This document shows, piece after piece, positions 1 through 64,000 of a stretch of DNA of 64,000 bases. The stretch is from the NCBI RefSeq assembly GCF_054482525.1, contig NZ_CM137006.1; one strand, written 5' to 3'. The translations under genes were made by a program, and so were the position numbers. A model generated the notes under the pieces. The model was not told the DNA's origin. It did not search any database and was given only the letters and a program-made list of their open reading frames with translations. Numbering within the stretch: position 1 is the first letter of the stretch; each line of letters begins with the position of its first letter.

Positions 1-2
1 AG

Positions 3-230
3 TTTGACGTCATCGCCGCGGTCGTGGTTGGCGGTACGGCGCTTTCCGGTGGTCGCGGCTCGTTGTTCGGTACGCTGCTTGGCGTACTGGTGATTACGCT
101 AATCGGTAACGGTCTGGTGCTGCTCGGGATTAACTCCTTTTTCCAGCAGGTGGTGCGCGGCGTCATCATCGTGGTGGCGGTGCTGGCGAATATCTTGCTG
201 ACTCAGCGAAGCAGTAAAGCGAAACGCTAA
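3..230 (+). CDS. yphD: ABC sugar transporter permease, C-terminal fragment (gene begins upstream of window)
   Basis: Open frame from window edge; hydrophobic RbsC-like C-terminus (…GGTALSGGRGSLFGTLLGVL…); position upstream of yphC. Confidence 0.6.
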   Translation, partial: FDVIAAVVVGGTALSGGRGSLFGTLLGVLVITLIGNGLVLLGINSFFQQVVRGVIIVVAVLANILLTQRSSKAKR

Positions 231-295
231 ACCTAAACGCCCCTGGCGCGGGTGCGGCAGGGATGAAAATTAATCGTATTGTTAATGAGGGATTT

Positions 296-1357
296 ATGAA
301 AACGATGCTGGCAGCTTATTTACCAGGAAATTCGACCGTCGATCTGCGGGAAGTTGCGGTGCCGACGCCGGGGATTAACCAGGTACTGATCAAAATGAAA
401 TCATCCGGAATTTGCGGAAGCGATGTCCACTATATCTACCACCAGCACCGTGCTACGGCGGCGGCACCCGATAAACCGTTATACCAGGGATTTATCAACG
501 GTCATGAACCGTGCGGGCAAATTGTGGCGATGGGGCAAGGCTGCCGCCATTTTAAAGAGGGCGACCGTGTGCTGGTGTATCATATTTCTGGCTGTGGTTT
601 TTGCCCGAACTGCCGCCGCGGCTTTCCTATCTCTTGTACTGGCAAAGGAAAAGCGGCTTACGGCTGGCAGCGTGACGGCGGTCATGCCGAATATCTGCTG
701 GCGGAAGAAAAAGATCTGATCCTCCTGCCGGATGCGCTGAGCTACGAAGATGGTGCGTTTATCAGTTGCGGCGTTGGCACGGCCTATGAAGGGATTTTGC
801 GCGGCGAAGTTTCCGGCAGCGATAACGTGCTGGTGGTCGGTCTGGGGCCGGTCGGCATGATGGCGATGATGCTGGCGAAAGGTCGCGGTGCAAAACGGAT
901 CATCGGCGTTGATATGCTGCCGGAACGTCTGGCGATGGCAAAACAGTTAGGGGTGATGGATCACGGCTATTTAGCAACGACCGAAGGTCTGTCGCAGATT
1001 ATCGCCGAACTCACCCACGGCGGCGCGGATGTTGCGCTCGATTGTTCCGGTAATGCCGCAGGTCGCTTGCTGGCACTGCAATCCACTGCTGACTGGGGAC
1101 GGGTGGTTTACATCGGGGAAACCGGAAAAGTGGAATTCGAGGTTAGCGCTGATCTGATGCATCATCAACGGCGGATTATTGGCTCCTGGGTGACCAGTCT
1201 ATTCCATATGGAAAAATGCGCCCACGATTTAACGGACTGGAAACTGTGGCCGCGTAATGCCATTACCCATCGCTTCTCACTGGAACAGGCAGGAGATGCC
1301 TATGCGCTGATGGCGAGCGGTAAATGCGGGAAAGTTGTGATTAACTTCCCGGATTAA
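296..1357 (+). CDS. yphC: Zn-dependent alcohol/threonine dehydrogenase family oxidoreductase
   Basis: ORF 263..1357; likely start at MKTMLAAY (296); GHEPCG zinc motif and GLGPVG Rossmann motif. Confidence 0.8.
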   Translation: MKTMLAAYLPGNSTVDLREVAVPTPGINQVLIKMKSSGICGSDVHYIYHQHRATAAAPDKPLYQGFINGHEPCGQIVAMGQGCRHFKEGDRVLVYHISGCGFCPNCRRGFPISCTGKGKAAYGWQRDGGHAEYLLAEEKDLILLPDALSYEDGAFISCGVGTAYEGILRGEVSGSDNVLVVGLGPVGMMAMMLAKGRGAKRIIGVDMLPERLAMAKQLGVMDHGYLATTEGLSQIIAELTHGGADVALDCSGNAAGRLLALQSTADWGRVVYIGETGKVEFEVSADLMHHQRRIIGSWVTSLFHMEKCAHDLTDWKLWPRNAITHRFSLEQAGDAYALMASGKCGKVVINFPD

Positions 1358-1368
1358 GGAGTCAGCGG

Positions 1369-2241
1369 ATGACCATCTATACCTTATCTCACGGGCCGCT
1401 AAAGCTGGACGTTTCTGACCGGGGCGGCGTCATCGAAGGCTTCTGGCGTGACGCGACGCCGCTCTTACGTCCCGGTAAAAAAAGCGGTGTGGCAACCGAT
1501 GCCTCTTGTTTTCCGCTGGTGCCGTTTGCAAACCGGGTGAGCGGCAATCGTTTTGTCTGGCAGGGGCGTGAGTATCAACTGCAACCGAATGTTGAGTGGG
1601 ATGCGCACTATCTGCACGGCGACGGCTGGCTGGGGCAGTGGCAATGTGTCTCGCGCAGCGAAGATAGCTTGTGTCTGGTGTATGAACATCGCAGCGGTGT
1701 TTATCACTATCGGGTAAGTCAGGCGTTTCATTTAACGGCAGATACGCTGACGGTGACGCTCTCTGTCACCAATCAAGGGGCAGAGACGCTGCCATTTGGT
1801 ACCGGCTGGCATCCTTATTTTCCGTTGTCACCACAAACGCGGATTCAGGCGCAGGCGAGCGGTTACTGGCTGGAGCGGGAGCAGTGGCTGGCGGGTGAGT
1901 TTTGCGAGCAGCTACCGCAAGAGCTGGATTTCAACCAGCTCGCGCCGTTGCCGTGCCAGTGGGTAAACAATGGCTTTGCCGGATGGAATGGTCAGGCCCG
2001 CATCGAGCAGCCGCAGGAGGGTTATGCCATCATCATGGAAACGACGCCACCTGCACCATGTTATTTCATCTTTGTTTCCGACCCGGCGTTTGATAAAGGA
2101 TATGCGTTTGATTTCTTCTGTCTGGAACCGATGAGCCATGCGCCGGATGACCATCATCGCCCGGAAGGGGGTGATCTCATTGCGCTTGCACCAGGGGAAT
2201 CAACAACTTCAGAGATGTCGTTGCGGGTTGCGTTACTGTAA
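1369..2241 (+). CDS. yphB: Aldose 1-epimerase family protein
   Basis: 290-aa ORF, RBS GGAG upstream, conserved neighbourhood. Confidence 0.75.
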   Translation: MTIYTLSHGPLKLDVSDRGGVIEGFWRDATPLLRPGKKSGVATDASCFPLVPFANRVSGNRFVWQGREYQLQPNVEWDAHYLHGDGWLGQWQCVSRSEDSLCLVYEHRSGVYHYRVSQAFHLTADTLTVTLSVTNQGAETLPFGTGWHPYFPLSPQTRIQAQASGYWLEREQWLAGEFCEQLPQELDFNQLAPLPCQWVNNGFAGWNGQARIEQPQEGYAIIMETTPPAPCYFIFVSDPAFDKGYAFDFFCLEPMSHAPDDHHRPEGGDLIALAPGESTTSEMSLRVALL

Positions 2242-2244
2242 TTT

Positions 2245-2290
2245 ATAAAATGCCGGATAAGGCGTTCACGCCGCATCCGGCATCTTTCCT
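2245..2290. repeat. REP (repetitive extragenic palindrome) unit
   Basis: gccggataaggcgttcacgccgcatccggc palindrome between convergent yphB and yphA. Confidence 0.7.
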
Positions 2291-2711
2291 AACGCCGATC
2301 GAGAGAAATTGCCCCCGGCCCGGTAATTGCCAACAGCAGGAATGCGCCAGCGATACTGACATTCTTCCAGAAATTAATCATATTTGGCCCAATCGCATCG
2401 CCGGTCATATCCCAGTAATGGTGACCAATTACCGCTGTACCCAGCGTGTAGAAAATAAACAGCACCGCCAGCGGACGGGTGAAAAAGCCAAGCACGATTA
2501 ATATTGCGGCGGGCACTTCCATAACTACCGCAATAATCGCTGCCAGCATTGGCATTGGCGCGCCCAGCGAGGCCATATATTGGACCGTACCGTCAAAGCC
2601 CATCATTTTGGGAAAACCAAAAATAATGAAAATCAAGACCACGGCGATACGGGCAATTAATAACAAAACGGGGCGTGCAGCACCAAAATCAAAATAACGT
2701 AGTGAGTTCAT
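2289..2711 (-). CDS. yphA: DoxX-family inner membrane protein
   Basis: ORF 2289..2756; likely start at MNSLRYF; multi-pass hydrophobic sequence. Confidence 0.7.
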
Positions 2712-2807
2712 AACCAATCCCTTTGCAAGATAATGTGATTTAAACGTAATACACACTCTGGTACCTCGCCACGCCCCAGGCGTTGAGATATTCGCTAATT
2801 ATCCTGG

Positions 2808-4019
<1,212 letters not shown>

Positions 4020-4832
4020 TTAAAGATCCAGCCCAGCCGCTACGTGGCGAATGCCGCGAATCGCTAAACCCGCATCAGCGTTGATCATCACACCGCTTAA
4101 TGCGCGATTATTGCGCCGCGATGCCAACATCACATACGGACCCGTAAAATCCGCCGGTTGCGGGAAAAATTGCAGCGGTAAAATGGCGGCAATTTTCTCC
4201 GGCGTCAGAGACTGCATTATCGAGGTTTCACTTTGCCCGAGCGCCTGTGGGCCGCGCAGGTCGCTGGCCATACCACACGGGCCGACGCCATTCACCCGCA
4301 CTTTCGGTGCCAGTTCATAAGCCAGTTGGCGAATAAGTCCGGTTGCGGCATGTTTACTGGCGGTGTACAGCGGGCCACCGCCGCCGGGATACCAGGCGGC
4401 GTTTGACAGTGTGAAAATCATGCTGCCTTCACTGGCGATTAACGCCGGAGCGCAGGCTTTTGCGCCCAGCAGGTAACCGAGTACGTTGACATTAAACAGC
4501 TCGTGGAAGCCGGTTTCGAGCGTCTCTGCGGGAGTGTTAACCAGTGAGGCATTGTGATCCCAGATGCCCGCATTGCCGATAAAACAATCCAGCTTGCCAG
4601 AACGAGTCAGGATCTGATTAACCGCGCGTTGATAATCGGCATAGCAGGTCACGTTACCTTCCACCGCCAGAATATGTTCGCCAAATCGCTGACGCAGACT
4701 GGCGACTTTTGCCGCCGACAGTTCCAGCGTGGCAACCTGCGCGCCTTCTTCGATAAATCGCTCGGCCAGCGCCAGGCCTAATCCCGATCCGCCGCCGGTA
4801 ATAAAGATGGACTCGTTATGCAGATCGCTCAT
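4020..4832 (-). CDS. hcaB: cis-dihydrodiol dehydrogenase (short-chain dehydrogenase)
   Basis: 270 aa; SDR N-terminus [10 protein letters not shown]; overlaps hcaC stop. Confidence 0.85.
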
Positions 4833-5148
4833 GGCTGCGCCTCCGGTAAGTCGATGAAGATGTCACCACCTTCAACGTGTACTGGATAAGTGGTTAGCGG
4901 ATCGGTGGCGGGCAGGCATAATGCTTTCCCCGTTTTCAGGCAAAAACTGGCGGCGTGCAGCGGGCACTCCACCGTGGCGTCATCTTCCAGATACCCTTCT
5001 GACATCGACGCATTACCATGGCTGCAACGATCGTTAATGGCATAAAACTCGCCGCCCACGTTGAACAAGGCGATGACGGGCGAGGTATCGATCCGGAGAG
5101 CCTCACCCTCCGGCACATCCGCAACGGGACACGCATAAATTCGATTCA

Positions 5149-5149
<1 letters not shown>
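4829..5149 (-). CDS. hcaC: Rieske ferredoxin of 3-phenylpropionate dioxygenase
   Basis: 106 aa; Rieske CxH…CxxH motifs (CSHG…CPLH). Confidence 0.85.
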
Positions 5150-7160
<2,011 letters not shown>

Positions 7161-8051
7161 ATGGAACTACGGCATTTACGCTATTTCGTCGCAGTGGCGC
7201 AGGCACTGAACTTTACCCGTGCGGCGGAAAAACTGCATACCTCACAGCCTTCGTTAAGCAGCCAGATCCGCGATCTTGAAAACTGTGTCGGTGTTCCGTT
7301 GCTGGTGAGGGATAAGCGCAAAGTCGCGTTGACGGCGGCGGGAGAATGTTTTCTCCAGGACGCGCTGGCAATCCTCGAACAAGCGGAAAATGCCAAATTA
7401 CGGGCGCGGAAAATTGTTCAGGAAGACAGACAATTAACCATTGGCTTTGTGCCATCGGCGGAAGTGAATTTACTGCCAAAAGTATTACCGATGTTTCGTC
7501 TCAGACAGCCAGACACCTTAATTGAGCTGGTGAGTTTAATCACCACGGAACAGGAAGAAAAAATTCGCCGTGGTGAACTCGACGTCGGCTTAATGCGCCA
7601 TCCTGTTTATAGCCCGGAGATTGATTATCTGGAGCTTTTTGACGAACCATTAGTGGTGGTGTTACCGGTTGATCACCCTTTAGCACATGAAAAAGAGATC
7701 ACTGCCGCGCAACTGGATGGCGTGAATTTCGTCAGTACTGATCCAGCGTATTCCGGTTCGCTTGCGCCGATCGTTAAAGCGTGGTTTGCGCAAGAAAACA
7801 GCCAGCCAAATATCGTCCAGGTGGCAACGAATATTCTGGTGACCATGAATCTGGTGGGGATGGGGCTGGGCGTCACTTTGATACCCGGTTATATGAATAA
7901 TTTTAATACCGGCCAGGTGGTATTTCGACCCATTGCCGGAAATGTGCCTTCTATTGCTTTACTGATGGCGTGGAAGAAAGGGGAGATGAAGCCGGCATTA
8001 CGCGATTTCATCGCCATTGTGCAGGAACGTTTGGCAAGCGTAACGGCATAA
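7161..8051 (+). CDS. hcaR: LysR-type transcriptional activator of hca operon
   Basis: ORF 7068..8051; start chosen at MELRHLRYFVAV (canonical LysR HTH N-terminus). Confidence 0.85.
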   Translation: MELRHLRYFVAVAQALNFTRAAEKLHTSQPSLSSQIRDLENCVGVPLLVRDKRKVALTAAGECFLQDALAILEQAENAKLRARKIVQEDRQLTIGFVPSAEVNLLPKVLPMFRLRQPDTLIELVSLITTEQEEKIRRGELDVGLMRHPVYSPEIDYLELFDEPLVVVLPVDHPLAHEKEITAAQLDGVNFVSTDPAYSGSLAPIVKAWFAQENSQPNIVQVATNILVTMNLVGMGLGVTLIPGYMNNFNTGQVVFRPIAGNVPSIALLMAWKKGEMKPALRDFIAIVQERLASVTA

Positions 8052-8210
8052 TTACGCATTATTTTTGCAACATGCGTCGCGGATCGCAGTTTTTTAGTGC
8101 TTGTGAACTGGTGTTACAGACATCGGGAAGCAGGCTCGAATATTCTTATTTTTCAACTTGCACCAACATTCGATTAACCCCAGACTAACGCCTCCTGACG
8201 GGAGGGACTC

Positions 8211-9350
8211 ATGGTTTTGCAATCCACGCGCTGGTTGGCGCTCGGCTATTTCACATACTTTTTTAGTTACGGCATTTTTCTACCTTTCTGGAGCGTTTGG
8301 CTTAAGGGGATTGGTTTAACGCCAGAAACCATCGGCCTGTTATTGGGGGCAGGTCTGGTTGCCCGTTTTCTCGGGAGCTTGCTCATCGCGCCCCGCGTCA
8401 GCGATCCTTCTCGCCTGATTTCCGCCTTGCGCGTGCTGGCACTGCTGACACTTCTCTTTGCTGTCGCCTTCTGGGCGGGGGCGCACGTAGCGTGGCTGAT
8501 GCTGGTGATGATTGGCTTTAACCTCTTTTTCTCACCGCTGGTACCGTTGACCGATGCACTGGCGAATACGTGGCAAAAGCAGTTCCCGCTTGATTACGGC
8601 AAAGTGCGATTGTGGGGCTCGGTAGCGTTTGTCATTGGCTCGGCGCTGACGGGCAAACTGGTCAGTATGTTTGATTATCGGGTGATCCTCGCGCTGTTGA
8701 CGTTGGGCGTGGCATCCATGCTGCTCGGCTTTCTCATCCGTCCGACGATTCAGCCACAAGGGGCAAGCCGCCAGCAGGAGAGCACCGGTTGGTCTGCGTG
8801 GTTGGCGTTGGTTCGCCAGAACTGGCGCTTTCTGGCCTGCGTTTGTTTATTGCAGGGGGCGCATGCGGCCTATTACGGTTTTAGCGCCATTTACTGGCAG
8901 GCTGCTGGCTACTCGGCCTCGGCGGTGGGCTATTTGTGGTCGCTGGGCGTGGTGGCGGAAGTCATTATCTTTGCGCTGAGTAATAAACTTTTCCGCCGTT
9001 GTAGTGCACGCGATATGCTGTTGATCTCAGCGATTTGCGGCGTAGTGCGCTGGGGCATTATGGGAGCAACTACGGCGTTGCCGTGGTTGATAGTGGTGCA
9101 AATTCTGCATTGTGGCACCTTCACGGTCTGCCACCTGGCCGCCATGCGCTATATTGCCGCTCGCCAGGGTAGCGAAGTCATCCGTTTACAGGCGGTTTAC
9201 TCTGCCGTCGCGATGGGCGGCAGTATTGCGATCATGACCGTTTTCGCCGGTTTCCTGTATCAATATCTGGGCCACGGCGTGTTCTGGGTGATGGCGCTGG
9301 TGGCGCTTCCGGCAATGTTTTTGCGCCCGAAAGTTGTTCCCTCATGCTGA
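8211..9350 (+). CDS. hcaT: MFS transporter (probable 3-phenylpropionate permease)
   Basis: 379 aa, highly hydrophobic. Confidence 0.8.
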   Translation: MVLQSTRWLALGYFTYFFSYGIFLPFWSVWLKGIGLTPETIGLLLGAGLVARFLGSLLIAPRVSDPSRLISALRVLALLTLLFAVAFWAGAHVAWLMLVMIGFNLFFSPLVPLTDALANTWQKQFPLDYGKVRLWGSVAFVIGSALTGKLVSMFDYRVILALLTLGVASMLLGFLIRPTIQPQGASRQQESTGWSAWLALVRQNWRFLACVCLLQGAHAAYYGFSAIYWQAAGYSASAVGYLWSLGVVAEVIIFALSNKLFRRCSARDMLLISAICGVVRWGIMGATTALPWLIVVQILHCGTFTVCHLAAMRYIAARQGSEVIRLQAVYSAVAMGGSIAIMTVFAGFLYQYLGHGVFWVMALVALPAMFLRPKVVPSC

Positions 9351-10622
9351 TTCGAGCATTTTGCGGATCTGCTCCTGTTGATGTGTTGTCAACGTCAGGT
9401 CCGTATAGATCAGCGGTGGTGAAAAGAGCGGTAACGGCATGGTATAAGGAGCAATAATCAGTGCCGCGCTGCGCGGAGCGCCTGTCTGCAAAAATACCTT
9501 TACCGACATATGTTTAATGTTGAGCGGCAGTAACGTTAGTTCGCGTAGCTGCTGCTCAATCTGCGCTTCTCGCTCGCTATCATTCCCGGTCAGTAGAATA
9601 ATCTGTTTCTCATGCAGGTCGTTTTCCTGCATTAGCCAGGCACCAAAAATCACCGCGACCAGACCGCTTTCCTCATCAGAAAGATGGACGCCGTATTCAC
9701 TTTCAAATCCGGTCAGCGCCGCGCGGGTGGTGCGCACCAGGCGTGGGTACAGGCGGGCGAACTCTTCCGGCAGGGTGTTATCAATACCGATGGCAAACAA
9801 ACTGCGATTTAACGCCTGGGCGAGGTGGGTATAAAGCTGATCGCATAACCCCTGTTCATCATAAAAACGAACATTTCCCAGCTCACGAAAATGGTTTACC
9901 AGACGTTTGATAGACTTACGCAGTTGTCTGTCCCGCTGATGCGCATCCCGCAGTGGATCGGGAACCCGCAACATGGAAAAAAGTAATGCCATAAACAGTG
10001 GCTCATCAGGCGGTACAGGCTGGAGCGCCCGACGCTGCCAGTGGCGTCCAATTTCCTGCGCTACCTGAAATTCAAGGCAGGATTCCGCCCAGCGACGTTG
10101 GAGCGGATTAAACTGAGGCGTAATTCCAGCGTGGTGTTGCAGCAAACAATATTGCAGATACAGACACAGGAAATGAATATCGCGCGTTTCAAAGCGTTTT
10201 TGCAGCCGTCGGGAGCAGAGATTCACTAACGCTTGTAGATTGGTATCGTCGTAAAAGTTACGCGCAATTCCGCGCCGCTTCAGTTCACTCTTCAGGGCGG
10301 GGGTGAAATGGCTGGTAATAAATGACGGACACAGACGGAAACCACGTCGTAGCCAGTGAAATAAACACAAACGTTGGTTAAGCACTGTACCTTCAACCCG
10401 GTAGCTACCGTCATAACCAGTAGTCAGTGTGAGTTGATGATAGCGCAGGATCTCCCGTCCTGTTTCGCTGATATCAAGACTGGCAATATCATCATCCACA
10501 CCATTAAGCTCGCTGAAAGTTGCCGTGGTGGCGGTCAACCCCGGCTGAAAGAGTGTCAGCAAGATCTGGCAGCGGCGCTGGGGAGCCGAAAGGACAGATG
10601 GTGGAGCAAGCGTAGGCATCAT
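9342..10622 (-). CDS. csiE: Stationary-phase inducible protein CsiE (PRD-domain regulator-like)
   Basis: ORF 9342..10643; start at MMPTLAPP assumed; conserved neighbourhood. Confidence 0.7.
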   Translation of the reverse strand: MMPTLAPPSVLSAPQRRCQILLTLFQPGLTATTATFSELNGVDDDIASLDISETGREILRYHQLTLTTGYDGSYRVEGTVLNQRLCLFHWLRRGFRLCPSFITSHFTPALKSELKRRGIARNFYDDTNLQALVNLCSRRLQKRFETRDIHFLCLYLQYCLLQHHAGITPQFNPLQRRWAESCLEFQVAQEIGRHWQRRALQPVPPDEPLFMALLFSMLRVPDPLRDAHQRDRQLRKSIKRLVNHFRELGNVRFYDEQGLCDQLYTHLAQALNRSLFAIGIDNTLPEEFARLYPRLVRTTRAALTGFESEYGVHLSDEESGLVAVIFGAWLMQENDLHEKQIILLTGNDSEREAQIEQQLRELTLLPLNIKHMSVKVFLQTGAPRSAALIIAPYTMPLPLFSPPLIYTDLTLTTHQQEQIRKMLESA

Positions 10623-10812
10623 CTGTAGATCTCCCATAAGCATAATTGATAAGAATAGCTAAAGTTTGCTCAGGGAAATGGCGAAGGGAATGCTAATCAT
10701 CAGAAATGTTGGCAAGCGTCACAGAATTTTTCTCATCTTAAACTGTTCTGACCAGTGGATTAGCATGTCTTAAGGTAGTTTTGTGAATGATTATCGTGCT
10801 AGCGATCATGGG

Positions 10813-11667
10813 TTAGTTCTGCGGATTCAACGCGCTAAGGATAAAATCCACTATCTGTTCGCGATAAACATCGCCGTGACGATCGGAAAAAGCATCAATG
10901 TGTTCGCCATCTGGGATTAGGATCAACCGTTTTGGCTCTTTTGCCAGGCTATACAACTTTTCGCTGTGCTGCCATGGGATAACGTGATCAGCTTTACCGT
11001 GAATCAGTAAAAGCGGGATCGGGCTGACGCTGGCGATGTAATTTTCGCCGCTGTAACTCTCATCAAGTAAGTAGCCACTGCCGGGGATCATCTGGTTGGC
11101 GATGGTCGCATAAGAGGCAAATGTGGAGTCGAGGATCACCGCACGTATGCCTTCACGATCACCCTGACCAATAACATCCAGAATATTCGCCCCGCCAATA
11201 CTCTGCCCGAACAGCACCAGCCGTTGTGGGTTTACATCACTGCGATGGCGCACCACATTGATGGCACTTTGCGTATCGTCCAGCAATCCGGCCTGGGACG
11301 GCGTGCCTTTTGATTTACCAAACCCGCGATAATCAAACATAAAAACGTTGAAATTACGCTCGGGTAACCAACTGACCAGCGGCCAGTGGGCGGACATATT
11401 TCCGGCATTGCCGTGAGCATGAATAATGGTAGCAATGGCGTTATCAGCAGGGCCCGTCGAAGAAGGGATAAACCAGCCTTGCAGATGAGTACCGTCCTTA
11501 GCCGTAAATTCGACGGATTCCGCCGACCAGGGTTCGGGACCGTAAATTTTGTCGTCAGGGTAATAGAAAAAATTGATGGCGATGCGCGGTATTAAATAAA
11601 TGCAGAAGGCAACAACAAAGAGAATAAACAGAATTTTGAGAACGCGTTTGTGCACTGGCAGCGCCAT
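10813..11667 (-). CDS. yfhR: Alpha/beta-hydrolase (S9 peptidase-like) membrane-anchored protein
   Basis: ORF 10813..11694; N-terminal TM helix; GQSIGG nucleophile elbow; start may be 11694 or 11667. Confidence 0.7.
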   Translation of the reverse strand: MALPVHKRVLKILFILFVVAFCIYLIPRIAINFFYYPDDKIYGPEPWSAESVEFTAKDGTHLQGWFIPSSTGPADNAIATIIHAHGNAGNMSAHWPLVSWLPERNFNVFMFDYRGFGKSKGTPSQAGLLDDTQSAINVVRHRSDVNPQRLVLFGQSIGGANILDVIGQGDREGIRAVILDSTFASYATIANQMIPGSGYLLDESYSGENYIASVSPIPLLLIHGKADHVIPWQHSEKLYSLAKEPKRLILIPDGEHIDAFSDRHGDVYREQIVDFILSALNPQN

Positions 11668-11811
11668 AACCTTTCCTTGCGACTTCTTTATCATCCATTA
11701 ATCGGGGAAAGATGGTGGGAGAGTGGCGAAAGAAAGTAAAGCGGTGAGGAAGTATTTCGGAATAGCGCCTGAAAGGCGAGGGCGGGTGAGTGACATCACC
11801 CGCCAGAGTCA

Positions 11812-12615
11812 TTAACGCTTCAGGGCGTCGCTTAACTCGTCACGCATGTTCGCCAGCATGGCTTTAACAACGCGCGGGTTACCAGCAACGATGTTACCGG
11901 TCAGCATGTAGTTATGACCACCGGTGAAGTCGCTGACGATGCCGCCCGCTTCACGAACCAGCAGCTCGCCTGCGGCGAAATCCCACGGACGCAGACCGAT
12001 TTCAAAGAAACCGTCAACGCGACCCGCAGCAACGTAAGCCAGATCCAGCGCCGCAGAACCGGTACGACGGAAGTCAGCGCATTCGTTGAACAGTTTGCCG
12101 ACGATGTTGATGTAGGTGGTGGCGTACTGTTTTGCTTTGAACGGGAAGCCGGTCGCCAGAATAGTACCGTCGAGATCGCGAGCGGTGCTGCCGCGCAGAC
12201 GGTAGCCGTTCAGCTGTGCGCCCTGACCGCGAGTGGCGGTGAACAGTTCGTTACGCATAGGATCGTAAACCACAGCAACTTCAGTGCGGCCTTTGATACG
12301 AACGGCGATAGATACCGCGAAGTGCGGCAGACGTTTGATAAAGTTGGTAGTGCCATCCAGTGGATCGATAACCCATTGAACATCCTGATCAGTACCTTCA
12401 AGTTCACCGCTTTCTTCGGTGATGATGGTGTGCTGTGGGTAAGATTTACGAATCGTGTCGATAATCACCGCTTCGGCAGCTTTATCTACGTTGGTCACGA
12501 AGTCGTTACTGCCTTTCTGGCTCGCTTCTACAGCGTCCGGGGTTTCATAGTTTTTGGCAATTAAATTACCCGCCTTGCGCGCTGCGCGCACGGCGATGTT
12601 CAGCATCGGATGCAT
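11812..12615 (-). CDS. suhB: Inositol monophosphatase
   Basis: 267 aa; IMPase motifs DPLDGT and WDFAAG. Confidence 0.9.
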   Translation of the reverse strand: MHPMLNIAVRAARKAGNLIAKNYETPDAVEASQKGSNDFVTNVDKAAEAVIIDTIRKSYPQHTIITEESGELEGTDQDVQWVIDPLDGTTNFIKRLPHFAVSIAVRIKGRTEVAVVYDPMRNELFTATRGQGAQLNGYRLRGSTARDLDGTILATGFPFKAKQYATTYINIVGKLFNECADFRRTGSAALDLAYVAAGRVDGFFEIGLRPWDFAAGELLVREAGGIVSDFTGGHNYMLTGNIVAGNPRVVKAMLANMRDELSDALKR

Positions 12616-12733
12616 CGGTCTCTCTCACTGGATGTTAAAGAACGGGAAAACGGCGCAGAGTATAGCAGCGAGATCGGCATCTGTCTTCGTTTTATGATAA
12701 GATGCGCGAATAATCTTTAGACGAAGAAAGACA

Positions 12734-13474
12734 ATGCTGCAAAATATTCGAATTGTGCTGGTGGAGACGTCACACACCGGCAATATGGGTTCTGTTGCCC
12801 GTGCCATGAAAACAATGGGATTAACCAATCTGTGGCTGGTTAATCCACTGGTGAAACCTGACTCCCAGGCGATTGCCCTGGCAGCAGGGGCCAGCGATGT
12901 GATTGGTAATGCTCATATCGTCGATACGCTCGACGAAGCGTTAGCCGGTTGTAGCCTGGTGGTGGGCACCAGCGCACGCTCCCGCACGCTGCCGTGGCCG
13001 ATGCTCGACCCGCGCGAATGCGGTCTGAAAAGCGTCGCTGAAGCGGCAAATACCCCGGTGGCGCTGGTTTTTGGTCGCGAGCGCGTCGGCTTGACCAATG
13101 AAGAGTTGCAGAAATGCCATTATCATGTCGCGATTGCCGCTAACCCGGAATACAGTTCGCTGAACCTGGCGATGGCGGTTCAGGTTATTGCCTATGAAGT
13201 GCGCATGGCCTGGCTTGCAACTCAGGAAAATGGTGAGCAGGTCGAGCATGAAGAGACGCCGTATCCGCTGGTCGATGATCTGGAGCGTTTTTATGGTCAT
13301 CTGGAACAAACGCTGCTGGCAACCGGTTTTATCCGTGAAAACCATCCGGGGCAGGTGATGAATAAATTGCGTCGTCTGTTTACCCGTGCGCGCCCGGAAA
13401 GCCAGGAATTGAATATCCTGCGCGGGATTCTGGCTTCTATAGAGCAGCAGAATAAAGGTAATAAGGCCGAATAA
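12734..13474 (+). CDS. trmJ: tRNA (cytidine/uridine-2'-O)-methyltransferase (SpoU family)
   Basis: 246 aa; SpoU-type sequence. Confidence 0.85.
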
Positions 13475-13477
13475 TAG

Positions 13478-13572
13478 TGGTTGCCTGATGCGACGCTTAA
13501 CGCGTCTTATCAGGCCTGCAGTGCACAGAGCCTCAGGTCGGATAAGGCGTTCACGTCGCATCCGACAACAGG
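13478..13572. repeat. REP/BIME repeat cluster
   Basis: Tandem imperfect palindromes gcctgatgcgacgc…gcgtcttatcaggcc and cggataaggcgttcacgtcgcatccg. Confidence 0.7.
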
Positions 13573-13619
13573 TACAAACGCCACGATAAAAAAATGGCAC
13601 TGAAGGTTAAATACCCGAC

Positions 13620-13743
13620 TAAATCAGTCAAGTAAATAGTTGACCAATTTACTCGGGAATGTCAGACTTGACCCTGCTATGCAATACCCCCACTTTTACA
13701 ATAAAAAACCCCGGGCAGGGGCGAGTTTGAGGTGAAGTAAGAC
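13620..13743 (+). promoter_or_regulatory. iscR promoter with IscR autoregulatory binding sites
   Basis: aaatagttgaccaatttactcgggaatg… resembles known IscR type-1 sites upstream of iscR. Confidence 0.55.
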
Positions 13744-14232
13744 ATGAGACTGACATCTAAAGGGCGCTATGCCGTGACCGCAATGCTTGACGTTGCGCTC
13801 AACTCTGAAGCGGGCCCGGTACCGTTGGCTGATATTTCCGAACGTCAGGGAATTTCCCTTTCTTATCTGGAACAACTGTTTTCCCGTCTGCGTAAAAATG
13901 GTCTGGTTTCCAGCGTACGTGGACCAGGCGGTGGTTATCTGTTAGGCAAAGATGCCAGCAGCATCGCCGTTGGCGAAGTGATTAGCGCCGTTGACGAATC
14001 TGTAGATGCCACCCGTTGTCAGGGTAAAGGCGGCTGCCAGGGCGGCGATAAATGCCTGACCCACGCGCTGTGGCGTGATTTGAGCGACCGTCTCACCGGT
14101 TTTCTCAACAACATTACTTTAGGCGAACTGGTTAATAACCAGGAAGTGCTGGATGTGTCTGGTCGTCAGCATACTCACGACGCGCCACGCACCCGCACAC
14201 AAGACGCGATCGATGTTAAGTTACGCGCTTAA
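13744..14232 (+). CDS. iscR: Fe-S cluster regulator IscR (Rrf2 family)
   Basis: 162 aa; Rrf2 HTH; Cys cluster C..C…C. Confidence 0.9.
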
Positions 14233-14244
14233 TTTAACCGTCCT

Positions 14245-14375
14245 GTTTCGTGTTGCATCTGCGTTGACTGCACATACTCACTCCGGTCACTTACTTATGT
14301 AAGCTCCCGGAGATTCGTAAGTTTGTCAACTTGCTGAAACCCGAAACAGTTAGGTTAAAGATAACAAGATATTAG
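14245..14375. repeat. ERIC/IRU-like intergenic repeat
   Basis: Reverse complement of cactccggtcacttacttatgtaagctcccggagattc closely matches the ERIC core (…GGAGCTTACATAAGTAAGTGAC…) as I recall it. Confidence 0.55.
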
Positions 14376-14472
14376 AATCAGGCCGGAGTGTTTAGCGCTC
14401 CGTAAACACGGTCGTACATCCAGCCGGTAGCCTGGTTCCTTGCATTGAGTGATGTACGGAGTTTATAGAGCA

Positions 14473-15687
14473 ATGAAATTACCGATTTATCTCGACTACT
14501 CCGCAACCACGCCGGTGGACCCGCGTGTTGCCGAGAAAATGATGCAGTTTATGACGATGGACGGAACCTTTGGTAACCCGGCCTCCCGTTCTCACCGTTT
14601 CGGCTGGCAGGCTGAAGAAGCGGTTGATATCGCCCGTAATCAGATTGCAGATCTGGTCGGCGCTGACCCGCGTGAAATCGTCTTTACCTCTGGTGCAACC
14701 GAATCTGACAACTTGGCGATCAAAGGTGCAGCCAACTTTTATCAGAAAAAAGGCAAGCACATTATCACCAGTAAAACCGAACACAAAGCGGTACTGGATA
14801 CCTGCCGTCAGCTGGAGCGCGAAGGTTTCGAAGTCACCTACCTGGCACCGCAGCGTAACGGCATTATCGACCTGAAAGAACTTGAAGCAGCGATGCGTGA
14901 CGACACCATCCTCGTTTCTATCATGCACGTGAACAACGAAATCGGCGTGGTGCAGGATATCGCGGCTATCGGCGAAATGTGCCGTGCTCGCGGCATTATC
15001 TATCACGTTGATGCAACCCAGAGCGTGGGCAAACTGCCTATCGACCTGAGCCAGTTGAAAGTTGACCTGATGTCATTCTCCGGTCACAAAATCTATGGCC
15101 CGAAAGGTATCGGTGCGCTGTATGTGCGCCGTAAACCGCGCGTACGCATCGAAGCGCAAATGCACGGCGGCGGTCACGAGCGCGGTATGCGTTCCGGCAC
15201 TCTGCCTGTTCACCAGATCGTCGGTATGGGCGAAGCCTATCGCATCGCAAAAGAAGAGATGGCGACCGAGATGGAACGTCTGCGCGGCCTGCGTAACCGT
15301 CTGTGGAACGGCATCAAAGATATCGAAGAAGTTTACCTGAACGGTGACCTGGAACACGGTGCGCCGAACATTCTCAACGTCAGCTTCAACTACGTTGAAG
15401 GTGAGTCGCTGATTATGGCGCTGAAAGACCTCGCGGTTTCTTCAGGTTCCGCCTGTACGTCAGCAAGCCTCGAACCGTCCTACGTGCTGCGCGCGCTGGG
15501 GCTGAACGACGAGCTGGCACATAGCTCTATCCGTTTCTCTTTAGGTCGTTTTACTACTGAAGAAGAGATCGACTACACCATCGAGTTAGTTCGTAAATCC
15601 ATCGGTCGTCTGCGTGACCTTTCTCCGCTGTGGGAAATGTACAAGCAGGGCGTGGATCTGAACAGCATCGAATGGGCTCATCATTAA
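14473..15687 (+). CDS. iscS: Cysteine desulfurase
   Basis: ORF 14449..15687; start at [14 protein letters not shown]; PLP-lysine motif [12 protein letters not shown]. Confidence 0.9.
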
Positions 15688-15714
15688 TCGGTATCGGAAT
15701 CAGGAGAATTTATA

Positions 15715-16101
15715 ATGGCTTACAGCGAAAAAGTTATCGACCATTACGAGAATCCGCGTAACGTGGGTTCCTTTGACAACAACGACGAGAACGTCGGCAG
15801 CGGCATGGTGGGTGCACCGGCTTGTGGCGACGTGATGAAGTTGCAGATTAAAGTCAACGATGAAGGTATCATTGAAGACGCGCGTTTTAAAACTTACGGC
15901 TGCGGTTCTGCTATCGCTTCCAGCTCCCTGGTCACCGAATGGGTGAAAGGGAAGTCTCTCGACGAAGCTCAGGCGATCAAAAACACCGATATTGCTGAAG
16001 AACTTGAACTGCCGCCGGTGAAAATTCACTGTTCTATTCTGGCAGAAGACGCGATCAAAGCCGCCATTGCGGACTATAAAAGCAAACGTGAAGCAAAATA
16101 A
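15715..16101 (+). CDS. iscU: Fe-S cluster scaffold protein
   Basis: 128 aa; conserved Cys (GAPACGD, YGCGSA) and LPPVK motif. Confidence 0.9.
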   Translation: MAYSEKVIDHYENPRNVGSFDNNDENVGSGMVGAPACGDVMKLQIKVNDEGIIEDARFKTYGCGSAIASSSLVTEWVKGKSLDEAQAIKNTDIAEELELPPVKIHCSILAEDAIKAAIADYKSKREAK

Positions 16102-16117
16102 GAGTTGAGGTTTGGTT

Positions 16118-16441
16118 ATGTCGATTACACTGAGCGACAGTGCAGCAGCGCGAGTAAATACCTTTCTGGCTAACCGCGGCAAAGGGTTTGGCCTGCGTCT
16201 GGGCGTGAGAACCTCCGGATGTTCAGGTATGGCTTATGTACTGGAATTTGTTGACGAACCGACGCCGGAAGACATCGTGTTTGAAGACAAAGGCGTGAAA
16301 GTCGTGGTCGATGGCAAAAGCCTGCAATTTCTGGACGGTACGCAACTGGACTTCGTAAAAGAAGGCCTGAACGAAGGGTTTAAATTCACCAACCCGAACG
16401 TCAAAGATGAGTGTGGTTGCGGCGAAAGCTTCCACGTCTAA
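16118..16441 (+). CDS. iscA: Fe-S cluster A-type carrier
   Basis: ORF 16112..16441; C-terminal CGCGESF motif. Confidence 0.9.
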
Positions 16442-16536
16442 TGCGCATACCGATAACCCCACCGTGGTCGCCTGCGCGTGGGGTTTGTTTTACCTGATTC
16501 GCCGTTATCGCGGCGGATCGCAGCCCTGAGAATGTT

Positions 16537-17052
16537 ATGGATTACTTCACCCTCTTTGGCTTGCCTGCCCGTTATCAACTCGATACCCAGGCGCTGAGCC
16601 TGCGTTTTCAGGATCTACAACGTCAGTATCATCCTGATAAATTCGCCAGCGGAAGCCAGGCGGAACAACTCGCCGCCGTACAGCAATCTGCAACCATTAA
16701 CCAGGCCTGGCAAACGCTGCGTCATCCGTTAATGCGCGCGGAATATTTGCTTTCTTTGCACGGTTTTGATCTCGCCAGCGAGCAGCATACTGTGCGCGAC
16801 ACCGCGTTCCTGATGGAACAGCTGGAACTGCGCGAAGAACTGGACGAGATCGAACAGGCGAAAGATGAAGCGCGGCTGGAAAGCTTTATCAAACGTGTGA
16901 AAAAGATGTTTGATACCCGCCATCAGTTGATGGTTGAACAGTTAGACAACGAGACGTGGGACGCGGCGGCGGATACCGTGCGTAAGCTGCGTTTTCTCGA
17001 TAAACTGCGAAGCAGTGCCGAACAACTCGAAGAAAAACTGCTCGATTTTTAA
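16537..17052 (+). CDS. hscB: J-domain co-chaperone HscB
   Basis: 171 aa; HPD motif (YHPDKF). Confidence 0.9.
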
Positions 17053-17068
17053 TTTCTGGAAGCTAAAC

Positions 17069-18919
17069 ATGGCCTTATTACAAATTAGTGAACCTGGTTT
17101 GAGTGCTGCGCCGCATCAGCGTCGTCTGGCGGCCGGTATTGACCTGGGCACAACCAACTCGCTGGTGGCGACAGTGCGCAGCGGTCAGGCCGAAACGTTA
17201 GCCGACCATGAAGGCCGTCACCTGCTGCCGTCTGTTGTTCACTATCAACAGCAAGGGCATTCGGTGGGTTATGACGCGCGTACTAACGCAGCGCTTGATA
17301 CCGCCAACACCATTAGTTCTGTTAAACGCCTGATGGGGCGCTCGCTGGCTGATATCCAGCAACGCTATCCACATCTGCCTTATCAATTCCAGGCCAGCGA
17401 AAACGGCCTGCCGATGATTGAAACGGCGGCGGGGCTGCTGAACCCGGTGCGCGTTTCTGCGGACATCCTCAAAGCACTGGCGGCGCGGGCAACTGAAGCC
17501 CTGGCAGGCGAGCTGGATGGTGTCGTTATCACCGTTCCGGCGTACTTTGACGATGCCCAGCGTCAGGGCACCAAAGACGCGGCGCGTCTGGCGGGGTTGC
17601 ATGTTCTGCGCTTACTTAACGAACCGACCGCTGCGGCTATCGCCTACGGGCTGGATTCCGGTCAGGAAGGCGTGATCGCCGTTTATGACCTCGGCGGCGG
17701 GACGTTTGATATTTCCATTCTGCGCTTAAGTCGCGGCGTGTTTGAAGTGCTGGCGACCGGCGGTGATTCCGCGCTCGGCGGCGATGATTTCGACCATCTG
17801 CTGGCGGATTACATTCGCGAGCAGGCGGGCATTCCTGATCGTAGCGATAACCGCGTTCAGCGTGAACTGCTGGATGCCGCCATTGCAGCCAAAATCGCGC
17901 TGAGCGATGCGGACTCCGTGACCGTTAACGTTGCGGGCTGGCAGGGCGAAATCAGCCGTGAACAATTCAATGAACTGATCGCGCCACTGGTAAAACGAAC
18001 CTTACTGGCTTGTCGTCGCGCGCTGAAAGACGCTGGCGTAGAAGCTGATGAAGTGCTGGAAGTGGTGATGGTTGGCGGTTCTACTCGCGTGCCGCTGGTG
18101 CGTGAACGAGTAGGCGAATTTTTCGGTCGTCCACCGCTGACTTCTATCGACCCGGATAAAGTCGTCGCTATTGGCGCGGCGATTCAGGCGGATATTCTGG
18201 TGGGTAACAAGCCGGACAGCGAAATGCTGTTGCTTGATGTGATCCCACTGTCGCTGGGCCTCGAAACGATGGGCGGCCTGGTGGAGAAAGTGATTCCGCG
18301 TAATACCACTATTCCTGTGGCCCGCGCTCAGGATTTCACCACCTTTAAAGATGGTCAGACGGCGATGTCTATCCATGTAATGCAGGGTGAGCGCGAACTG
18401 GTGCAGGACTGCCGCTCACTGGCGCGTTTTGCGCTGCGTGGTATTCCGGCGCTACCGGCTGGCGGTGCGCATATTCGCGTGACGTTCCAGGTCGATGCCG
18501 ACGGTCTTTTGAGCGTGACGGCGATGGAGAAATCCACCGGCGTTGAGGCGTCTATTCAGGTCAAACCGTCTTATGGTCTGACCGACAGCGAAATCGCCTC
18601 GATGATCAAAGACTCAATGAGCTATGCCGAGCAGGACGTAAAAGCCCGTATGCTGGCAGAACAAAAAGTAGAAGCGGCGCGTGTGCTGGAAAGTTTGCAC
18701 GGCGCGCTGGCTGCTGATGCCGCGCTGTTAAGCACCGCAGAGCGTCAGGTCATTGACGATGCTGCCGCTCACCTGAGTGAAGTGGCGCAGGGCGATGATG
18801 TTGACGCCATCGAACAAGCGATTAAAAACGTAGACAAACAAACCCAGGATTTCGCCGCTCGCCGCATGGACCAGTCGGTTCGTCGTGCGCTGAAAGGCCA
18901 TTCCGTGGACGAGGTTTAA
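17069..18919 (+). CDS. hscA: Hsp70-family chaperone HscA
   Basis: ORF 17015..18919; start at MALLQISEP; Hsp70 motifs [15 protein letters not shown]. Confidence 0.9.
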
Positions 18920-18920
18920 T

Positions 18921-19256
18921 ATGCCAAAGATTGTTATTTTGCCTCATCAGGATCTCTGCCCTGATGGCGCTGTTCTGGAAGCGAATAGTGGTGAAACCAT
19001 TCTCGACGTTGCGCTGCGTAACGGTATCGAGATTGAACACGCCTGTGAAAAATCCTGTGCTTGCACCACCTGCCACTGCATCGTTCGCGAAGGTTTTGAC
19101 TCGCTGCCGGAAAGCTCAGAGCAGGAAGACGACATGCTGGACAAAGCCTGGGGACTGGAGCCGGAAAGCCGTTTAAGCTGCCAGGCGCGCGTTACCGACG
19201 AAGATTTAGTGGTCGAAATCCCGCGTTACACTATCAACCATGCGCGTGAGCATTAA
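18921..19256 (+). CDS. fdx: [2Fe-2S] ferredoxin
   Basis: 111 aa; Cys ligands C-x5-C-x2-C…C. Confidence 0.9.
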
Positions 19257-19267
19257 CAGAGGTTAGT

Positions 19268-19468
19268 ATGGGACTTAAGTGGACCGATAGCCGCGAAATT
19301 GGCGAAGCACTGTACGATGCGTATCCCGATCTTGATCCGAAAACGGTTCGATTCACCGATATGCATCAGTGGATTTGCGATCTGGAAGATTTCGACGACG
19401 ACCCGCAGGCATCTAACGAAAAAATCCTCGAAGCGATTTTGTTAGTCTGGCTTGACGAAGCCGAGTGA
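19268..19468 (+). CDS. iscX: Fe-S assembly protein IscX
   Basis: 66 aa acidic protein immediately after fdx. Confidence 0.85.
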
Positions 19469-19712
19469 TTTCCGCGTCATGCTTCACGCCGCAGATGCGT
19501 TGGCTGCGCTCGTTCACCCCAGTCACATAGTTATCTATGCTCCTGGGGCTTCACTCACTTGCCGCGTGATTCGGCCTTTTGGCCTCACCCCTCCGGGGCC
19601 AGCGCAAGCGCTGTTCAAAACGCAATGCGTTTTGTCCTGCAACGCGAATCATTTAGCGGAAAAATCCTGGGGCTGCCAACTGGCGGCCCTTTTACAAAGA
19701 AGGATAACTAGA

Positions 19713-20996
19713 ATGACAGAAGCGATGAAGATTACCCTCTCTACCCAACCTGCCGACGCGCGCTGGGGAGAAAAAGCGACTTACAGCATTAATAATGATG
19801 GCATTACCCTGCATTTGAACGGGACAGACGATCTGGGGCTGATCCAGCGTGCGGCGCGCAAGATTGACGGTCTGGGCATCAAGCATGTTCAGTTAAGCGG
19901 TGAAGACTGGGATGCGGATCGCTGCTGGGCATTCTGGCAAGGTTACAAAGCCCCGAAAGGCACACGTAAAGTGGAGTGGCCGGATCTGGACGATGCCCAG
20001 CGCCAGGAACTGGATAACCGCCTGATGATCATCGACTGGGTGCGTGACACCATTAACGCACCGGCGGAAGAGTTGGGGCCATCGCAACTGGCACAGCGTG
20101 CTGTTGATCTGATCAGCAACGTCGCAGGCGATCGTGTGACTTATCGGATCACCAAAGGTGAAGATCTGCGTGATCAAGGTTATATGGGGCTGCACACGGT
20201 CGGGCGCGGTTCAGAACGTTCCCCGGTATTGCTGGCGCTGGATTACAACCCAACAGGCGATAAAGAAGCGCCAGTGTACGCGTGCCTGGTTGGTAAAGGC
20301 ATCACCTTTGATTCCGGCGGCTACAGTATCAAACAGACCGCATTTATGGACTCGATGAAGTCGGACATGGGCGGCGCGGCAACGGTTACCGGAGCGCTGG
20401 CGTTTGCCATTACGCGCGGACTGAACAAGCGCGTGAAGCTGTTCCTCTGCTGTGCGGATAACCTGATCAGCGGCAACGCGTTCAAACTGGGCGATATTAT
20501 TACCTATCGCAACGGTAAAAAAGTTGAAGTGATGAACACTGATGCGGAAGGGCGTCTGGTGCTGGCCGATGGCCTGATTGATGCCAGTGCGCAGAAACCG
20601 GAACTGATCATTGATGCGGCGACCCTCACCGGGGCGGCGAAAACTGCGCTGGGTAATGATTATCACGCGCTGTTCAGTTTTGACGATGCGCTTGCCGGTC
20701 GCTTGCTGGCGAGTGCCGCGCAGGAGAATGAACCGTTCTGGCGTCTGCCGCTGGCGGAGTTCCACCGCAGCCAGCTGCCGTCTAACTTTGCCGAACTGAA
20801 CAATACCGGAAGCGCGGCGTACCCGGCAGGTGCGAGCACGGCGGCGGGCTTCCTGTCGCACTTTGTTGAGAACTATCAGCAAGGCTGGCTGCATATCGAC
20901 TGCTCGGCGACTTACCGTAAAGCGCCGGTTGAACAGTGGTCTGCGGGTGCTACGGGACTTGGTGTGCGCACGATTGCTAATCTGTTAACGGCGTAA
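19713..20996 (+). CDS. pepB: Peptidase B (M17 leucyl aminopeptidase family)
   Basis: ORF 19452..20996; start at MTEAMKITL (427 aa); M17 motif NTDAEGRL. Confidence 0.85.
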
Positions 20997-20999
20997 ACT

Positions 21000-21105
<106 letters not shown>

Positions 21106-21137
21106 GTGCCCCGAACGTTGAATGAATTGTGGTTCTT

Positions 21138-21914
21138 ATGTCCGAAACAAAAAACGAACTTGAAGATCTGCTGGAAAAAGCAGCAACCGAACCGGCGCAC
21201 CGCCCGGCCTTTTTCCGTACGCTACTGGAATCCACCGTCTGGGTGCCTGGTACGGCGGCGCAGGGCGAGGCTGTGGTTGAAGATAGCGCGCTTGATTTAC
21301 AGCACTGGGAAAAAGAAGATGGCACCAGCGTCATTCCTTTTTTCACCTCGTTAGAAGCACTTCAACAGGCGGTTGAAGACGAACAGGCATTTGTCGTAAT
21401 GCCCGTTCGCACATTGTTTGAGATGACCCTTGGCGAAACGCTCTTCCTTAATGCCAAACTGCCAACCGGTAAAGAATTTATGCCGCGTGAAATCAGTTTG
21501 TTGATTGGTGAAGAAGGAAATCCGCTGAGCAGCCAGGAAGTACTGGAGGGCGGTGAATCGCTGATATTATCGGAAGTCGCAGAGCCACCAGCACAAATGA
21601 TTGATTCACTCACCACCTTATTTAAAACTATTAAGCCGGTGAAGCGTGCTTTTATTTGTTCAATTAAAGAGAACGAAGAGGCACAGCCTAATTTACTTAT
21701 TGGCATTGAAGCCGATGGTGATATCGAAGAAATTATTCAGGCGGCGGGAAGTGTAGCGACCGATACATTACCTGGCGATGAACCCATCGATATTTGTCAG
21801 GTGAAAAAAGGGGAAAAAGGAATTAGCCACTTTATTACCGAACATATTGCGCCATTCTATGAACGTCGCTGGGGTGGCTTTTTGCGTGACTTTAAACAGA
21901 ACCGGATAATCTAA
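21138..21914 (+). CDS. sseB: Enhanced serine sensitivity protein SseB
   Basis: ORF 21129..21914; start at MSETKNEL; conserved neighbourhood. Confidence 0.8.
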   Translation: MSETKNELEDLLEKAATEPAHRPAFFRTLLESTVWVPGTAAQGEAVVEDSALDLQHWEKEDGTSVIPFFTSLEALQQAVEDEQAFVVMPVRTLFEMTLGETLFLNAKLPTGKEFMPREISLLIGEEGNPLSSQEVLEGGESLILSEVAEPPAQMIDSLTTLFKTIKPVKRAFICSIKENEEAQPNLLIGIEADGDIEEIIQAAGSVATDTLPGDEPIDICQVKKGEKGISHFITEHIAPFYERRWGGFLRDFKQNRII

Positions 21915-21945
21915 AATATGCCGCCCCAAAGGGCGGCATTCGGGC
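21915..21945. terminator. Bidirectional rho-independent terminator (sseB and convergent small-ORF transcript)
   Basis: Hairpin gccgccccaaagggcggc flanked by A-run on one side and T-rich on the other. Confidence 0.6.
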
Positions 21946-22083
21946 TTACTTGCTGCTCTGAAGTTTGTTAACCACCAGTAAATTGTTACCGGAGAGACTC
22001 CGGTTATTATTTACCTCGGTTAACAGCGCACCAGAAACAATAAGTACGATACAAAAGCACCGTATCTTCATTGTGCGGTCCAT
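21946..22083 (-). CDS. Small hydrophobic peptide (candidate type I toxin, TimP-like) inside RyfA-like transcript
   Basis: Minus-strand ORF MDRTMKIRCFCIVLIVSGALLTEVNNNRSLSGNNLLVVNKLQSSK; hydrophobic core; followed by terminator hairpin; absent from supplied ORF track (below length cut-off). Confidence 0.4.
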   Translation of the reverse strand: MDRTMKIRCFCIVLIVSGALLTEVNNNRSLSGNNLLVVNKLQSSK

Positions 22084-22665
22084 GCGAAGACCGCATCACG
22101 ACAGCACCACTGGCGATATTGCCGCGATAGCAAGCGCTGAGACGCGCTTGCCCTAACGGTCGCGGAACATCCTTTCCTTGAGCCAGCGCCCGCTTGCGAG
22201 ACGGCGGAAAGGGCCGGTGTCGATAATACGCTAAATAAACAATGATTACTCTCTTTCGCTTGACAAAAAGAGAGTTACTGGCGAGTATTGTGTCCGCTGA
22301 GACGCGCTTGCATTACTACGGTAATACAATCTGCTGGAAAGGCCGCGAACCAAACCAGCAACAAATAACCGCCTGATTTTGGCGGTTTTTTGTTGCTTAA
22401 AGAAAGTGAATTTACATGTTTAAGTAATATCTTTTACCGGTTAGTATTTTTAATATTGAGCGGGATTTGTTTATATTTGTCTGAATTCGGACTGATAAGC
22501 CAAATGAATTCAAAATCTATCCTTTTTTATCTACTTGACATCGTTGATGCATAAAGCGAGTATTGAGTAGACGAGATACACTTGCAGTAATACAATCTGC
22601 TGGAAAGGCCGCGAACCAGACCAGCAATAAAAAACCGCCAAATTCGGCGGTTTTTTATTGCCTGT
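22084..22665. ncRNA. ryfA: RyfA-family small RNA locus with repeated sRNA-like units and terminator hairpins
   Basis: No long ORF; three related units sharing gctgagacgcgcttgc / aatacaatctgctggaaaggccgcgaacca; hairpin+U-run terminators at 22363-22392 and 22630-22662. Confidence 0.5.
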
Positions 22666-22672
22666 AAAAAGC

Positions 22673-23518
22673 TTATTTTACGGGCTCAACCGGTAAATCT
22701 GCTCGTGCGCCCCATTCACTCCATGCGCCGTCGTACAGTTTCACGTTTGGCACATCCAGCGTCGCGAGTGCCAACAAAACCACGGCTGCCGTTACACCAG
22801 AGCCGCAGCTGACGATAATCGGTTTGTCATAGCTGACGCCGCGACTAAAAAATATCGCATCCAGTTCATCGGTCGTTTTTAGTTCGCCTTCGCGCACCAG
22901 TTCCGTCCACGGAACGTTCAATGCACCGGGAATATGTCCGCGACGTAAACCTGGGCGAGGTTCATCAACTTCTGCGTTAAAACGTGCAGCCGGGCGGGCA
23001 TCAATAATTTGCGCCGTATTTTCATGGCTTGCCAATAACACATCGGTGACTTTCACCACGGCTTCAGGATTAAACTTGGCGTTAAACTCTCCTTCCGGCA
23101 GCTCTACTGCACCTTCTTCTAACAGCAGATCATCGCGCTGCCAGCCTGCAAGTCCACCCCCCAGAATCGACACTTTCTCTACACCAAAGGTGCGCAGCAT
23201 CCACCATGCTCGTGGGGCTGAGAAAAGATTACCTTCGTCATAGACAATCAGGTGCTTATCCTGGTTAACGCCTAACTCACGCATCGCCACGGCGAACGTT
23301 TCCGGGCGCGGCAGCATGTGCGGAAGCGGGGAAGTGTGATCAGAAAGCGCTTCGATATCAAAAAACACTGCGCCGGGAATATGTCCATTCAGATACTCCT
23401 GAGCAACGTTACGATCTTCCTGTCCAGGCGACGCCATGCGGGCATCGATAATCTGAATTTCCGGGTCATCAATATGTTCGGCGAGCCAGTCGGCTCCTAC
23501 AAACCATGTCGTGGACAT
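22673..23518 (-). CDS. sseA: 3-mercaptopyruvate sulfurtransferase (tandem rhodanese)
   Basis: ORF 22673..23677; start at MSTTWFVGADWL (281 aa); active-site CGSGVTA. Confidence 0.85.
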   Translation of the reverse strand: MSTTWFVGADWLAEHIDDPEIQIIDARMASPGQEDRNVAQEYLNGHIPGAVFFDIEALSDHTSPLPHMLPRPETFAVAMRELGVNQDKHLIVYDEGNLFSAPRAWWMLRTFGVEKVSILGGGLAGWQRDDLLLEEGAVELPEGEFNAKFNPEAVVKVTDVLLASHENTAQIIDARPAARFNAEVDEPRPGLRRGHIPGALNVPWTELVREGELKTTDELDAIFFSRGVSYDKPIIVSCGSGVTAAVVLLALATLDVPNVKLYDGAWSEWGARADLPVEPVK

Positions 23519-23724
23519 AGGCATCTCCATTTTTGCCGGGGTTAGGCTAAATTGTCGGATGTTTAGTGAAATGCGACAAGCAAAAGAGGCTGATTTGGCT
23601 GTCTGAGCCACAATTCTCACTAAAATTCGGATTGTATGGGCGTGATACTGAATTACATAACGTAAATTCTCACGCATAATAATTATTCGACGTTGCTAAC
23701 GGGCCATTGTGGCAGGGATGAAAA

Positions 23725-26700
23725 ATGAAAAAGTTACGCGTAGCCGCCTGCATGCTAATGCTGGCGCTGGCAGGGTGCGACAACAACGATAACGCGCCAA
23801 CAGCGGTGAAAAAAGATGCGCCTTCTGAAGTTACTAAAGCGGCCTCTTCAGAAAACGTGAGTTCAGCAAAACTTTCCGCGCCGGAGCGACAAAAACTGGC
23901 CCAACAGAGTGCCGGTAAGGCGCTGACATTGCTGGATCTCTCTGAAGTTCAACTTGATGGCGCAGCCGCGCTGGTGCTGACGTTCTCCATTCCTCTCGAC
24001 CCGGATCAGGATTTCTCACGCGTTATCCATGTCGTCGATAAGAAAAGCGGCAAAGTGGATGGTGCCTGGGAGCTGTCAGATAATCTTAAAGAGTTGCGTT
24101 TACGCCACCTCGAACCGAAACGTGATTTGATCGTCACTATTGGCAAGGAGGTCAAAGCACTCAACAACGCAACCTTCAGTAAAGATTACGAAAAAACTAT
24201 AACTACCCGCGATATCCAACCCAGCGTCGGTTTTGCCAGCCGTGGTTCGTTGTTACCTGGTAAAGTTATTGAAGGGCTGCCGGTAATGGCGCTCAACGTT
24301 AACAATGTTGATGTTAACTTCTTCCGTGTGAAGCCCGAATCTCTGCCTGCATTCATTAGCCAATGGGAATACCGCAATTCGCTGGCGAACTGGCAGTCTG
24401 AAAAACTGCTGCAGATGGCGGATCTGGTTTATACCGGACGGTTTGATCTCAATCCTGCGCGTAACACCCGTGAAAAATTATTGCTGCCGCTGGGTGATAT
24501 CAAACCGCTTCAGCAGGCAGGCGTGTATCTGGCTGTGATGAATCAGGCTGGACGTTACGATTACAGTAATCCCGCGACGCTGTTTACGTTAAGTGATATC
24601 GGCGTTTCAGCTCACCGTTATCACAATCGTCTGGATATCTTTACCCAAAGTCTGGAAAACGGCGCGGCCCAGCAAGGAATAGAAGTCTCTTTATTAAATG
24701 AGAAAGGGCAGACTCTGACTCAGGCAACCAGTGATGCTCAGGGGCATGTGCAGCTGGAAAATGATAAAAACGCGGCATTACTGCTGGCGCGTAAAGACGG
24801 TCAGACAACGCTACTCGATTTAAAACTTCCGGCGCTGGACTTAGCAGAATTTAACATTGCTGGCGCGCCAGGCTATAGCAAACAGTTTTTCATGTTTGGC
24901 CCGCGCGATCTTTATCGCCCTGGTGAAACAGTCATCCTCAATGGTTTATTGCGTGATGCAGATGGTAAAGCATTGCCCGATCAACCCATCAAGTTAGACG
25001 TGATTAAACCCGACGGGCAGGTACTCAGGAGCGTCGTTAGTCAGCCGGAGAATGGCCTCTACCACTTTACCTGGCCACTCGATAGCAATGCGGCAACCGG
25101 TATGTGGCATATTCGCGCTAACACGGGCGATAACCAGTACCGGATGTGGGATTTCCACGTCGAAGATTTTATGCCAGAGCGCATGGCGCTGAATCTGACC
25201 GGTGAGAAAACCCCGCTAACGCCGAAAGATGAAGTGAAATTCTTCGTGGTGGGGTACTACCTGTATGGTGCGCCTGCTAATGGTAATACTTTGCAAGGGC
25301 AACTTTTCCTGCGCCCACTGCGTGAAGCTGTGTCAGCCTTACCTGGTTTCGAATTCGGCGATATAGCTGCCGAAAATCTTTCCCGCACGCTGGATGAAGT
25401 TCAGTTGACGCTGGATGATAAAGGGCGTGGCGAAGTTTCTACAGAAAGCCAGTGGAAGGAAACGCATTCCCCATTGCAGGTTATTTTCCAGGGTAGTTTG
25501 CTGGAATCGGGCGGTCGCCCGGTGACGCGCCGCGCTGAGCAGGCTATCTGGCCTGCCGATGCATTGCCGGGGATCCGTCCGCAGTTCGCCTCGAAATCGG
25601 TTTACGATTATCGCACTGACAGCACGGTGAAACAGCCCATTGTTGATGAAGACAGTAACGCCGCTTTTGACATCGTTTATAGCGATGCGCAAGGCGTGAA
25701 AAAAGCCGTGTCGGGCTTGCAGGTGCGCCTGATTCGCGAACGCCGCGATTACTACTGGAACTGGTCAGAAGATGAAGGCTGGCAATCACAGTTTGATCAA
25801 AAAGATCTGATTGAAAATGAACAAACTCTGGATCTGAAAGCGGACGAAACCGGCAAGGTCAGTTTCCCGGTAGAGTGGGGCGCTTATCGTCTGGAAGTCA
25901 AAGCGCCGAATGAAGCGGTCAGTAGTGTGCGTTTCTGGGCTGGCTATAGCTGGCAGGACAACAGCGACGGGAGCGGTGCCGTGCGACCCGACCGTGTCAC
26001 GCTGAAACTGGATAAAGCCAGTTATCGCCCTGGCGATACCATTAAGTTGCATATTGCCGCGCCAACGGCGGGTAAAGGTTATGCGATGGTCGAGTCCAGT
26101 GAAGGGCCGCTGTGGTGGCAAGAGATTGATGTTTCGGCTCAAGGGCTGGATCTGACGATTCCGGTCGATAAAACCTGGAATCGTCATGATCTGTATTTAA
26201 GTACGCTGGTGGTACGTCCTGGCGATAAATCTCGCTCCGCGACGCCAAAACGCGCGGTTGGGGTGTTGCATCTGCCGCTTGGTGATGAAAACCGTCGCCT
26301 CGATCTGGCGCTGGAAACCCCCACCCAAATGCGCCCCAATCAGCCATTAACCGTGAAAATTAAAGCCAGCAATAAAAACGGTGAGATGCCAAAACAGGTG
26401 AATGTGCTGGTGTCTGCCGTTGATAGCGGTGTGCTGAATATTACTGATTACGTTACCCCCGATCCGTGGCAGGCGTTCTTTGGTCAGAAACGCTATGGTG
26501 CAGACATTTACGATATTTACGGTCAGGTCATTGAAGGTCAGGGGCGTCTGGCAGCTCTGCGTTTTGGTGGCGATGGTGATGAGCTGAAACGTGGTGGTAA
26601 ACCGCCGGTCAATCACGTCAAAATTGTCGCGCAGCAGGCGCTGCCGGTAACGCTCAACGAACAGGGTGAAGGCTCGGTTACACTGCCGATTGGTGATTTT

Positions 26701-28686
26701 AACGGTGAATTGCGCGTCATGGCGCAAGCCTGGACGGCAGATGACTTCGGTAGCAACGAAAGCAAAGTGATAGTTGCCGCACCGGTGATTGCTGAACTGA
26801 ACATGCCGCGCTTTATGGCGAGTGGCGATACCTCGCGTCTGACGCTGGATATCACTAATCTTACCGATAAACCGCAAAAACTGAACGTTGCCCTGACCGC
26901 CAGTGGTTTGCTTGAACTGGTTAGCAACTCTCCCGCACCTGTTGAATTAGCGCCAGGTGTGCGTACTACGCTGTTTATCCCGGTGCGAGCATTGCAAGGT
27001 TATGGCGATGGAGAAATTCAGGCCACCATTAGCGGGTTAGCGTTACCGGGTGAAACCGTTGCCGATCAGCATAAGCAGTGGAAAATCGGCGTCCGTCCGG
27101 CGTTCCCGGCACAAACGGTTAATTACGGTACGGCGATACAGCCTGGTGAGACATGGGCGATTCCGGCGGATGGATTGCAAAACTTCTCACCTGTTACGCT
27201 GGAAGGGCAATTGTTGTTGAGCGGCAAACCACCGCTGAACATCGCACGTTATATCAAAGAGTTAAAAGCGTATCCGTACGGCTGTCTTGAGCAAACCGCC
27301 AGCGGCCTGTTCCCGTCACTTTATACCGACGCAGCCCAACTGCAGGCGTTGGGCATCAAAGGCGACAGTGATGAGAAACGCCGTGCATCGGTCGATATCG
27401 GCATTTCCCGTTTGCTGCAAATGCAACGTGATAACGGCGGCTTTGCGCTGTGGGATAAAAACGGTGACGAAGAGTACTGGCTGACGGCTTACGTGTTGGA
27501 TTTCCTGGTCCGCGCAGGCGAACAGGGTTACAGCGTGCCGACAGACGCCATTAACCGGGGTAATGAGCGTCTGCTGCGCTATTTACAAGATCCGGGCATG
27601 ATGTCGATCCCGTACGCGGATAATCTCAAAGCCAGTAAATTCGCCGTACAGTCTTACGCTGCGCTGGTGCTGGCCCGTCAGCAAAAAGCTCCACTGGGTG
27701 CGCTGCGTGAAATCTGGGAGCATCGTGCAGATGCCGCTTCTGGTTTACCGCTGCTGCAACTTGGCGTTGCGCTGAAAACCATGGGTGATGCGACGCGTGG
27801 TGAAGAAGCAATTGCGTTGGCGCTGAAAACGCCGCGTAATAGTGATGAGCGGATATGGCTGGGTGATTACGGTAGTCCACTGCGCGACAACGCGTTAATG
27901 CTCTCCTTGCTGGAAGAAAATAAACAGCTACCCGATGAGCAGTACACTTTGCTGAACACACTTTCGCAGCAGGCGTTTGGTGAACGCTGGCTATCGACGC
28001 AGGAAAGTAACGCGTTGTTCCTGGCTGCCCGTACGATTCAGGATTTACCGGGTAAATGGCAGGCGCAAACCTCTTTCTCAGCTGAGCCGCTGACAGGCGA
28101 GAAAGCGCAAAACAGTAATCTGAATAGCGATCAACTTGCTACCTTACAGGTGACCAACAGTGGCGATCAGCCGTTATGGCTGCGTGTGGATGCCAGCGGT
28201 TATCCGCAATCCGCACCTTTACCGGCGAACAATGTGCTGCAAATCGAGCGTCATATTCTTGGTACTGATGGTAAGAGCAAATCGCTGGACTCGTTACGTA
28301 GCGGCGATCTGGTGCTGGTGTGGTTGCAGGTAAAAGCCAGCAACAGCGTGCCGGATGCGTTAGTCGTTGATTTACTGCCAGCGGGTCTGGAACTGGAAAA
28401 CCAGAATCTGGCGAACGGTAGCGCCAGCCTGGAGCAAAGTGGTGGCGAAGTGCAGAACTTACTGAACCAGATGCAGCAGGCGAGTATTAAGCACATTGAG
28501 TTCCGTGACGATCGCTTTGTGGCGGCGGTTGCCGTTGATGAATACCAACCGGTAACGCTGGTGTATCTGGCGCGGGCGGTGACGCCGGGAACGTATCAGG
28601 TGCCGCAGCCTATGGTGGAATCGATGTATGTTCCCCAATGGCGGGCGACCGGCGCGGCTGAAGATTTGCTGATTGTCAGACCGTAA
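23725..28686 (+). CDS. yfhM: Alpha-2-macroglobulin family lipoprotein
   Basis: 1653 aa; lipobox LALAGC; thioester motif CLEQ; A2M architecture. Confidence 0.9.
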   Translation: MKKLRVAACMLMLALAGCDNNDNAPTAVKKDAPSEVTKAASSENVSSAKLSAPERQKLAQQSAGKALTLLDLSEVQLDGAAALVLTFSIPLDPDQDFSRVIHVVDKKSGKVDGAWELSDNLKELRLRHLEPKRDLIVTIGKEVKALNNATFSKDYEKTITTRDIQPSVGFASRGSLLPGKVIEGLPVMALNVNNVDVNFFRVKPESLPAFISQWEYRNSLANWQSEKLLQMADLVYTGRFDLNPARNTREKLLLPLGDIKPLQQAGVYLAVMNQAGRYDYSNPATLFTLSDIGVSAHRYHNRLDIFTQSLENGAAQQGIEVSLLNEKGQTLTQATSDAQGHVQLENDKNAALLLARKDGQTTLLDLKLPALDLAEFNIAGAPGYSKQFFMFGPRDLYRPGETVILNGLLRDADGKALPDQPIKLDVIKPDGQVLRSVVSQPENGLYHFTWPLDSNAATGMWHIRANTGDNQYRMWDFHVEDFMPERMALNLTGEKTPLTPKDEVKFFVVGYYLYGAPANGNTLQGQLFLRPLREAVSALPGFEFGDIAAENLSRTLDEVQLTLDDKGRGEVSTESQWKETHSPLQVIFQGSLLESGGRPVTRRAEQAIWPADALPGIRPQFASKSVYDYRTDSTVKQPIVDEDSNAAFDIVYSDAQGVKKAVSGLQVRLIRERRDYYWNWSEDEGWQSQFDQKDLIENEQTLDLKADETGKVSFPVEWGAYRLEVKAPNEAVSSVRFWAGYSWQDNSDGSGAVRPDRVTLKLDKASYRPGDTIKLHIAAPTAGKGYAMVESSEGPLWWQEIDVSAQGLDLTIPVDKTWNRHDLYLSTLVVRPGDKSRSATPKRAVGVLHLPLGDENRRLDLALETPTQMRPNQPLTVKIKASNKNGEMPKQVNVLVSAVDSGVLNITDYVTPDPWQAFFGQKRYGADIYDIYGQVIEGQGRLAALRFGGDGDELKRGGKPPVNHVKIVAQQALPVTLNEQGEGSVTLPIGDFNGELRVMAQAWTADDFGSNESKVIVAAPVIAELNMPRFMASGDTSRLTLDITNLTDKPQKLNVALTASGLLELVSNSPAPVELAPGVRTTLFIPVRALQGYGDGEIQATISGLALPGETVADQHKQWKIGVRPAFPAQTVNYGTAIQPGETWAIPADGLQNFSPVTLEGQLLLSGKPPLNIARYIKELKAYPYGCLEQTASGLFPSLYTDAAQLQALGIKGDSDEKRRASVDIGISRLLQMQRDNGGFALWDKNGDEEYWLTAYVLDFLVRAGEQGYSVPTDAINRGNERLLRYLQDPGMMSIPYADNLKASKFAVQSYAALVLARQQKAPLGALREIWEHRADAASGLPLLQLGVALKTMGDATRGEEAIALALKTPRNSDERIWLGDYGSPLRDNALMLSLLEENKQLPDEQYTLLNTLSQQAFGERWLSTQESNALFLAARTIQDLPGKWQAQTSFSAEPLTGEKAQNSNLNSDQLATLQVTNSGDQPLWLRVDASGYPQSAPLPANNVLQIERHILGTDGKSKSLDSLRSGDLVLVWLQVKASNSVPDALVVDLLPAGLELENQNLANGSASLEQSGGEVQNLLNQMQQASIKHIEFRDDRFVAAVAVDEYQPVTLVYLARAVTPGTYQVPQPMVESMYVPQWRATGAAEDLLIVRP

Positions 28687-30999
28687 ATGCCTCGCCAGTT
28701 AACAAAACGCGGCTGCTGGATAATGCTGGCAGCTGCGCCCTTTCTCCTTTTTCTTGCAGCGTGGGGAGCTGATAAACTCTGGCCTCTACCGCTGCATGAA
28801 GTCAATCCCGCACGAGTGGTCGTGGCGCAGGATGGTACGCCGCTCTGGCGTTTCGCCGATGCTGAGGGCATCTGGCGTTATCCGGTAACAATCGAAGATG
28901 TTTCTCCACGTTACCTTGAAGCGCTGATCAATTATGAAGATCGCTGGTTCTGGAAGCATCCGGGGGTGAATCCATTCTCGGTGGCGCGCGCAGCATGGCA
29001 AGATCTTGCTTCGGGACGGGTTATTTCCGGTGGCAGCACGCTCACTATGCAGGTTGCTCGTTTGCTTGATCCTCACCCCAAAACATTTGGCGGCAAAATT
29101 CGCCAACTCTGGCGCGCGTTGCAACTGGAGTGGCATCTGTCTAAGCGTGAAATTCTGACCTTGTATCTAAACCGCGCTCCGTTTGGCGGTACGTTGCAGG
29201 GGATCGGTGCGGCAAGTTGGGCTTATCTCGGAAAATCGCCTGCGAATTTAAGCTATTCCGAGGCGGCAATGCTGGCGGTGTTGCCGCAAGCGCCCAGCCG
29301 ACTACGCCCGGATCGCTGGCCGGAACGTGCCGAAGCCGCGCGTAATAAAGTTCTCGAACGGATGGCCGTGCAAGGTGTGTGGTCCCGTGAGCAGGTAAAA
29401 GAGTCAAGGGAAGAACCCATCTGGCTGGCACCCCGACAAATGCCGCAATTGGCACCGCTGTTTTCGCGCATGATGCTCGGTAAAAGCAAAAGCGACAAAA
29501 TCGTTACTACGCTGGATGCCGGTCTTCAACGACGTCTGGAAGAACTGGCGCAAAACTGGAAAGGACGATTACCACCGCGCAGCTCACTGGCGATGATCGT
29601 GGTTGACCATACCGATATGCGTGTTCGCGGTTGGGTGGGATCGGTTGATCTCAACGATGATTCACGCTTTGGTCATGTTGATATGGTCAATGCGATCCGA
29701 TCGCCAGGATCGGTGCTCAAACCGTTTGTTTATGGTCTGGCGTTGGGTGAAGGTTTGATCCACCCGGCATCACTGCTGCAAGACGTCCCCCGGCGCACCG
29801 GTGATTATCGACCTGGCAACTTTGACAGCGGTTTTCATGGCCCGATCAGCATGAGTGAGGCGCTGGTGCGCTCGCTGAACTTACCTGCTGTGCAGGTGCT
29901 GGAAGCCTATGGACCGAAACGGTTTGCGGCAAAGTTACGCAATGTTGGATTGCCGTTATATTTGCCCAACGGTGCTGCACCGAATCTTTCGCTCATTCTC
30001 GGCGGCGCTGGTGCAAAACTGGAAGATATGGCGGCAGCGTATACCGCGTTTGCTCGCCACGGCAAGGCAGGCAAATTGCGCTTACAGCCTGACGATCCGC
30101 TGCTTGAACGGCCTTTAATGTCGTCGGGGGCGGCGTGGATCATTCGCCGGATTATGGCTGATGAAGCGCAACCCTTACCGGATAGTGCCTTGCCGCGCGT
30201 CGCCCCACTGGCATGGAAAACGGGCACCAGCTATGGCTATCGTGATGCCTGGGCGATTGGGGTTAACGCTCGCTATGTTATTGGGATCTGGACTGGCAGA
30301 CCGGACGGCACGCCCGTTGTTGGTCAGTTTGGCTTTGCCAGCGCCGTACCATTGTTGAATCAGGTCAATAATATCTTACTGTCGCGCAGTGCGAATCTGC
30401 CGGAAGACCCACGTCCTGACTCTGTAAGTCGTGGCGTTATCTGCTGGCCGGGCGGACAGTCTTTGCCGGAAGGTGACGGTAACTGCCGCCGCCGCCTGGC
30501 AACCTGGCTGCTGGACGGGAGTCAGCCGCCAACTCTATTACTGCCGGAGCAGGAAGGCATTAATGGCATTCGTTTCCCCATCTGGCTGGATGAAAACGGC
30601 AAACGTGTTGCCGCTGATTGCCCTCAGGCGCGACAAGAAATGATAAATGTCTGGCCGCTACCGCTGGAACCCTGGTTGCCCGCATCAGAACGCCGCGCTG
30701 TGCGCTTACCACCAGCCTCGACAATTTGCCCGCCATACGGTCACGATGCACAACTCCCGCTGCAGCTGACAGGCGTGCGCGATGGCGCGATTATTAAACG
30801 CTTACCGGGGGCAGCGGAAGCGACTTTGCCGTTGCAATCAAGTGGAGGGGCAGGTGAACGCTGGTGGTTTCTGAATGGCGAACCGCTAACTGAACGCGGG
30901 CGCAACGTGACCCTGCATTTGACGGACAAAGGCGATTATCAATTGCTGGTGATGGATGAGGTGGGGCAAATAGCAGCAGTGAAATTTGTCATGCAATAG
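28687..30999 (+). CDS. pbpC: Penicillin-binding protein 1C (glycosyltransferase/transpeptidase)
   Basis: 770 aa; glycosyltransferase motifs (EDRWFWKHPGVN, GGSTLTMQ) and transpeptidase SxxK; adjacent to yfhM. Confidence 0.9.
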   Translation: MPRQLTKRGCWIMLAAAPFLLFLAAWGADKLWPLPLHEVNPARVVVAQDGTPLWRFADAEGIWRYPVTIEDVSPRYLEALINYEDRWFWKHPGVNPFSVARAAWQDLASGRVISGGSTLTMQVARLLDPHPKTFGGKIRQLWRALQLEWHLSKREILTLYLNRAPFGGTLQGIGAASWAYLGKSPANLSYSEAAMLAVLPQAPSRLRPDRWPERAEAARNKVLERMAVQGVWSREQVKESREEPIWLAPRQMPQLAPLFSRMMLGKSKSDKIVTTLDAGLQRRLEELAQNWKGRLPPRSSLAMIVVDHTDMRVRGWVGSVDLNDDSRFGHVDMVNAIRSPGSVLKPFVYGLALGEGLIHPASLLQDVPRRTGDYRPGNFDSGFHGPISMSEALVRSLNLPAVQVLEAYGPKRFAAKLRNVGLPLYLPNGAAPNLSLILGGAGAKLEDMAAAYTAFARHGKAGKLRLQPDDPLLERPLMSSGAAWIIRRIMADEAQPLPDSALPRVAPLAWKTGTSYGYRDAWAIGVNARYVIGIWTGRPDGTPVVGQFGFASAVPLLNQVNNILLSRSANLPEDPRPDSVSRGVICWPGGQSLPEGDGNCRRRLATWLLDGSQPPTLLLPEQEGINGIRFPIWLDENGKRVAADCPQARQEMINVWPLPLEPWLPASERRAVRLPPASTICPPYGHDAQLPLQLTGVRDGAIIKRLPGAAEATLPLQSSGGAGERWWFLNGEPLTERGRNVTLHLTDKGDYQLLVMDEVGQIAAVKFVMQ

Positions 31000-31147
31000 T
31001 CTGTTTTGTCCCTGATTGTTGCTTAAACTGGGTTTATTTTAAAAAAATGTTACCTTCATCAATAGTCAACGGCCTTGTTGCTCATTATAATCCGCGCCAT
31101 CTCGTACGCTGGTACAGACAACAACAGAACAATTTACAGAGGTAAAA

Positions 31148-31579
31148 ATGGCTATTGAACGTACTTTTTCCATCATCAAACCGAACGCGGTAGCAAAAAA
31201 CGTCATAGGTAATATCTTTGCGCGCTTTGAAGCTGCAGGGTTCAAAATTGTCGGCACCAAAATGCTGCACCTGACCGTTGAACAGGCTCGTGGCTTTTAT
31301 GCTGAACACGATGGAAAACCGTTCTTTGATGGTCTGGTTGAATTCATGACTTCTGGCCCGATCGTTGTTTCCGTGCTGGAAGGTGAAAATGCTGTTCAGC
31401 GTCACCGCGATCTGCTGGGCGCGACCAATCCGGCAAATGCACTGGCCGGTACTCTGCGTGCTGATTACGCTGACAGCCTGACCGAAAATGGTACCCACGG
31501 TTCTGATTCCGTCGAATCTGCCGCTCGCGAAATCGCTTTTTTCTTCGGCGAAGGCGAAGTGTGCCCGCGCACCCGTTAA
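31148..31579 (+). CDS. ndk: Nucleoside diphosphate kinase
   Basis: 143 aa; NGTHGSDS active-site His motif. Confidence 0.95.
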
Positions 31580-31640
31580 TAATTTCGTAAATGCCGCGTG
31601 CAAACGTGGCATCCGTGCGCCAGAATTTGTACAATGCAGC

Positions 31641-31682
31641 GCCCCCGGACGAGCAGCCGCTCACCGGGGCGTTTCTTTTTTC
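31641..31682 (+). terminator. Putative rho-independent terminator after ndk
   Basis: GC hairpin gcccccgg…ccggggc followed by tttctttttt. Confidence 0.45.
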
Positions 31683-31728
31683 AACCCTCCAGGGGCCATA
31701 ACGTGTAATAACGAGGCCGGAATAGCAT

Positions 31729-32883
31729 ATGTCTGAACAATTAGTCACACCTGAAAACGTCACCACGAAAGATGGAAAAATCAACCTGCTGGATCTCAAC
31801 CGTCAGCAGATGCGGGAGTTTTTTAAAGATTTAGGTGAAAAACCCTTCCGCGCCGATCAGGTGATGAAGTGGATGTATCACTATTGCTGCGACAACTTTG
31901 ATGAGATGACCGACATCAACAAAGTGTTGCGCGGCAAGCTGAAAGAGGTGGCGGAAATCCGCGCACCGGAAGTGGTTGAAGAACAGCGTTCATCTGACGG
32001 CACCATTAAATGGGCGATCGCCGTTGGCGATCAGCGCGTTGAAACGGTGTATATCCCGGAAGACGACCGTGCCACGCTCTGCGTCTCTTCGCAGGTGGGG
32101 TGTGCGCTGGAGTGTAAATTCTGTTCCACCGCCCAGCAGGGCTTTAACCGCAACCTGCGGGTATCGGAAATTATCGGCCAGGTGTGGCGTGCGGCGAAAA
32201 TTGTCGGCGCAGCAAAAGTCACCGGTCAGCGTCCAATCACTAACGTAGTGATGATGGGTATGGGCGAGCCGCTGCTCAACCTGAACAACGTCGTTCCGGC
32301 GATGGAAATCATGCTTGATGATTTCGGTTTTGGCCTGTCAAAACGTCGCGTCACGCTTTCCACTTCCGGTGTGGTTCCGGCGCTGGATAAACTGGGCGAT
32401 ATGATCGACGTTGCGCTGGCTATCTCCCTGCACGCGCCGAACGACGAAATTCGTGACGAAATTGTGCCGATCAACAAAAAGTACAATATCGAAACGTTCC
32501 TTGCGGCGGTGCGCCGTTATCTGGAGAAATCCAACGCCAATCAGGGCCGAGTCACTATTGAATACGTGATGCTTGACCACGTTAACGACGGCACTGAACA
32601 CGCGCACCAACTGGCGGAACTGCTGAAAGATACGCCGTGTAAGATCAACCTGATCCCGTGGAATCCCTTCCCGGGCGCGCCGTATGGACGCAGCTCGAAC
32701 AGCCGTATCGACCGTTTCTCAAAAGTGCTGATGAGCTACGGTTTCACCACTATTGTGCGTAAAACCCGTGGTGATGATATTGATGCTGCCTGTGGTCAGT
32801 TGGCGGGCGATGTTATCGACCGTACGAAACGTACCCTGCGTAAACGGATGCAGGGTGAAGCCATCGACATTAAAGCGGTCTGA
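31729..32883 (+). CDS. rlmN: 23S rRNA/tRNA m2A methyltransferase (radical SAM)
   Basis: 384 aa; radical-SAM CxxxCxxC (CALECKFC). Confidence 0.9.
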
Positions 32884-33167
32884 TAGCCATTACGCCACGG
32901 TTACTTTATGTACCGTGGCGTAATCTTTTATGAATGAAGTATTAAGTTGCAATTGTCTGGTCAATATTAACGGTGCGTTTTTGCTGACTTTAAGGCAGTA
33001 TGTAACGATGCAACAGTAAGTTAGCCTTAGTGAATGTGGGCTTTGTCACGAGCACACAGACGGTCTTATACTGTATGATAACGGTTAACTTAACGGATGT
33101 TTCGCGGTGTGGGTGAGCATGATGGTTCACCGGCATCTCAATTCTCATTTAAACGTACCTGCAGCGA

Positions 33168-34181
33168 ATGAATACTGAAGCCACGCACGACCAAAATGAA
33201 GCACTTACTACCGGCGCTCGCCTGCGTAATGCTCGCGAACAACTAGGACTTAGTCAGCAGGCCGTTGCCGAGCGACTTTGCCTGAAGGTTTCCACGGTAC
33301 GCGACATTGAAGAAGATAAGGCACCCGCCGATCTTGCTTCAACATTCCTGCGCGGATATATCCGCTCTTATGCGCGTCTGGTACATATTCCAGAAGAAGA
33401 ACTGCTGCCAGGGCTGGAAAAGCAGGCTCCACTACGGGCTGCAAAAGTTGCGCCGATGCAGAGTTTTTCCCTTGGTAAACGCCGCAAAAAACGTGACGGC
33501 TGGCTGATGACCTTCACCTGGCTGGTGTTGTTTGTGGTTATCGGCCTGAGCGGTGCCTGGTGGTGGCAAGACCACAAAGCTCAGCAGGAAGAGATCACCA
33601 CTATGGCCGATCAATCTTCGGCGGAATTGAGCAGTAATAGCGAGCAGGGGCAGAGTGTTCCGTTAAATACGTCGACAACTACAGACCCGGCTACAACGTC
33701 CACGCCGCCAGCGTCTGTGGATACTACCGCAACCAACACGCAAACACCTGCCGTAACTGCGCCAGCACCAGCTGTTGATCCGCAACAGAATGCGGTTGTT
33801 TCGCCTTCGCAGGCAAATGTTGATACCGCCGCGACCCCGGCACCAACGGCAACAACAACGCCAGATGGTGCTGCGCCGTTGCCAACCGATCAGGCTGGCG
33901 TGACCACGCCGGTGGCTGATCCGAATGCGCTGGTGATGAACTTTACTGCCGATTGCTGGCTGGAGGTCACTGATGCTACCGGTAAAAAATTGTTTAGCGG
34001 TATGCAGCGTAAAGACGGTAATTTGAACTTAACCGGCCAGGCACCGTACAAACTGAAAATTGGTGCGCCAGCCGCAGTACAGATCCAGTATCAAGGGAAA
34101 CCTGTCGATCTGAGTCGTTTTATCAGAACTAACCAGGTTGCGCGTCTGACCCTCAATGCCGAACAATCACCGGCGCAGTAA
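33168..34181 (+). CDS. rodZ: Cytoskeleton protein RodZ
   Basis: 337 aa; N-terminal XRE HTH, single TM helix, Pro/Thr-rich linker. Confidence 0.85.
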
Positions 34182-34207
34182 CAGACGGGTAACGCGGGAG
34201 ATTTTTC

Positions 34208-35326
34208 ATGCATAACCAGGCTCCAATTCAACGTAGAAAATCAACACGTATTTACGTTGGGAATGTGCCGATTGGCGATGGTGCTCCCATCGCCGTACAG
34301 TCCATGACCAATACGCGCACGACAGACGTCGAAGCAACGGTCAATCAAATCAAGGCGTTGGAACGTGTTGGCGCTGATATCGTCCGTGTCTCCGTACCGA
34401 CGATGGACGCGGCAGAAGCGTTCAAACTCATCAAACAGCAGGTTAACGTGCCGCTGGTGGCTGACATCCATTTCGACTATCGCATTGCGCTGAAAGTAGC
34501 GGAATACGGCGTCGATTGTCTGCGTATTAACCCTGGCAATATCGGTAATGAAGAGCGTATTCGCATGGTGGTTGACTGTGCGCGCGATAAAAACATTCCG
34601 ATCCGTATTGGCGTTAACGCCGGATCGCTGGAAAAAGATCTGCAAGAAAAGTATGGCGAACCGACGCCGCAGGCATTGCTGGAATCCGCCATGCGCCATG
34701 TTGATCATCTTGATCGCCTGAACTTCGATCAGTTCAAAGTCAGCGTGAAAGCGTCAGACGTCTTCCTCGCTGTTGAGTCTTATCGTTTGCTGGCAAAACA
34801 GATCGATCAGCCGCTGCATCTGGGGATCACCGAAGCGGGTGGCGCGCGCAGCGGGGCGGTTAAATCCGCCATTGGTTTAGGTCTGCTGCTGTCTGAAGGC
34901 ATCGGCGACACGCTGCGCGTATCGCTGGCGGCCGATCCGGTTGAAGAGATCAAAGTCGGTTTCGATATTTTGAAATCGCTGCGTATCCGTTCGCGAGGGA
35001 TCAACTTCATCGCCTGCCCGACCTGTTCGCGTCAGGAATTTGATGTTATCGGTACGGTTAACGCGCTGGAGCAACGCCTGGAAGATATCATCACTCCGAT
35101 GGACGTTTCGATTATCGGCTGCGTGGTGAATGGCCCAGGTGAGGCGCTGGTTTCTACACTCGGCGTCACCGGCGGCAACAAGAAAAGCGGCCTCTATGAA
35201 GATGGCGTGCGCAAAGACCGTCTGGACAACAACGATATGATCGACCAGCTGGAAGCACGCATTCGTGCGAAAGCCAGTCAGCTGGACGAAGCGCGTCGAA
35301 TTGACGTTCAGCAGGTTGAAAAATAA
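34208..35326 (+). CDS. ispG: 4-hydroxy-3-methylbut-2-enyl diphosphate synthase
   Basis: 372 aa; Cys ligands CPTCSR…GCVVNGPGE. Confidence 0.9.
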
Positions 35327-35436
35327 TAACGTGATGGGAAGCGCCTCGCTTCCCGTGTATGATTGAACCCGCATGGCTCCCGAAACATTGAGGGAAGCGT
35401 TGAGGGTTCATTTTTATATTCAGAAAGAGAATAAAC

Positions 35437-36711
35437 GTGGCAAAAAACATTCAAGCCATTCGCGGCATGAACGATTACCTGCCTGGCGAAACGGCCATCT
35501 GGCAGCGCATTGAAGGCACACTGAAAAACGTGCTCGGCAGCTACGGTTACAGTGAAATCCGCTTGCCGATTGTAGAGCAGACCCCGCTATTCAAACGTGC
35601 GATTGGTGAAGTCACCGACGTGGTTGAAAAAGAGATGTACACCTTTGAGGATCGCAATGGCGACAGCCTGACTCTGCGCCCTGAAGGGACGGCGGGCTGT
35701 GTACGCGCCGGCATCGAGCATGGTCTTCTGTACAATCAGGAACAGCGTCTGTGGTATATCGGGCCGATGTTCCGTCACGAGCGTCCTCAGAAAGGGCGTT
35801 ATCGTCAGTTCCATCAGTTGGGCTGCGAAGTTTTCGGTCTGCAAGGCCCGGATATCGACGCTGAACTGATTATGCTCACCGCCCGCTGGTGGCGCGCGCT
35901 GGGTATCTCCGAGCACGTAACTCTTGAGCTGAACTCTATCGGTTCGCTGGAAGCACGAGCCAATTACCGCGATGCGCTGGTGGCATTCCTTGAGCAGCAT
36001 AAAGAAAAGCTGGACGAAGACTGCAAACGCCGCATGTACACTAACCCGCTGCGCGTGCTGGATTCAAAAAATCCGGAAGTGCAGGCGCTTCTCAACGACG
36101 CTCCGGCATTAGGCGATTATCTGGACGAGGAATCTCGTGAGCATTTTGCCGGTCTGTGCAAACTGCTGGAGAGCGCGGGGATCGCTTACACCGTCAACCA
36201 GCGTCTGGTGCGTGGTCTGGATTACTATAACCGTACCGTTTTCGAGTGGGTGACTAACAGTCTCGGCTCCCAGGGCACCGTGTGTGCAGGCGGTCGTTAT
36301 GACGGTCTGGTGGAACAACTGGGCGGTCGTGCAACACCGGCTGTCGGTTTTGCGATGGGCCTCGAACGTCTTGTATTGTTAGTACAGGCCGTTAATCCGG
36401 AATTTAAAGCCGATCCTGTTGTCGATATATACCTGGTGGCTTCAGGTGCTGATACACAATCTGCGGCTATGGCATTAGCTGAGCGTCTGCGTGATGAATT
36501 ACCGGGCGTGAAATTGATGACCAACCACGGCGGCGGCAACTTTAAGAAACAGTTTGCCCGTGCTGATAAATGGGGTGCCCGCGTTGCTGTGGTGCTGGGT
36601 GAGTCTGAAGTGGCTAACGGCACAGCAGTAGTGAAGGATTTGCGCTCTGGTGAGCAAACGGCAGTTGCGCAGGATAGCGTAGCCGCGCATTTGCGCACGT
36701 TACTGGGTTAA
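35437..36711 (+). CDS. hisS: Histidyl-tRNA synthetase
   Basis: 424 aa; class II aaRS motifs ([17 protein letters not shown]). Confidence 0.9.
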
Positions 36712-36728
36712 GGAAGGAGAAGGACAGC

Positions 36729-37349
36729 GTGGAAATTTACGAGAACGAAAACGACCAGGTAGAAGCGGTTAAACGCTTTTTTGCTGAAAATGGCAAAGCA
36801 CTGGCTGTTGGGGTGATTTTGGGCGTTGGTGCACTGATTGGCTGGCGCTACTGGAACAGCCATCAGGTTGATTCTGCACGCTCCGCTTCTCTTGCCTATC
36901 AAAATGCGGTTACCGCAGTGAGCGAAGGCAAACCGGATAGCATTCCGGCGGCGGAAAAATTTGCTGCTGAAAATAAAAATACTTATGGTGCGCTGGCTTC
37001 TTTGGAACTTGCGCAGCAATTTGTTGACAAAAATGAACTAGAGAAAGCTGCCGCCCAGTTACAACAGGGGCTGGCAGACACGAGCGATGAAAATCTCAAA
37101 GCCGTGATAAATCTGCGTCTTGCTCGCGTTCAGGTTCAGCTCAAGCAGGCTGATGCCGCGCTGAAAACCCTTGATGCCATCAAAGGTGAAGGGTGGGCTG
37201 CCATTGTTGCCGACCTGCGTGGTGAAGCATTGCTGAGCAAAGGTGATAAGCAAGGTGCGCGTAGTGCATGGGAAGCAGGCGTGAAAAGCGATGTTACCCC
37301 GGCACTGAGCGAAATGATGCAGATGAAAATTAATAATTTGTCCATCTGA
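36729..37349 (+). CDS. yfgM: TPR-like membrane-anchored protein YfgM
   Basis: 206 aa; conserved position between hisS and bamB. Confidence 0.8.
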   Translation: MEIYENENDQVEAVKRFFAENGKALAVGVILGVGALIGWRYWNSHQVDSARSASLAYQNAVTAVSEGKPDSIPAAEKFAAENKNTYGALASLELAQQFVDKNELEKAAAQLQQGLADTSDENLKAVINLRLARVQVQLKQADAALKTLDAIKGEGWAAIVADLRGEALLSKGDKQGARSAWEAGVKSDVTPALSEMMQMKINNLSI

Positions 37350-37359
37350 GAGGGACCCG

Positions 37360-38538
37360 ATGCAATTGCGTAAATTACTGCTGCCAGGACTGCTTTCCGT
37401 TACCCTTTTAAGCGGCTGTTCGCTGTTTAACAGCGAAGAAGATGTGGTAAAGATGTCCCCATTGCCGACCGTTGAAAACCAGTTTACGCCGACCACGGCG
37501 TGGAGCACTTCCGTTGGTAGCGGCATTGGCAACTTCTATTCCAATCTTCATCCGGCACTGGCGGACAACGTTGTCTATGCAGCGGACCGCGCTGGTTTAG
37601 TAAAAGCGCTGAATGCGGATGATGGCAAAGAAATCTGGTCTGTCAGCCTGGCCGAGAAAGATGGCTGGTTCTCTAAAGAGCCTGCATTACTTTCTGGCGG
37701 TGTGACCGTGTCTGGTGGGCATGTCTACATTGGCAGCGAAAAGGCGCAGGTTTACGCGCTGAATACCAGCGATGGTACTGTGGCATGGCAAACTAAAGTC
37801 GCGGGTGAAGCACTTTCGCGTCCGGTGGTCAGCGACGGTCTGGTGTTAATCCACACCAGTAACGGTCAGTTACAAGCGCTGAACGAAGCTGACGGCGCTG
37901 TCAAATGGACAGTTAACCTCGATATGCCTTCGCTCTCTTTGCGTGGCGAGTCTGCGCCGGCAACGGCTTTTGGTGCGGCCGTCGTGGGTGGCGATAATGG
38001 TCGCGTCAGCGCAGTGCTGATGGAACAGGGCCAGATGATTTGGCAGCAGCGTATTTCCCAGGCGACCGGTTCTACCGAAATTGACCGTCTGAGCGATGTT
38101 GACACGACTCCCGTCGTTGTTAACGGTGTTGTTTTCGCGCTGGCCTATAATGGTAACCTGACGGCGCTTGATCTGCGCAGTGGTCAGATTATGTGGAAAC
38201 GCGAACTGGGTTCGGTGAATGATTTCATCGTCGACGGCAATCGCATCTATCTGGTCGATCAAAATGACCGGGTGATGGCGTTGACCATTGATGGCGGCGT
38301 TACGCTGTGGACACAAAGCGATCTGTTGCATCGCCTGCTGACTTCTCCGGTGCTGTATAATGGCAACCTGGTGGTAGGTGACAGCGAAGGTTATCTGCAC
38401 TGGATTAACGTCGAAGATGGTCGTTTCGTTGCCCAGCAAAAAGTTGATAGTTCCGGTTTCCAGACTGAACCGGTTGCCGCTGATGGCAAACTGCTGATCC
38501 AGGCAAAAGACGGAACCGTGTACTCTATTACACGTTAA
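37360..38538 (+). CDS. bamB: Outer-membrane assembly lipoprotein BamB (beta-propeller)
   Basis: 392 aa; lipobox LLSGCS; repeated propeller blades. Confidence 0.9.
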   Translation: MQLRKLLLPGLLSVTLLSGCSLFNSEEDVVKMSPLPTVENQFTPTTAWSTSVGSGIGNFYSNLHPALADNVVYAADRAGLVKALNADDGKEIWSVSLAEKDGWFSKEPALLSGGVTVSGGHVYIGSEKAQVYALNTSDGTVAWQTKVAGEALSRPVVSDGLVLIHTSNGQLQALNEADGAVKWTVNLDMPSLSLRGESAPATAFGAAVVGGDNGRVSAVLMEQGQMIWQQRISQATGSTEIDRLSDVDTTPVVVNGVVFALAYNGNLTALDLRSGQIMWKRELGSVNDFIVDGNRIYLVDQNDRVMALTIDGGVTLWTQSDLLHRLLTSPVLYNGNLVVGDSEGYLHWINVEDGRFVAQQKVDSSGFQTEPVAADGKLLIQAKDGTVYSITR

Positions 38539-38559
38539 TCGTCTCTGTCGTTCACTTTG

Positions 38560-38597
38560 AAAACGGCTCCTGGACAGGGGCCGTTTTCCTGTTTTTA
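38560..38597 (+). terminator. Rho-independent terminator after bamB
   Basis: aacggctcctggacaggggccgtt hairpin followed by ttcctgttttt. Confidence 0.55.
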
Positions 38598-38655
38598 ACA
38601 ACGACACGAATATAGCGTGCGTTGTCTGATGATGTATAAAAATGAGGCTTTAAAC

Positions 38656-40128
38656 ATGGTACCTGTGGTCGCGCTTGTCGGGCGCCCTAACGTAGGAAAA
38701 TCCACGTTATTTAACCGTCTAACTCGCACCCGAGATGCGCTGGTTGCGGATTTCCCGGGTCTGACTCGTGACCGTAAGTACGGTCGTGCAGAAATTGAAG
38801 GCCGTGAGTTTATCTGCATTGATACCGGCGGGATTGATGGTACAGAAGACGGTGTAGAAACCCGTATGGCGGAACAGTCGCTGCTGGCGATTGAAGAAGC
38901 GGACGTCGTACTGTTTATGGTGGATGCGCGCGCGGGCCTGATGCCGGCGGATGAAGCGATTGCCAAACATCTGCGCTCCCGTGAAAAACCGACCTTCCTG
39001 GTGGCAAACAAAACTGACGGGCTGGATCCCGATCAGGCGGTGGTTGATTTCTACTCGCTTGGTTTAGGGGAAATCTACCCGATCGCCGCGTCTCACGGTC
39101 GTGGCGTATTAAGTCTGCTGGAGCACGTGCTGCTGCCGTGGATGGAAGATCTCGCACCACAAGAAGAAGTGGATGAAGACGCTGAATACTGGGCGCAATT
39201 TGAAGCAGAAGAAAACGGCGAAGAAGAAGAGGAAGATGACTTCGACCCGCAAAGTCTGCCGATCAAACTGGCGATTGTGGGTCGTCCGAACGTAGGTAAG
39301 TCTACACTCACTAACCGTATTCTTGGTGAAGAGCGCGTTGTTGTTTACGACATGCCTGGCACCACGCGTGACAGTATCTACATTCCAATGGAACGCGACG
39401 GACGTGAGTATGTGCTCATTGACACCGCTGGCGTACGTAAACGCGGCAAAATCACCGATGCTGTAGAGAAGTTCTCGGTAATCAAAACGTTGCAGGCCAT
39501 TGAAGATGCCAACGTGGTGATGTTGGTGATTGATGCGCGCGAAGGTATTTCCGATCAGGATCTCTCCCTGCTGGGCTTTATTCTCAATAGTGGGCGCTCA
39601 CTTGTCATTGTGGTGAATAAGTGGGATGGCCTGAGCCAGGAAGTGAAAGAGCAGGTGAAAGAAACGCTGGACTTCCGTCTGGGCTTTATCGATTTTGCTC
39701 GTGTGCACTTTATCTCAGCCTTGCACGGCAGTGGTGTTGGTAATCTGTTTGAATCAGTACGTGAAGCGTATGACAGCTCCACCCGTCGTGTGGGGACCTC
39801 TATGCTGACGCGCATCATGACGATGGCTGTTGAAGATCACCAGCCGCCGCTGGTACGTGGTCGTCGTGTGAAGCTGAAATATGCCCACGCCGGTGGTTAT
39901 AACCCGCCGATTGTGGTGATTCACGGTAATCAGGTGAAAGACCTGCCTGATTCCTACAAGCGTTACTTGATGAACTACTTCCGCAAATCGCTGGACGTAA
40001 TGGGATCGCCGATTCGTATTCAGTTCAAAGAAGGGGAAAACCCGTATGCGAACAAGCGTAACACCCTGACGCCAACCCAGATGCGTAAACGTAAGCGTCT
40101 GATGAAGCACATCAAGAAAAATAAATAA
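38656..40128 (+). CDS. der: Ribosome-associated GTPase Der/EngA (double GTPase domain)
   Basis: ORF 38617..40128; start at [16 protein letters not shown]; two P-loops (GRPNVGKS twice). Confidence 0.9.
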
Positions 40129-40196
40129 TTATCCGTAAGTATTTTATCTGCCATTCCCTCTATAAATGTAGAGGGATGGCTACTGGAGGAATTCAT

Positions 40197-41809
<1,613 letters not shown>

Positions 41810-41849
41810 TTATTCAGTCGATAGTAACCCGCCCTTCGGGGATAGCAAG

Positions 41850-41940
41850 CATTTTTTGCAAAAAGGGGTAGATGCAATCGGTTACGCTCTGTATAATGCC
41901 GCGGCAATATTTATTAACCACTCTGGTCGAGATATTGCCC
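41850..41940 (+). promoter_or_regulatory. guaBA promoter region
   Basis: tataat -10 hexamer at 41892-41897, AT-rich upstream; the -35 is weak. Confidence 0.4.
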
Positions 41941-43407
41941 ATGCTACGTATCGCTAAAGAAGCTCTGACGTTTGACGACGTTCTCCTCGTTCCTGCTCAT
42001 TCTACCGTTCTGCCGAATACTGCTGACCTCAGCACCCAGCTGACGAAAACTATTCGTCTGAATATCCCTATGCTTTCCGCAGCAATGGATACCGTAACGG
42101 AAGCGCGCCTGGCTATTGCTCTGGCTCAGGAAGGCGGTATCGGCTTTATCCACAAAAACATGTCCATTGAACGCCAGGCAGAAGAAGTTCGCCGTGTGAA
42201 AAAACACGAATCTGGCGTGGTAACTGATCCGCAGACTGTTCTGCCAACCACGACGCTGCGCGAAGTGAAAGAACTGACCGAGCGTAACGGTTTTGCGGGC
42301 TATCCGGTCGTTACCGAAGAAAACGAACTGGTGGGTATTATCACCGGTCGTGACGTACGTTTTGTTACCGACCTGAGCCAGCCGGTTAGCGTTTACATGA
42401 CGCCGAAAGAACGTCTGGTCACCGTGCGTGAAGGTGAAGCCCGTGAAGTTGTGCTGGCAAAAATGCACGAAAAACGCGTTGAAAAAGCGCTGGTGGTTGA
42501 TGACGAATTCCACCTGATCGGCATGATCACCGTCAAAGACTTCCAGAAAGCGGAACGTAAACCGAACGCCTGTAAAGACGAGCAAGGCCGTCTGCGTGTT
42601 GGTGCAGCGGTTGGCGCGGGTGCGGGTAACGAAGAGCGTGTTGACGCGCTGGTTGCCGCAGGCGTTGACGTTCTGCTGATCGACTCCTCTCACGGTCACT
42701 CAGAAGGCGTTCTGCAACGTATCCGTGAAACCCGTGCTAAATATCCTGATCTGCAAATCATCGGCGGCAACGTGGCAACAGCTGCAGGTGCACGCGCTCT
42801 GGCAGAAGCTGGTTGCAGCGCGGTTAAAGTCGGTATCGGCCCAGGCTCTATCTGTACGACTCGTATCGTGACTGGCGTCGGTGTTCCACAGATCACCGCC
42901 GTTGCTGATGCAGTAGAAGCCCTGGAAGGCACCGGTATTCCGGTTATCGCTGACGGCGGTATCCGTTTCTCAGGCGATATCGCCAAAGCTATCGCCGCAG
43001 GCGCAAGCGCGGTGATGGTGGGTTCCATGCTGGCGGGTACTGAAGAATCTCCGGGTGAAATCGAACTCTACCAGGGCCGTTCTTACAAATCTTACCGTGG
43101 GATGGGCTCTCTGGGTGCGATGTCCAAAGGTTCTTCTGACCGTTACTTCCAGAGTGACAACGCTGCCGACAAACTGGTGCCGGAAGGTATCGAAGGTCGC
43201 GTGGCCTATAAAGGTCGCCTGAAAGAGATCATTCACCAGCAGATGGGCGGCCTGCGCTCCTGTATGGGCCTGACCGGCTGTGGTACTATCGACGAACTGC
43301 GTACTAAAGCGGAGTTTGTACGTATCAGCGGTGCGGGCATTCAGGAAAGCCACGTTCACGACGTGACCATTACTAAAGAGTCCCCGAACTACCGTCTGGG
43401 CTCCTGA
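41941..43407 (+). CDS. guaB: IMP dehydrogenase
   Basis: ORF 41872..43407; start at [14 protein letters not shown] (488 aa); CBS pair and catalytic [11 protein letters not shown] loop. Confidence 0.95.
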
Positions 43408-43475
43408 TTCTCTTCGCCCGACTTCATGTCGGGCGATTTATATTATCTGTTTCACTTGCCTCGGAATAAGCGTCA

Positions 43476-45053
43476 ATGACGGAAAACATTCATAAGCATC
43501 GCATCCTCATTCTGGACTTCGGTTCTCAGTACACTCAACTGGTTGCGCGCCGCGTGCGTGAACTGGGTGTTTACTGCGAACTGTGGGCGTGGGATGTGAC
43601 AGAAGCACAAATTCGTGACTTCAACCCAAGCGGCATTATTCTTTCCGGCGGCCCGGAAAGCACCACCGAAGAAAACAGCCCGCGCGCGCCGCAGTATGTC
43701 TTTGAAGCAGGCGTACCGGTATTCGGCGTTTGCTATGGCATGCAGACCATGGCAATGCAGTTGGGCGGTCACGTTGAAGCCTCTAACGAACGTGAATTTG
43801 GCTACGCGCAGGTTGAAGTCGTAAACGACAGCGCACTGGTTCGCGGTATCGAAGATGCGCTGACCGCAGACGGTAAACCGCTGCTCGATGTCTGGATGAG
43901 CCACGGCGATAAAGTTACCGCTATCCCGTCCGACTTCGTCACCGTAGCCAGCACCGAAAGCTGCCCGTTTGCCATTATGGCTAACGAAGAAAAACGCTTC
44001 TATGGCGTACAGTTCCACCCGGAAGTGACTCACACCCGCCAGGGTATGCGCATGCTGGAGCGTTTTGTGCGTGATATCTGCCAGTGTGAAGCCCTGTGGA
44101 CGCCAGCGAAAATTATCGACGATGCTGTAGCTCGCATCCGCGAGCAGGTAGGCGACGATAAAGTCATCCTCGGCCTCTCTGGTGGTGTGGATTCCTCCGT
44201 AACCGCAATGCTGCTGCACCGCGCTATCGGTAAAAACCTGACTTGCGTATTCGTCGACAACGGCCTGCTGCGTCTCAACGAAGCAGAGCAGGTTCTGGAT
44301 ATGTTTGGCGATCACTTTGGTCTGAACATTGTTCACGTTCCGGCAGAAGCTCGCTTCCTGTCAGCGTTGGCCGGCGAAAACGATCCGGAAGCAAAACGTA
44401 AAATCATCGGGCGCGTTTTCGTTGAAGTATTCGATGAAGAAGCACTGAAACTGGAAGACGTGAAGTGGCTGGCGCAGGGCACTATCTACCCTGACGTTAT
44501 TGAATCTGCCGCATCTGCAACCGGTAAAGCACACGTCATCAAATCTCACCACAACGTGGGCGGCCTGCCGAAAGAGATGAAGATGGGGCTGGTTGAACCG
44601 CTGAAAGAGCTGTTCAAAGACGAAGTGCGTAAGATTGGTCTGGAGCTGGGCCTGCCGTACGACATGCTGTACCGTCACCCGTTCCCGGGACCAGGCCTCG
44701 GCGTTCGTGTACTGGGCGAAGTGAAGAAAGAGTACTGCGACCTGCTGCGCCGTGCTGACGCCATCTTCATTGAAGAACTGCGTAAAGCGGACCTGTACGA
44801 CAAAGTCAGCCAGGCATTCACCGTCTTCCTGCCGGTACGTTCCGTTGGCGTAATGGGCGATGGTCGTAAGTATGACTGGGTTGTCTCTCTGCGTGCTGTC
44901 GAAACCATCGACTTTATGACCGCACACTGGGCGCACCTGCCGTATGACTTCCTCGGTCGCGTTTCCAACCGCATTATCAATGAAGTGAACGGTATTTCCC
45001 GCGTGGTGTATGACATCAGCGGCAAGCCACCAGCGACTATTGAGTGGGAATGA
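43476..45053 (+). CDS. guaA: GMP synthase (glutamine-hydrolysing)
   Basis: 525 aa; GATase active site CYGMQ; ATP-PPase SGGVDSS; C-terminus …KPPATIEWE appears intact. Confidence 0.95.
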
Positions 45054-45099
45054 TTAACAGCTAACTCATAGCAACTCATTTCTATTCAGATATTAACTC

Positions 45100-45131
45100 A
45101 ACCCTCTGTTTTTACAGAGGGTTTTTGTTTT
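45100..45131 (+). terminator. Rho-independent terminator after guaA
   Basis: accctctgtttttacagagggt hairpin followed by ttttgttttt. Confidence 0.7.
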
Positions 45132-45245
45132 TATGTATTCATCTCTATTCACTCTACACCATATTTTTCGGCGGTACAGGTGACGGTATTACCCTAAAGG
45201 TATACTCTCATACCGTCATGAAAATGGTTTCTATACGGGTGAATT

Positions 45246-46496
45246 GTGCTTACCGATACAAAATTAAAAAACCTCAAGCCGCAGGACAAACTGTACAAGG
45301 TCTCCGATCGTGACGGGCTGTATGTAGCTGTGCTTACGTCAGGCACGGTCTCGTTTCGCTATGACTACCGTATCAACGGTCGTCGCGAAACACTGGTAAT
45401 CGGGCAGTATGGGCGTGACGGTATCAGCCTGGCAGAAGCGCGAGAAGAACTGATTGCTGCAAAGAAGCTGCTTAAAGCAGGCCAGTCGCCGGCTGCGGCT
45501 AAACGTGACGGTATCAAAAAGATTCGTGGTGCCGAGACGTTTGCGGTACATACCGACAGTTATATGAAACACGTCATCCTGGCTGACAGTACCCGCGCAA
45601 TGAAGCAGGCGGTGATTGACCGTGACATACTTCCGGTTCTTGGTAACAAAATGATGGCTGAAATTACCACATCGATGGTTCGTGATTTGTGTGACCGGAT
45701 TGTCGAACGCGGTGGTCGGGCAACAGCAGTACAGGCCAGGGAGATCATCAGCAGCGTATACCGTCACGCCAATGACCGTGGTCATGGTTTGTTTAATCCT
45801 GCGGCTGACATTAAACCTTCGTCTATCGCCATATTTAAACCACGAGAGCGAACACTGACACCAGAAGAAATTGGCCTGTTCTTCCGCACGCTGGATGCCA
45901 TTGGTGCTATGGGCACTATGAAAATGGCTTTAAAGCTGGTGCTTATCACTATGGTTCGTAAAGGCGAATTCACCAACGCAACGTGGGATGAAATAGATTT
46001 TAAAAAATGGACATGGACAATTCCTTCAGACCGCATGAAGGGAAGCCGGGCGCACGTTATTTACCTGCCTAAACAGGCTCAGGATATATTGGTCGGGTTG
46101 CAGATGTGCGCTGGTGGAAGTGAATATCTGGTTCCTGGTCGTTACAATTTCCGGAAGCCATTATCTAATGCCGCGCTGAACTCTCTGATCGACAGAACGG
46201 TGAAAATAATAAATGAAGATGGTGAGCATATTCAGGGCTTCACCGTACACGATATGCGCCGTACAGCCAGTACGTTGTTGCATGAGGCTGGTTATCCTTC
46301 AGACTGGATTGAAAAGGCTCTGGCACATGAGCAGAAAGGTGTGCGCGCCGTATATAACAAAGCGGAATACGCCAGACAGCGCGCCTACATGTTGCAGCAG
46401 TGGGCCGATATGATTGATTCCTGGATTAACGGGGAGCATACGGATCTGATTCCGTTCTCCCCGTCGAAGTTTGAGAAGTGGATGGCGGGGGAATAA
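45246..46496 (+). CDS. int: Phage tyrosine integrase (P4/CP4-57-like, N-terminal arm-binding domain)
   Basis: 416 aa; C-terminal catalytic region with HDMRRTASTLL and conserved R/H/Y context; first gene after guaA. Confidence 0.9.
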   Translation: MLTDTKLKNLKPQDKLYKVSDRDGLYVAVLTSGTVSFRYDYRINGRRETLVIGQYGRDGISLAEAREELIAAKKLLKAGQSPAAAKRDGIKKIRGAETFAVHTDSYMKHVILADSTRAMKQAVIDRDILPVLGNKMMAEITTSMVRDLCDRIVERGGRATAVQAREIISSVYRHANDRGHGLFNPAADIKPSSIAIFKPRERTLTPEEIGLFFRTLDAIGAMGTMKMALKLVLITMVRKGEFTNATWDEIDFKKWTWTIPSDRMKGSRAHVIYLPKQAQDILVGLQMCAGGSEYLVPGRYNFRKPLSNAALNSLIDRTVKIINEDGEHIQGFTVHDMRRTASTLLHEAGYPSDWIEKALAHEQKGVRAVYNKAEYARQRAYMLQQWADMIDSWINGEHTDLIPFSPSKFEKWMAGE

Positions 46497-46499
46497 CGT

Positions 46500-46694
46500 T
46501 TAATAGTTCTGCTGATTTTCTTCCATCTCTGCTTCTGCTGCCAGTGATTCAATTTTGTTTTCGAATATTGCTGACAGTGTTGCAAATTCAGCATCAGTGA
46601 CAGCGGGAATTGGAACAAACCTGATCCCGCTGTGTGCAAGCATGTTTGCAGTTTCAAGGCATTTTCTTAAATCTGCTGGTGATGCCCTGTTCAT
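46500..46694 (-). CDS. Hypothetical small phage protein (start uncertain)
   Basis: ORF 46500..46814 overlaps methyltransferase 3' end in another frame; internal Met at 46694 would abut the methyltransferase stop. Confidence 0.3.
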   Translation of the reverse strand: MNRASPADLRKCLETANMLAHSGIRFVPIPAVTDAEFATLSAIFENKIESLAAEAEMEENQQNY

Positions 46695-47353
46695 GCAGCA
46701 CGCTCCCGCCCCTGGTTGTCTGTTGGTGACATCGGAGAATTGCTGAATGCATTTGTTAATCCGCCAATATCCAACGCGTATCCTGGGTGTAGTTGCACTG
46801 CCGGGCCTTCGCACTGGTTACCCCAAACATCGAAGCCATGAGACGTCTGGCGGGCGAACAGTTCAATGCGAGAAACATCGCCTAACAATTGCACAAGTTT
46901 TTCACGAACGACATCTGGTTTTCTTGAATGCTCAAGCCGCGGTGCGGTAAATGACTGAACGATACCTGCATTAATGCGCGGAGGTAGTTTTCCCTTTACT
47001 GCAAACAGGCAATCTTCACTATTGGCGCGAGTCATGTGTCCCATACCCATAACCAGTTTATCTGGTTGTCGACTACCACATTTTATCCACGTGAAGCCCT
47101 TCATGGTCATCAGACGGAATCCCCAGGCTTCAACAACTTTTAGTGCTTCGAGTGGTTGTGTTGGCACCCACCACATGGCCAACAGACAGTTTTCATCGGC
47201 CAAATCCCACACAGGAAGGCGGCAGATATCCAGCACACTCATAACAGGATATTTAAAACCGGCACCGCGATTACCATCTGCGGCTTTGTCCCGGTATACC
47301 CAGGGTGGATCTGCATAGATTAGTGTGTATTTCTTAGTCATAAACCACCCCAC
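46691..47353 (-). CDS. MT-A70 family DNA N6-adenine methyltransferase (orphan, phage-encoded)
   Basis: DPPW catalytic motif (LIYADPPWVY); no adjacent restriction endonuclease. Confidence 0.8.
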   Translation of the reverse strand: MGWFMTKKYTLIYADPPWVYRDKAADGNRGAGFKYPVMSVLDICRLPVWDLADENCLLAMWWVPTQPLEALKVVEAWGFRLMTMKGFTWIKCGSRQPDKLVMGMGHMTRANSEDCLFAVKGKLPPRINAGIVQSFTAPRLEHSRKPDVVREKLVQLLGDVSRIELFARQTSHGFDVWGNQCEGPAVQLHPGYALDIGGLTNAFSNSPMSPTDNQGRERAA

Positions 47354-47633
47354 AACATCCTATGCCGCTATAGTCGCCACGGCGAAGGCCGTTACCTTTT
47401 GTGATACATTGGTCCCTGCGAACCGCGATCCTTGCACGTTCAACATCACCAGAAGCAACATCCATACACTGAAGCCAAAGGTGAGCGGCAATGCGGAATT
47501 GCCCTTTTTTCTCTCTTTCAATCGCGCGTTTTTCGATCTCTATCGCCGCAGGAGTAACGGCGACAATCTTTGAAGGGCTGCGCATTGAAACCTTGTTCAT
47601 GTGATATTTTTCAAGTCGGCTTAACTTTCTCAC
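47334..47633 (-). CDS. Hypothetical phage protein
   Basis: 99-aa ORF between excisionase and methyltransferase; no recognisable motif. Confidence 0.4.
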   Translation of the reverse strand: MRKLSRLEKYHMNKVSMRSPSKIVAVTPAAIEIEKRAIEREKKGQFRIAAHLWLQCMDVASGDVERARIAVRRDQCITKGNGLRRGDYSGIGCCGVVYD

Positions 47634-47742
47634 TTAATCCAACCCTCTCTGAAAATTAATGCCAGCAGATAAAGCCATGCTGAAACAGAGGCCAGGAATA
47701 AGTACCATCCTGACCATTTGCTCCAGTGCCTTAGCAGCACAC

Positions 47743-47991
47743 TCATGCAGCGTTGCTCACAGGACGATATACACGTTGCTGAACAGGAGGCTTTTTACCC
47801 TGGAACTCTGCCGGGCTTGCTGCCTGACGTTCATCAAGCCAACGCTCAACTTCATCACGGTTCCATGCGCAGCGTTTATCGGTGATATACCAGCGTTTAG
47901 GAAATTCCCCTGCGCGCTCCATACGGTCGATAGTGCTCCATGACAGTGGCACCACCGCCAGGAGTTCCTTCTTACCTAATGCACCTTTCAT
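47743..47991 (-). CDS. AlpA-family excisionase/transcriptional regulator (MerR-like HTH)
   Basis: 82 aa; AlpA-like pattern (…LSWSTIDRMERAGEFPK…WNRDEVERWL). Confidence 0.75.
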   Translation of the reverse strand: MKGALGKKELLAVVPLSWSTIDRMERAGEFPKRWYITDKRCAWNRDEVERWLDERQAASPAEFQGKKPPVQQRVYRPVSNAA

Positions 47992-48040
47992 AAATACCTC
48001 TCTTGGTTGCAGTGCGGCGCGCGTGGCGCCGCGGTGGTGG

Positions 48041-48922
48041 TTACATAGATGTTTCGTTTAATTCTTCCCGACGAACGCTGTAAACGTCGGTGGCTTTTGC
48101 CAGCAGTTCGTCATCATCTGAAAGTTTTTGTGCAATGTATTTGTAAGCCTTATCCAGTTCGGAGACAGTGCTGTAATTCATCGCTGCGCTGGTAAAGGCC
48201 ATCAGCATTTCTTCTGGCTCACGGCTATCCGCTTTACGCGTTTGCTCATCAGGCTTTTTCACTGATTTAGCGTTGATCAGACTGTTCATTCCCGCAGCCG
48301 TAGTCATTTGCGGAGTAATGTCTCGCTCAACGCGCGGTGCCGTTTCCTGTAATTCGTCAGGGGTGTAAACACCGAGAAGTACATCAGGAGCGTGCAGGCG
48401 AGCCCATCGTTTCGTGCAAAGATAGGCAAGTTGCTGGCGCGGATCCTGTTCCCACAATGGAGAGTTACGCACTCCTGCTTGCGCCATACTGATGGTAAGC
48501 TCACGTGGTTCTGCTTCTCCTTTAAGAACTGCTGACACAGTTACCGTCAGATTCGGTGATTTATCTGTTTTGCCGTTAACATTCGACCAGTCACCGCTCC
48601 AGCGATAATTCAGGCGTGTCGCCAGCAGGCTGGAAGAGGATACGACCGCGTTTACCAACTGTGCTTCGTAGCCTAACGTTCCGTTTACCACATGCGTTTT
48701 CTGCGCCACGGCGAAAGGGTTCATTCCCCACTGTGCCGCCTGCATGGTCACCGCCAGGCAATCGGCAGGTTTGCCTTCAAGATGTTTCGGTACAGTCGCT
48801 TTGCTTTGTGACATCAACTCCGCGAAACGCACCAGTTGATTCATGCCCTCGGGGCTGAAGATTGCCGCAGCAGTGCCTACAGTTGCGCCTGGTTGTGATG
48901 TGATTGCGATATCATTGCTCAT
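48041..48922 (-). CDS. Bet/Red-beta family single-strand annealing recombinase
   Basis: 293 aa; alignable by eye to lambda Bet (…ERDITP… and W..P…L…ARL…Y..DE segments). Confidence 0.75.
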   Translation of the reverse strand: MSNDIAITSQPGATVGTAAAIFSPEGMNQLVRFAELMSQSKATVPKHLEGKPADCLAVTMQAAQWGMNPFAVAQKTHVVNGTLGYEAQLVNAVVSSSSLLATRLNYRWSGDWSNVNGKTDKSPNLTVTVSAVLKGEAEPRELTISMAQAGVRNSPLWEQDPRQQLAYLCTKRWARLHAPDVLLGVYTPDELQETAPRVERDITPQMTTAAGMNSLINAKSVKKPDEQTRKADSREPEEMLMAFTSAAMNYSTVSELDKAYKYIAQKLSDDDELLAKATDVYSVRREELNETSM

Positions 48923-49740
48923 ACGTACATATCCTGTTTACGTGCCCAGTCAGGGCGTTTAATAATTTCCACTCCGCCCCATTCATCGTTGATGCGGCAT
49001 TCGTGATAGGTATTCAGATCCCGGCGGAACAGAGCGTGCCCGGCATCGACATCCGGCGCATCCAGCTCGAACACGCGTACCGGATACCGACCACAATCAA
49101 TGCTTTCGCTCACGGCAAGAAAGAAAAAACCATGTGGCTGACCAGTAACCCTCATTGCGCCTTCGCGGTACATTGCGTCCTGCACGTGGTAGCGGAACTC
49201 CTCGATGTGGCGTGCAAAACGGTCCATATCTGTAACCTTTTTCACGTCGACGATCACGTTGTGCTCTTTCAGCCATTTGTCTGGACGAATGCGGCACAAC
49301 TCACCAGTCTCTTCATCGTTCCAGTACATTGATGCTTCGCAGTAACCAGGTGCTTCCAGCATCCAGCGTGCCGCCGGGTGAGCCATTGCGCTATCACGCA
49401 TCAGCTCCAGTTTCCGCCACTGCTCGGCATCAAGTACCGTAATCCCCATATCCGCCACATCACGAAGAAATGCCTCTTCGTCAGCTTTACCTTGTTTCGT
49501 CCGACGATCGAATTTCGGCGAAACAATGAAGCGTTTGTCGAACTCTCCAGGCTCCAGAAGCAGACAGTGCAATGCGGTTCCCATATCCAGTGCAGACTTT
49601 TTCTCTTCGTCTTCTGGTGCTGCCTGAACCCATTTAAGAAGCGCCGGATTCTTGGCAACCATGTCCAGTTGCGACTTACTCACGCCGTCCCCGGCGTGGT
49701 AGTCTTCGTTGCTGATGTCGAAATAAATTCCCGGCTTCAT
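48919..49740 (-). CDS. RecE-like / exodeoxyribonuclease VIII-family PD-(D/E)XK exonuclease
   Basis: 273 aa; N-terminus YHAG…SKSQLD typical of prophage exodeoxyribonuclease VIII-like proteins; translationally coupled to Bet gene. Confidence 0.7.
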   Translation of the reverse strand: MKPGIYFDISNEDYHAGDGVSKSQLDMVAKNPALLKWVQAAPEDEEKKSALDMGTALHCLLLEPGEFDKRFIVSPKFDRRTKQGKADEEAFLRDVADMGITVLDAEQWRKLELMRDSAMAHPAARWMLEAPGYCEASMYWNDEETGELCRIRPDKWLKEHNVIVDVKKVTDMDRFARHIEEFRYHVQDAMYREGAMRVTGQPHGFFFLAVSESIDCGRYPVRVFELDAPDVDAGHALFRRDLNTYHECRINDEWGGVEIIKRPDWARKQDMYV

Positions 49741-50051
49741 GCCGCGTCCCTCTGCCCATCAAGCTGATCAGCCAGATCCCAGCGGGCGATAATTGCCATT
49801 GCCTCGCGCCGGTAGGAATCCATCAGTTCTTCGAACTCAGGGCTGTCTTTAGCTGCTTCCAGCACTTCCTGGCGAACTCCTTTGCCTGTTACAACGTCGA
49901 AAGTTGAGGCCAGTTGATGAAGCCGGATGCTCTCAATCAGTTCAACTTGTCGGTCATATAGCTGTTCTGACAGGCGGTAGTCCTTGTCGAATGCCAGCAT
50001 GATTTTTTGAAGATTTTTCTGCTGATTAACGTTCATTATCAGCCCTCCCAT
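49737..50051 (-). CDS. Hypothetical early-left operon protein (Gam/Kil position)
   Basis: 104-aa ORF (likely start MNVNQQ at 50036) directly upstream of exo. Confidence 0.45.
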   Translation of the reverse strand: MGGLIMNVNQQKNLQKIMLAFDKDYRLSEQLYDRQVELIESIRLHQLASTFDVVTGKGVRQEVLEAAKDSPEFEELMDSYRREAMAIIARWDLADQLDGQRDAA

Positions 50052-50190
50052 ATCTCGTTATCGTTGGCCACATCGCGAGCTTCTTTGCTGACGAAAGCCC
50101 ACTTAATACCTTCCTGTAAGGTGCGGAACTTCCAGCTCATGAATCCGCATGCAGTAACGCAGTACCAACCGTTGATGATTTTCCACTGCA
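50041..50190 (-). CDS. Small protein, possibly CIII-like
   Basis: 49-aa ORF MQWKIINGWYCVTACGF… with GAGG RBS; weak resemblance to lambda CIII N-terminus (MQYAIAGWPVAGC); not in ORF track (under 60 aa). Confidence 0.35.
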
Positions 50191-50297
50191 TAACTTGTTA
50201 CCTCGGTTTGTTACCGTTGAGGTAATGATTATGCGTATTTGGTTTGGTGTCAATAGATATGAGTTAAAAAAATTACCCACAAGGTAATCTTGCTGGC

Positions 50298-50325
50298 AAT
50301 AAAAAAGCCGCCATGAGGCGGCTTA
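50298..50325 (-). terminator. Rho-independent terminator after repressor gene
   Basis: On minus strand: aagccgcctcatggcggctt hairpin followed by ttttttatt. Confidence 0.65.
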
Positions 50326-50344
50326 CTTGCTGAAAACTATAGTT

Positions 50345-50929
50345 TTATTGTTTGCTTTTTTCGTTCTGGTTGATGACAAATTCAATGTAACTTTCGATCT
50401 TTGCTTTCTCGGTTTCGGGTAACAATGCGTAGCGCGAGCGGTCATAGTTGATAGTCGCAGGGTCGTGCGGGTGAATCAGTAATTCATAGCCGTGACGCCC
50501 GAATGCGGATGCAACATTCTCCAGGGTGGAAATGGAAACGCTGACCTCATTGTTTAACAGGCGGCTGATTGTCACCTGGGCGACGCCGGATGCGCGGTGA
50601 AGTTTTCCCTGTGTTGAAAGGTCGCGGCTTTCGCTCATCCAGCGTTCCAGGTTGTGAGCCGCCAGCTGACCAATGTCGCTTGGGCCGACAGGCTGAAAAC
50701 CTTCCTGAGAAAGCGAGCGATCGATATCAAGCCAGTTACGGGGTTTATTGGCGGCAGCTTCAATTTTTCGCGCAACCTGGTCGCCGATAACCTTCTTACC
50801 AAGAGCCCAGCGGTTTACCAGATTTGCCTGAGTTCCAAGTTTTTCTGCCATCCGCGTCTGAACACCATTGAATTCACGGTCGATCAAGTCGTTGAGATTT
50901 TGCCTGCGGACGTCCTGGATACTTTTCAT
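50345..50929 (-). CDS. CI-like prophage repressor with two HTH segments, no S24 peptidase domain
   Basis: 194 aa; HTH-like segments (TRMAEKLGTQANLVNRW and GVAQVTISRLLNNE); divergent from Cro-like gene; no Ala-Gly/Ser-Lys autocleavage motifs seen. Confidence 0.7.
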   Translation of the reverse strand: MKSIQDVRRQNLNDLIDREFNGVQTRMAEKLGTQANLVNRWALGKKVIGDQVARKIEAAANKPRNWLDIDRSLSQEGFQPVGPSDIGQLAAHNLERWMSESRDLSTQGKLHRASGVAQVTISRLLNNEVSVSISTLENVASAFGRHGYELLIHPHDPATINYDRSRYALLPETEKAKIESYIEFVINQNEKSKQ

Positions 50930-51083
50930 TTTCTGGAAAATCGCCTCATATATGAATCAGTAGATGATTCAATTTAAAGCAATATTACCCAACAGGTAAA
51001 TGCACCCCATAGGTAACTATCCTTGATTTTTGTTACCTTATGGGTGAATATTTATTATCTGAAATAAATATCAGGCAATAGCT
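50930..51083. promoter_or_regulatory. Immunity-region divergent promoter/operator (PRM/PR equivalent)
   Basis: Contains TTACCCAACAGGTAA (50985-50999) and near-copy TTACCTTATGGGTGA (51033-51047). Confidence 0.7.
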
Positions 51084-51314
51084 ATGAGCGATAACGGACA
51101 TTTCGATTTCAAAAAGCACTGGCTTGCACTTACTCCGGATGAGCGTGAAGCCTTCGCACAGGAAGCCGGAACGACGAGTCACTATATACAGACTCACTTA
51201 ACAGGTAAGCGCAAAATGCCAGGTAAGGTATTGATGAATGGGCTTTTTAAAGCCTGTAAAACAAGACAATGGCTGCGCTCAAAAGCAGAACTGGCATACT
51301 TCTTCTACTCATGA
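51084..51314 (+). CDS. Cro/CII-like HTH regulator
   Basis: 76-aa ORF divergent from repressor, followed by terminator. Confidence 0.55.
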   Translation: MSDNGHFDFKKHWLALTPDEREAFAQEAGTTSHYIQTHLTGKRKMPGKVLMNGLFKACKTRQWLRSKAELAYFFYS

Positions 51315-51336
51315 TATCCAGCCACAACCCTCTGTA

Positions 51337-51360
51337 GACCGCCACCCGGCGGTCTTTTCA
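51337..51360 (+). terminator. Rho-independent terminator (tR1-like) after cro-like gene
   Basis: gaccgccacccggcggtc hairpin followed by ttttca. Confidence 0.6.
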
Positions 51361-51462
51361 TATCTATTCGTACCTCAAAGGTAATAAAAAACCAAATCTG
51401 GTTGATCAAATTTTCCAATTGTGCAAAATAGCCAATATCAATAACAAAAAGGGGCGGAAAAA

Positions 51463-51675
51463 TTGAAGATAGTAACCAGAATGGAGGCCGCAAAAGCCGG
51501 GTTAAATCGCTATTTCACAGGAAAGCGGTGCCGTCACGGCCATCTCTCTGAAAGGTATGTTCTGAACGGAACATGTGTTGAATGTGCAATGAATAGCGCC
51601 AACCGCCATCGTAATGAATTTGCTTGTGCACTAAAGAGTGCAAGAGGGGAAACCTATGGCAAGCAGCTGGATTAA
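51463..51675 (+). CDS. Small Cys/His-rich (zinc-binding?) phage protein
   Basis: 70 aa; C-x-H-G-H…C-x2-C pattern; 3' end overlaps O-like gene. Confidence 0.45.
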   Translation: MKIVTRMEAAKAGLNRYFTGKRCRHGHLSERYVLNGTCVECAMNSANRHRNEFACALKSARGETYGKQLD

Positions 51676-52486
51676 GGTTGAAGTTATCACTCCTGATAAA
51701 CCTGAAATTTTTCAGATAGCAGAAATTCTGGGTATTGATCCAGATGCTGTTCTTGGAAAGCTGGTTCGTATATGGGCATGGGCTGACCAGCAAACAATAG
51801 ACGGTAACGCTGGCAGCGTTACAAAAGGAGTACTTGATAGACTCGCTTTTATTACAGGATTTGCTGACGCCCTCATTAGCGTCGGATGGCTTGCTTATCA
51901 TGACGGCAAACTAATTCTTCCAAACTTTGAGCGACACAATGGAGAATCATCGAAAAAACGTGCACTTACGAATAGAAGAGTGGCAGAGCATCGAAAACGA
52001 GTAACGCAAAAAGTAACGCCAACAGCGTTACAAAAGGAGTTACCAGAGGAAGAGGAAGAGGAAGATATATATAAAACCCCACACATAGCGCACGTGCGCG
52101 AGGGTGCTCCGACCAGTGAAGCGAACAGTACGCCGTTGCAGGTGGCAGAACCTGAATTTCTGGATGGCCTGAGTGAACCCATCGGGAAATTTCCGATGAC
52201 AGATGGCTGGCTACCGTCGCCAGATTTTCGGCGGCGTGCTGCGCTGTGGGGAACGGCCCTGCCGGAACCGGAATTTACACCTGCTGAACTTGCTGCATTC
52301 CGGGATTACTGGATGGCTGAGGGCAAAGTGTTCACGCAGGTTCAGTGGGAACAAAAATTCGCCAGGCACGTAAATCATATCAGGGGAAAATCAAAAAATG
52401 CCGGGAAAAGCGATGAGCTTGACTGGAATAACACTGACTGGATAGAAGGGGTGTGGGATGAAATCAACTCCAGAACTTCTCAATGA
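51656..52486 (+). CDS. Replication initiator (O-like) with DnaT-like C-terminal domain
   Basis: ORF 51638..52486 (start at MASSWIKVEV assumed); internal iterons; acidic EEEEEED linker; followed by P-like gene. Confidence 0.7.
   Translation: MASSWIKVEVITPDKPEIFQIAEILGIDPDAVLGKLVRIWAWADQQTIDGNAGSVTKGVLDRLAFITGFADALISVGWLAYHDGKLILPNFERHNGESSKKRALTNRRVAEHRKRVTQKVTPTALQKELPEEEEEEDIYKTPHIAHVREGAPTSEANSTPLQVAEPEFLDGLSEPIGKFPMTDGWLPSPDFRRRAALWGTALPEPEFTPAELAAFRDYWMAEGKVFTQVQWEQKFARHVNHIRGKSKNAGKSDELDWNNTDWIEGVWDEINSRTSQ
51800..52080. promoter_or_regulatory. Putative phage replication origin (iterons + AT-rich segment inside O-like gene)
   Basis: Repeated GTAACGC/GCGTTAC motifs; 17-bp exact repeat agcgttacaaaaggagt at ~51813 and ~52024; then gaagaggaagaggaagatatatataaaa. 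Confidence 0.55.
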
Positions 52487-53234
52487 GTACGATCGCTTAC
52501 GTGAGCATGGTGTTGCTGTGCATGAAGAGCGGCGTGACAGCAATGGCAAAAAGGAGCAGGTTGCTAGAATTTTCAATGAACTATTTGTCCAGTTACAGGC
52601 TGCATTTCCTGCAAGCGTTTCGACCATAAGGGAGCAGAACAAACTTAATGAATTCCGTAAGCAATGGATGCTTGCGTTTCTGGAGAATGGGATCACTACA
52701 ATGGAACAGGTTAACGCTGGTATGCGCCACGCCCGCGCCAGTGAATCTCCGTTCTGGCCGTCGCCAGGGCAATTCATCAAGTGGTGCAAAGACAGCAAGA
52801 TGGTTCTTGGCGTCACCATTGACGATGTGATGGCGGAGTTTCACCGGTACAGCAAGGAAAAAAGTTTATATCCTGGTGGTCCCGAAAGATTCCCGTGGCG
52901 ACATCCGGTTATGTACTGGGTCGTATGTGATACCCGCCGTGCAATGTATCAGCGCCAGCTTAGCGAGATTGAGGTTGAGAAACACGCGCGCAGGCTGCTC
53001 GATGATTGGGCGAAAAAGGTGGCTTCCGGACAGCAGATACCCGATCCGGTGATCAGCATACAGGCAAAGCCAGAACCCATGAGTACGCCTCCTGACACTG
53101 GGAGAGACGTTTACCATCCACCAGGGCGAAGTTTCGGGTGCATGCCTAACGCCGCCACCCTGGGGGGAATAACACCGGCGCAGTGGCTGATAGAGGAATA
53201 CAGGCGGGGAAAGGCGGCAGGATTTATCAAGTAA
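52458..53234 (+). CDS. Replication protein P-like helicase loader
   Basis: 258 aa; strong similarity to lambda P as I recall it (…FPASV…REQNKLNEFRKQWMLAFLENGITTMEQVNAGMR…). Confidence 0.85.
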   Translation: MKSTPELLNEYDRLREHGVAVHEERRDSNGKKEQVARIFNELFVQLQAAFPASVSTIREQNKLNEFRKQWMLAFLENGITTMEQVNAGMRHARASESPFWPSPGQFIKWCKDSKMVLGVTIDDVMAEFHRYSKEKSLYPGGPERFPWRHPVMYWVVCDTRRAMYQRQLSEIEVEKHARRLLDDWAKKVASGQQIPDPVISIQAKPEPMSTPPDTGRDVYHPPGRSFGCMPNAATLGGITPAQWLIEEYRRGKAAGFIK

Positions 53235-53351
53235 TACCAGCGCGATAGCGCATTTTTTTACGCCTACATGATTACCTGTTGGGTAATAAAATGTTCTAAT
53301 CTCTATTGATTTCATGTCTTATGTGGTTTTTAATTACCTAAGGGGTAAATC

Positions 53352-53696
53352 ATGAGAAAACAGATACAGGCTCTTGGTCGACTCAAAACAGGCCAAATGA
53401 ACAAAACAGAATCTGCGTATTGCCAGCACCTTGAGCTGCGTAAACGTGCAGGAGAAATCGTCTGGTATCGATTTGAGGGTATCAAGCTGCGGTTAGCTGA
53501 CAACACGTTCTATACGCCCGATTTTGCTGTGATGCTCGCCACCGGCGAGATGGAACTGCACGAAGTGAAAGGTTTCTGGACCGACGACGCCAGGGTGAAA
53601 ACCAAAGTCGCCGCAGATCAGTATCCGTTCCGAATCATCGGGGTAACGGTTAAACCAAAGAAAGCAGGTGGTGGCTGGAACATCGAAGAGTTCTGA
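53352..53696 (+). CDS. Small PD-(D/E)XK-motif protein (DUF1064-like)
   Basis: 114 aa; YTPDF … ELHEVKG resembles PD…(D/E)xK. Confidence 0.5.
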   Translation: MRKQIQALGRLKTGQMNKTESAYCQHLELRKRAGEIVWYRFEGIKLRLADNTFYTPDFAVMLATGEMELHEVKGFWTDDARVKTKVAADQYPFRIIGVTVKPKKAGGGWNIEEF

Positions 53697-53757
53697 AGCG
53701 ACGATCTTTTTAGTTATCAATGTAATCAATAAGTTATGTGGATAAGCGAGGGTAAAG

Positions 53758-54276
53758 ATGGAAAGTAATATCAAAGGGTTAGTTGCCGCCGGGCATGAGA
53801 TGGCTTCGGAACTGAAAGCAGAATGTGGTGCCGTTGATATGCGCAGTGTGGCAAAGCTGATCAGCGATTTGGCAACGCAACTGGAAGTGCAACTGGTGCG
53901 TGCTAATGCGCTGGCGGCGGAGAATGAGCTGGCTCGTAAGGCAGTTCAGGCATTCTGCGATGTTGTTGGCGACAACACCGAGGTTATCGCTGAGGTGGTT
54001 GGGCGAGATGGCGTTCTGGTTATTTTGGAGGCCATGAAGGCAACAGGAAATATGCCAGCCACCGATGCTTTCCTGGCTGAAGTGCGGGCGCAGGGCGTGG
54101 ATGCTGCTATAGAAGCTGCAAAAAATCTGGTGGCCCAAGAATATGAGTATAAGGATTTCAAAGCGGCGCAGAGTGATTGCTGTATGCACCCTGGTTCAGA
54201 TCTGGTAGGGAAGGTTGAAATGACTGAGTGGTTAGTTGACTTTGCTGCCCAGCTTCGCAAAGGAGGCAACCAGTGA
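53758..54276 (+). CDS. ead/Ea22-like phage protein
   Basis: 172-aa acidic coiled-coil-like ORF in nin-like region. Confidence 0.45.
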   Translation: MESNIKGLVAAGHEMASELKAECGAVDMRSVAKLISDLATQLEVQLVRANALAAENELARKAVQAFCDVVGDNTEVIAEVVGRDGVLVILEAMKATGNMPATDAFLAEVRAQGVDAAIEAAKNLVAQEYEYKDFKAAQSDCCMHPGSDLVGKVEMTEWLVDFAAQLRKGGNQ

Positions 54277-54761
54277 GCGAAATTAATTACCAGGCACTGC
54301 GTGAGGCGGCGGAACGTGCAATTCCAGCAATGGAACGCCTGTTAATGTTGCCAGCTGATGATGATTTGTTAAGTGAACAGGAACTTAAAGATTACGGTGT
54401 GGATATTGATGCGCTCAACGCCTTCAAATTTCTGGCCGGACCAGAAACCGTGCTGGCACTACTGGATGAACGGGAAAGGAACCAGCAATACATCAAATCC
54501 CGCGACCAGGAGAACGAGGATATTGCGCTAACGGTAGGGAAGTTGCGCGTTGAGCTTGAGGCAGAAAAACAGCGGGCAAAGGATCTGTTTATGGAAAATG
54601 CTCGGCTTAAGTCAGGTATAGCCGGTCTGATACACCTCGGTATTCGATATGCAGATGTTGATGTCATGAAAATTGCTGGAGATGCCCAGCTTTCTACCCC
54701 ATGCACTGACAGCATCATAAACAGCATTGCAACAGGCATTCGCATCAACGGAGGTGAGTAG
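54273..54761 (+). CDS. ead/Ea22-like phage protein
   Basis: 162 aa; MSEINYQALREAAE… N-terminus typical of Ea22-like proteins; overlaps previous gene stop. Confidence 0.5.
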   Translation: MSEINYQALREAAERAIPAMERLLMLPADDDLLSEQELKDYGVDIDALNAFKFLAGPETVLALLDERERNQQYIKSRDQENEDIALTVGKLRVELEAEKQRAKDLFMENARLKSGIAGLIHLGIRYADVDVMKIAGDAQLSTPCTDSIINSIATGIRINGGE

Positions 54762-54841
54762 TGCGTGTGGCATGTATTGGCTTGTTACCGTACCCGACTC
54801 GTTTTTGGGCTTCTGCGCTAATTGCAAAGCCACAGGTCCTG

Positions 54842-54937
54842 ATGGCTGACAACATCACCCCAGCACCAAAGCGCCGCCATACCGGTATTGCAGCGGCACG
54901 ACGAGCAGCAAAGAGACGCAGGAGAGCAAAGCGATGA
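54842..54937 (+). CDS. Arg-rich micro-ORF (A)
   Basis: MADNITPAPKRRHTGIAAARRAAKRRRRAKR; its TGA overlaps the next ATG (ATGA); start could be GTG at 54761. Confidence 0.35.
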   Translation: MADNITPAPKRRHTGIAAARRAAKRRRRAKR

Positions 54938-55110
54938 AAAACCGTAAGGCAAAACGACTTTTTTTACAGCGACCTGTGCGTGTGGTGGAGCTGGTTATTA
55001 GCAACCATAAGATAGCGGTACTCCATCCATTTGGTCAGGTGGCTTTTGCCGCAAAGCGTAAGCCTACTGCGTCACAGAACAGGCGGAAGAAAGGGTACGC
55101 AGTAAGATGA
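54934..55110 (+). CDS. Basic micro-protein (B), paralogous N-terminus MKNRKAK
   Basis: 58 aa; ATGA-coupled to next ORF. Confidence 0.4.
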   Translation: MKNRKAKRLFLQRPVRVVELVISNHKIAVLHPFGQVAFAAKRKPTASQNRRKKGYAVR

Positions 55111-55295
55111 AAAACCGTAAAGCAAAGATTCTGTTAGTTCGTAGAAACGCTCCTGGCGTCTGGCAGTGGGTGAGACTCAGCAACCGACGGATGGGGTTGA
55201 TGAAATATTACGGGATGATGGATTGTGGTTTTTGCAAAAAGCCCAGCGCGGCGCAAAACCGCTGGAAAAACCATTTGCGCACTAAAGGAGAGTGA
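55107..55295 (+). CDS. Basic micro-protein (C), paralogous N-terminus MKNRKAK, Cys pair
   Basis: 62-aa ORF in track; same MKNRKAK start as ORF B. Confidence 0.5.
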   Translation: MKNRKAKILLVRRNAPGVWQWVRLSNRRMGLMKYYGMMDCGFCKKPSAAQNRWKNHLRTKGE

Positions 55296-55296
55296 T

Positions 55297-55812
55297 ATGG
55301 CGTTAACACACCGCGAACTCTGTCAGATTGCGTACAAGTTCCTTAAGCGCAACGGGTTCAAGGTTTGTTTTCATGACCGCTTTATAGCTGTAACCAGTAC
55401 CGGAGAACAGCCAGATGCTATGGGGTTCAGAAATTCAGCATCATGCCTGATAGAGGCGAAGTGTTCTCGTGCTGATTTGTTGGCAGATAGAAAAAAGCGT
55501 TTTCGTAAAAATCCGTCTCTTGGAATGGGCGACTGGCGATTCTTTATTAGTGAGCCGGGAATTATTTCAATTGAGGATTTACCACCTGGCTGGGGATTAC
55601 TTCACGTTGTTAACGGAAGAGTACGGAAAGTACATGGGTGGCCCAAGGGTAATTGCTGTTGGGGTAACCCTGAAGATAAACCTTTTATTGGGAATAAGCA
55701 GGTTGAATGCGATTACATGTTATCTGCATTAAGGCGCATGGAGTTGAGAGGGCACCTTAATGAAATATATGACGGTGTAATTGTTAATAAGAAAGAAGGA
55801 AACGCGGCATGA
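55297..55812 (+). CDS. Hypothetical protein with PD-(D/E)XK-like motif
   Basis: ORF 55225..55812, start at MALTHREL assumed (RBS ggag); motif …QPDAMGF…CLIEAKCS…. Confidence 0.5.
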   Translation: MALTHRELCQIAYKFLKRNGFKVCFHDRFIAVTSTGEQPDAMGFRNSASCLIEAKCSRADLLADRKKRFRKNPSLGMGDWRFFISEPGIISIEDLPPGWGLLHVVNGRVRKVHGWPKGNCCWGNPEDKPFIGNKQVECDYMLSALRRMELRGHLNEIYDGVIVNKKEGNAA

Positions 55813-56204
55813 TCACTATTACCAATAAGAAACAGTATCCCAGCGAGCAATATCTTAATGAGCTGATCACCAACATAGAGTTTGCTGCAAGGGCACCAGT
55901 TGAAGTCGTGAGAGCAATGGCAGCAGAGCTACAGAAGCGGCGCGAAGCTGATAGCGCAGAACCAGTTGCTTATATTTTCAAACATCCGGCCGGGAAATTA
56001 TTCTGGGCTTTAACGGATGAAAGTAATAAAGAGCAAGCGGACGTTATTCCTGTTTATGCCGCCCCTCCAGTGCCAGTAGTACCTGAAGAAAAACCAATGC
56101 CTAACCCTCTTAAAATGTACGCGGTCGATGCTGTTGCCGCTATTGCAGAGGTGAGAGGCTGGAATGCCTGCCGCGCCGCCATGCTTCAGGGTAAAGGAGA
56201 GTGA
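55809..56204 (+). CDS. Hypothetical phage protein
   Basis: 131 aa, overlapping start/stop with neighbours. Confidence 0.45.
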   Translation: MITITNKKQYPSEQYLNELITNIEFAARAPVEVVRAMAAELQKRREADSAEPVAYIFKHPAGKLFWALTDESNKEQADVIPVYAAPPVPVVPEEKPMPNPLKMYAVDAVAAIAEVRGWNACRAAMLQGKGE

Positions 56205-56205
56205 T

Positions 56206-56415
56206 ATGGCTATTGCCGCAAGTTACACCATGCATCTCTATTGTGACTGCCGCCAGTGTACGGAAGGTGTATATCCAGTGCCAGACTTCGGTGAGTATAT
56301 CGGTACGTCATGGTCTGGTTGTGCAAAAGAGGCCCGTAAAGACGGGTGGCGAATAAGCGCCGACAAAACACGTGCTTTTGCGCCCGGGCATAAAGTTTTG
56401 AGGATTAACACATGA
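56206..56415 (+). CDS. Hypothetical Cys-rich small phage protein
   Basis: 69 aa from ATG at 56206 (ORF track 56164..56415); CDC…C…C pattern. Confidence 0.4.
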   Translation: MAIAASYTMHLYCDCRQCTEGVYPVPDFGEYIGTSWSGCAKEARKDGWRISADKTRAFAPGHKVLRINT

Positions 56416-57215
56416 CCACTATTACCAAAGAACGTATTGAATTGTTCATTAAAAATCCGCTTGAAAACGGGCTTACTCGTGGCGAACAAATGGAACTGGC
56501 ACGAATTGCACTGGCATCACTGGAACGCGAACAGATTCGCCACGAGCATGCCAAATGGTCTGACTCCACATTTGGCTGCGTTGGCCCCATTGGTCCACTG
56601 AAACACCTCTCAAAAGAGGCACTGGAAGCCGCAGCCGAACCAGACGATCTTAGCGAGTGGGCTGATATGCAGTTTCTGTTGTGGGATGCACAGCGCCGTG
56701 CTGGCATCAGCGATGCTGAAATTAACGTTGCTATGGAAGATAAATTGAAGATCAACATGGAGCGCCAGTGGCCTGAGCCAAAAGATGGTGAGCCTCGCTT
56801 GCACATTAAAGAACCCGGCAACTCTCCGGTAATTCCGGATGGTTTATCCACGGTATGCGCTGAGGCTTATCAGGTTGTAGGAGTTATGGCAGATGCGCTT
56901 GGTGTATTCGGTGATGCAGCAGTACAGAACGTTCTGGATAACCTGTCACAGCAAAAACTTGTTCACAGAGATGTGCTGCCGTTCTCGCTTCCGGCAACTC
57001 CGGATGGTTGGATAAGCTGTAGTGATCTAATGCCGGAAGACACCAAAATGTTACTGGCATTTAGTCAAGGTGAAATCGTGGCAGCATATTGGAACTGGGT
57101 TGTAAATCCAATTGATTACAAAAAATATAGAGCTTTCACGTATTTATCAGGAAATATCTTGGATGACGTAACCCACTGGATGCCGCTACCAGAACCGCCG
57201 CAGGAGGTGAAGTGA
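56412..57215 (+). CDS. DUF550/DUF551-like nin-region protein
   Basis: 267 aa; C-terminal …WISCSDLMPED…HWMPLPEPP typical of DUF551 as I recall it. Confidence 0.5.
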   Translation: MTTITKERIELFIKNPLENGLTRGEQMELARIALASLEREQIRHEHAKWSDSTFGCVGPIGPLKHLSKEALEAAAEPDDLSEWADMQFLLWDAQRRAGISDAEINVAMEDKLKINMERQWPEPKDGEPRLHIKEPGNSPVIPDGLSTVCAEAYQVVGVMADALGVFGDAAVQNVLDNLSQQKLVHRDVLPFSLPATPDGWISCSDLMPEDTKMLLAFSQGEIVAAYWNWVVNPIDYKKYRAFTYLSGNILDDVTHWMPLPEPPQEVK

Positions 57216-57565
57216 TGGACTATTCACAGTTAAGTGATTTTGAAATTAACAGAATGGTAGGAGACATAATTTTTAAAGGCCTTTGGGCGTGTAAACCGGA
57301 AACATCAGGGAATAACACCAACAAATGGTATTACGGAAATACTGATACAACTTTTGAGCCATTAAACCCTTTACCTGACTACTGCAATAATCCATCGGAT
57401 GCATGGCCTATTATTGTTGATAATAAAATCAGTCTAACCTGCCACCAATCTCGCGGTGAGTGGTCAGCTGTTTTTAATGTCGAGAACATTTGCTTTCATG
57501 CGAATAATCCACTCCGAGCCGCCATGATTGTATTTCTCATGATGCAGGAAAATCAGAATGGCTAA
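57212..57565 (+). CDS. NinX-like protein
   Basis: 117 aa; N-terminus MDYSQLSDFEIN resembles NinX/DUF2591 family. Confidence 0.5.
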   Translation: MMDYSQLSDFEINRMVGDIIFKGLWACKPETSGNNTNKWYYGNTDTTFEPLNPLPDYCNNPSDAWPIIVDNKISLTCHQSRGEWSAVFNVENICFHANNPLRAAMIVFLMMQENQNG

Positions 57566-57896
57566 ATCAGCAGCAGAGCGCAAAGCCGCTCAGAGAGCCA
57601 GACAAGCTGCATCTGGTGTGCGTAAGCTGGAGATTGTGCTTGATGCTCAGGAAATTGAAATGCTTGAGCGTAACTGTGCCGCACGTCGCCCCGGGCGTGC
57701 GCCTTACGAATTTGGTGAGTATATAGCGTTACTGATCCGCCAGGATGATGCACGCGTGCGCGGGCGTATAAAATCGATCAGTAGAAAACGTTGCGGTAAG
57801 TGCGGCGAGAGAGTTCCCGTTAATTCATGCCCGTGTAATGGTGACTCGCAATGCTGGGTGACTAAAGGCTGGTATGAAACGAAATTAATAGTGTGA
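57558..57896 (+). CDS. Small basic protein with C-terminal Cys cluster (possible regulator)
   Basis: 112 aa; CGKCGERVPVNSCPCNGDSQC zinc-ribbon-like; last gene before terminator and terminase. Confidence 0.45.
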   Translation: MAKSAAERKAAQRARQAASGVRKLEIVLDAQEIEMLERNCAARRPGRAPYEFGEYIALLIRQDDARVRGRIKSISRKRCGKCGERVPVNSCPCNGDSQCWVTKGWYETKLIV

Positions 57897-57945
57897 CATG
57901 TCACGAGTAGATTATGCATGATGAATTTGACGGGTTTTGAATACT

Positions 57946-57971
57946 GCCGCCAACTATGGCGGCTTTATTTT
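57946..57971 (+). terminator. Rho-independent terminator upstream of terminase small subunit
   Basis: gccgccaactatggcggc hairpin followed by tttatttt. Confidence 0.6.
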
Positions 57972-58014
57972 GCATGGTACTATTACCACAACGGTAACTA
58001 TTACCACGGTGGTT

Positions 58015-58611
58015 ATGATGCCTGCTGAACCTAAAACCTATAAACGCAAATCAACGCAATTTAAGCCACTAACAGCAATGCAGGAGGCTTATTGCCAGTC
58101 ATACATCAAAACGCCTGAAAACCAGACTCAGGCAGCGATTAACGCAGGATTCTCCCCAAATACAGCGGCAGTTAAAGCCAGTGTCATGATGCGCGATGAA
58201 CGCATTCAGAAACGGATTGCCGAGTTGATGGAGGAGCGCAACAAACGAATGCGCGTCAGTGCTGATTACGTTCTCATGCGCCTGGTGGAGATCGACCAGA
58301 TGGACGTTATCGACATCCTCAACGACGATGGGAGCCTTAAACCAATCCGTGAGTGGCCGAAAATCTGGCGCACTACGCTTAGTGGCTTTGATCTGTCATC
58401 GACCATCATGAACATGAACGAGGATTCGATAGAGACAATCCTCAAAAAAATTAAATGGCCTGACAAGGTGAAGAACCTTGAGCTGATTGGTAAGCATGTT
58501 GATGTCAATGCGTTCAAAGAACGTCTGGATGTTAATGTGAATGTGACAATTGCTGATCGCATAGCGGCAGCCAGGAAGAGACTGAAAGAACGTCAGGATG
58601 GCAATCAGTGA
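58015..58611 (+). CDS. Terminase small subunit
   Basis: ORF 57937..58611; start placed after terminator at MMPAEPK; sequence resembles small-terminase proteins; directly precedes large subunit. Confidence 0.7.
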   Translation: MMPAEPKTYKRKSTQFKPLTAMQEAYCQSYIKTPENQTQAAINAGFSPNTAAVKASVMMRDERIQKRIAELMEERNKRMRVSADYVLMRLVEIDQMDVIDILNDDGSLKPIREWPKIWRTTLSGFDLSSTIMNMNEDSIETILKKIKWPDKVKNLELIGKHVDVNAFKERLDVNVNVTIADRIAAARKRLKERQDGNQ

Positions 58612-60083
58612 CAGATACAGCGTTATCTCCTGAAGAGCAGTTAATTGAGGATATTGCAGGGTTCACTCACGATCCGCTTGGCTATGCCCTCTATGCGTTC
58701 CCGTGGGGGGAAGAGGGGACTGAACTGGCACATGCTACCGGCCCACGTCAGTGGCAGGCCGATGCGTTCCGAGAGATACGTGATCACCTGCAGAATCCAG
58801 AGACGCGTTATCAGCCGCTTATGCTGGCACGTGCTTCTGGTCACGGTATTGGTAAATCCGCATTCATCTCAATGCTCATCAACTGGGGCATGTCCACTTG
58901 CGAGGATTGTAAGGTCGTGGTGACCGCCAACACCGACAACCAGCTACGAACGAAGACCTGGCCGGAAATTATCAAGTGGTCGAACCTTGCTATCACGAAA
59001 GACTGGTTTACCTGTACCGCTACCGCGATGTACAGCAATGACCCTGGGCACGACAAGCGGTGGCGGGCTGACGCAATACCCTGGTCTGAGCACAACACTG
59101 AGGCATTCGCCGGACTACACAACGAGCGCAAACGCATCATCGTGGTGTTTGATGAAGCGTCGAACATTGCGGATCTGGTGTGGGAAGTTGCCGAGGGTGC
59201 GCTTACGGACGAAGACACTGAGATTATTTGGGTGGCGTTCGGAAACCCTACACGTAACACCGGGCGTTTTCGCGAATGTTTCCGCAAATATAAACACCGC
59301 TGGAAAACTGCGCAGATTGACAGCCGGACGGTGGAAGGCACTAACAAACAGCAGTTGCAGAAATGGGTTGATGACTACGGGGAAGACAGCGACTTCGTTA
59401 AAATCCGTGTGCGTGGCATATTCCCTGATGCATCTGAATTGCAGTTTATCCCTACCGGTCTTACTGACGAGGCAATGAAACGGGTGGTAACCGCTGCGCA
59501 GGTTGCACATGCTCCGGTGATAATCGGCGTTGACCCGGCATACTCCGGCGTTGATGACGCTGTGATATACCTGCGGCAGGGGCTACACAGTAAGGTGCTG
59601 TGGACTGGCAACAAGACTACCGACGATCTGATTATGGCGAAGCGTATCGCTGACTTTGAAGACCAGTATCAGGCTGACGCGGTGTTCATCGACTTCGGTT
59701 ACGGAACCGGTTTGAAGTCAATCGGTGACGGCTGGGGTCGTACATGGCAACTTGTTCCGTTCGGTGGCGCGTCTACTGACCCGCAGATGCTCAACAAGCG
59801 TGGGGAGATGTTCAACTCATGCAAGACATGGCTGAGGCTCGGTGGCATGCTGGATGACCAGGAAACAGCGGACGACCTGTCGGCAGCAGAGTACAAAGTT
59901 CGAGTGGACGGTAAAATCGTTATCGAACCGAAGGAAGATATCAAAGAGCGACTTGGGCGTTCTCCTGGTAAAGGCGATGCGCTACTGCTGACGTTTGCGT
60001 TCCCTGTGTCGAAGCGTCTGCGAATTCCCGGTCAGCAGAACCAGCAAGGCAAGGCCATCACAGATTACGATCCCTATGCTTAA
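58608..60083 (+). CDS. Terminase large subunit (ATPase + nuclease)
   Basis: 491 aa; Walker A-like GHGIGKS; overlaps small subunit stop. Confidence 0.85.
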   Translation: MTDTALSPEEQLIEDIAGFTHDPLGYALYAFPWGEEGTELAHATGPRQWQADAFREIRDHLQNPETRYQPLMLARASGHGIGKSAFISMLINWGMSTCEDCKVVVTANTDNQLRTKTWPEIIKWSNLAITKDWFTCTATAMYSNDPGHDKRWRADAIPWSEHNTEAFAGLHNERKRIIVVFDEASNIADLVWEVAEGALTDEDTEIIWVAFGNPTRNTGRFRECFRKYKHRWKTAQIDSRTVEGTNKQQLQKWVDDYGEDSDFVKIRVRGIFPDASELQFIPTGLTDEAMKRVVTAAQVAHAPVIIGVDPAYSGVDDAVIYLRQGLHSKVLWTGNKTTDDLIMAKRIADFEDQYQADAVFIDFGYGTGLKSIGDGWGRTWQLVPFGGASTDPQMLNKRGEMFNSCKTWLRLGGMLDDQETADDLSAAEYKVRVDGKIVIEPKEDIKERLGRSPGKGDALLLTFAFPVSKRLRIPGQQNQQGKAITDYDPYA

Positions 60084-60129
60084 TCCGCTGGTGGGGATAA
60101 TGTCGTTGATATCCTCTGGTGAGGATAAA

Positions 60130-60156
60130 ACAAAGCCAGCTCATAGGCTGGCTGTT
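60130..60156 (-). terminator. Terminator of reverse-strand moron transcript
   Basis: On minus strand: agccagcctatgagctggct hairpin followed by ttgtttt. Confidence 0.5.
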
Positions 60157-60173
60157 TGTGACATGTCACAGAG

Positions 60174-60596
60174 CTAGAAAATAATTTCATCAAATGCAGC
60201 ATTTATTGCCTTTGCTTCGCTAATGGCGCCTTGTTTATCGACAATAGCTTTTTTACCAAGCACCTCGGCAAGGCACTGTAGCTTCATGTTGTATAAGTGT
60301 TCGCTCATGTAATCATTATCACTTTTTGCTTTAGCGCAAACAGAGCGAGAAATATCAAACACATCGCCTTTTTCCATTTCAGAACGTTGTGCTGTTATCC
60401 AGTCATGGAACGTAACGCTAGTACCATGGTCTTCGCTAAGAGTTAACCCGGTCAGTCCCTCACTCTGAATTACTTCGTAATGCATTTCATTACCAGCAAA
60501 AACGCCATAAAAAACGCAGTCTTCAGCCTGAACGATACGAGAATATTTTAATGGCCATTCATTTAGATACTTAGCCAACATATCAATTGTTTTCAT
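60174..60596 (-). CDS. Hypothetical 140-aa protein (reverse-oriented moron)
   Basis: Opposite strand to flanking terminase and portal genes; no recognisable motif; own terminator. Confidence 0.55.
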   Translation of the reverse strand: MKTIDMLAKYLNEWPLKYSRIVQAEDCVFYGVFAGNEMHYEVIQSEGLTGLTLSEDHGTSVTFHDWITAQRSEMEKGDVFDISRSVCAKAKSDNDYMSEHLYNMKLQCLAEVLGKKAIVDKQGAISEAKAINAAFDEIIF

Positions 60597-60794
60597 GATC
60601 TCACCTTAAAAAAATGCCCGGCGAACCGGGCGAACTGGAAGCAATGAGTTATGCCTTCCGTGGCTGTACGGGTTTACAGCATGAAGTCATCGCAATGGCG
60701 TCCTGCTGTAAAAAGGGCGGTGATAGTCCTTCAAGGGAAACCATCACCGCCAAGCACCTGGAACTTCTGGCATCACGGTCCTTAGGCGTGATTC

Positions 60795-60871
60795 TGGCGC
60801 GGCATGCAGGATTCGAACCTGCGACCAACCGCTTAGAAGGCGGTTGCTCTGTCCAACTGAGCTAATGCCAC
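60795..60871 (-). tRNA. tRNA-Arg (anticodon UCU), phage-encoded
   Basis: Hand-folded cloverleaf: acceptor GUGGCAU/AUGCCGC, D-arm GCUCAGUUGGACAGAGC, anticodon stem ACCGC/GCGGU with loop CUUCUAA, T-arm CGCAGGUUCGAAUCCUGC, 3' GCCA encoded. Confidence 0.85.
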
Positions 60872-61298
60872 AACGCTGAGAGCACTTAGCCTGTTAAGGC
60901 GCCACACTTTGTCGCGGCTCCATAAATGCTCTCATCGTTGTACCCTCGTCTCTTCCGAGGTGTCACACCGAATCGCCGGGATGGTGAATCCCCGTGCGCG
61001 GAATAAAACCGCTCGACTTGCACATTCCGGCTACCTGGTTCGTTTGCCCGAGCAAGGGAGGGTGCCCCTTAAACGTATCCAGACCGCTATCGGCGCATGT
61101 GCCATACGCCGTACTGCTCAAAATAAAAGCTCACCCCACCTGTTCAATTTAACGACAAGCCAGTCAGATTAGTAACTGGAGTGAATTCTTTGGTTACCTG
61201 AAAGGTAATAATTCGTGCGTTAAATGTCAACTGTCTACGATAAATAAATCATATGTGGTTAAATTGGTAATAATTTAATTGCGTACGGAGTCATTGAT
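60872..61298. promoter_or_regulatory. ~430-bp non-coding region upstream of portal; likely promoters for tRNA/moron (leftward) and portal operon (rightward)
   Basis: No credible ORF; contains TTACCTGAAAGGTAA at 61204-61218 and AT-rich -10-like sequences. Confidence 0.45.
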
Positions 61299-61505
61299 AT
61301 GTGCATGGGTAGCTCACCATCAGTGCCTGCAACACCAGAAGTTCAGGCAGCACCACAGGAGCAGGATGCCGCCGTTGTTGATGCCCGCGACGAAGAAACT
61401 CGTCGCCGTCGCGCTGCTGCTGGTCGTAGTTCTACGCTGCTTACCGGTTCTCAGGGCGACACATCAACCGCTAATACCAGCGGTAAAACGCTGCTTGGTC
61501 AGTAA
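61299..61505 (+). CDS. Small Ala/Gln/Arg-rich protein preceding portal
   Basis: 68 aa; RBS context ggagtcattga-ATG nearly identical to that of portal gene. Confidence 0.5.
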   Translation: MCMGSSPSVPATPEVQAAPQEQDAAVVDARDEETRRRRAAAGRSSTLLTGSQGDTSTANTSGKTLLGQ

Positions 61506-61519
61506 CCGGAGTCATTGAA

Positions 61520-63199
61520 ATGGCGGAAACAACTAAAGAGCGATTGAACAAACAGTTCGCACAACTTGAAAGCGAGCGTCAGTCGTTCGAGCCGCACTGG
61601 CGCGAGTTGAGTGATTACATCAACCCGCGTGGTTCCCGCTTTCTGACTTCTGAGGTCAACCGTAACGATCGGCGCAATACACGCATTATTGATTCGACCG
61701 GGACTATGGCGGCGCGCACTCTCGCCAGCGGCATGATGTCAGGCATCACAAGCCCCGCGCGTCCGTGGTTTCGCCTGGCTACGCCAGATCCTGAAATGAT
61801 GGATTATGGCCCTGTTAAGTTGTGGCTTGAGGCAGTTCAGAACCGCATGAACGATATGTTCAATAAGTCGAATCTCTACCAGTCTCTTCCGCAGTTATAC
61901 GGAAGCCTCGGCACATACAGCACTGGTGCAATGGCAGTGCTGGAGGATGACGAGGACATCATTCGCACAATGCCATTCCCGATAGGCAGTTACTACCTGG
62001 CTAACTCACCTCGTGGCAGTGTTGACACCTGTTTTCGCAAGTTCTCTATGACTGTTCGTCAGCTTGTTCAGGAGTTCGGGCTAAATAACGTCAGCGAATC
62101 CGTAAAAAGCATGTGGGAAAGCGGCACCTACGAGAAGTGGATCGAAGTGATGCATTCGGTTTACCCGAACATTGACCGCGATACATCGAAGCTGGATAGC
62201 AAGAACAAGCCATTCAAATCGGTTTATTACGAGGTTGGTGGAGATAACGACAAGTTGTTGCGTGAGTCCGGATTCGATGAGTTTCCAATTATGGCTCCGC
62301 GCTGGGAAGTTAACGGCGAAGATGTTTATGGATCATCATGCCCGGGTATGCTGGCGCTTGGACCTGTTAAGGCATTGCAGCTTCTCCAGAAGCGCAAGTC
62401 GCAGTTGATTGATAAAGCCACCAATCCGCCGATGGTTGCTCCGACTTCCCTCAAGAATCAGCGCGCCTCCCTTCTTCCTGGCGACATCACGTATATCGAT
62501 CAGATTACTGGTCAGGATGGCTTCAGGCCTGCTTATCTGGTTAACCCCAGTACAGCAGATTTGGTGGCAGACATTCAGGACACTCGTCAAATCATTAACA
62601 GCGCCTACTTTGTCGATCTGTTCATGATGTTGCAGAACATCAATACCCGCTCGATGCCTGTTGAAGCGGTGATCGAAATGAAAGAAGAAAAACTTCTGAT
62701 GTTGGGGCCGGTTCTGGAGCGTCTGAACGACGAATGTCTTAATCCTCTCATTGACCGCGCTTTCTCGATGATGGTGCGCAAAAACATGCTGCCGCCACCG
62801 CCTGACGCGATGGAAGGCATGCCCCTGAAGGTCGAATACATTTCCGTCATGGCTCAGGCGCAGAAGTCTATCGGCCTGTCCAGTCTGGCGTCCACGGTTA
62901 ACTTCATTGGTCAACTTGCGCAAGCGAAACCAGAAGCTCTCGACAAACTCAACGTTGATCAGGCGATCGATGCATTCGCTGATATGTCCGGAGTGTCTCC
63001 AACCGTCATTGTTCCGCAGGAACAGGTTGAGCAGGCTCGCCAGCAACGGGCACAGCAACAACAGCAGCAACAAATGATGGCGATGGGGATGGCGGCGGCA
63101 CAGGGGGCCAAGACGCTAAGCGAAGCTAAAACTTCGGATCCGAGTGTGTTGTCAGCTATGGCGAATGCAGTTAGTGGTCAGGGTGGGCAATCACAATGA
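61520..63199 (+). CDS. Portal protein
   Basis: 559 aa; follows terminase large subunit; C-terminal Gln/Ala-rich tail; portal-like size and position. Confidence 0.75.
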   Translation: MAETTKERLNKQFAQLESERQSFEPHWRELSDYINPRGSRFLTSEVNRNDRRNTRIIDSTGTMAARTLASGMMSGITSPARPWFRLATPDPEMMDYGPVKLWLEAVQNRMNDMFNKSNLYQSLPQLYGSLGTYSTGAMAVLEDDEDIIRTMPFPIGSYYLANSPRGSVDTCFRKFSMTVRQLVQEFGLNNVSESVKSMWESGTYEKWIEVMHSVYPNIDRDTSKLDSKNKPFKSVYYEVGGDNDKLLRESGFDEFPIMAPRWEVNGEDVYGSSCPGMLALGPVKALQLLQKRKSQLIDKATNPPMVAPTSLKNQRASLLPGDITYIDQITGQDGFRPAYLVNPSTADLVADIQDTRQIINSAYFVDLFMMLQNINTRSMPVEAVIEMKEEKLLMLGPVLERLNDECLNPLIDRAFSMMVRKNMLPPPPDAMEGMPLKVEYISVMAQAQKSIGLSSLASTVNFIGQLAQAKPEALDKLNVDQAIDAFADMSGVSPTVIVPQEQVEQARQQRAQQQQQQQMMAMGMAAAQGAKTLSEAKTSDPSVLSAMANAVSGQGGQSQ

Positions 63200-63492
63200 C
63201 AGATTACGAAGACGATCAACTGAAAGAAGAAAACGCCCGTAAGCAACGTGACATGGCGCAGCGTGAAATTGATGACATTCGCTTTGTCATGAGCAGTGAA
63301 CAGGGGCGTCGCGTTGTCTGGTCGGTGCTGGAGAAAGGCCGTGTGTTTTCCGCTATCTCACCGATGGACGCTATGGCAATGGCATTTAATGAGGGGCAAC
63401 GCAATCTGGCGCTGGAACTGTTTCAGCGCGTTATGGCGCATTGCCCTGAACAGTATTTGAAGATGGCCAAAGAGGCCAGTGAACAGGAGTGA
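63196..63492 (+). CDS. Hypothetical head-morphogenesis protein
   Basis: 98 aa, overlapping portal stop. Confidence 0.45.
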   Translation: MTDYEDDQLKEENARKQRDMAQREIDDIRFVMSSEQGRRVVWSVLEKGRVFSAISPMDAMAMAFNEGQRNLALELFQRVMAHCPEQYLKMAKEASEQE

Positions 63493-63495
63493 TCA

Positions 63496-64000
63496 TGAAT
63501 TTATTTGAGCGTTTGCTGTATCGCCGTCTTTGCAATGAGCAACCAGTCGATGGTGGAGCAGCTCCGGCTGCGTCAGAACCGTCAGCGCCTGCAGGTGATA
63601 ACCATGCTCCAGTTGGTGATCCATCACAACCGGAAGGTGATAAGTCACAACCTGTTGCTGATGGCGATAAACCTGCTGATGACAAAAATCCTGAAAACGA
63701 TAAGCAGGATGAAAAAAAGGACGGCGATAAACCAGAGGGTGCGCCTGAGAAGTACGAGTTTCAGGCTGCCGAAGGCGTAGAGCTGGATACAGAAGCGTTG
63801 AAGGAATTCGAGCCGGTGGCGCGAGAACTAAACCTGACCAACGAGCAAGCGCAAAAGCTGGTTGATGCTTATCCGAAGATTCTGGCAGGTGTTCAGCAGC
63901 GCCAGGTAGAAGCCTGGCAGAAAACAACCGAGCAGTGGGCTGCGGATGTAAAAGCTGACAAAGAAATCGGTGGCGACAAGTTGATTTCTAACCTTAGCGC
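63496..64000 (+). CDS. Putative scaffolding protein, N-terminal part (runs off window end)
   Basis: Open frame from ATG 63496 (MNLFERLL…) to window end; acidic Lys/Asp/Pro-rich low-complexity sequence; not in ORF track because no stop in window. Confidence 0.5.

Follow-up and report, generated by a model that had tools for sequence, protein, structure and literature searches.

The spacer between iscR and iscS is a textbook case of small-RNA control, in which RyhB splits the polycistronic mRNA and IscR persists while iscSUA is degraded. We asked what the extra DNA is that lengthens this spacer in the 64,000-nucleotide stretch analyzed here (the window), how it came to lie there, and whether it is likely to matter for isc expression. 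The window is Escherichia coli DNA, and positions 14133-14573 are 100% identical to strain PCN033. An earlier reading made from the letters alone (the sequence-only reading) had put the spacer at about 240 bp and had described an ERIC-like repeat inserted in it. The estimate was accurate, as the spacer spans 240 bp here (14233-14472) and 111 bp in K-12 MG1655. The iscRSUA genes form one transcript, and RyhB triggers loss of its iscSUA part; iscR accumulates after RyhB-induced cleavage owing to a strong structure in the spacer between iscR and iscS (PMC12533949). The features of the locus are as follows, where filled alleles are those with the extra DNA and empty alleles those without it.

13744-14232, plus strand: iscR coding sequence, with its TAA stop codon at 14230-14232 (open-reading-frame list and RefSeq annotation of the 100%-identical PCN033 locus).
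14233-14359, plus strand: ERIC (IRU/RU-1), 127 bp (consensus alignment, profile-HMM envelope and end-to-end alignment with eight other ERICs).
14233-14257, plus strand: left terminal inverted-repeat arm, which pairs with 14335-14359 (repeat search, folds and family consensus hairpin).
14234-14362, no strand: block found only in filled alleles, 129 bp (alignments with K-12, O157:H7, 536 and other empty alleles).
14281-14294 and 14299-14312: arms of the central palindrome, 14 nt (repeat search).
14286-14307, minus strand: ERIC core, an exact match to GGAGCTTACATAAGTAAGTGAC (one match, none expected).
14335-14359, plus strand: right terminal inverted-repeat arm, partner of 14233-14257 (repeat search, fold and consensus hairpin).
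14362-14471, plus strand: iscRS 'iscR stability element' (Rfam RF01517), full length, 120 bits.
14365, 14370, 14371 and 14373, plus strand: four substitutions fixed between filled and empty alleles (six of each), in the 5' tail of the stability element.
14473-15687, plus strand: iscS coding sequence, beginning with ATG at 14473 (open-reading-frame list and RefSeq annotation of the PCN033 locus).

The identification as an ERIC held up on formal comparison. The core that the sequence-only reading had quoted from the family consensus is present at all 22 of its positions and occurs once. Shuffled sequence produced no match to it in 100 shuffles, even with three mismatches allowed, and the reading as a chance palindrome was rejected. 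The 22 nucleotides correspond to invariant columns of the family alignment. The imperfect palindrome that had also been described is real, and consists of 25-nt terminal arms that are 80% complementary together with the 14-nt central arms. As a reference we used Wilson and Sharp's consensus for E. coli ERICs (127 nt), in the form given by Delihas 2007 (PMC2759123). Local alignment to this consensus gave 85 identities over 112 positions (76%) and a score of 85, compared with 16 ± 2.3 (maximum 30) for 500 shuffles and 18 for the opposite strand. We also built a profile HMM from eight other ERIC sequences, leaving out the iscR-iscS copy. The profile matched 14235-14357 (envelope 14233-14359) with 92.4 bits and E = 7.7e-28, covering model positions 3-125 of 127. 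Alignment with the consensus, which had been proposed as a check, thus came out in favor of an ERIC.

In a nine-sequence alignment, the element aligned end to end with the E. coli cusC-cusF, aceF-lpdA and pgk-fbaA copies and with copies from Salmonella, Pantoea, Klebsiella aerogenes and Cedecea. From TTTAACC to GGTTAAA it measures exactly 127 bp, and these seven-base termini form a perfect inverted repeat. The plus strand carries the published consensus string and the open reading frame, and the classic Hulton core reads on the minus strand. Like other members of the family, the iscR-iscS copy combines the 127-bp length, the exact core, a 7-bp terminal inverted repeat and a compensated long hairpin; it sits between co-transcribed genes and shows filled/empty site polymorphism. 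Its location is likewise that of an ERIC, being intergenic, between iscR and iscS within the iscRSUA operon. The family is dispersed: E. coli genomes have a median of 7 places that match, with 60-80% identity to the copy studied here. What sets this copy apart is that it is only 70-78% identical to every other copy found, and that its termini read TTTAACC/GGTTAAA instead of the TATACCC/GGGTATA of the family, with no clear TA target duplication. The closest likeness at the ends is the livJ-proximal ERIC of K. aerogenes (LR134124.1), which has the same junction, TAA followed by TTTAACC, and the same termini (TTTAACC...GGTTAAA). In contrast to its ends, that copy is only about 72% identical overall, and therefore it is not a source copy. 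Together, these results show that 14233-14359 is a member of the ERIC/IRU/RU-1 family by every feature that can be tested except the TA ends. The family itself is reportedly the subject of Sharples & Lloyd 1990, Hulton et al. 1991 and Wilson & Sharp 2006. In the literature searched we found no mention of an ERIC at the iscR-iscS locus, and the novelty is limited to this undescribed locus and to a divergent, single-locus ERIC subtype.

The boundaries required some correction. The sequence-only reading had placed the repeat at 14245-14375; an element is indeed present there, but the ERIC occupies 14233-14359, and the insertion-deletion difference from empty alleles occupies 14234-14362. The last ~15 nt of the earlier range belong to the iscRS stability element and not to the ERIC. 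Its description of the site as the isc operon leader did not stand either, since the region lies between two cistrons within the iscRSUA transcript. With AT present at both 14232-33 and 14361-62, the edges of the 129-bp difference can be shifted 2 nt leftward. The insertion point is therefore 0-1 nt past the iscR stop codon and immediately 5' of the iscRS stability element, with boundaries of ± 2 nt, so that the ERIC lies exactly between the stop codon and RF01517.

Canonical ERICs are reported to have 5'-TA-3' at each end and to duplicate a TA target site (PMC2759123). The ends of the iscR-iscS ERIC read TT...AA, and the AT described above is the sole exact repeat at the junction. A TA duplication would require the assumption of one substitution. 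We tried TA, AT, TTAA and an AAGATA repeat as target-site duplications at this junction, and none was convincing. Termini other than TA are also found in the K. aerogenes copy.

We then compared the spacer across E. coli. Matches were obtained in 5,424 complete E. coli genomes, and 490 of these (~9%) have the filled site. The remaining genomes match in two pieces that lie 129 bp closer together, which separates 441-bp from 312-bp matches. With a 50-nt query for the empty junction, empty sites were detected in at least 4,908 E. coli genomes. K-12, O157:H7 and the B2 strain 536 are among the empty ones, and they lack exactly 129 bp, as do most others; the comparison with reference strains thus favors the reading as an insert. 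Filled genomes include PCN033-like strains, O139:H1, ETEC from pigs, isolates from dog, horse and cattle, and human isolates.

To see how filled and empty alleles are related, we aligned six filled and six empty alleles over the region from iscR through iscS. The six filled alleles have identical inserts, yet they carry at least four different iscS haplotypes that differ by up to 20 sites. Every filled allele is nearer to some empty allele than to other filled ones. Thus, the filled UTAK-8, CP53 and 13E0780 are 4-5 iscS sites from empty K-12 and 19-20 from the filled window, and filled O139:H1 is four sites from empty N3. Across the insert and 13 further nucleotides there were no segregating sites in 143 positions, compared with 3.3 expected from the flanks, where 2.3% of sites segregate (P ~0.04, a rough estimate). 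Because the insert is identical yet filled alleles do not cluster on their flanks, these data point to one origin of the filled allele, which would then have spread between lineages by short recombination tracts.

Two further features of this alignment were noted. The loop of the first hairpin of the stability element, at 14387-14397, is hypervariable, with at least four haplotypes among the 12 alleles that are common to filled and empty alleles. The stem around it is kept by paired changes (GGAGUG...CGCUCC and GGGGCG...CGCUCC). In TB06052, iscS has an 18-bp in-frame duplication just past its start (~1415-1432 of that locus), and the annotated IscS is six residues longer.

We next considered where the copy came from. 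No source copy with more than 80% identity was found in E. coli genomes (distant search), plasmids or phages; the sole 100% match labeled as a plasmid is a 1.4-Mb record that carries iscR itself. A 30-nt variant of the core, searched against GTDB species representatives (one genome per species), matched only an unrelated metR-metE ERIC in Cedecea neteri. A 27-nt arm searched against metagenomes matched two contigs only, both from the same E. coli iscR-iscS locus. The substitutions at 14365, 14370, 14371 and 14373 bear on the same question. An empty site with the filled-type flank was found neither in the 4,908 E. coli genomes (best 92% identity) nor in metagenomes. The four linked changes may have arrived as part of the inserted DNA, may belong to a foreign flank imported along with it, or may have arisen later as compensation.

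One account of these observations is that the ERIC was not transposed in place, and that homologous recombination brought it in, along with ~11 nt of its right flank, from a relative that has not been sampled and already had the element. Such an import is possible, although we would not expect it. It would explain why 4 of the 11 flank positions are unlike every empty E. coli allele, and it is consistent with the lack of a source copy in E. coli and with recombination that demonstrably moves the filled allele between backgrounds. However, the left (iscR) side shows no linked differences, and neither species representatives nor metagenomes contain a donor.

We then examined the structure that the ERIC adds to the spacer. 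The ERIC RNA alone folds at -45.8 kcal/mol (z = -5.35, none of 200 shuffles as good), and its complementary strand at -54.6 kcal/mol. The RNAalifold consensus of the nine ERICs is a single long hairpin of 35 pairs, 19 of which show compensatory double changes. The iscR-iscS copy adds several compensatory pairs of its own, for example CTCCGG/CCGGAG in place of the consensus CCCCAG/CTGGGG. When the untranslated spacer was folded, the ERIC hairpin branched off separately (mean pair probability 0.89), and the core helix of the stability element had a probability of 0.99, compared with 0.98-0.99 in empty alleles. Deletion of the ERIC in silico left the predicted fold of the remaining spacer unchanged. 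Folds that included 100 nt of coding sequence on each side produced long-range pairings with variable probabilities (the core helix fell to 0.49 in filled D6), and we gave them little weight because the flanks are translated. These results predict that the ERIC hairpin is structurally independent of the stability element and of the iscS start region where RyhB acts.

The neighboring elements are largely retained. RF01517 matches 14362-14471 over model positions 1-110 of 110 with 120 bits, far above its gathering score of 40; the corresponding scores are 138 bits in K-12, 128 in O157:H7 and 118 in filled D6. The four linked substitutions lower the score by 8-18 bits and leave 2 of the 5 outer-helix pairs non-canonical. 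It is thus not strictly true that the neighbor is untouched. Because the outer helix has a predicted probability of about zero even in K-12, its weakening in filled alleles is not interpretable in thermodynamic terms. Positions 14398-14549, which include the iscS start region, are the same as in K-12 except for 14435, a site that is also polymorphic among empty alleles. The stability element, reportedly the subject of Desnoyers et al. 2009, resembles the ERIC in being a structured RNA of the same spacer, and its full length is retained here. It differs in being non-repeated, and the ERIC has been added on its upstream side and is no variant of RF01517.

We found no promoter-like or terminator-like site in 14233-14472, and because this spacer lies inside the iscRSUA transcript, the ERIC is probably co-transcribed in the isc mRNA. 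It would form its own long hairpin there as a separate branch, and the stability element and the iscS start region, on which RyhB acts, would keep their sequence and predicted fold. We therefore consider it likely that this is a full-length ERIC with presence/absence polymorphism, carried as a co-transcribed, self-contained passenger beside retained regulatory elements. It would be mainly a passenger, and its effect on isc expression is probably modest. Apart from its interesting regulatory position, the insert is an ordinary small-mobile-repeat polymorphism. In roughly one in eleven sequenced E. coli, a hairpin of -46 kcal/mol from a mobile element sits precisely where the stop codon of iscR would otherwise adjoin the structure that protects iscR. 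In practical terms, ERIC-PCR patterns and assumptions about spacer length vary by strain at iscR-iscS.

Work on Yersinia offers the most likely route by which such a copy would act, if it acts at all. In Yersinia, transcript levels of a gene fall when an ERIC lies at its 3' end, since the 3' inverted repeat then exposes a site for RNase E, in a manner that depends on orientation and on ribosomes (PMC10969869, PMC2229807, PMC3184786). The stop-adjacent ERICs of Yersinia enterocolitica (De Gregorio et al. 2005, as described in these reviews) are like the iscR-iscS copy in abutting the upstream stop and in being co-transcribed. They differ in the sequence of the right arm, and in that the iscR ERIC is followed by a dedicated stability element and not by plain spacer. 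We compared orientations. ERICs that lie 0-6 nt past a stop codon (iscR, iscX, cusC, a Pantoea DUF1471 gene and K. aerogenes livJ) share one orientation in 5 of 5 cases, and those 60-170 nt from a stop (aceF-lpdA and pgk-fbaA) have the opposite orientation in 2 of 2, a small sample. The iscR-iscS ERIC has the orientation of the other stop-adjacent copies examined. The Yersinia ERIC paper of De Gregorio et al. 2005 is said to contain the same orientation rule for stop-adjacent copies. By this analogy we infer that the iscR-iscS copy belongs to the destabilizing Yersinia class, and an effect of the ERIC on iscR mRNA stability is possible.

If the ERIC does act in this manner, the iscR stop codon would be central to the mechanism. 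Because the base of the hairpin begins 1 nt past this codon, a terminating ribosome would have to open it. Ribosomes terminating at 14230-14232 would hold the base open, the right arm at 14335-14359 would become single-stranded and open to attack by RNase E, and the upstream iscR portion of the mRNA would become less abundant relative to iscSUA. The ERIC would then be a working regulatory allele in which RNase E cleaves between iscR and the stability element, cuts iscR off from its 3' protection and lowers IscR relative to IscSUA, notably when iron is scarce. We regard this as a tentative possibility. The Yersinia reviews together with the orientation rule in the five stop-adjacent copies are in line with it, as are the placement of the hairpin base, which a terminating ribosome would open, the monomorphic filled allele on several haplotypes, and the four linked changes in the adjoining stability element. 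Several observations weigh on the other side. The class assignment by orientation is itself inferred, and the filled allele is rare (9%). IscR represses its own promoter, which would buffer changes in its mRNA. In addition, the AU-rich stretch of the consensus right arm, GAATTATTTT, reads GAAACAGTTA in the iscR-iscS copy, and because of this change the RNase E site may not be conserved. Whatever its effect, the natural filled allele offers a ready test of the modularity of RNA elements, and of whether the mRNA destabilization described for Yersinia ERICs holds in E. coli.

The hairpin could also work in the opposite direction. As an additional barrier to 3'-to-5' exonucleases, in the manner of REP sequences, it would support the stability element, and iscR mRNA would become more abundant or longer-lived. 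The great stability of the hairpin and its place right after the stop codon would suit this role, and the natural element beside it works by strong secondary structure (PMC12533949). We nevertheless consider a barrier function unlikely: the ERIC lies upstream of a barrier that is already sufficient, and would therefore rarely be at the 3' end, and Yersinia ERICs in the same orientation lowered, and did not raise, the upstream transcripts. REP/BIME and the Correia (NEMIS) elements of Neisseria resemble the ERIC in being small palindromic intergenic repeats that form mRNA hairpins able to affect stability or processing, and differ in belonging to other sequence families and size classes.

A stronger version of the regulatory reading would treat the ERIC and the four linked substitutions as a selected regulatory haplotype that alters the IscR:IscSUA ratio through an RNase E-sensitive module placed between iscR and the stability element. 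This is a speculative proposal that we think unlikely. If it were true, short-tract recombination would be spreading the haplotype among lineages of E. coli, many of which come from livestock and companion animals.

The history of the site could in principle be reversed, with the ERIC ancestral between iscR and iscS and precisely deleted in most E. coli. The lack of a source copy in any collection searched is compatible with a loss polymorphism, and the divergence of this copy from other ERICs (70-78%) is like that of old copies. We consider loss very unlikely, since the filled allele is the minority (9%) and its insert is without polymorphism while the flanks carry 2.3% segregating sites. Empty alleles also fit the Rfam model from position 1, directly past the stop codon, and the core 30-mer is absent from GTDB species representatives except at the unrelated Cedecea locus.

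It is highly improbable that the insert serves as a transcription terminator or promoter, encodes a small RNA of its own, or extends IscR by read-through. In favor of such readings, Rfam small-RNA families have sub-threshold matches overlapping the ERIC, and the conserved ERIC reading frame is in frame with iscR behind a single TAA. Against them, 13600-14600 contains neither a U-tract terminator nor a sigma-70-like promoter, the Rfam matches reach only ~21 bits against thresholds of 93-96, and the TAA is followed by U, a context in which termination is strong. The ERIC hairpin is followed by GAUAACAAGAUAUUAG, and does not have the combination of a GC-rich hairpin and a U tract that defines an intrinsic terminator. 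The ERIC frame runs through 14230-14337 past the TAA (...DVKLRA*FNRPVSCCICVDCTYSLRSLTYVSSRRFVSLSTC*), such that read-through would add 34 residues; the in-frame arrangement behind iscR is probably a coincidence. A 49-aa open reading frame at 14153-14302 is a mechanical one over the end of iscR and the ERIC, and we do not consider it a gene. The Rfam small-RNA matches were to V_AS5 (RF02818, full model length) at 14237-14359 and to CssrA (RF02798) at 14188-14287, both on the minus strand, which suggests that these two small-RNA families were built on ERIC-like sequence.

The window contains a second ERIC at 19469-19662, directly past the iscX stop (19468) and upstream of pepB. This copy has the same orientation as the one behind iscR and is split by an internal insert of ~69 bp (19566-19634). 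The iscX-pepB locus is length-polymorphic in E. coli, and positions 19400-19760 of the window match in classes of 361, 294 and ~175 bp. The isc-hsc-fdx-iscX cluster is thus bracketed here by two directly oriented ERICs ~5.2 kb apart.

Repeats of another kind occur upstream of iscR. The trmJ-iscR spacer has REP/BIME-like units at 13450-13599 with sub-threshold matches to the Rfam family naRNA4. These REP-derived matches are found only at 13450-13599 and none falls in the iscR-iscS spacer, so the insert there is not a REP/BIME. The trmJ-iscR spacer varies in length between strains, with 269 nt in the window and in D6, 300 in O157 and UTAK-8, 360 in CP53 and TB06052, and 451 in K-12, where it contains two naRNA4 units above threshold.

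Follow-up and report, generated by a model that had tools for sequence, protein, structure and literature searches.

A probable variant timP/timR (ryfA) toxin-antitoxin locus, with one toxin gene and a pair of TimR-type sRNA genes, in the sseB-sseA gap of Escherichia coli

What does the gap of about 760 bp between sseB and sseA contain, if it does not hold a long open reading frame (ORF)? In the window, by which we mean the whole 64,000-nucleotide stretch of DNA that was analyzed, this gap (21915-22672) is bounded by sseB on the plus strand, with its stop at 21914, and by sseA on the minus strand, from 22673. A first-pass annotation had described the gap as devoid of long ORFs, and the longest that we found there is indeed of 63 aa. 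Comparison with E. coli PCN033 gave 100% identity, and RefSeq annotates timP in that genome between sseB and sseA, while the MG1655 annotation lists ryfA, timP and timR at the matching position. The gap is very probably a chromosomal timP/timR (ryfA) type I toxin-antitoxin locus, in a variant form in which a single toxin gene is accompanied by two sRNA genes of the TimR type (Table 1). As the ryfA locus of E. coli it is ordinary and was previously described and annotated. The discovery value is small, since RefSeq already carries the genes and work in Salmonella has dissected the mechanism; what is useful in practice concerns annotation and the design of experiments. Matches to Rfam and covariance models had E-values from 1e-15 to 1e-86, and seven terminator-like sites were found against 1.3 expected.

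Table 1. Positions of the features of the sseB-sseA gap, numbered from the first nucleotide of the window.
Feature	Position	Strand	Basis or detail
ryfA/timP mRNA, ~305 nt	21913-22217	-	Rfam RF00126
timP CDS, 41 aa + stop, MKIRCFCIVLIVSGALLTEVNNNRSLSGNNLLVVNKLQSSK	21946-22071	-	RefSeq WP_242880333.1 in PCN033
ryfA/timP intrinsic terminator	21918-21939	-	nine-pair stem, 7 G-C pairs, then ATTTTAGATT
Putative ryfA promoter	22223-22251	-	sequence reading; -35 GAGTAA 22246-22251, 17-nt spacer, -10 TATTAT 22223-22228
SL1	22172-22211	-	helices 1-2 paired 98-100%; segment 22182-22188 pairs with SL3 as pseudoknot
SL2	22130-22151	-	TimR target 22135-22151, RNA 5'-GCAAGCGCGUCUCAGCG-3'; 17-nt repeat with T1 5' end
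SL3	22095-22128	-	segment 22108-22114 is second pseudoknot strand; Rfam model and 15-sequence comparison
SL4	22075-22094	-	Shine-Dalgarno-like GGA in 3' arm just upstream of ATG 22071; 7/7 invariant pairs
T1, cognate TimR antitoxin sRNA, ~97 nt	22295-22391	+	TimR covariance model; seed 22295-22311
T1 terminator hairpin + T6	22367-22391	+	sequence
Putative T1 promoter	22260-22288	+	sequence reading; TTGACA, 17-nt spacer, GAGTAT
T2, second TimR-like unit ('D' allele), non-cognate, structurally reduced	22569-22656	+	covariance model, 77.6 bits
T2 terminator hairpin + T6	22629-22656	+	sequence
Putative T2 promoter	22535-22563	+	sequence reading; TTGACA, 17-nt spacer, GAGTAT
Rfam 'IS128' match	22349-22526	-	RF00125, 178.8 bits against gathering score 80

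The ryfA gene and the TimP reading frame

The position had been read as that of ryfA, and the model scores, which are well over their thresholds, bear this out. RF00126 matches over the full model (1-296) with 309.3 bits against a gathering score of 80 (E=4.6e-86), and the NCBIfam model NF040796 (toxic_TimP) covers residues 1-40 of the 41 residues of the ORF with 83.9 bits against a cutoff of 45. The gene order is that of MG1655 (ryfA b4440, timP b4812, timR b4811), with about 90% identity across the gap; in E. coli K-12, too, timP has been placed between sseB and sseA (PMC7667032). Alignment to the annotated genes, which the first-pass annotation had proposed as a check, ran end to end between the ryfA of the window and b4440. 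Homology is established likewise with the timP/timR pair of Salmonella Typhimurium (formerly ryfA/STnc2070; Andresen et al. 2020, PMC7667032; PMC11228461; PMC13000454), whose mRNA belongs to RF00126 and whose protein belongs to NF040796. The earlier suggestion that this position corresponds to ryfA in E. coli, whose Salmonella counterpart is reported to encode the small membrane toxin TimP, repressed by TimR, is supported as regards its identity as ryfA/timP with TimR-type sRNAs.

A minus-strand ORF of 45 codons with a hydrophobic core had been proposed as the coding sequence. This ORF (MDRTMKIRCFC...) is present at 21946-22083, but the upstream ATG that would give the 45-aa form (start 22083) is missing in Rahnella and Erwinia, and since the second ATG (22071) is the conserved start, the peptide is of 41 aa rather than 45. 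That the ORF might not be conserved in related ryfA loci had been considered beforehand; we found the frame intact, at 38-42 aa, in six genera (Escherichia, Citrobacter, Superficieibacter, Yersinia, Rahnella and Erwinia). The N-terminal segment MK..CIVL.VSGAL is conserved across all six. By inspection, the N-terminus comprises the n-region MKIR and then CFCIVLIVSGALL, a pattern that the genera share, and it appears hydrophobic and akin to a signal sequence. In its C-terminal half, the 41-aa peptide of the window has diverged from the 38-aa Salmonella protein.

The body of timP was found in 5,425 of 5,426 complete E. coli genomes. Within Escherichia, the variable sites are distributed over codon positions 1, 2 and 3 as 9, 6 and 5, so that a third-position bias is absent, albeit with small numbers, and synonymous changes do not outnumber non-synonymous ones; the C-terminal half of TimP therefore seems to be under weak purifying selection. 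As a test of coding, the codon-position and synonymous/non-synonymous comparisons are uninformative or weak within Escherichia, and support for coding comes instead from the conservation of the frame across genera.

The ryfA terminator lies 4 nt past the sseB stop and is included in the Rfam ryfA model. It had been described as shared with sseB. A hairpin and a U-run are present on the minus strand, but a good T-run behind the hairpin is lacking on the plus strand, so the sharing is positional only. At the other end of the gene, the position of the putative promoter fits the 5' end of K-12 ryfA.

The 5'UTR of timP and its cognate small RNA

The 5'UTR retains the elements by which translation is controlled in Salmonella, where the SL2 loop is the site protected by TimR and SL4 sequesters the Shine-Dalgarno sequence (PMC11228461). 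A comparison of 15 sequences established the conservation of this structure: 96.9% of cells were paired overall and 95.8% in the SL2 helix, the 7 pairs of SL4 were invariant, and the 7-bp helix of the SL1-SL3 pseudoknot was paired in 100%, with compensatory changes at 3 of its pairs. The window and Salmonella thus share both a Shine-Dalgarno sequence trapped in SL4 and a covarying SL1-SL3 pseudoknot. The comparative ryfA set came from a scan of genome contigs with a degenerate SL4 pattern, a GC-rich palindrome that is promiscuous (17 of the at least 120 loci listed were ryfA loci), and neither Salmonella nor Shigella was recovered in this set.

Upstream of the toxin gene, the first-pass annotation had counted three partially repeated units, two of them ending in a hairpin and a U-run. 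Two sRNA units are present, and each does end in a hairpin followed by T6, whereas the third element is the 17-nt target site of the sRNA and not a duplicated unit. Between the two repeats, each about 95 nt long (22321-22415 and 22587-22681), identity is 78%. Thirteen TimR homologues, none of them from the window, went into a TimR covariance model, which gave exactly two full-length matches in the 64 kb, at 92.9 bits for T1 (E=1e-18) and 77.6 bits for T2. T1 has the TimR architecture of a 5' seed, SL1, SL2 and an intrinsic terminator, and the TTGACA-17-GAGTAT arrangement in front of it is likewise found upstream of the annotated 5' end of K-12 timR. The 5' ends of both T1 and T2 were set by analogy with the K-12 annotation. 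Both units lie on the plus strand, divergent from the timP ORF.

The fit between T1 and the toxin mRNA rests on an exact 17-nt direct repeat, which occurs in the ryfA 5'UTR at the SL2 loop (22135-22151) and again as the T1 seed (22295-22311). Because T1 and timP are divergent, this direct repeat in the DNA is a complementarity between the RNAs. Seed and SL2 form 17/17 pairs at -37.1 kcal/mol, compared with -19.9±2.8 for shuffled sequences, of which 0/500 reach this value. Moreover, in 15 genomes from six genera, 15-17 of the 17 positions pair between the resident seed and its loop, though positions of the loop use up to four bases; when seed and loop partners were permuted among these genomes, the mean was 13.5 and the maximum 15.0, and 0/2,000 permutations reached the observed mean. 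The matrix of duplex energies is likewise strongest on its within-genome diagonal (-36 to -44 kcal/mol). For these energies the pairing was restricted to the seed and the full-length duplexfold of the sRNAs against ryfA was dropped, since whole-length pairing of both RNAs inflates the full-length energies. Complementarity and covariation of seed and target are established by these data. Of the two units, only the ryfA-proximal one, T1, is the cognate partner of the resident toxin mRNA. Salmonella has the same layout, in which the sRNA is divergent, does not overlap the toxin gene and pairs by its 5' end with the SL2 loop; the sequence of seed and target differs between the two loci, yet covaries.

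The K-12 copy that is 95% identical to T1 is by position the ECS011/IS129 RNA detected on Northern blots (PMC3175480), and both ryfA and TimR have been detected in CFT073 and CH138 (PMC13188913); the locus would be transcribed in the strain of the window as well. Following the mechanism published for timP/timR (PMC7667032, PMC11228461, PMC13000454), the toxin mRNA would run on the minus strand from 22217 to 21913, with the four stem-loops SL1-SL4 in its 5'UTR ahead of the 41-codon ORF. By homology with Salmonella, the Shine-Dalgarno sequence of timP would be locked in SL4 and translation would require the SL1-SL3 pseudoknot. The extreme 5' end of T1 would pair with the SL2 loop, and this pairing would destabilize the pseudoknot and stop TimP synthesis; surplus TimP would enter the inner membrane and render it leaky. 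The Salmonella TimP is translated, membrane-located and toxic (PMC7667032). Toxicity, membrane targeting and repression by TimR are thus properties of the 38-aa Salmonella protein, whereas the E. coli locus is known here from its sequence, and it is by extension that the E. coli peptide would be translated and toxic and that T1 would repress it.

In general plan, the locus resembles other divergently encoded type I pairs, tisB/istR-1, dinQ/agrB, zorO/orzO and shoB/ohsC, each of which has a small hydrophobic toxin, an sRNA whose gene is adjacent to that of the toxin and not on its opposite strand, and a short pairing in the 5'UTR. There is, however, no sequence relation between these pairs and the window (AgrB, at 29 bits, falls short of its gathering score, 40). 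Unlike in these pairs, a structural switch and not processing activates the timP mRNA, and TimP has a Sec-type signal (PMC7667032, PMC13000454).

It is possible, though we consider it doubtful, that RyfA is in E. coli mainly a non-coding regulatory sRNA for stress resistance, fimbriae, biofilm and virulence, with TimR/RyfB as a titrating anti-sRNA and the ORF as incidental. Deletion of ryfA gives phenotypes in UPEC and APEC, while the ryfA-timR double mutant is like the wild type (PMC13188913, PMC8205139), and deletion of timR has little effect in APEC (PMC13188913). In Shigella, overproduction of RyfA1 reduces ompC and the RyfA1 protein was not detected (Fris et al., PMC5333039), and the ORF shows little sign of purifying selection within Escherichia, which points in the same direction. 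Nonetheless, the frame, start and stop are kept in the six genera despite 25-30% nucleotide divergence, together with the hydrophobic N-terminus, and so are the Salmonella elements for the control of translation, the invariant SL4 and the covarying pseudoknot; the properties of the Salmonella TimP likewise argue for a functional peptide. The toxin and regulatory RNA roles of ryfA are not mutually exclusive, and a dual-function RNA is a compatible middle ground.

The second TimR-like unit and the duplication behind it

In a toxin-antitoxin locus of this kind, the presence of a second TimR-like unit, non-cognate and accompanied by an AT-rich spacer, distinguishes the window from Salmonella. The repeated units had been taken to suggest a local duplication, and we can specify this as a duplication of antitoxin genes, of which the full tandem is present in strain 33E. 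This strain carries two complete cognate modules, with the IS128 spacer and a fragment of sseB between them. In K-12, a 46-nt remnant of the second ryfA persists, with about 17 nt of this gene and its promoter, which has been lost from the window. A sibling of this arrangement is known from Shigella dysenteriae, where ryfA1/ryfA2 and ryfB1/ryfB2 form a tandem of ryfA with a divergent sRNA at the same locus (Fris et al. 2017, PMC5333039); the variable region of ryfA is there the site of sRNA pairing, and the sRNAs are partner-specific. The two sRNA units of the window share their origin with the Shigella tandem, and E. coli 33E retains both modules. No second ryfA was found in the window, the 7-kb stretch 19000-26000 giving one RF00126 match and PCN033 one place for the timP body. 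Of the second module of the Shigella type, what is left here is an sRNA gene whose seed is mismatched and which lacks SL1. T2 is most likely the relic of a tandem duplication of the module comprising the sseB 3' end, ryfA and timR, from which the toxin partner was deleted; its seed no longer fits the resident timP mRNA, and its TimR stem-loop 1 is lost.

The details of T2 are in keeping with such a relic. Its alignment to the TimR model has 2 nt in place of the SL1 hairpin, and its seed makes 12/17 pairs with SL2, in an interrupted manner and at -16.7 kcal/mol, compared with -14.7±2.4 for shuffled sequences, 102/500 of which reach this energy; against the whole timP mRNA, the duplex energy is reached by 81/300 shuffles. 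In 388 of the 394 genomes that carry the unit, its identity is at least 99%. A toxin allele matching the T2 seed ('ryfA-D') was sought in 5,426 complete E. coli genomes by a distant-mode search with a synthetic query and was not found, the best full-length matches (93.8%) being ordinary A-type ryfA. T2 looks like an orphan, and from its poor pairing and lost hairpin it is probably non-functional.

Could T2 nevertheless have acquired another function? It appears unlikely that it is an orphan TimR paralogue with a new seed that regulates another mRNA in trans. Its promoter and terminator are intact, its seed differs from the A type at 7/18 positions with no evident constraint of frame or structure, no cognate ryfA was found in the 5,426 genomes, and TimR has been suggested to have regulatory effects of its own without RyfA (PMC13188913). 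Yet no target of T2 was identified, the loss of SL1 resembles decay, and K-12-type genomes present the mirror image, a ryfA-proximal A-type unit that is non-cognate, which fits neutral leftovers of recombination between alleles.

We regard it as very unlikely that T2 works as another antitoxin against the resident timP, providing redundant or differently regulated repression, even though it retains a promoter-like TTGACA-17-GAGTAT, the conserved TimR core that gives its score with the TimR model, a strong terminator and near-identity across 388 genomes. This identity may stem from shared ancestry among the 394 genomes, and both the seed pairing within the range of shuffled sequences and the missing stem-loop 1 speak against repression; in addition, Shigella RyfB1 discriminated RyfA1 from RyfA2, a pair with smaller differences than those seen here (PMC5333039). 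Nor is there much chance that the spacer holds a genuine sRNA gene for a minus-strand 'IS128' RNA (22526 to 22349), since, for all that its RF00125 score exceeds the gathering score, strand-specific probes in K-12 did not detect IS128 but only the opposite-strand IS129/ECS011, by position the T1 homologue (PMC3175480), the MG1655 annotation no longer lists it, its start in K-12 would coincide with the remnant ryfA promoter that the window lacks, and its hairpin is followed on the minus strand by ATTTGTTG, a poor U-tract.

The RF00125 match, which has a 30-nt deletion relative to the model, is in effect the AT-rich spacer plus the reverse strand of the T1 terminator, and the Rfam IS128 family appears to consist of the reverse strand of a TimR paralogue and the spacer of the duplication junction. 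The AT-rich spacer itself (22392-22534) is present in 2,153 of 5,426 genomes and lies at the junction of the tandem duplication in 33E. Comparison of the window with 33E and K-12 establishes the history of the duplication. A hydrophobic ORF of 54 aa in the spacer (22390-22554, plus strand) was rejected as a gene, its frame being broken in 33E and its core altered in K-12. Weak Rfam matches over T2 (AgrB, rimP leader, RNAI and Leu leader) were also set aside, as they were below their gathering scores and fell on the terminator hairpin.

Seed and target classes in E. coli

MG1655 has the same two-unit architecture with an IS128 spacer as the window, but the roles of the units are exchanged. The unit annotated as timR in K-12 is the sseA-proximal one, which is cognate (-39.4 kcal/mol), and the ryfA-proximal unit, with a seed of the PCN033 type, is non-cognate (-26.9), whereas in the window it is the ryfA-proximal unit that is cognate. 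The functional TimR of the window would be the ryfA-proximal unit, contrary to K-12, and a timR deletion that followed the K-12 annotation would here take out the non-cognate copy. The weak phenotypes of timR deletions in E. coli should be compared with which unit was deleted.

Within E. coli, at least three cognate classes of timP SL2 loop and TimR seed (A, B and C) were seen, beside the orphan D seed, and about 40% of complete genomes carry a second TimR-like unit. The exact 50-mer of the A-type SL2 was found in at least 1,093 genomes, a lower bound because one SNP in a flank breaks the 28-nt word (L128, L129). With little confidence, we suggest that these SL2/seed classes act as lock and key, and that duplication, recombination and decay have led to mosaics in which one toxin is joined by a non-cognate sRNA. 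T2 might then be a retargeted trans-acting sRNA or a reservoir of antitoxin specificities, and the 17-nt repeat of seed and target might be a substrate for recombination. A junction query for deletions between seed and target joined the halves of intact loci into one place, so that its coverage is not diagnostic, and only E. coli 06-00048 gave a match in a single piece. Both promoters are missing between seed and target in E. coli 06-00048, Citrobacter amalonaticus, Yersinia similis and Y. aleksiciae, where the repeat would have deleted them independently.

The ryfA/timP gene between sseB and sseA

The 758-nt region between sseB and sseA is 100% identical to that of E. coli PCN033 (NZ_CP006632.1), and some version of it is present in 5,425 of 5,426 complete E. 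coli genomes. Since ryfA (b4440), timP (b4812) and timR (b4811) are annotated at the equivalent place in MG1655, this is a known, named locus; what the first-pass annotation had observed here, a RyfA-like locus, is confirmed and its interpretation is supported. As had been stated, the gap contains no long ORF (the longest is 63 aa), and the proposed RyfA/TimP identity was borne out by a match to the full RF00126 model as well as to NCBIfam NF040796 (toxic_TimP; 83.9 bits, with 45 as the cutoff), the latter starting at the second Met of the ORF. The minus-strand ORF of 45 codons is present, but its real product is most likely the 41-aa form, because the upstream ATG is AAG in Rahnella and Erwinia. 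Likewise, a terminator had been described as common to this ORF and sseB, and the hairpin does lie just past the sseB stop; however, since no T-run follows it on the plus strand, the sharing is positional only.

Conservation at the amino-acid level, which had been proposed as a check on the ORF, was found in six genera: loci of Escherichia, Citrobacter, Superficieibacter, Yersinia, Rahnella and Erwinia retain an ORF of 38-42 aa, in which the N-terminus is conserved (MK..CIVL.VSGAL) and the C-terminal half is variable. Within Escherichia, where timP substitutions are few, no third-position bias was seen and non-synonymous changes equalled or exceeded synonymous ones. The coding case thus draws on the frame being kept from genus to genus and on the experiments in Salmonella rather than on any signature of selection in E. 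coli.

Coordinates of features at the ryfA/timR locus
Feature	Position	Strand	Basis
ryfA	21913-22217	-	Rfam RF00126, 309 bits, E=4.6e-86, whole model
ryfA/timP terminator	21918-21939	-	nine-pair G+C hairpin and U-run, 4 nt beyond sseB stop
45-codon ORF	21946-22083	-	ORF scan of gap
timP CDS, 41-aa form (most likely)	22071 to 21946	-	second Met as start
SL4	22075-22094	-	5′ UTR alignment
SL3	22095-22128	-	5′ UTR alignment
SL2	22130-22151	-	5′ UTR alignment
SL1	22172-22211	-	5′ UTR alignment
Pseudoknot	22182-22188 with 22108-22114	-	5′ UTR alignment
T1	22295-22391	+	TimR covariance model, 92.9 bits
Rfam IS128 match	22349-22526	-	T1 terminator reverse strand and spacer
T2	22569-22656	+	TimR covariance model, 77.6 bits

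Predicted pairing of the two TimR-like units with the timP mRNA

Three repeat units had been proposed upstream of the ORF. Two of them are sRNA-sized (22321-22415 and 22587-22681; 95 nt each, 78% identical) and both end, as noted then, in a terminator hairpin followed by T6, but the third is just an exact 17-mer within the ryfA 5′ UTR. A TimR covariance model built from 13 homologues, none of them from the window, gave exactly two full-length matches in the 64 kb, T1, which adjoins ryfA, and T2, which adjoins sseA and has 2 nt in place of TimR stem-loop 1. Upstream of both lies a promoter-like TTGACA, separated by 17 nt from GAGTAT, and K-12 timR is annotated as starting 7 nt past this same -10 element, at precisely the point where the seed begins. 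Between the promoters of ryfA and T1, which point away from each other, an inverted repeat (ACTCTCTTT..AAAGAGAGT; 22248-22275) spans the T1 -35 TTGACA. A/B-type loci (K-12, E. whittamii) keep it and the O157-type promoter lacks it; it may serve as an operator or fold into a hairpin in the transcript.

Because ryfA and T1 are divergently transcribed, the two exact 17-nt copies of the direct repeat (22135-22151 and 22295-22311) amount to perfect RNA-RNA complementarity, and the first 17 nt of T1 are complementary to the 5′ arm and loop of SL2 in the timP 5′ UTR. The seed-restricted T1 duplex had an energy of -37.1 kcal/mol, compared to -19.9±2.8 for shuffled seeds (0/500 as low), and within-genome seed/loop energies ranged from -36 to -44 kcal/mol. 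Across 15 genomes, each resident seed is complementary to its own loop at 15-17 of 17 positions, even though as many as four different bases occur at individual loop positions; with partners permuted, the mean was 13.5 and the maximum 15.0, and none of 2,000 permutations attained the observed mean. These results reproduce Fig. 8B of Andresen et al. (PMC7667032) with more taxa, and the T1-SL2 pairing agrees with the TimR footprint on the SL2 loop (PMC11228461).

The T2 seed (AGACGAGAUACACUUGC, D allele) can form 12 of the 17 pairs with SL2, and these are interrupted. Of 500 shuffles, 102 reached its energy of -16.7 kcal/mol (81 of 300 against the whole mRNA), and the lowest value with any sampled ryfA was -24.9 kcal/mol. 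A synthetic query carrying the complementary site found no ryfA allele complementary to this seed, its top full-length matches (93.8%) being ordinary A-type ryfA. T2 thus appears not to be cognate to the resident timP mRNA. Its allele occurs in 394 genomes, at ≥99% identity in 388.

The published 5′ UTR architecture, in which SL1-SL4 and a pseudoknot control timP translation in Salmonella (PMC11228461, PMC13000454), was tested on an alignment of 15 distinct 5′ UTRs for SL1, SL2, SL3, the SD-trapping SL4 and the SL1-SL3 pseudoknot. Paired cells made up 96.9%, compared to 36-49% when partners were shifted by 1-3 columns; the pseudoknot (7 bp) was paired in 15/15 sequences, with three pairs altered on both sides, and SL4 was invariant. 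By homology, T1 would bind the timP mRNA conformer that contains the pseudoknot, at its SL2 loop, and destabilise the pseudoknot, so that initiation would not occur at the SD otherwise locked in SL4; excess TimP would become inserted in the inner membrane and make it leaky (PMC7667032, PMC11228461, PMC13000454). For E. coli, we infer by analogy all that goes beyond sequence and structure. According to PMC13188913, it is still to be established whether a toxic peptide is encoded by E. coli ryfA, and timR deletion in APEC had little effect. Phenotypes of ryfA deletion from several groups fit a regulatory-RNA role (PMC8205139, PMC5333039), and ryfA may be a dual-function RNA.

Specificity classes, duplication and decay

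At least three cognate TimR/ryfA classes exist in E. coli: A (seed CGCTGAGACGCGCTTGC; the window, SCU-116 and strain 10153), B (GCTGTGAAGCACCTGC; K-12) and C (CACTGTGGGGTGCCTGC; O157). The A-type unit is found in 4,540 genomes. The annotated timR of K-12 lies on the sseA side and is the cognate unit there (-39.4 kcal/mol), and the unit on the ryfA side has a non-cognate A seed (-26.9 kcal/mol); in the window the arrangement is reversed and the ryfA-proximal unit is cognate.

The K-12 copy of T1 is 95% identical to that of the window. By position, it is the IS129/ECS011 RNA (~95-100 nt) that Shinhara et al. detected by northern blotting (PMC3175480), which gives indirect evidence that T1 is transcribed. 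IS128, on the opposite strand, was not detected with strand-specific probes in the same study; since these saw only the opposite-strand RNA, IS128 is probably not a gene. In MG1655 (L002), this unannotated TimR-like unit (1679-1783, minus strand) adjoins ryfA, and its seed fits the PCN033-type ryfA, not K-12's own. A 54-aa ORF in the AT-rich spacer (22390-22554, plus strand; TTG start, hydrophobic core) is probably not a gene, as an indel breaks its frame in E. coli 33E and core residues are altered in K-12.

A single TimR is present in the genera other than Escherichia, in E. whittamii and in most E. coli, and the AT-rich spacer (Rfam IS128) is present in 2,153 of 5,426 genomes. The suggestion of a local duplication of antitoxin elements is upheld by E. 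coli 33E (L132; NZ_CM147847.1, 1000-2200), which has the complete tandem in its unreduced state: ryfA(B)+TimR(B), the spacer, an 87-nt sseB 3′ pseudogene fragment between the modules, ryfA(C)+TimR(C) and sseA, with two annotated timP CDSs and two cognate TimR units of different specificity. The sibling ryfA1/ryfA2 with ryfB1/ryfB2 of S. dysenteriae has the same arrangement (Fris et al., PMC5333039). K-12 has lost the sseB fragment through ~nt 17 of the second ryfA, and in the window the remnant of that ryfA is gone too. The timP body maps to 5,588 sites in the 5,425 genomes that have it, and ~160 extra copies therefore persist.

Among the matches listed, the ryfA body is fused directly to TimR at the ~17-nt seed/target repeat in four separate taxa, E. 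coli 06-00048 (L127, ~2721), Citrobacter amalonaticus (L079), Yersinia similis (L070) and Y. aleksiciae (L115), and both promoters and the ryfA SL1 are gone. Such a fusion would be the expected product of recombination between direct repeat copies. In 06-00048, timP is still annotated by RefSeq and an IS3 element lies within the TimR terminator; the annotation of the E. coli chicken isolate VTB96933v (NZ_CP178659.1) places an IS200/IS605 tnpA in the stretch that matches the sseB-sseA locus. Four points may be absent from the literature: the specificity classes within the species, the difference between strains in which unit is cognate and which is the orphan, the D allele as an orphan and the deletions across the seed/target repeat. 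These computational observations are modest.

Other features in the window

A REP-like palindrome (GGCCGGATAAGGCGTTTACGCCGCATCCGGC; 20991-21035) lies between pepB and sseB, with naRNA4 matches below threshold on both strands. Upstream of pepB, probably in the iscX-pepB spacer as judged from the gene order of related strains, a run of hairpins at 19570-19642 (minus strand) matches Rfam AaHKsRNA22 (RF02902) at 45.3 bits, the gathering score being 39.8.

Follow-up and report, generated by a model that had tools for sequence, protein, structure and literature searches.

The yfhM-pbpC gene pair of an Escherichia coli chromosome: a type I alpha-2-macroglobulin gene directly followed by the gene of penicillin-binding protein 1C

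Within the 64,000 nucleotides of contig NZ_CM137006.1 (assembly GCF_054482525.1) analyzed here, hereafter the window, positions 23725 to 30999 are, as a whole, very probably best explained as the chromosomal yfhM-pbpC operon of E. coli. Its first gene codes for ECAM, a type I bacterial alpha-2-macroglobulin (A2M), and its second for penicillin-binding protein (PBP) 1C. The pair is already known, is annotated as textbook knowledge and belongs to ordinary core-genome biology, as the preliminary description had recognized in calling it established. That the two proteins serve together in defence and repair of the cell envelope is a hypothesis from the literature, discussed in the last section.

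Identity of the Locus

The program-made list of open reading frames (ORFs) contains two plus-strand frames, both starting with ATG and both free of internal stops, namely yfhM (23725..28686, 1653 aa) and pbpC (28687..30999, 770 aa); all features described within them are on the same strand. The coordinates given earlier agree to the base with this list and with the raw sequence, and the assignments to yfhM and pbpC were upheld by the homology search that had been proposed as a check, carried out with Pfam, NCBIfam, PDB and RefSeq. The ORFs are far beyond chance, with Pfam matches reaching E = 4e-51 and a match of 1562 bits to the NCBIfam PbpC equivalog, and dN/dS values among six E. coli lineages show strong purifying selection on both (0.05-0.12 over the two genes; 0.07-0.12 for yfhM and 0.05-0.07 for pbpC).

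The host DNA of the window is the E. coli chromosome. RefSeq annotation gives both genes the same boundaries in a 100%-identical strain, and it places yfhM upstream and ndk downstream of pbpC. Of 5,426 complete E. coli genomes, 5,423 have the pair under the names yfhM and pbpC; identity across the locus is at least 99% in just 3 of 5,425 genomes, the majority being at 96-98%.

A candidate sigma-70 promoter for yfhM, ATTACA-17-CATAAT (23652..23680, plus strand), was picked up by a consensus scan within the 206-bp divergent sseA-yfhM intergenic region and is weak, agreeing with the consensus at 9 of 12 positions. Neither the promoter scan nor the terminator scan carries much weight, since matches were no more frequent than in shuffled sequence. 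No RNA family of Rfam was found within 23725-30999. Four antisense ORFs within the pair (up to 176 aa) had no Pfam matches.

YfhM, a Type I Alpha-2-Macroglobulin

The product of yfhM matches the PDB entries 4rtd, 4ziq and 5a42 ("lipoprotein YfhM") over residues 23/40-1653 with E = 0 and about 3600 bits, and eleven A2M-family Pfam domains are all found above their gathering cut-offs (bMG1, bMG2, bMG3, MG2, bMG5, bMG6, A2M_BRD, A2M, TED, CUB, and bMG10). It is the same gene as that of ECAM/YfhM of E. coli K-12 (4ZIQ, 4RTD, 5A42), with the same length of 1653 aa and the full set of domains. The roughly 29 amino-acid differences from the K-12-derived allele are allelic only, and the lipobox, the thioester motif and the bait region are identical to those of K-12 ECAM. 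The Salmonella protein SaA2M (PDB 4U48) ranks with ECAM among the closest known systems.

The preliminary description of a thioester-containing lipoprotein is borne out by both motifs. The N-terminal signal peptide (23725..23781; MKKLRVAACMLMLALAGC followed by DNN in the translation) has the lipobox L-A-G-C, in the context MKKLRVAACMLMLALAG-C18-D, with the Cys18 codon at 23776-23778 and Asp19 next to it at position +2; this segment does not vary among six E. coli lineages. An Asp at +2 is the signal for retention of lipoproteins in the inner membrane. Its presence in YfhM agrees with the anchoring of ECAM in the inner membrane reported in the literature (PMC4498604). The thioester motif C-L-E-Q (residues 1187-1190; 27283..27294), located by a motif scan in the context YPYGCLEQTASG, falls inside the Pfam TED_complement match (residues 1176-1281) and is invariant in E. 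coli; thioester formation has been described for ECAM (PMC4498604).

Residues 923-942 (26491..26550) were assigned as the bait-region core, inside the bait-region domain, with the help of Pfam, whose A2M_BRD match spans residues 759-905, and of the observation that Arg923-Leu942 is the segment absent from elastase-cleaved ECAM (PMC4498604). A hypervariable or positively selected bait region was considered and rejected, as no variation is seen at residues 906-960 among six E. coli lineages and the dN/dS of the whole gene is low. Among the same lineages, the CUB domain is the part of ECAM richest in variable columns, with 9 in 62 residues.

Judged by its sequence, YfhM lacks none of the features that define a type I (thioester) bacterial A2M, having the LAGC lipobox, the Asp at +2, the complete MG/bait/TED/CUB series of domains and the CLEQ motif. 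The cysteine of the lipobox, that of CxEQ and the neighboring pbpC place it in type I. The type II macroglobulins, such as MagD of P. aeruginosa and YfaS of E. coli, share the A2M/MG fold family but lack both cysteines, and their genes lie in six-gene mag operons rather than beside pbpC (PMC3735191).

PbpC, a Class A Penicillin-Binding Protein with an Unusual Glycosyltransferase Motif

The 770-residue product of pbpC scores 1562.5 bits against the NCBIfam equivalog NF008414 PbpC (cut-off 1121) and 911.3 bits against TIGR02073 PBP_1c (cut-off 494.2), and it falls far under the cut-offs of the PBP1A and PBP1B equivalogs. With a full-length equivalog match, an unchanged length of 770 aa, three Pfam domains (Transgly, Transpeptidase, and BiPBP_C) and the same yfhM-pbpC-ndk position, it differs from known E. 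coli PBP1C by allelic variation only; among six E. coli lineages 30 residues of PbpC vary, none of them in the catalytic motifs. A hydrophobic N-terminal stretch at about residues 10-28 (CWIMLAAAPFLLFLAAWGA; 28714..28770), read from the translation, is the putative membrane anchor. It is followed by the GT51 glycosyltransferase domain (residues 60-226; 28864..29364; Transgly, E = 6.5e-52), the transpeptidase domain (residues 330-519; 29674..30243; PF00905, E = 8e-11) and the C-terminal BiPBP_C domain (residues 687-767; 30745..30987; PF06832, E = 2.8e-17), which is the hallmark of the PBP1C family. PbpC has in common with PBP1A and PBP1B the GT51-transpeptidase order and the motifs EDxxFxxHxG, SxxK, SxN, and KTG, whereas the BiPBP_C domain is extra.

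The transpeptidase motifs are intact (S342-V-L-K, S396-L-N, and K511-T-G), and at each of their residues 139-148 of the roughly 148 representatives of the family agree. Motif 1 of the GT51 domain reads E84-DRWFWKHPG, and its Glu84 (codon 28936-28938) corresponds to the catalytic base of GT51 enzymes (PMC3608906); this Glu is found in 141 of 143 representatives. By domain architecture, PbpC is thus a bifunctional class A PBP, as had been stated earlier. That label is true of the domains, and SxxK, SxN and KTG are all intact; it is qualified by a Gln in motif 3 of the GT51 domain, by the NCBI product name, "peptidoglycan glycosyltransferase PbpC", which refers to the glycosyltransferase only, and by reviews that know of no role for PBP1C in the laboratory (PMC7554673).

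Motif 3 of PbpC is G-K-I-R-Q, in which Gly stands for the Arg and Gln140 (codon 29104-29106) for the second conserved Glu of the RKxxE found in PBP1A and PBP1B. In an alignment with five solved PBP1a GT domains, Gln140 lies opposite the Glu of RKIKE, RKINE, RKITE, and RKARE. The domain is clearly of the GT51 family despite this residue, which alone departs from the pattern. Family-wide counts were taken from a library clustered at 50%, an earlier homologue search having yielded only proteins at least 85% identical; among about 143 representatives, position 140 is Gln in 80, Glu in 58, and Asp in 3. The residue was left unmentioned in the preliminary description, and no mention of its state in PBP1C was found in the literature searched.

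From the motif, Gln140 may mean that the PbpC polymerase is attenuated. A broader version of this idea, in which Gln140 would mark a large PBP1C subfamily with an intrinsically attenuated or activation-dependent polymerase, switched on for example by protease-triggered ECAM, appears very unlikely to us; if true, it could explain the absence of a housekeeping role and the failure to replace PBP1A or PBP1B. We also regard as rather unlikely that PBP1C proteins of the Gln140 type are not primarily polymerases and that their attenuated or conditionally activated GT51 domain serves instead, for example, as a glycan-strand binder, a scaffold, or an ECAM-switched module. Such a function would be in keeping with the replacement of the second Glu in E. 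coli and in the 80 Gln-type representatives while the motif-1 Glu and the transpeptidase motifs are nearly invariant, and with the inability of PBP1C to stand in for PBP1A or PBP1B (PMC7554673). Against it, position 140 flips between Glu and Gln within the family, and neither a compensating acidic residue nor a perfectly co-varying column was found there (the next column reached 1.16 of 2). Nor does the Gln/Glu state track the pairing with A2M, an idea that was rejected because all 4 further homologues with Gln, and 3 of the 4 with Glu, turned out to be paired. This toggling, with neither co-variation nor a link to pairing, suggests that either residue is tolerated. The work of Schiffer and Holtje of 1999 is said to have described a moenomycin-sensitive transglycosylase activity of PBP1C, which also counts against a non-polymerase function. 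So does the finding that overproduced PBP1c brought back LdtD-dependent labelling in a mutant without PBP1b (PMC6131605).

The yfhM-pbpC Junction

As had been noted before, the yfhM stop codon directly abuts the pbpC start codon. The raw sequence reads AGACCG TAA ATG CCT, with the stop codon occupying 28684-28686 and the start codon 28687-28689, so that the junction TAAATG (28684..28689) has no gap and keeps the same frame. It has been proposed to reflect translational coupling, a plausible inference from the abutment. In its favor, no Shine-Dalgarno (SD) sequence was found upstream of pbpC (anti-SD complementarity 0 kcal/mol), and a hairpin is predicted at 28644-28696 (z = -2.78), in which the pbpC start region would pair with the 3' coding sequence of yfhM. 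Across lineages, tight junctions go with weak or no SD sequences, and the locus with a 351-nt gap has a strong one (-12 kcal/mol), which likewise favors coupling. The two genes would be transcribed together, and ribosomes terminating at the yfhM TAA would restart at the adjoining ATG, which would tie the output of PBP1C to that of ECAM.

Alternatively, pbpC might be translated on its own, in an SD-independent manner or thanks to a promoter lying within the 3' end of yfhM, and the abutment would then reflect compact packing. The missing SD sequence is not diagnostic of coupling because rodZ, a bona fide gene of the same window, likewise has zero SD complementarity. The A2M gene and pbpC are also separated by gaps of 19-351 nt in more distant relatives, one of which has a strong SD sequence for pbpC itself. 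Coupling is thus not universal, as in some lineages pbpC follows only after 53-351 nt and has an SD sequence of its own. For the E. coli locus, however, independent translation seems unlikely to us, as six E. coli lineages and a Citrobacter-like locus all share TAAATG, stop and start overlap by 1 nt (TGATG) in three distant lineages, and the consensus scan gave no plus-strand promoter-like or terminator-like site there, with none of the former upstream of pbpC. The predicted sequestration of the start region in the hairpin also speaks for coupling rather than for independent initiation.

Conservation of the Pair and its Proposed Role

The pairing of the two genes, described earlier as conserved, extends well beyond the E. 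coli genomes. In 11 sampled gene neighborhoods of PBP1C homologues, an A2M gene and pbpC follow each other in that order, on one strand and directly adjoining, in 10 cases, at 34-86% PbpC identity. The partner A2M has CxEQ in 10 of 11 paired lineages, E. coli included; in one paired lineage the thioester cysteine has been lost (SLEQ) and the pairing is kept. To judge from these neighborhoods, the A2M-PBP1C pairing is ancient.

The adjacency could still be inherited synteny with no functional link, in which case ECAM and PBP1C would act independently and the idea of joint defence and repair would be wrong. Consistent with this, the literature found reports no shared phenotype or physical interaction of the two proteins, the natural E. 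coli strain NCTC9100 has kept yfhM and lost pbpC together with ndk, and the remaining sampled PBP1C homologue (L010) has no A2M neighbor. We nevertheless hold mere synteny to be improbable, as order and orientation are kept down to 34-50% identity amid entirely different flanking genes, and synteny that is not selected for is not expected to last that far.

Later papers (PMC4498604) credit Budd et al. 2004 with the hypothesis that the pair protects or repairs the envelope after protease attack. The preliminary description had worded this role as "thought to". The mechanism and the defence hypothesis are treated in several papers (PMC4498604, PMC3735191, PMC7554673, PMC6131605). By sequence and homology, ECAM has a lipobox through which it is lipid-anchored, Asp at +2, a bait region open to proteases and, buried within it, the thioester motif Cys1187-Gln1190. 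According to the literature on a near-identical protein, a protease reaching the periplasm cuts the bait and causes ECAM to change shape, and the exposed thioester then links covalently to the protease and traps it. PBP1C is a class A PBP with a putative membrane anchor, a glycan-polymerizing GT51 domain, an intact penicillin-binding transpeptidase domain and a BiPBP_C domain. Under the hypothesis of Budd et al., ECAM would neutralize invading proteases and PBP1C would add glycan synthesis to mend the wall. This joint defence-and-repair role is still a hypothesis some twenty years after it was proposed; counting against it, reviews credit PBP1C with no role in laboratory growth conditions (PMC7554673), and Gln140 may mean an attenuated polymerase.

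As it stands, the locus itself matters little, being a textbook-annotated operon of the E. coli core genome that had been correctly recognized. What the comparison offers is sharper targets for experiments on the role of the pair, namely the pairing in 10 of 11 sampled, very distant lineages, its survival in one lineage of the loss of the thioester cysteine, and the Glu/Gln toggle at a residue that is normally counted among those of the GT51 active site.

The yfhM-pbpC Gene Pair in Escherichia coli

The preliminary description had assigned 23725-30999 to an alpha-2-macroglobulin (A2M) gene and a PBP1C gene, and both its observation and its interpretation are correct. The ORF list places yfhM at 23725-28686 (+ strand, ATG start, 1653 aa) and pbpC at 28687-30999 (+ strand, ATG start, 770 aa), which agrees exactly with those coordinates, and neither translation contains an internal stop. 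The two assignments are upheld by Pfam, NCBIfam equivalogs, PDB matches and RefSeq annotation. The pair represents already-known biology.

When positions 23500-31200 were compared by megablast with 5,426 complete E. coli genomes, the locus was matched in 5,425 of them, always on the chromosome, with at least 80% of the query covered in 5,423. Identity across the locus is 100% in three strains (SCU-102, PCN033 and 19KM1776), where RefSeq names the underlying genes sseA, yfhM (alpha2-macroglobulin), pbpC and ndk. Only 3 of the 5,425 genomes reach at least 99%, the next best being 98.5%, which places the window in a lineage that has been sampled only sparsely. Positions 1-45055 are collinear with SCU-102 at 99.99% identity.

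Comparison with five other E. coli lineages gave dN/dS values of 0.07-0.12 for yfhM and 0.05-0.07 for pbpC, comparable to that of neighboring sseA. Neither gene varies in length across the six lineages, and no difference falls in the bait region, CLEQ, the lipobox or any PbpC motif; variable residues are densest in the CUB domain of YfhM (9 in 62). Rare natural lesions occur nonetheless. Strain NCTC9100, one of only 3 of the 5,426 genomes without a near-complete locus, has lost pbpC and ndk through a deletion that starts 17 nt into pbpC (9187-9364 of its sampled locus, L007), leaving yfhM intact and followed by rlmN, and strain HL15 carries an IS5 inside the matched region.

Domain Organization of YfhM and PbpC

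The Pfam domains of YfhM (bMG1, bMG2, bMG3, MG2, bMG5, bMG6, bait-region domain, A2M, TED, CUB and bMG10) constitute the full bacterial macroglobulin architecture. Nearly the whole mature chain matches the solved ECAM structures 4rtd, 4ziq and 5a42 (~3600 bits), and Salmonella SaA2M (4u48) is matched with ~3000 bits. The N-terminus reads MKKLRVAACMLMLALAG-C18-D19, a lipobox followed by Asp at position +2, a residue that serves as an inner-membrane retention signal for lipoproteins. CLEQ, the thioester motif, occupies residues 1187-1190. Type I bacterial macroglobulins are contrasted with the MagD type by a lipobox Cys, the Cys of CLEQ and a pbpC neighbor (PMC3735191), all three of which are present in YfhM. 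The mechanism of ECAM is experimentally grounded: bait cleavage is followed by a conformational change, thioester exposure and covalent capture (PMC4498604).

PbpC scores above the cut-offs of the equivalogs NF008414 (1562 bits against 1121) and TIGR02073 (911 against 494), and far under those of PBP1A and PBP1B. Its Pfam domains are Transgly (residues 60-226), Transpeptidase (330-519) and BiPBP_C (687-767). Motif 1 of the GT51 glycosyltransferase domain (E84-DRWFWKHPG) and the three penicillin-binding motifs (S342VLK, S396LN and K511TG) are present. The bifunctionality of PBP1C is described as 'predicted', and the protein has no known role in standard conditions and cannot substitute for PBP1A/1B (PMC4498604; PMC7554673); one phenotype has been reported upon its overexpression (PMC6131605). 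The hypothesis that ECAM and PBP1C act jointly in defense and repair is consistently credited to Budd et al. 2004 (PMC4498604), and no resolution of it was found among yfhM papers since 2016.

Conservation of the A2M-pbpC Pairing

Genomic context was sampled for eleven PBP1C-family proteins, 34-86% identical to the PbpC of the window. For ten of them the gene immediately upstream is a same-strand A2M gene (~1600-1700 aa), a count that includes two A2M genes cut off at contig ends; this bears out the conserved pairing claimed earlier. The flanking genes are otherwise unrelated. The lone unpaired homolog lies on a 4.9-kb contig, between ParA-like and alanine dehydrogenase genes. CxEQ is found in nine of the ten A2M partners. 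The tenth (809-5947 of locus L020, neighbor of the relative P0122), 40% identical to YfhM, has SLEQ in place of CLEQ and has thus lost the thioester cysteine; it still precedes a Gln-type pbpC (see below) and then ndk, so the thioester is not strictly needed for pairing.

In the window, ndk (31148-31579) lies downstream of pbpC, and it also follows pbpC immediately at the loci L018, L019 and L020, in relatives with only 54-61% identity. This adjacency suggests that the conserved block in Enterobacterales may be A2M-pbpC-ndk. No terminator-like site was seen between pbpC and ndk in the window scan; a good promoter-like match, TAGTCA-17-TATAAT, is located there at 31063-31091.

The yfhM-pbpC Junction

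As the preliminary description had noted, the yfhM stop TAA (28684-28686, + strand) directly adjoins the pbpC start codon, the boundary reading AGACCG-TAA-ATG-CCT with both genes in the same reading frame. Anti-Shine-Dalgarno pairing in the 20 nt ahead of the pbpC ATG is 0 kcal/mol, compared with -6.0 ahead of yfhM and -7.1 ahead of ndk. Another gene of the window, rodZ, likewise scores 0. Initiation at the next in-frame pbpC start, codon 13, would cut into the membrane anchor. The six E. coli lineages, which elsewhere differ by 2-4.5% in yfhM/pbpC, all share TAAATG, as does a Citrobacter-like locus. A 120-nt segment around the junction is predicted to fold at -47.3 kcal/mol (z = -2.78), more stably than 200 of 200 shuffles, with pbpC codons 2-4 paired with yfhM 3' coding sequence. 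In the lineages sampled, Shine-Dalgarno pairing is weak or absent (0 to -4.8) where at most 1 nt separates the two genes, three TGATG overlaps among them, and strong (-12.0) at the locus whose gap is 351 nt. The junction, the Shine-Dalgarno values, the comparison across lineages and the predicted fold are all consistent with termination-reinitiation coupling but fall short of proof: rodZ scores the same as pbpC, and the promoter and terminator scans were uninformative.

Other Features of the Window

Positions 45056-64000 are absent from SCU-102, the break falling at the 3' end of guaA, and form the left arm of a prophage inside which the window ends. Its kin are Escherichia phages TL-2011b and HEMP4 (84-86% covered, 97-99.6% identity). 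It encodes a replication initiator (51638-52486), small and large terminase subunits (57937-60083), a head-tail adaptor (61520-63199) and a tRNA-Arg with anticodon UCU (60795-60871, - strand; Rfam 69 bits, ARAGORN); just 113 of 5,426 E. coli genomes contain all of the 1.1 kb around this tRNA, to which partial matches also occur on plasmids.

Just upstream of the pair, between sseB and sseA, lie ryfA RNA (21913-22217, - strand), within which the reference annotation places timP, a gene for a small toxic membrane protein (~21946-22071), and the IS128 sRNA (22349-22526, - strand). The mechanical sseA ORF (22673-23677, - strand, 334 aa) would occupy most of the sseA-yfhM intergenic region; RefSeq annotates 281 aa (22673-23518), and the longer form is probably not used. 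Rfam matches are clear for the iscRS element (14362-14471) and sroE (35326-35417) and borderline for AaHKsRNA22 in the pepB-iscX area (19570-19642, - strand; 45.3 bits, gathering score 39.8).

A Gln/Glu Dimorphism at GT51 Motif 3

The canonical GT51 motif 3 is RKxxE, whereas PbpC has GKIRQ. In a residue-level alignment with five solved PBP1a glycosyltransferase domains, GKIRQ stands opposite RKIKE, RKINE, RKITE and RKARE, so that Gln140 (codon 29104-29106) aligns with the second conserved glutamate of GT51 enzymes. The role of this glutamate and the effect of its replacement by Gln in PBP1b are reportedly the subject of Terrak 1999, Lovering 2007 and Yuan 2007.

Across 150 PBP1C representatives (P0121-P0270, from a library clustered at 50% identity), Gln occupies this position in 80, Glu in 58 and Asp in 3; the ~45 nearest relatives of E. 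coli PbpC are all of the Gln type. The motif-1 Glu, which is the catalytic base (PMC3608906), is retained in 141 of 143 representatives, and the transpeptidase motifs are nearly invariant. The Gln and Glu types cluster, since in 119 of 136 cases the nearest neighbor shares the type; with 45% identity within types and 42% between them, they are not deeply separated. No other column of the family alignment co-varies strongly with the Gln/Glu state. In the sampled loci both types have an A2M neighbor, so motif-3 state and pairing are independent. No mention of this state in PBP1C was found in the searchable literature, and the dimorphism is the sole mildly new item; it is a minor descriptive point for the family unless biochemistry proves its importance.

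Follow-up and report, generated by a model that had tools for sequence, protein, structure and literature searches.

Phages of the phiV10 type can change O-antigen and phage sensitivity. phiV10 (NC_007804) and the Salmonella phage epsilon15 (NC_004775) belong to Uetakevirus, a genus of short-tailed phages. The 17-mer ATTGAGTGGGAATGATT has been published as the attachment core, in attP and attB, for phiV10, epsilon15 and vB_EcoP_ZX5, and attgagtgggaatgatt as the attP of the same three phages, which integrate in the 3' end of guaA (PMC9782041). For vB_EcoP_ZX5, integration at this core was verified experimentally (PMC9782041). A phiV10-like phage of the O103:H25 outbreak strain also sits within guaA (PMC3293862).

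The window analysed here is a stretch of 64,000 nucleotides from contig NZ_CM137006.1 of assembly GCF_054482525.1. In its part from 45039 to 64000 lies, very probably, an E. coli prophage of a temperate podovirus of the phiV10 type (genus Uetakevirus), represented by its attL end and left half. About 19 kb of the prophage is visible and the window ends inside a gp6-like gene. The original prediction of a prophage continuing past the window end was borne out by the gene content, by the fall in G+C (host part 52.9%, prophage part 49.3%), and by nucleotide matches to 678 phage records. The guaA-integrase junction was found in 567 of 5426 complete E. coli genomes (~10%). The prophage, its att site and its genome layout are already known and none is novel. 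The junction region has the following features.

43476..45053, plus strand: guaA (GMP synthase), host gene
45039..45055, plus strand: attL core ATTGAGTGGGAATGATT, 17 bp, attB/attP crossover region, single copy in the window
45100..45133, plus strand: intrinsic terminator, phage-borne, in the P' arm (terminator scan; fold -17.8 kcal/mol, z -6.6)
45179..45188, plus strand: arm-type binding site for the integrase, GGTGACGGTA, P' arm (pattern and epsilon15 annotation)
45246..46496, plus strand, reading into the element: P4-type tyrosine integrase with arm-binding N-terminus (phrog_1, E 4e-87)

Integration occurred by attP x attB recombination at the 17-bp core. Comparison with other guaA regions, a check proposed with the original prediction, showed that homology to empty-site genomes stops at 45055 and homology to free phage genomes begins at 45039, which puts the junction at the 17-bp core, within the 3' end of guaA. 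The same 17-mer is common to the attB of the empty site, the attP of HEMP4, phiV10 and epsilon15, and the attR of the EC332 lysogen. It takes in the final four codons and the stop codon of guaA plus 2 bases beyond, and lies 190 bp upstream of the int start. The P4-type tyrosine integrase joined the attP of the phage to the attB of the host by recombination across this core. Since the last 15 nt of guaA lie inside the core and are the same in phage and host, GuaA is unchanged: the protein has 525 aa and ends IEWE*, with an intact C-terminus as predicted, and a single residue separates it from the empty-site allele of strain 18-4. The guaA attachment site, originally suggested for such phages, agrees with both the sequence and the literature (PMC9782041, PMC3293862). 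The element had been placed from 45132, 3' of a guaA terminator, and this start has to be moved back into the final bases of guaA. No further copy of the core (attR), with up to 2 mismatches allowed, is present in the window, as expected if attR lies beyond it.

The three synonymous differences at 45029, 45035 and 45038, close to the core on its left side, were considered as a phage footprint, and this was rejected. Relative to an empty-site strain there are 72 differences in 3.1 kb, scattered across all of guaB-guaA, and the allele with these three differences is present in 293 of the 5426 genomes, which points to lineage polymorphism.

The terminator at 45100-45133, originally assigned to guaA, is phage-borne. 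HEMP4 and epsilon15 have the same element in their attP regions, and a terminator is annotated there in the phiV10 and epsilon15 records. The native guaA terminator is found at attB of the empty site and at attR of the EC332 lysogen, and the stem of the 45100-45133 terminator is its near-twin. From these comparisons, integration would replace the host terminator with a phage terminator of near-identical stem and move the native one to attR. The predicted phage terminator would then end the guaA transcript in the lysogen, and with so similar a stem guaBA transcription would still stop before int. In the free phage it stands downstream of the Rz/lysis operon, a place that the native guaA terminator would take at attR.

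The integrase is 99.5% identical to that of phiV10 and 87.9% to that of epsilon15 over the full length. The arm-type site recurs with one mismatch at 45414-45423 and 45504-45513, inside int, and the positions of the sites relative to the int start agree with the "integrase" binding features annotated in epsilon15. The integrase is followed by the early left genes and the immunity region.

46500..46694, minus strand: DUF1382 small protein (phrog_292; RefSeq name in a relative)
46691..47341, minus strand: MT-A70 family N6-adenine DNA methyltransferase (phrog_359, E 6e-120; PADLOC MTase_II)
47334..47633, minus strand: PerC-family transcriptional activator (phrog_868; 100% to phiV10)
47743..47991, minus strand: AlpA-type excisionase/regulator (phrog_66, phrog_2790; 100% to phiV10 gp36)
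48041-48922, minus strand: RecT annealase (phrog_561 / phrog_412 assigned to this and the next gene as a pair)
48919-49740, minus strand: RecE-like PD-(D/E)XK exonuclease
49737..50191, minus strand: two small early-left genes, epsilon15 gp36- and gp37-like (phrog_856, phrog_898)
50345..50929, minus strand: prophage repressor with two helix-turn-helix motifs, phiV10 immunity type (phrog_8 and other repressor families)
51084..51314, plus strand: Cro-like early-right regulator, epsilon15 gp39-like (phrog_35; 100% to phiV10)
50211..51384, no strand: operator-like palindromes TTACC-N5-GGTAA around the repressor gene, at 50211, 50273, 50985, 51033 and 51370 (pattern scan)
53272..53348, no strand: two operator-like palindromes before the DUF1064 gene (equivalent site in epsilon15 at 35906-35922)
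57983 and 58001, no strand: operator-like sites at the terminase small-subunit gene (pattern scan)
61194..61208, no strand: operator-like palindrome before the head operon (equivalent site in epsilon15 at 2931-2947)

The locus just after int is variable; HEMP4 and EC332 have ~1.25 kb of other genes there. The AlpA-type excisionase together with the integrase would reverse the integration. The repressor has 99.5% identity to phiV10p40 and 43% to its epsilon15 counterpart. This protein of the phiV10 immunity type, with its two helix-turn-helix motifs, would maintain lysogeny. Of the 13 matches to TTACC-N5-GGTAA in the window, 11 fall in the prophage, where 1.1 are expected by chance. epsilon15 has the same half-sites in its features annotated "repressor", at equivalent positions, and by this pattern the palindromes are likely operators of the phiV10-type repressor; with the two repressors only 43% identical, shared operator half-sites are plausible, not proven. 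The candidate operators lie at the divergent early promoters and before the DUF1064 gene, the terminase genes and the head operon. Such an arrangement, with repressor operators before both early and late operons, would explain why a Q antiterminator is not needed.

Replication genes and a mosaic accessory block come next.

51656..52486, plus strand: DnaT-like initiator (phrog_2509 / phrog_109 assigned to this and the next gene as a pair)
52458-53234, plus strand: lambda-P-like helicase loader
53352..53696, plus strand: DUF1064 protein, PHROGs Holliday-junction-resolvase family (phrog_190)
53758..57565, plus strand: mosaic accessory block of Eaa/Ead/Ea22/DUF551/NinX-type genes (only PHROGs without assigned function)

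The accessory block is the part most divergent from the closest phages. Its DNA is common piecemeal to Stx phages and P1-like records, and 54101-57176 is not shared with HEMP4. Searches among the accessory genes for defence genes (PADLOC) gave nothing beyond the methyltransferase, and a 195-aa ORF had no match in NCBIfam, Pfam or PDB sequence searches. No Q antiterminator, holin, endolysin or spanin family matched any prophage ORF of the window (including 53352-57937), and no residual Q or lysis gene fragments were seen at 53700-57900. A lambdoid (lambda/P22-like) prophage from which Q antiterminator and lysis cassette had been lost would share with this element the divergent repressor/cro, the P-like helicase loader and the RecT/RecE-like genes of the early region, as well as Ea22/Eaa-type accessory genes common to Stx phages. 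The repressor/cro pair and the P-like loader (phrog_8, phrog_35, phrog_109) do not discriminate, because Uetakevirus has them too. The records of phiV10 and epsilon15, both intact phages, show the same layout, with no Q or lysis genes between replication and packaging and with the lysis genes after the tailspike; the att site is the Uetakevirus one, and the terminase, portal and head genes are of the Uetakevirus type at 99-100% identity. Loss from a lambdoid phage is therefore extremely improbable. The original prediction correctly described a lambdoid early region with Q and lysis genes absent, and this is the normal Uetakevirus map rather than a deletion.

The packaging and head genes complete the visible part of the Uetakevirus prophage.

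57558..57896, plus strand: epsilon15 gp49-like transcriptional regulator, directly before the packaging genes (phrog_536; 96.8% to phiV10p55)
57937-58611, plus strand: terminase small subunit TerS (phrog_51 / phrog_2 assigned to the terminase pair; 100% to phiV10)
58608-60083, plus strand: terminase large subunit TerL (same pair; 99.6% to phiV10)
60174..60596, minus strand: accessory gene ("moron") of 140 aa (phrog_4846 only)
60795..60871, minus strand: phage tRNA-Arg, anticodon TCT (ARAGORN; Rfam)
61299-61505, plus strand: gp3-like head-operon gene (PHROGs; phrog_831, phrog_332, phrog_528 and phrog_458 across the four head-operon genes)
61520-63199, plus strand: portal (PHROGs; PDB 8ck0, E 6e-179)
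63196-63492, plus strand: Bbp19/gp5-like gene (PHROGs)
63495 onwards, plus strand: gp6-like acidic protease/scaffold gene, cut by the window end (PHROGs)

The true TerS start is probably the ATG at 58015. TerL is 94.5% identical to that of epsilon15, and the portal is 99.1% identical to that of phiV10 and 80.7% to that of epsilon15. The proteins at the head-operon start (61299..64000) have 94-100% identity to phiV10, and the hallmark set of TerS, TerL, gp3, portal, gp5/Bbp19 and gp6 has 94-100% identity to phiV10 and 66-94% to epsilon15. Searches of integrase, portal and terminase against phages, also proposed earlier, returned Uetakevirus matches, as did the other packaging and head proteins. 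The predicted podovirus-like character of the packaging module agrees with these matches, the Uetakevirus phages being short-tailed, and the suggested epsilon15/phiV10-like identity holds, with Int, TerL, portal and repressor at 99.5%, 99.6%, 99.1% and 99.5% to phiV10. Compared with annotated phiV10 and epsilon15, the map is of the Uetakevirus type throughout: int, early left genes, repressor/cro, replication, accessory block, gp49-like regulator, terminase and portal. The predicted series of an inward-reading integrase and recombination, immunity, replication and packaging genes is present in that order. The guaA site is also used by other integrases (26 junction-search records match at only 80-90% identity), and a phage satellite or integrative island could in principle occupy it with borrowed packaging genes. 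The prophage has full sets of genes for replication, terminase, portal and head, and their order is collinear with that of complete ~39-kb phage genomes, which makes a satellite or island hardly credible here.

The slot between TerL and the head operon has held at least three unrelated reverse-strand genes across related phages. Its occupant here adjoins the tRNA-Arg, is present in only 5 phage records, and encodes a protein with no match in Pfam, PADLOC, NCBIfam or PDB sequence searches. It is conceivable, if rather unlikely, that the slot is a lysogen-expressed cargo site whose occupants are undescribed superinfection-exclusion or anti-defence proteins. The tRNA-Arg(TCT) is also found in phiV10, HEMP4 and the TUM10828 prophage and is absent from epsilon15.

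Under the ICTV genus convention, a phage has ~70% or more nucleotide identity over the whole genome to a genus member. Over the visible half (about half of the genome), coverage multiplied by identity was 74% for phiV10, 85% for HEMP4 and 39% for epsilon15. A 21-kb query was covered to at most 88% in any record among the complete E. coli genomes and phage records, so the exact mosaic of the window has not been deposited. The best genome matches cover 84-88% of the query. This incomplete coverage, the common decay of prophages, and the end of the window within the gp6-like gene with nothing visible downstream could all suit a defective remnant, of which only the left arm survives and the tail/lysis half and attR are deleted or rearranged beyond the window. 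The uncovered 12-16% consists of known variable accessory patches, not damage. All genes in the visible 19 kb are full length; no IS element, frameshift or truncation was seen in the region; most of the proteins are 100% identical to the HEMP4 phage record; and the DNA is ~98% identical to vB_EcoP_ZX5, an experimentally propagated phage. A remnant is therefore an unlikely reading.

The phiV10-like prophage is presumably complete, with an expected length of ~39-40 kb. By analogy with related genomes, attR and the tail, tailspike, O-antigen-modification and lysis genes would lie ~20 kb past the window, with the lysis cassette beside attR at the far end, after the tail and tailspike genes. Since phiV10-type phages can alter O-antigen and phage sensitivity, the right half could matter for serotype and phage typing of the strain. 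The main value of the result is correct annotation: the true host/prophage boundary is 45039-45055, and in lysogens the terminator after guaA is phage DNA. Beyond this the finding is of little importance.

phiV10 has the same 17-bp att core in the same position relative to int, the same gene order, and the tRNA-Arg(TCT) at the same locus. Its Int, TerS, TerL, portal, gp3, gp5, repressor, Cro, Xis and PerC are 99-100% identical to those of the window. Its RecT, annotated as part of a RecE-RecT fusion, has only 73% identity to that of the window, which is a separate gene; its DnaT-like initiator is a different allele with a weak partial match (46% over 83 aa), and its P is 82% identical. The accessory block (53758-57565 here) and the reverse-strand gene after TerL also differ. 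The phiV10 right half includes an O-acetyltransferase; the window holds the left half only.

The nearest sequenced phages are HEMP4 (OR424387) and vB_EcoP_ZX5 (MW722083). HEMP4 has 99.7-100% DNA identity across 46690-54101 and 57176-64000, as well as the same 140-aa reverse-strand gene. In HEMP4, unlike in the window, ~1.25 kb of other genes separates int from the methylase, and a different accessory block takes the place of 54101-57176. vB_EcoP_ZX5 covers 83% of the query at 98% identity. EC332 holds a complete related prophage of 39,325 bp core to core, in which holins, a GH19 endolysin and a spanin adjoin attR and yfgI; it also has the capsid, short-tail, tailspike and O-antigen-conversion genes of the family.

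epsilon15 has an identical att core, the same genome architecture, the same arm-type Int sites, a terminator in the P' arm, and the same TTACC/GGTAA operator half-sites at equivalent positions. Its proteins are less similar than those of phiV10 (Int 88%, TerL 94%, portal 81%, repressor 43%), it is without the tRNA-Arg, and it has different replication genes. Prophages of the lambdoid type (lambda, Stx phages) resemble the window in the module style of the early region and share Ea22/Eaa/DUF551 accessory genes. The window differs from them in being without Q or a lysis cassette after the replication genes, in its podovirus-type structural genes, and in its att site.

The left end of the prophage was located from the limits of host and phage homology. 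Of 5426 complete E. coli genomes compared, those lacking the integrase stop matching the query at window position 45055, and the match to free phage genomes starts at 45039. The overlap is the 17-mer ATTGAGTGGGAATGATT (45039-45055), present in a single copy in the window. The same sequence is found in attB, the unoccupied site of strain 18-4, where the native guaA terminator and yfgI come next; in attP of phage HEMP4, where the left flank is unrelated phage DNA; in attP of phiV10 and of epsilon15; and in attR of the related lysogen EC332, where the native guaA terminator likewise comes next. For phiV10, epsilon15 and vB_EcoP_ZX5, exactly this sequence is the published attP core (PMC9782041), and in the O103:H25 outbreak strain a phiV10-like phage sits within guaA (PMC3293862). 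With its stop codon at 45051-45053, guaA contributes its last four codons and that stop codon to the core, which runs two bases further. The core common to phage attP and host attB thus confirms insertion at guaA as in the original prediction; the proposed start at 45132, 3' of the terminator, is replaced by homology limits that lie inside the end of guaA. The GuaA C-terminus is intact, as had been thought: one internal residue differs from the empty-site allele, and no other. The guaA-integrase junction occurs in 567 of the 5426 complete E. coli genomes; phiV10-type prophages at guaA are common in this species.

At 45029, 45035 and 45038, just left of the core, guaA differs synonymously from its common allele. 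The same three differences are present in the lysogen TUM10828, and the allele is in 293 of 5426 genomes. They look like lineage polymorphism because differences are spread over all of guaB-guaA.

A hairpin at 45100-45133, earlier taken for the guaA terminator, is phage DNA, since its position is right of the core; HEMP4 and epsilon15 have it in their attP regions too, and the phiV10 and epsilon15 records annotate its equivalent as a terminator, so its assignment to guaA is withdrawn. The native guaA terminator is AAAACCCTCTGTTACTACAGAGGGTTTTTT (3183-3211 in comparison sequence L002). The 10-bp stem of the phage hairpin, AACCCTCTGT/ACAGAGGGTT, recurs unchanged as the core of the native stem, and each hairpin has a folding energy of -17.8 kcal/mol. 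In the free phage this terminator is placed after the Rz/lysis operon. Integration would swap the terminators, the phage one ending guaA and the native one standing behind the lysis operon at attR. From the sequences, the guaA and lysis units would both stay terminated, whether the phage is integrated or free.

The visible half of the prophage was mapped by ORF listing and translation with PHROG scans:

43476-45053, guaA, host gene
45179-45188, arm-type Int site GGTGACGGTA, P' arm
45246-46496, plus strand, tyrosine integrase
minus strand, leftward early operon: DUF1382, MT-A70 adenine methylase, PerC-type activator, AlpA-type excisionase, RecT, RecE-like PD-(D/E)XK exonuclease and two small genes
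50345-50929, minus strand, two-HTH repressor of 194 aa, facing the Cro-like gene
51084-51314, plus strand, Cro-like gene
replication genes: DnaT-like initiator and lambda-P-like helicase loader
after the replication genes, DUF1064 protein gene
about 3.8 kb of accessory genes, Eaa/Ead/Ea22/DUF551/NinX-type
upstream of terS, epsilon15-gp49-like regulator
TerS, then TerL
60174-60596, reverse strand, 140-aa gene
next to the 140-aa gene, reverse strand, tRNA-Arg(TCT)
head genes: gp3-like, portal, Bbp19/gp5-like and the start of a gp6-like acidic protease/scaffold gene, cut at base 64000

The map agrees with the gene content read earlier. G+C is 52.9% on the host side and drops to 49.3% in the prophage. 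One-mismatch copies of GGTGACGGTA lie 168 and 258 bp into int, and the copy positions agree with the integrase-binding features annotated in epsilon15. The TTG start of TerS (57937, also in the phiV10 record) adds 26 residues, which overlap two operator-like palindromes; the real start is probably the ATG at 58015, which gives the length of epsilon15 TerS. In the host part, the regions with Rfam matches are 19570-19642 and 21913-22526 (both minus strand), 14362-14471 and 35326-35417. The matches are ryfA, IS128, the iscRS element and sroE, and at 19570-19642 one to Aggregatibacter sRNA 22 that is barely over threshold (45.3 bits, cut-off 39.8).

The palindrome TTACC-N5-GGTAA has the half-sites of the epsilon15 sites annotated 'repressor', even though the repressor here shares no more than 43% identity with that of epsilon15. 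At one mismatch or fewer it has 13 matches in the window against 1.1 expected by chance, 11 of them in the prophage, where they concentrate in intergenic regions.

Operator-like palindromes, 15 nt each: 50211, 50273, 50985, 51033, 51370, 53272, 53334, 57983, 58001, 61194

They stand on both sides of the repressor gene, after cro, and before the DUF1064 gene, terS and the gp3-portal operon, that is, also ahead of the terminase and head operons. This arrangement suggests that the repressor would silence early and late promoters directly, so that no Q-type antiterminator would be needed; the gp49-like regulator encoded ahead of terS may also play a part.

The PHROG scans assigned no ORF of the visible prophage to a Q antiterminator or lysis family, which bears out the reported gap between replication and packaging genes; phiV10 and epsilon15 have the same layout. 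In both, the genes for holins, endolysin and spanins come after those for the tailspike and O-antigen conversion, and the cassette ends beside attP. In the complete EC332 prophage (39,325 bp core to core) the lysis genes adjoin attR and yfgI. The absence of Q and of a lysis cassette here is the normal family layout; attR and the genes for tail, tailspike, serotype conversion and lysis would be expected as far as about 20-21 kb past the window. Since attR and the tail and lysis genes are beyond its end, we can only infer that the prophage is complete and inducible, from its intact, near-identical left half and its complete relatives.

Two patches, 46497-46689 and 54101-57176, are unlike the nearest phages. 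At the first, HEMP4 and EC332 have an insert that includes an antirepressor; pieces of the second are found in Stx-converting phages and in P1-like records. Neither the phage collection nor the complete RefSeq E. coli genomes include a record that covers more than 88% of 43000-64000; the source genome or this exact mosaic is therefore absent from those genomes. The patchwork is ordinary temperate-phage mosaicism. An identical 19-nt string with ribosome-binding site and start codon, TAAAGGAGAGTGATATGGC, occurs at 55283-55301 and 56192-56210 ahead of two unrelated accessory genes, so their real starts are probably 55297 and 56206; the repeat may mark a point where mosaic modules were joined by recombination. 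At 54934-55295, two small basic ORFs of 58 and 62 aa, paralogues in tandem and both phrog_1380, begin with nearly the same 21 nt. The ORF at 55297-55812 (phrog_9263/phrog_631) has no Pfam, NCBIfam or PDB match; a PD...(E)AK-like motif read by eye (QPDAMGF...LIEAK) suggests a PD-(D/E)XK nuclease fold.

Between TerL and the head operon is a slot in which relatives have unrelated genes on the reverse strand: phrog_4846 in the window and HEMP4, phrog_13369 in TUM10828, and phrog_322 in both phiV10 and epsilon15. The slot regions are:

60174-60871, minus strand, window
35146-36036, comparison sequence L001
2278-2649, comparison sequence L005
2181-2546, comparison sequence L006

The tRNA-Arg(TCT) adjoins the slot in the E. 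coli phages. None of the slot genes matches a defence model or has a known function. A minus-strand terminator-like hairpin (60608-60632) lies directly upstream of the ribosome-binding site of the 140-aa gene.

The proposed likeness to epsilon15 and phiV10 is borne out by the att core, the protein identities and the gene order, which is collinear with annotated phiV10 and epsilon15 and circularly permuted at attP. The portal sequence has a match in 8ck0, a portal of solved structure (E 6e-179). HEMP4 DNA is 99.7-100% identical over 46690-54101 and 57176-64000, and vB_EcoP_ZX5 aligns to 83% of the query with 98% identity. Coverage times identity, for the visible half only, is 85% for HEMP4, 74% for phiV10 and 39% for epsilon15. 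Protein identity with phiV10 is Int 99.5%, TerS 100%, TerL 99.6%, portal 99.1%, repressor 99.5%, Cro 100% and Xis 100%. The epsilon15 values are Int 87.9%, TerL 94.5%, portal 80.7% and repressor 43%. Judged by its sequence, the element is a phiV10-type member of Uetakevirus with phiV10 immunity; it is already published, as are its attachment site and architecture.

Follow-up and report, generated by a model that had tools for sequence, protein, structure and literature searches.

An orphan MT-A70 methyltransferase with a lineage-specific C-terminal tail at the distal end of a Uetakevirus-like prophage operon

The 64,000-nucleotide stretch of DNA that we analysed (hereafter the window) carries a temperate prophage of Uetakevirus-like type (epsilon15/phiV10/SPN1S-like), which has its insertion site at the 3' terminus of E. 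coli guaA. Positions 46500-47633 make up the distal part of its early-left operon. The region is an ordinary, annotated and widespread prophage module made of known gene families, in which only one thing stands out: the MT-A70 methyltransferase encoded there has a tail that is specific to its lineage. The explanation towards which we lean, with moderate confidence, is that of an orphan methyltransferase with Dam-like activity, expressed from a translationally coupled operon and carrying a tail that was fused to its C-terminus. The locus carries little weight beyond its annotation, given that the module is common, its genes are named and a close homologue of the enzyme has been studied in Stx phages. 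Its value is as a natural comparison case: a lineage without PNB-2, the partner of the Stx-phage enzyme, and with a different tail bears on the dispute over DNA (GATC) versus 16S rRNA as the substrate. The features to which we refer are the following.

45039..45055, plus strand: attL core ATTGAGTGGGAATGATT, 17 nt, at the guaA 3' end; left end of the prophage; exact match, with a chance expectation of 0
45246..46496, plus strand: P4-type tyrosine integrase, 416 aa (Pfam Arm-DNA-bind_3, Phage_int_M and Phage_integrase; PGAP)
46500..46694, minus strand: DUF1382/lambda Orf63-family gene, 64 aa (Pfam PF07131, 103.2 bits; phrog_292; PDB 8DSB; PGAP coordinates)
46691..47341, minus strand: MT-A70 family beta-class N6-adenine methyltransferase (predicted), 216 aa (Pfam PF05063; DPPW at residues 11-14)
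46694..46780, minus strand: lineage-specific C-terminal tail of the methyltransferase, residues 188-216, YALDIGGLTNAFSNSPMSPTDNQGRERAA; absent or different in most homologues
46695..46814, minus strand: upstream part of a 104-aa alternative-frame ORF, noncoding in that frame; the peptide is unconserved and unrelated genes follow the same sequence
46703..46707, minus strand: Shine-Dalgarno-like GGGAG within the last methyltransferase codons, serving the downstream gene
47334..47633, minus strand: PerC-family protein (putative regulator), 99 aa from GTG 47633 (Pfam PerC PF06069; phrog_868); overlaps the methyltransferase start by 8 nt
47630..47746, minus strand: gene for a 38-aa hydrophobic membrane peptide, ATGA-coupled to alpA and GTGA-coupled to the PerC-like gene
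47743..47991, minus strand: AlpA-family excisionase/regulator, 82 aa (Pfam Phage_AlpA, 24.2 bits against a cut-off of 21; phrog_66)

In the window, guaB (41872-43407) and guaA (43476-45053) are followed by the prophage. The attL core listed above is identical to the one described for vB_EcoP_ZX5, an E. coli Uetakevirus that uses the 3' end of guaA for integration and has its integrase 190 bp away (PMC9782041); the distance from core to integrase gene in the window is likewise 190 bp, and both core and spacing are therefore those of vB_EcoP_ZX5. The 1.4 kb surrounding the methyltransferase region is 99.9% identical to E. coli strain 1517k, whose prophage of about 35 kb carries late genes of epsilon15 type (capsid staple gp10, Bbp16 cement and a T7 gp14-like core protein). 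The gene order is that of Salmonella phage SPN1S (Uetakevirus), with an excisionase, a 38-aa membrane protein, a 99-aa transcriptional activator, a methyltransferase, a small gene and a convergent integrase. The SPN1S methyltransferase is 77% identical to the window enzyme; however, SPN1S has extra DUF1317 and DGQHR-domain genes before it, and the enzyme itself is short-tailed (197 aa) and followed by a different small gene. Because the attL core is that of ZX5, the gene order is that of SPN1S and the late genes in 1517k are epsilon15-like, we assign the prophage to the Uetakevirus-like type and to the guaA site. Other prophage ORFs, at 51-60.6 kb of the window, include DnaT-like, Ead/Ea22, dATP/dGTP pyrophosphohydrolase+DUF551 and NinX proteins. 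The module is present in 544 of 5426 complete E. coli genomes (~10%), nearly all at 95-99% identity, and at least 80% of it is retained in 514 of these 544. As for sequence composition, GATC occurs 58 times against 73 expected in the prophage part of the window and 206 times against 174 expected in the host part, a mild difference.

Read from 5' to 3' on the minus strand, the genes are ordered AlpA excisionase, 38-aa membrane peptide, PerC-family protein, MT-A70 methyltransferase and DUF1382 protein. The successive junctions from alpA to the DUF1382 gene consist of ATGA, GTGA, an 8-nt overlap and ATGA, and the exo-like and RecT genes further upstream are likewise coupled via ATGA overlaps. These five genes, from alpA/xis through the Orf63-like gene, would form one translationally coupled unit. 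The integrase gene is convergent with the operon and its stop lies 3 nt from the DUF1382 stop. The methyltransferase does sit between an integrase (45246-46496, plus strand) and an AlpA-type excisionase (47743-47991, minus strand), as an earlier reading of this DNA from its sequence only (the sequence-only reading) had it. A scan for promoters and terminators across 46300-48200 returned no promoter-like site and two antisense terminator-like sites, with no excess over shuffled sequences. The methyltransferase would be made upon transcription of the early-left operon, at infection or at induction. In the loci of relatives the alpA, 38-aa and PerC-like genes are constant, and the interval from the PerC-like gene to the integrase is made of shuffled cassettes. 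At the 99.9%-identical 1517k locus, PGAP gives the PerC-like, methyltransferase and DUF1382 genes identical family names.

Both small ORFs that flank the methyltransferase gene, which the sequence-only reading had taken for uncharacterised or unknown, belong to described families. The 99-aa product upstream scores 30.1 bits against Pfam PF06069 (cut-off 22.6 bits), a match that covers residues 35-80 only, and it matches phrog_868, annotated as 'transcriptional activator', end to end (positions 1-99 of 99, E 5.7e-62). By these profile matches, the gene encodes a putative PerC-like regulator, which may activate transcription as PerC/Pch does for ler/LEE. The downstream gene is a member of the DUF1382/lambda Orf63 family, for which a structure has been solved. 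Its Pfam PF07131 score compares with a cut-off of 27 bits, profile positions 1-60 begin exactly at Met 46694, phrog_292 is matched over positions 1-63 of 63, and residues 2-62 match PDB 8DSB (lambda Orf63) with an E-value of 8.5e-13. Lambda Orf63, which is encoded in the exo-xis region and made early, forms a dimer and has pro-lytic effects (PMC10869804, PMC5575149). The 64-aa gene is a clear homologue, and both are accessory genes of the early-left region; the window gene differs in being last in its operon and coupled to the methyltransferase, whose stop its ATG at 46694 overlaps by 4 nt (ATGA). An Orf63-type gene is also found 3' of the methyltransferase in Stx2a phages, and in other relatives it is upstream of the methyltransferase or absent. 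The gene occupying the next slot in the window is thus Orf63-like and, by likeness to the lambda protein, may be pro-lytic.

The minus-strand ORF 46691-47353 matches Pfam PF05063 over the entire profile (positions 1-172 of 172, E 6e-22, 78.8 bits against a cut-off of 23.9) and the PADLOC MTase_II model with an E-value of 3e-76. Together with DPPW at residues 11-14, this bears out the initial identification of a DPPW-motif MT-A70 adenine methyltransferase. We place the start at ATG 47341 rather than GTG 47353, because the N-termini of homologues and the PGAP annotation agree on it. All invariant columns of a 91-sequence alignment are kept, including W14, K141, P142, E160, F162 and G174; motif IV (DPPW) is found near the N-terminus and the C-terminal HSxKP, ELFAR and WGNQ motifs are intact. 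An AF2 model of the protein (pLDDT 82, pTM 0.81) retrieved METTL3 (E 3e-13) and MTA1 (E 1.3e-12) in a Foldseek search, and MTA1, the Tetrahymena DNA 6mA enzyme, is also the nearest solved relative by sequence. Motifs and model together indicate that the protein is an intact beta-class N6-adenine enzyme, predicted to be SAM-dependent. The suggestion that the gene might turn out to be a pseudogene in relatives found little substance, with a premature stop in merely one of 80 IMG/VR loci. METTL3-METTL14 and Tetrahymena MTA1-MTA9 share the catalytic fold and motifs with the window enzyme, but the identity is only ~20-25% and these enzymes require a paralogous MT-A70 partner, whereas there is no second MT-A70 gene here.

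What this enzyme methylates can be approached through its studied homologues. The closest of them is gp5 of Stx2a phage phiPA8, M.EcoPA8orf6770P, with 83% identity and 90% positives over residues 1-187. Gong, Chakraborty and Koudelka (PMC10810198) saw hardly any DNA methylation in vitro by M.EcoPA8orf6770P alone. An overlapping upstream gene encodes PNB-2, with which the enzyme formed a 1:1 complex that favoured 16S rRNA and 30S subunits, and the enzyme increased spontaneous prophage induction (PMC10810198). M.EcoGV, which is highly similar to M.EcoPA8orf6770P, methylates GATC upon overproduction in vivo (PMC10810198, PMC6602927). Additionally, Serratia phage BZS1 p32 and the Tn1549 enzyme M.EfaBMDam were GATC-specific in dam-negative E. 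coli (PMC7556043). These two (p32 being of the HK639_35 type) resemble the window enzyme in family, size, orphan status and the location of the gene near a temperate-phage integrase (PMC7556043); on the other hand, the homologue of BZS1 p32 in phage HK639 is only 45% identical to the window enzyme and has a 23-residue insertion after residue 97. The window protein is thus homologous to enzymes with demonstrated GATC methylation, from which its own specificity is predicted, and the GATC assignments in the family rest on overexpression.

Since GATC activity recurs in the family down to ~40% identity and the partner that directs the Stx-phage enzyme to rRNA is missing here, the activity that we consider likeliest is a Dam-like methylation of DNA, at the adenine N6 of GATC; we hold this reading by analogy to be somewhat probable and rank it above an RNA-directed role. 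Such methylation would duplicate that of Dam in a Dam-positive host rather than obviously counter a restriction system. The anti-restriction or epigenetic function proposed at the outset would be only one option.

It is less probable, by a clear step, that the window enzyme is an RNA methyltransferase that acts on 16S rRNA and tunes spontaneous prophage induction like the Stx-phage enzyme. PNB-2 would in that case be replaced by the PerC-like or the Orf63-like protein, or by the enzyme's own fused tail. The likeness to M.EcoPA8orf6770P/M.EcoGV (E. coli O104:H4) is certainly close: all are small orphan prophage MT-A70 proteins with DPPW, the 83% identity over residues 1-187 is to an enzyme whose holoenzyme favoured 16S rRNA and 30S subunits (PMC10810198), and the genes lie in an early-left accessory region near int/xis, with a DUF1382/Orf63-type gene next in line. 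METTL3, an RNA writer active only as a heterodimer, is among the nearest solved folds. The methyltransferase gene is translationally coupled to genes for small proteins on both sides, and proteins of the Orf63 family can hold a helical ligand in a cleft (PMC10869804), the Orf63-type gene following the methyltransferase in Stx2a phages as well. However, while a related catalytic subunit is present in the window, neither an upstream PNB-2 gene nor the STEC-type C-terminal 27 residues accompany it. A tblastn search with PNB-2 gave best E-values of 0.48 in the window and 0.24 in a related whole prophage and found no homologue, and homologues of PNB-1 and DUF1317 were not found in either; it is the PerC-like gene that overlaps the methyltransferase start instead. 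The C-terminal 27 residues of M.EcoPA8orf6770P, which its authors suggest as a possible site of PNB-2 binding (PMC10810198), are replaced here by an unrelated tail, the alignment stopping at residue 187 and the last 29 residues of the window protein showing no relation to those of the Stx-phage enzyme. Published modelling of the PNB-2 complex failed, and the published work does not give the identity of the modified rRNA base (PMC10810198). The host phages differ too, being lambdoid Stx phages in one case and an epsilon15-type podovirus at guaA in the other. Finally, the neighbours of the methyltransferase differ freely from one relative to the next (DUF1317, DGQHR protein, PDDEXK_5, phosphatase and others), and thus no fixed partner is apparent.

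Whether the substrate is DNA or RNA, the methyltransferase is to be regarded as an orphan and not as half of a restriction-modification pair. We draw this conclusion from gene content: neither Pfam nor PADLOC picked out a restriction-enzyme gene from the window's prophage ORFs, and no restriction enzyme is annotated in the whole ~35-kb prophage of E. coli 1517k, which carries the 99.9%-identical module. The orphan status proposed in the sequence-only reading is thereby upheld. A search of the prophage ORFs at 51-60.6 kb for restriction or defence genes, again with Pfam and PADLOC, found none. It is accordingly very improbable that the enzyme serves as the modifying partner in a restriction-modification or other defence system whose nuclease lies elsewhere in the element, and for the window locus this explanation is largely refuted. 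PADLOC does assign the methyltransferase to Type II methyltransferase models, and nuclease-like genes overlap the methyltransferase start in two related elements, one for a PDDEXK_5 protein in an Enterobacter prophage and one for a DGQHR-domain protein in phage SPN1S. Such neighbours are, however, exceptions among the 83 loci examined: 78 of 80 IMG/VR loci lack them, as does the E. coli module. With no cognate endonuclease gene among the window's prophage ORFs or in the 1517k prophage, the locus does not qualify as a Type II restriction-modification system.

The one unusual part of the enzyme is its C-terminus. The Pfam domain ends 40 residues ahead of the stop, most homologues have 187-200 aa, and their alignment reaches only residues 1-187/192 of the window protein, in agreement with the initial impression that the C-terminus is longer than the family norm. 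Prophages at guaA in E. coli, Salmonella and Enterobacter provided 12 diverse copies, and in all 12 the distance from the WGNQ motif to the stop is 135 nt, with no indels. Variable sites in tail codons 14-44 among these 12 relatives number 12, 8 and 22 at codon positions 1, 2 and 3 of the methyltransferase frame. Because the length is fixed and variation is concentrated at codon position 3, we conclude that the tail is translated in the methyltransferase frame; judged by this pattern, the C-terminal extension is genuine. Alignment with homologues, by which the true stop was to be defined, thus points to a real and lineage-specific extension of constant length in 12 relatives. In the AF2 model the tail has a helix at residues 192-200 with a pLDDT of ~66, and residues 202-205 and 209-216 fall below 50; past the low-confidence helix, the end of the tail is probably disordered.

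A hint of where the tail came from is provided by four relatives (L072, L074, L079 and L086) in which a separate 63-aa ORF lies behind the gene for a short methyltransferase (196-199 aa). In its C-terminal part, LTAVLRNAPLAPSDNQGKIR, this ORF resembles the window tail, LTNAFSNSPMSPTDNQGRER, with Smith-Waterman scores of 48-65 that none of 5000 shuffles reached, and the ORF weakly matches phrog_16888, a family of methyltransferase C-terminal fragments. At the DNA level the similarity between the window tail and the small ORF of L074 is limited to a 9-nt exact match. DNA similarity being minimal, the relationship appears to be old and kept at the peptide level. This suggests, as the most likely origin, that the 3' part of a small gene downstream became fused to the methyltransferase and gave the tail, or that the reverse split took place; the scenario is based on the protein similarity of a motif of ~20 residues. 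A more speculative and rather improbable extension of this idea is that the tail, with its conserved NAPL(S/A)P(T/S)DNQG, is a detachable adaptor, which is fused to the enzyme in the window and forms the end of a separate small protein downstream in the four relatives. If it were so, phage MT-A70 enzymes would change partner or substrate (DNA GATC versus 16S rRNA) through swaps of tail and cassette. The swaps would occur at a fixed ATGA junction, and the different tail of the Stx-phage lineage would be the one that pairs with PNB-2.

That junction is conserved irrespective of what it precedes. The last seven methyltransferase codons carry a ribosome-binding site and the ATGA start for the next gene, and the sequence CGGGAGCGTGCNGCATGA, which comprises GGGAG and this ATGA, is invariant in 12 relatives whichever gene comes next. 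The next gene begins at the junction ATGA in all tail-bearing relatives and in most others, and the same junction precedes at least seven unrelated downstream genes, among them Orf63-like genes, a NinI-like Ser/Thr phosphatase, a 59-aa coiled-coil protein, a 124-aa Cys-rich protein and a 61-aa zinc-ribbon-like protein. Originally posed as alternatives, a longer C-terminus and a small gene of its own from Met 46694 are therefore both true at once, and no choice has to be made.

Of the alternative-frame ORF at 46500-46814, which had been noted as overlapping the methyltransferase, the part that stands is the real gene from Met 46694; the 40 codons upstream are a mechanical extension of it. Conservation of this upstream part, proposed as a check, proved poor, and the alternative-frame peptide is interrupted by stops in two relatives (L066 and L071). 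Since the same upstream sequence is found before unrelated genes, the 40 codons are not part of the DUF1382 gene. A longer 104-aa DUF1382 gene from GTG 46814, or a frameshift artefact that lengthens the methyltransferase, is hence the least probable of the explanations we considered: it is true that 40 codons without a stop precede Met 46694 in the alternative frame, in the window as in several relatives, but the Pfam and PHROG DUF1382 profiles begin at that Met, the variation follows the methyltransferase frame and the tail has a constant length. Programmed frameshifting between the methyltransferase and DUF1382 genes was also considered and is rejected, as a plain ATGA overlap with a Shine-Dalgarno sequence of its own accounts for the junction, which unrelated genes use too.

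The comparison with relatives additionally bears on the annotation of the upstream genes. The PGAP form of the PerC-like gene is 83 aa long and starts from ATG 47585; relatives from Salmonella and Enterobacter conserve the N-terminal 16 residues of the 99-aa form and begin them with ATG, and a Shine-Dalgarno-like GAGAGGG lies upstream of GTG 47633. The 38-aa ORF is without PGAP annotation in strain 1517k; it matches phrog_17484 over positions 1-38 of 38 (E 4.7e-27), is conserved in Salmonella/Enterobacter relatives (L004 and L006) and is annotated in SPN1S as SPN1S_0036. Two PGAP calls in this operon, the start of the PerC-like gene and the missing 38-aa gene, look improvable.

Directly after the methyltransferase stop lies a cassette slot, as comparison of the related loci L007-L086 makes plain. 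Across these loci nearly all of the unrelated genes that occupy the slot open at the same ATGA, which is preceded by a constant ...CGGGAGCGTGCNGC. The occupants found in this set are:

Orf63-like gene
NinI-like Ser/Thr phosphatase gene
coiled-coil protein gene, 59 aa
Cys-rich protein gene, 124 aa
zinc-ribbon-like protein gene, 61 aa

The 9-mer GCNGCATGA is present in the window at 47751 and 46699, and several proteins of the operon end in Ala-Ala because of the GCNGCATGA junction.

The start of the methyltransferase gene is overlapped by a nuclease-like or defence-like gene in two relatives, an Enterobacter prophage (L006) and Salmonella phage SPN1S (L087):

L006, 3498-4025, PDDEXK_5 protein (26.7 bits versus 26.1)
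L087, 2509-3504, DGQHR-domain protein

The Enterobacter methyltransferase is itself a mosaic, in which the N-terminal half is of HK639 type and carries an insertion of 20-23 residues.

Upstream in the operon, between alpA and the PerC-like gene, a further small gene is encoded:

47630-47746, minus strand, hydrophobic membrane peptide of 38 aa

It is coupled to both neighbors through ATGA and GTGA overlaps, the peptide is matched end to end by phrog_17484, and the gene is annotated in SPN1S as SPN1S_0036; it is missing from the PGAP annotation of E. coli strain 1517k, which is 99.9% identical here. The probable start of the PerC-like gene is GTG 47633 (99 aa) and not the ATG 47585 chosen by PGAP (83 aa; region 47585-47633, minus strand). 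The 16 additional N-terminal residues are conserved, relatives carry an ATG at the position matching the GTG, and phrog_868 has a length of 99 positions.

At the other end of the operon, the stops of the integrase (plus strand) and DUF1382 (minus strand) genes converge 3 nt apart at 46496-46500, with no terminator-like structure between them; relatives show a 4-nt overlap of the two stops. A transcript of either gene that read through this point would be antisense to the opposite gene. The attachment site lies at the guaA stop:

45039-45055, attL core ATTGAGTGGGAATGATT

The attP/attB core published for phage vB_EcoP_ZX5 has exactly this sequence.

Elsewhere, comparison with strain 1517k shows a mosaic stretch of the prophage at 51400-57700, where some segments are without a match and several ORFs (55225-56415) gave no family matches. 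This part also encodes:

56412-57215, dATP/dGTP pyrophosphohydrolase+DUF551 fusion
57212-57565, NinX

A tRNA-Arg gene (anticodon TCT; 60795-60871, minus strand) lies inside the prophage with terminase and portal gene regions on either side. With 58 occurrences against 73 expected, GATC shows a mild deficit in the prophage part (45246-64000); the host part (1-45000) has a mild excess, with 206 against 174 expected.
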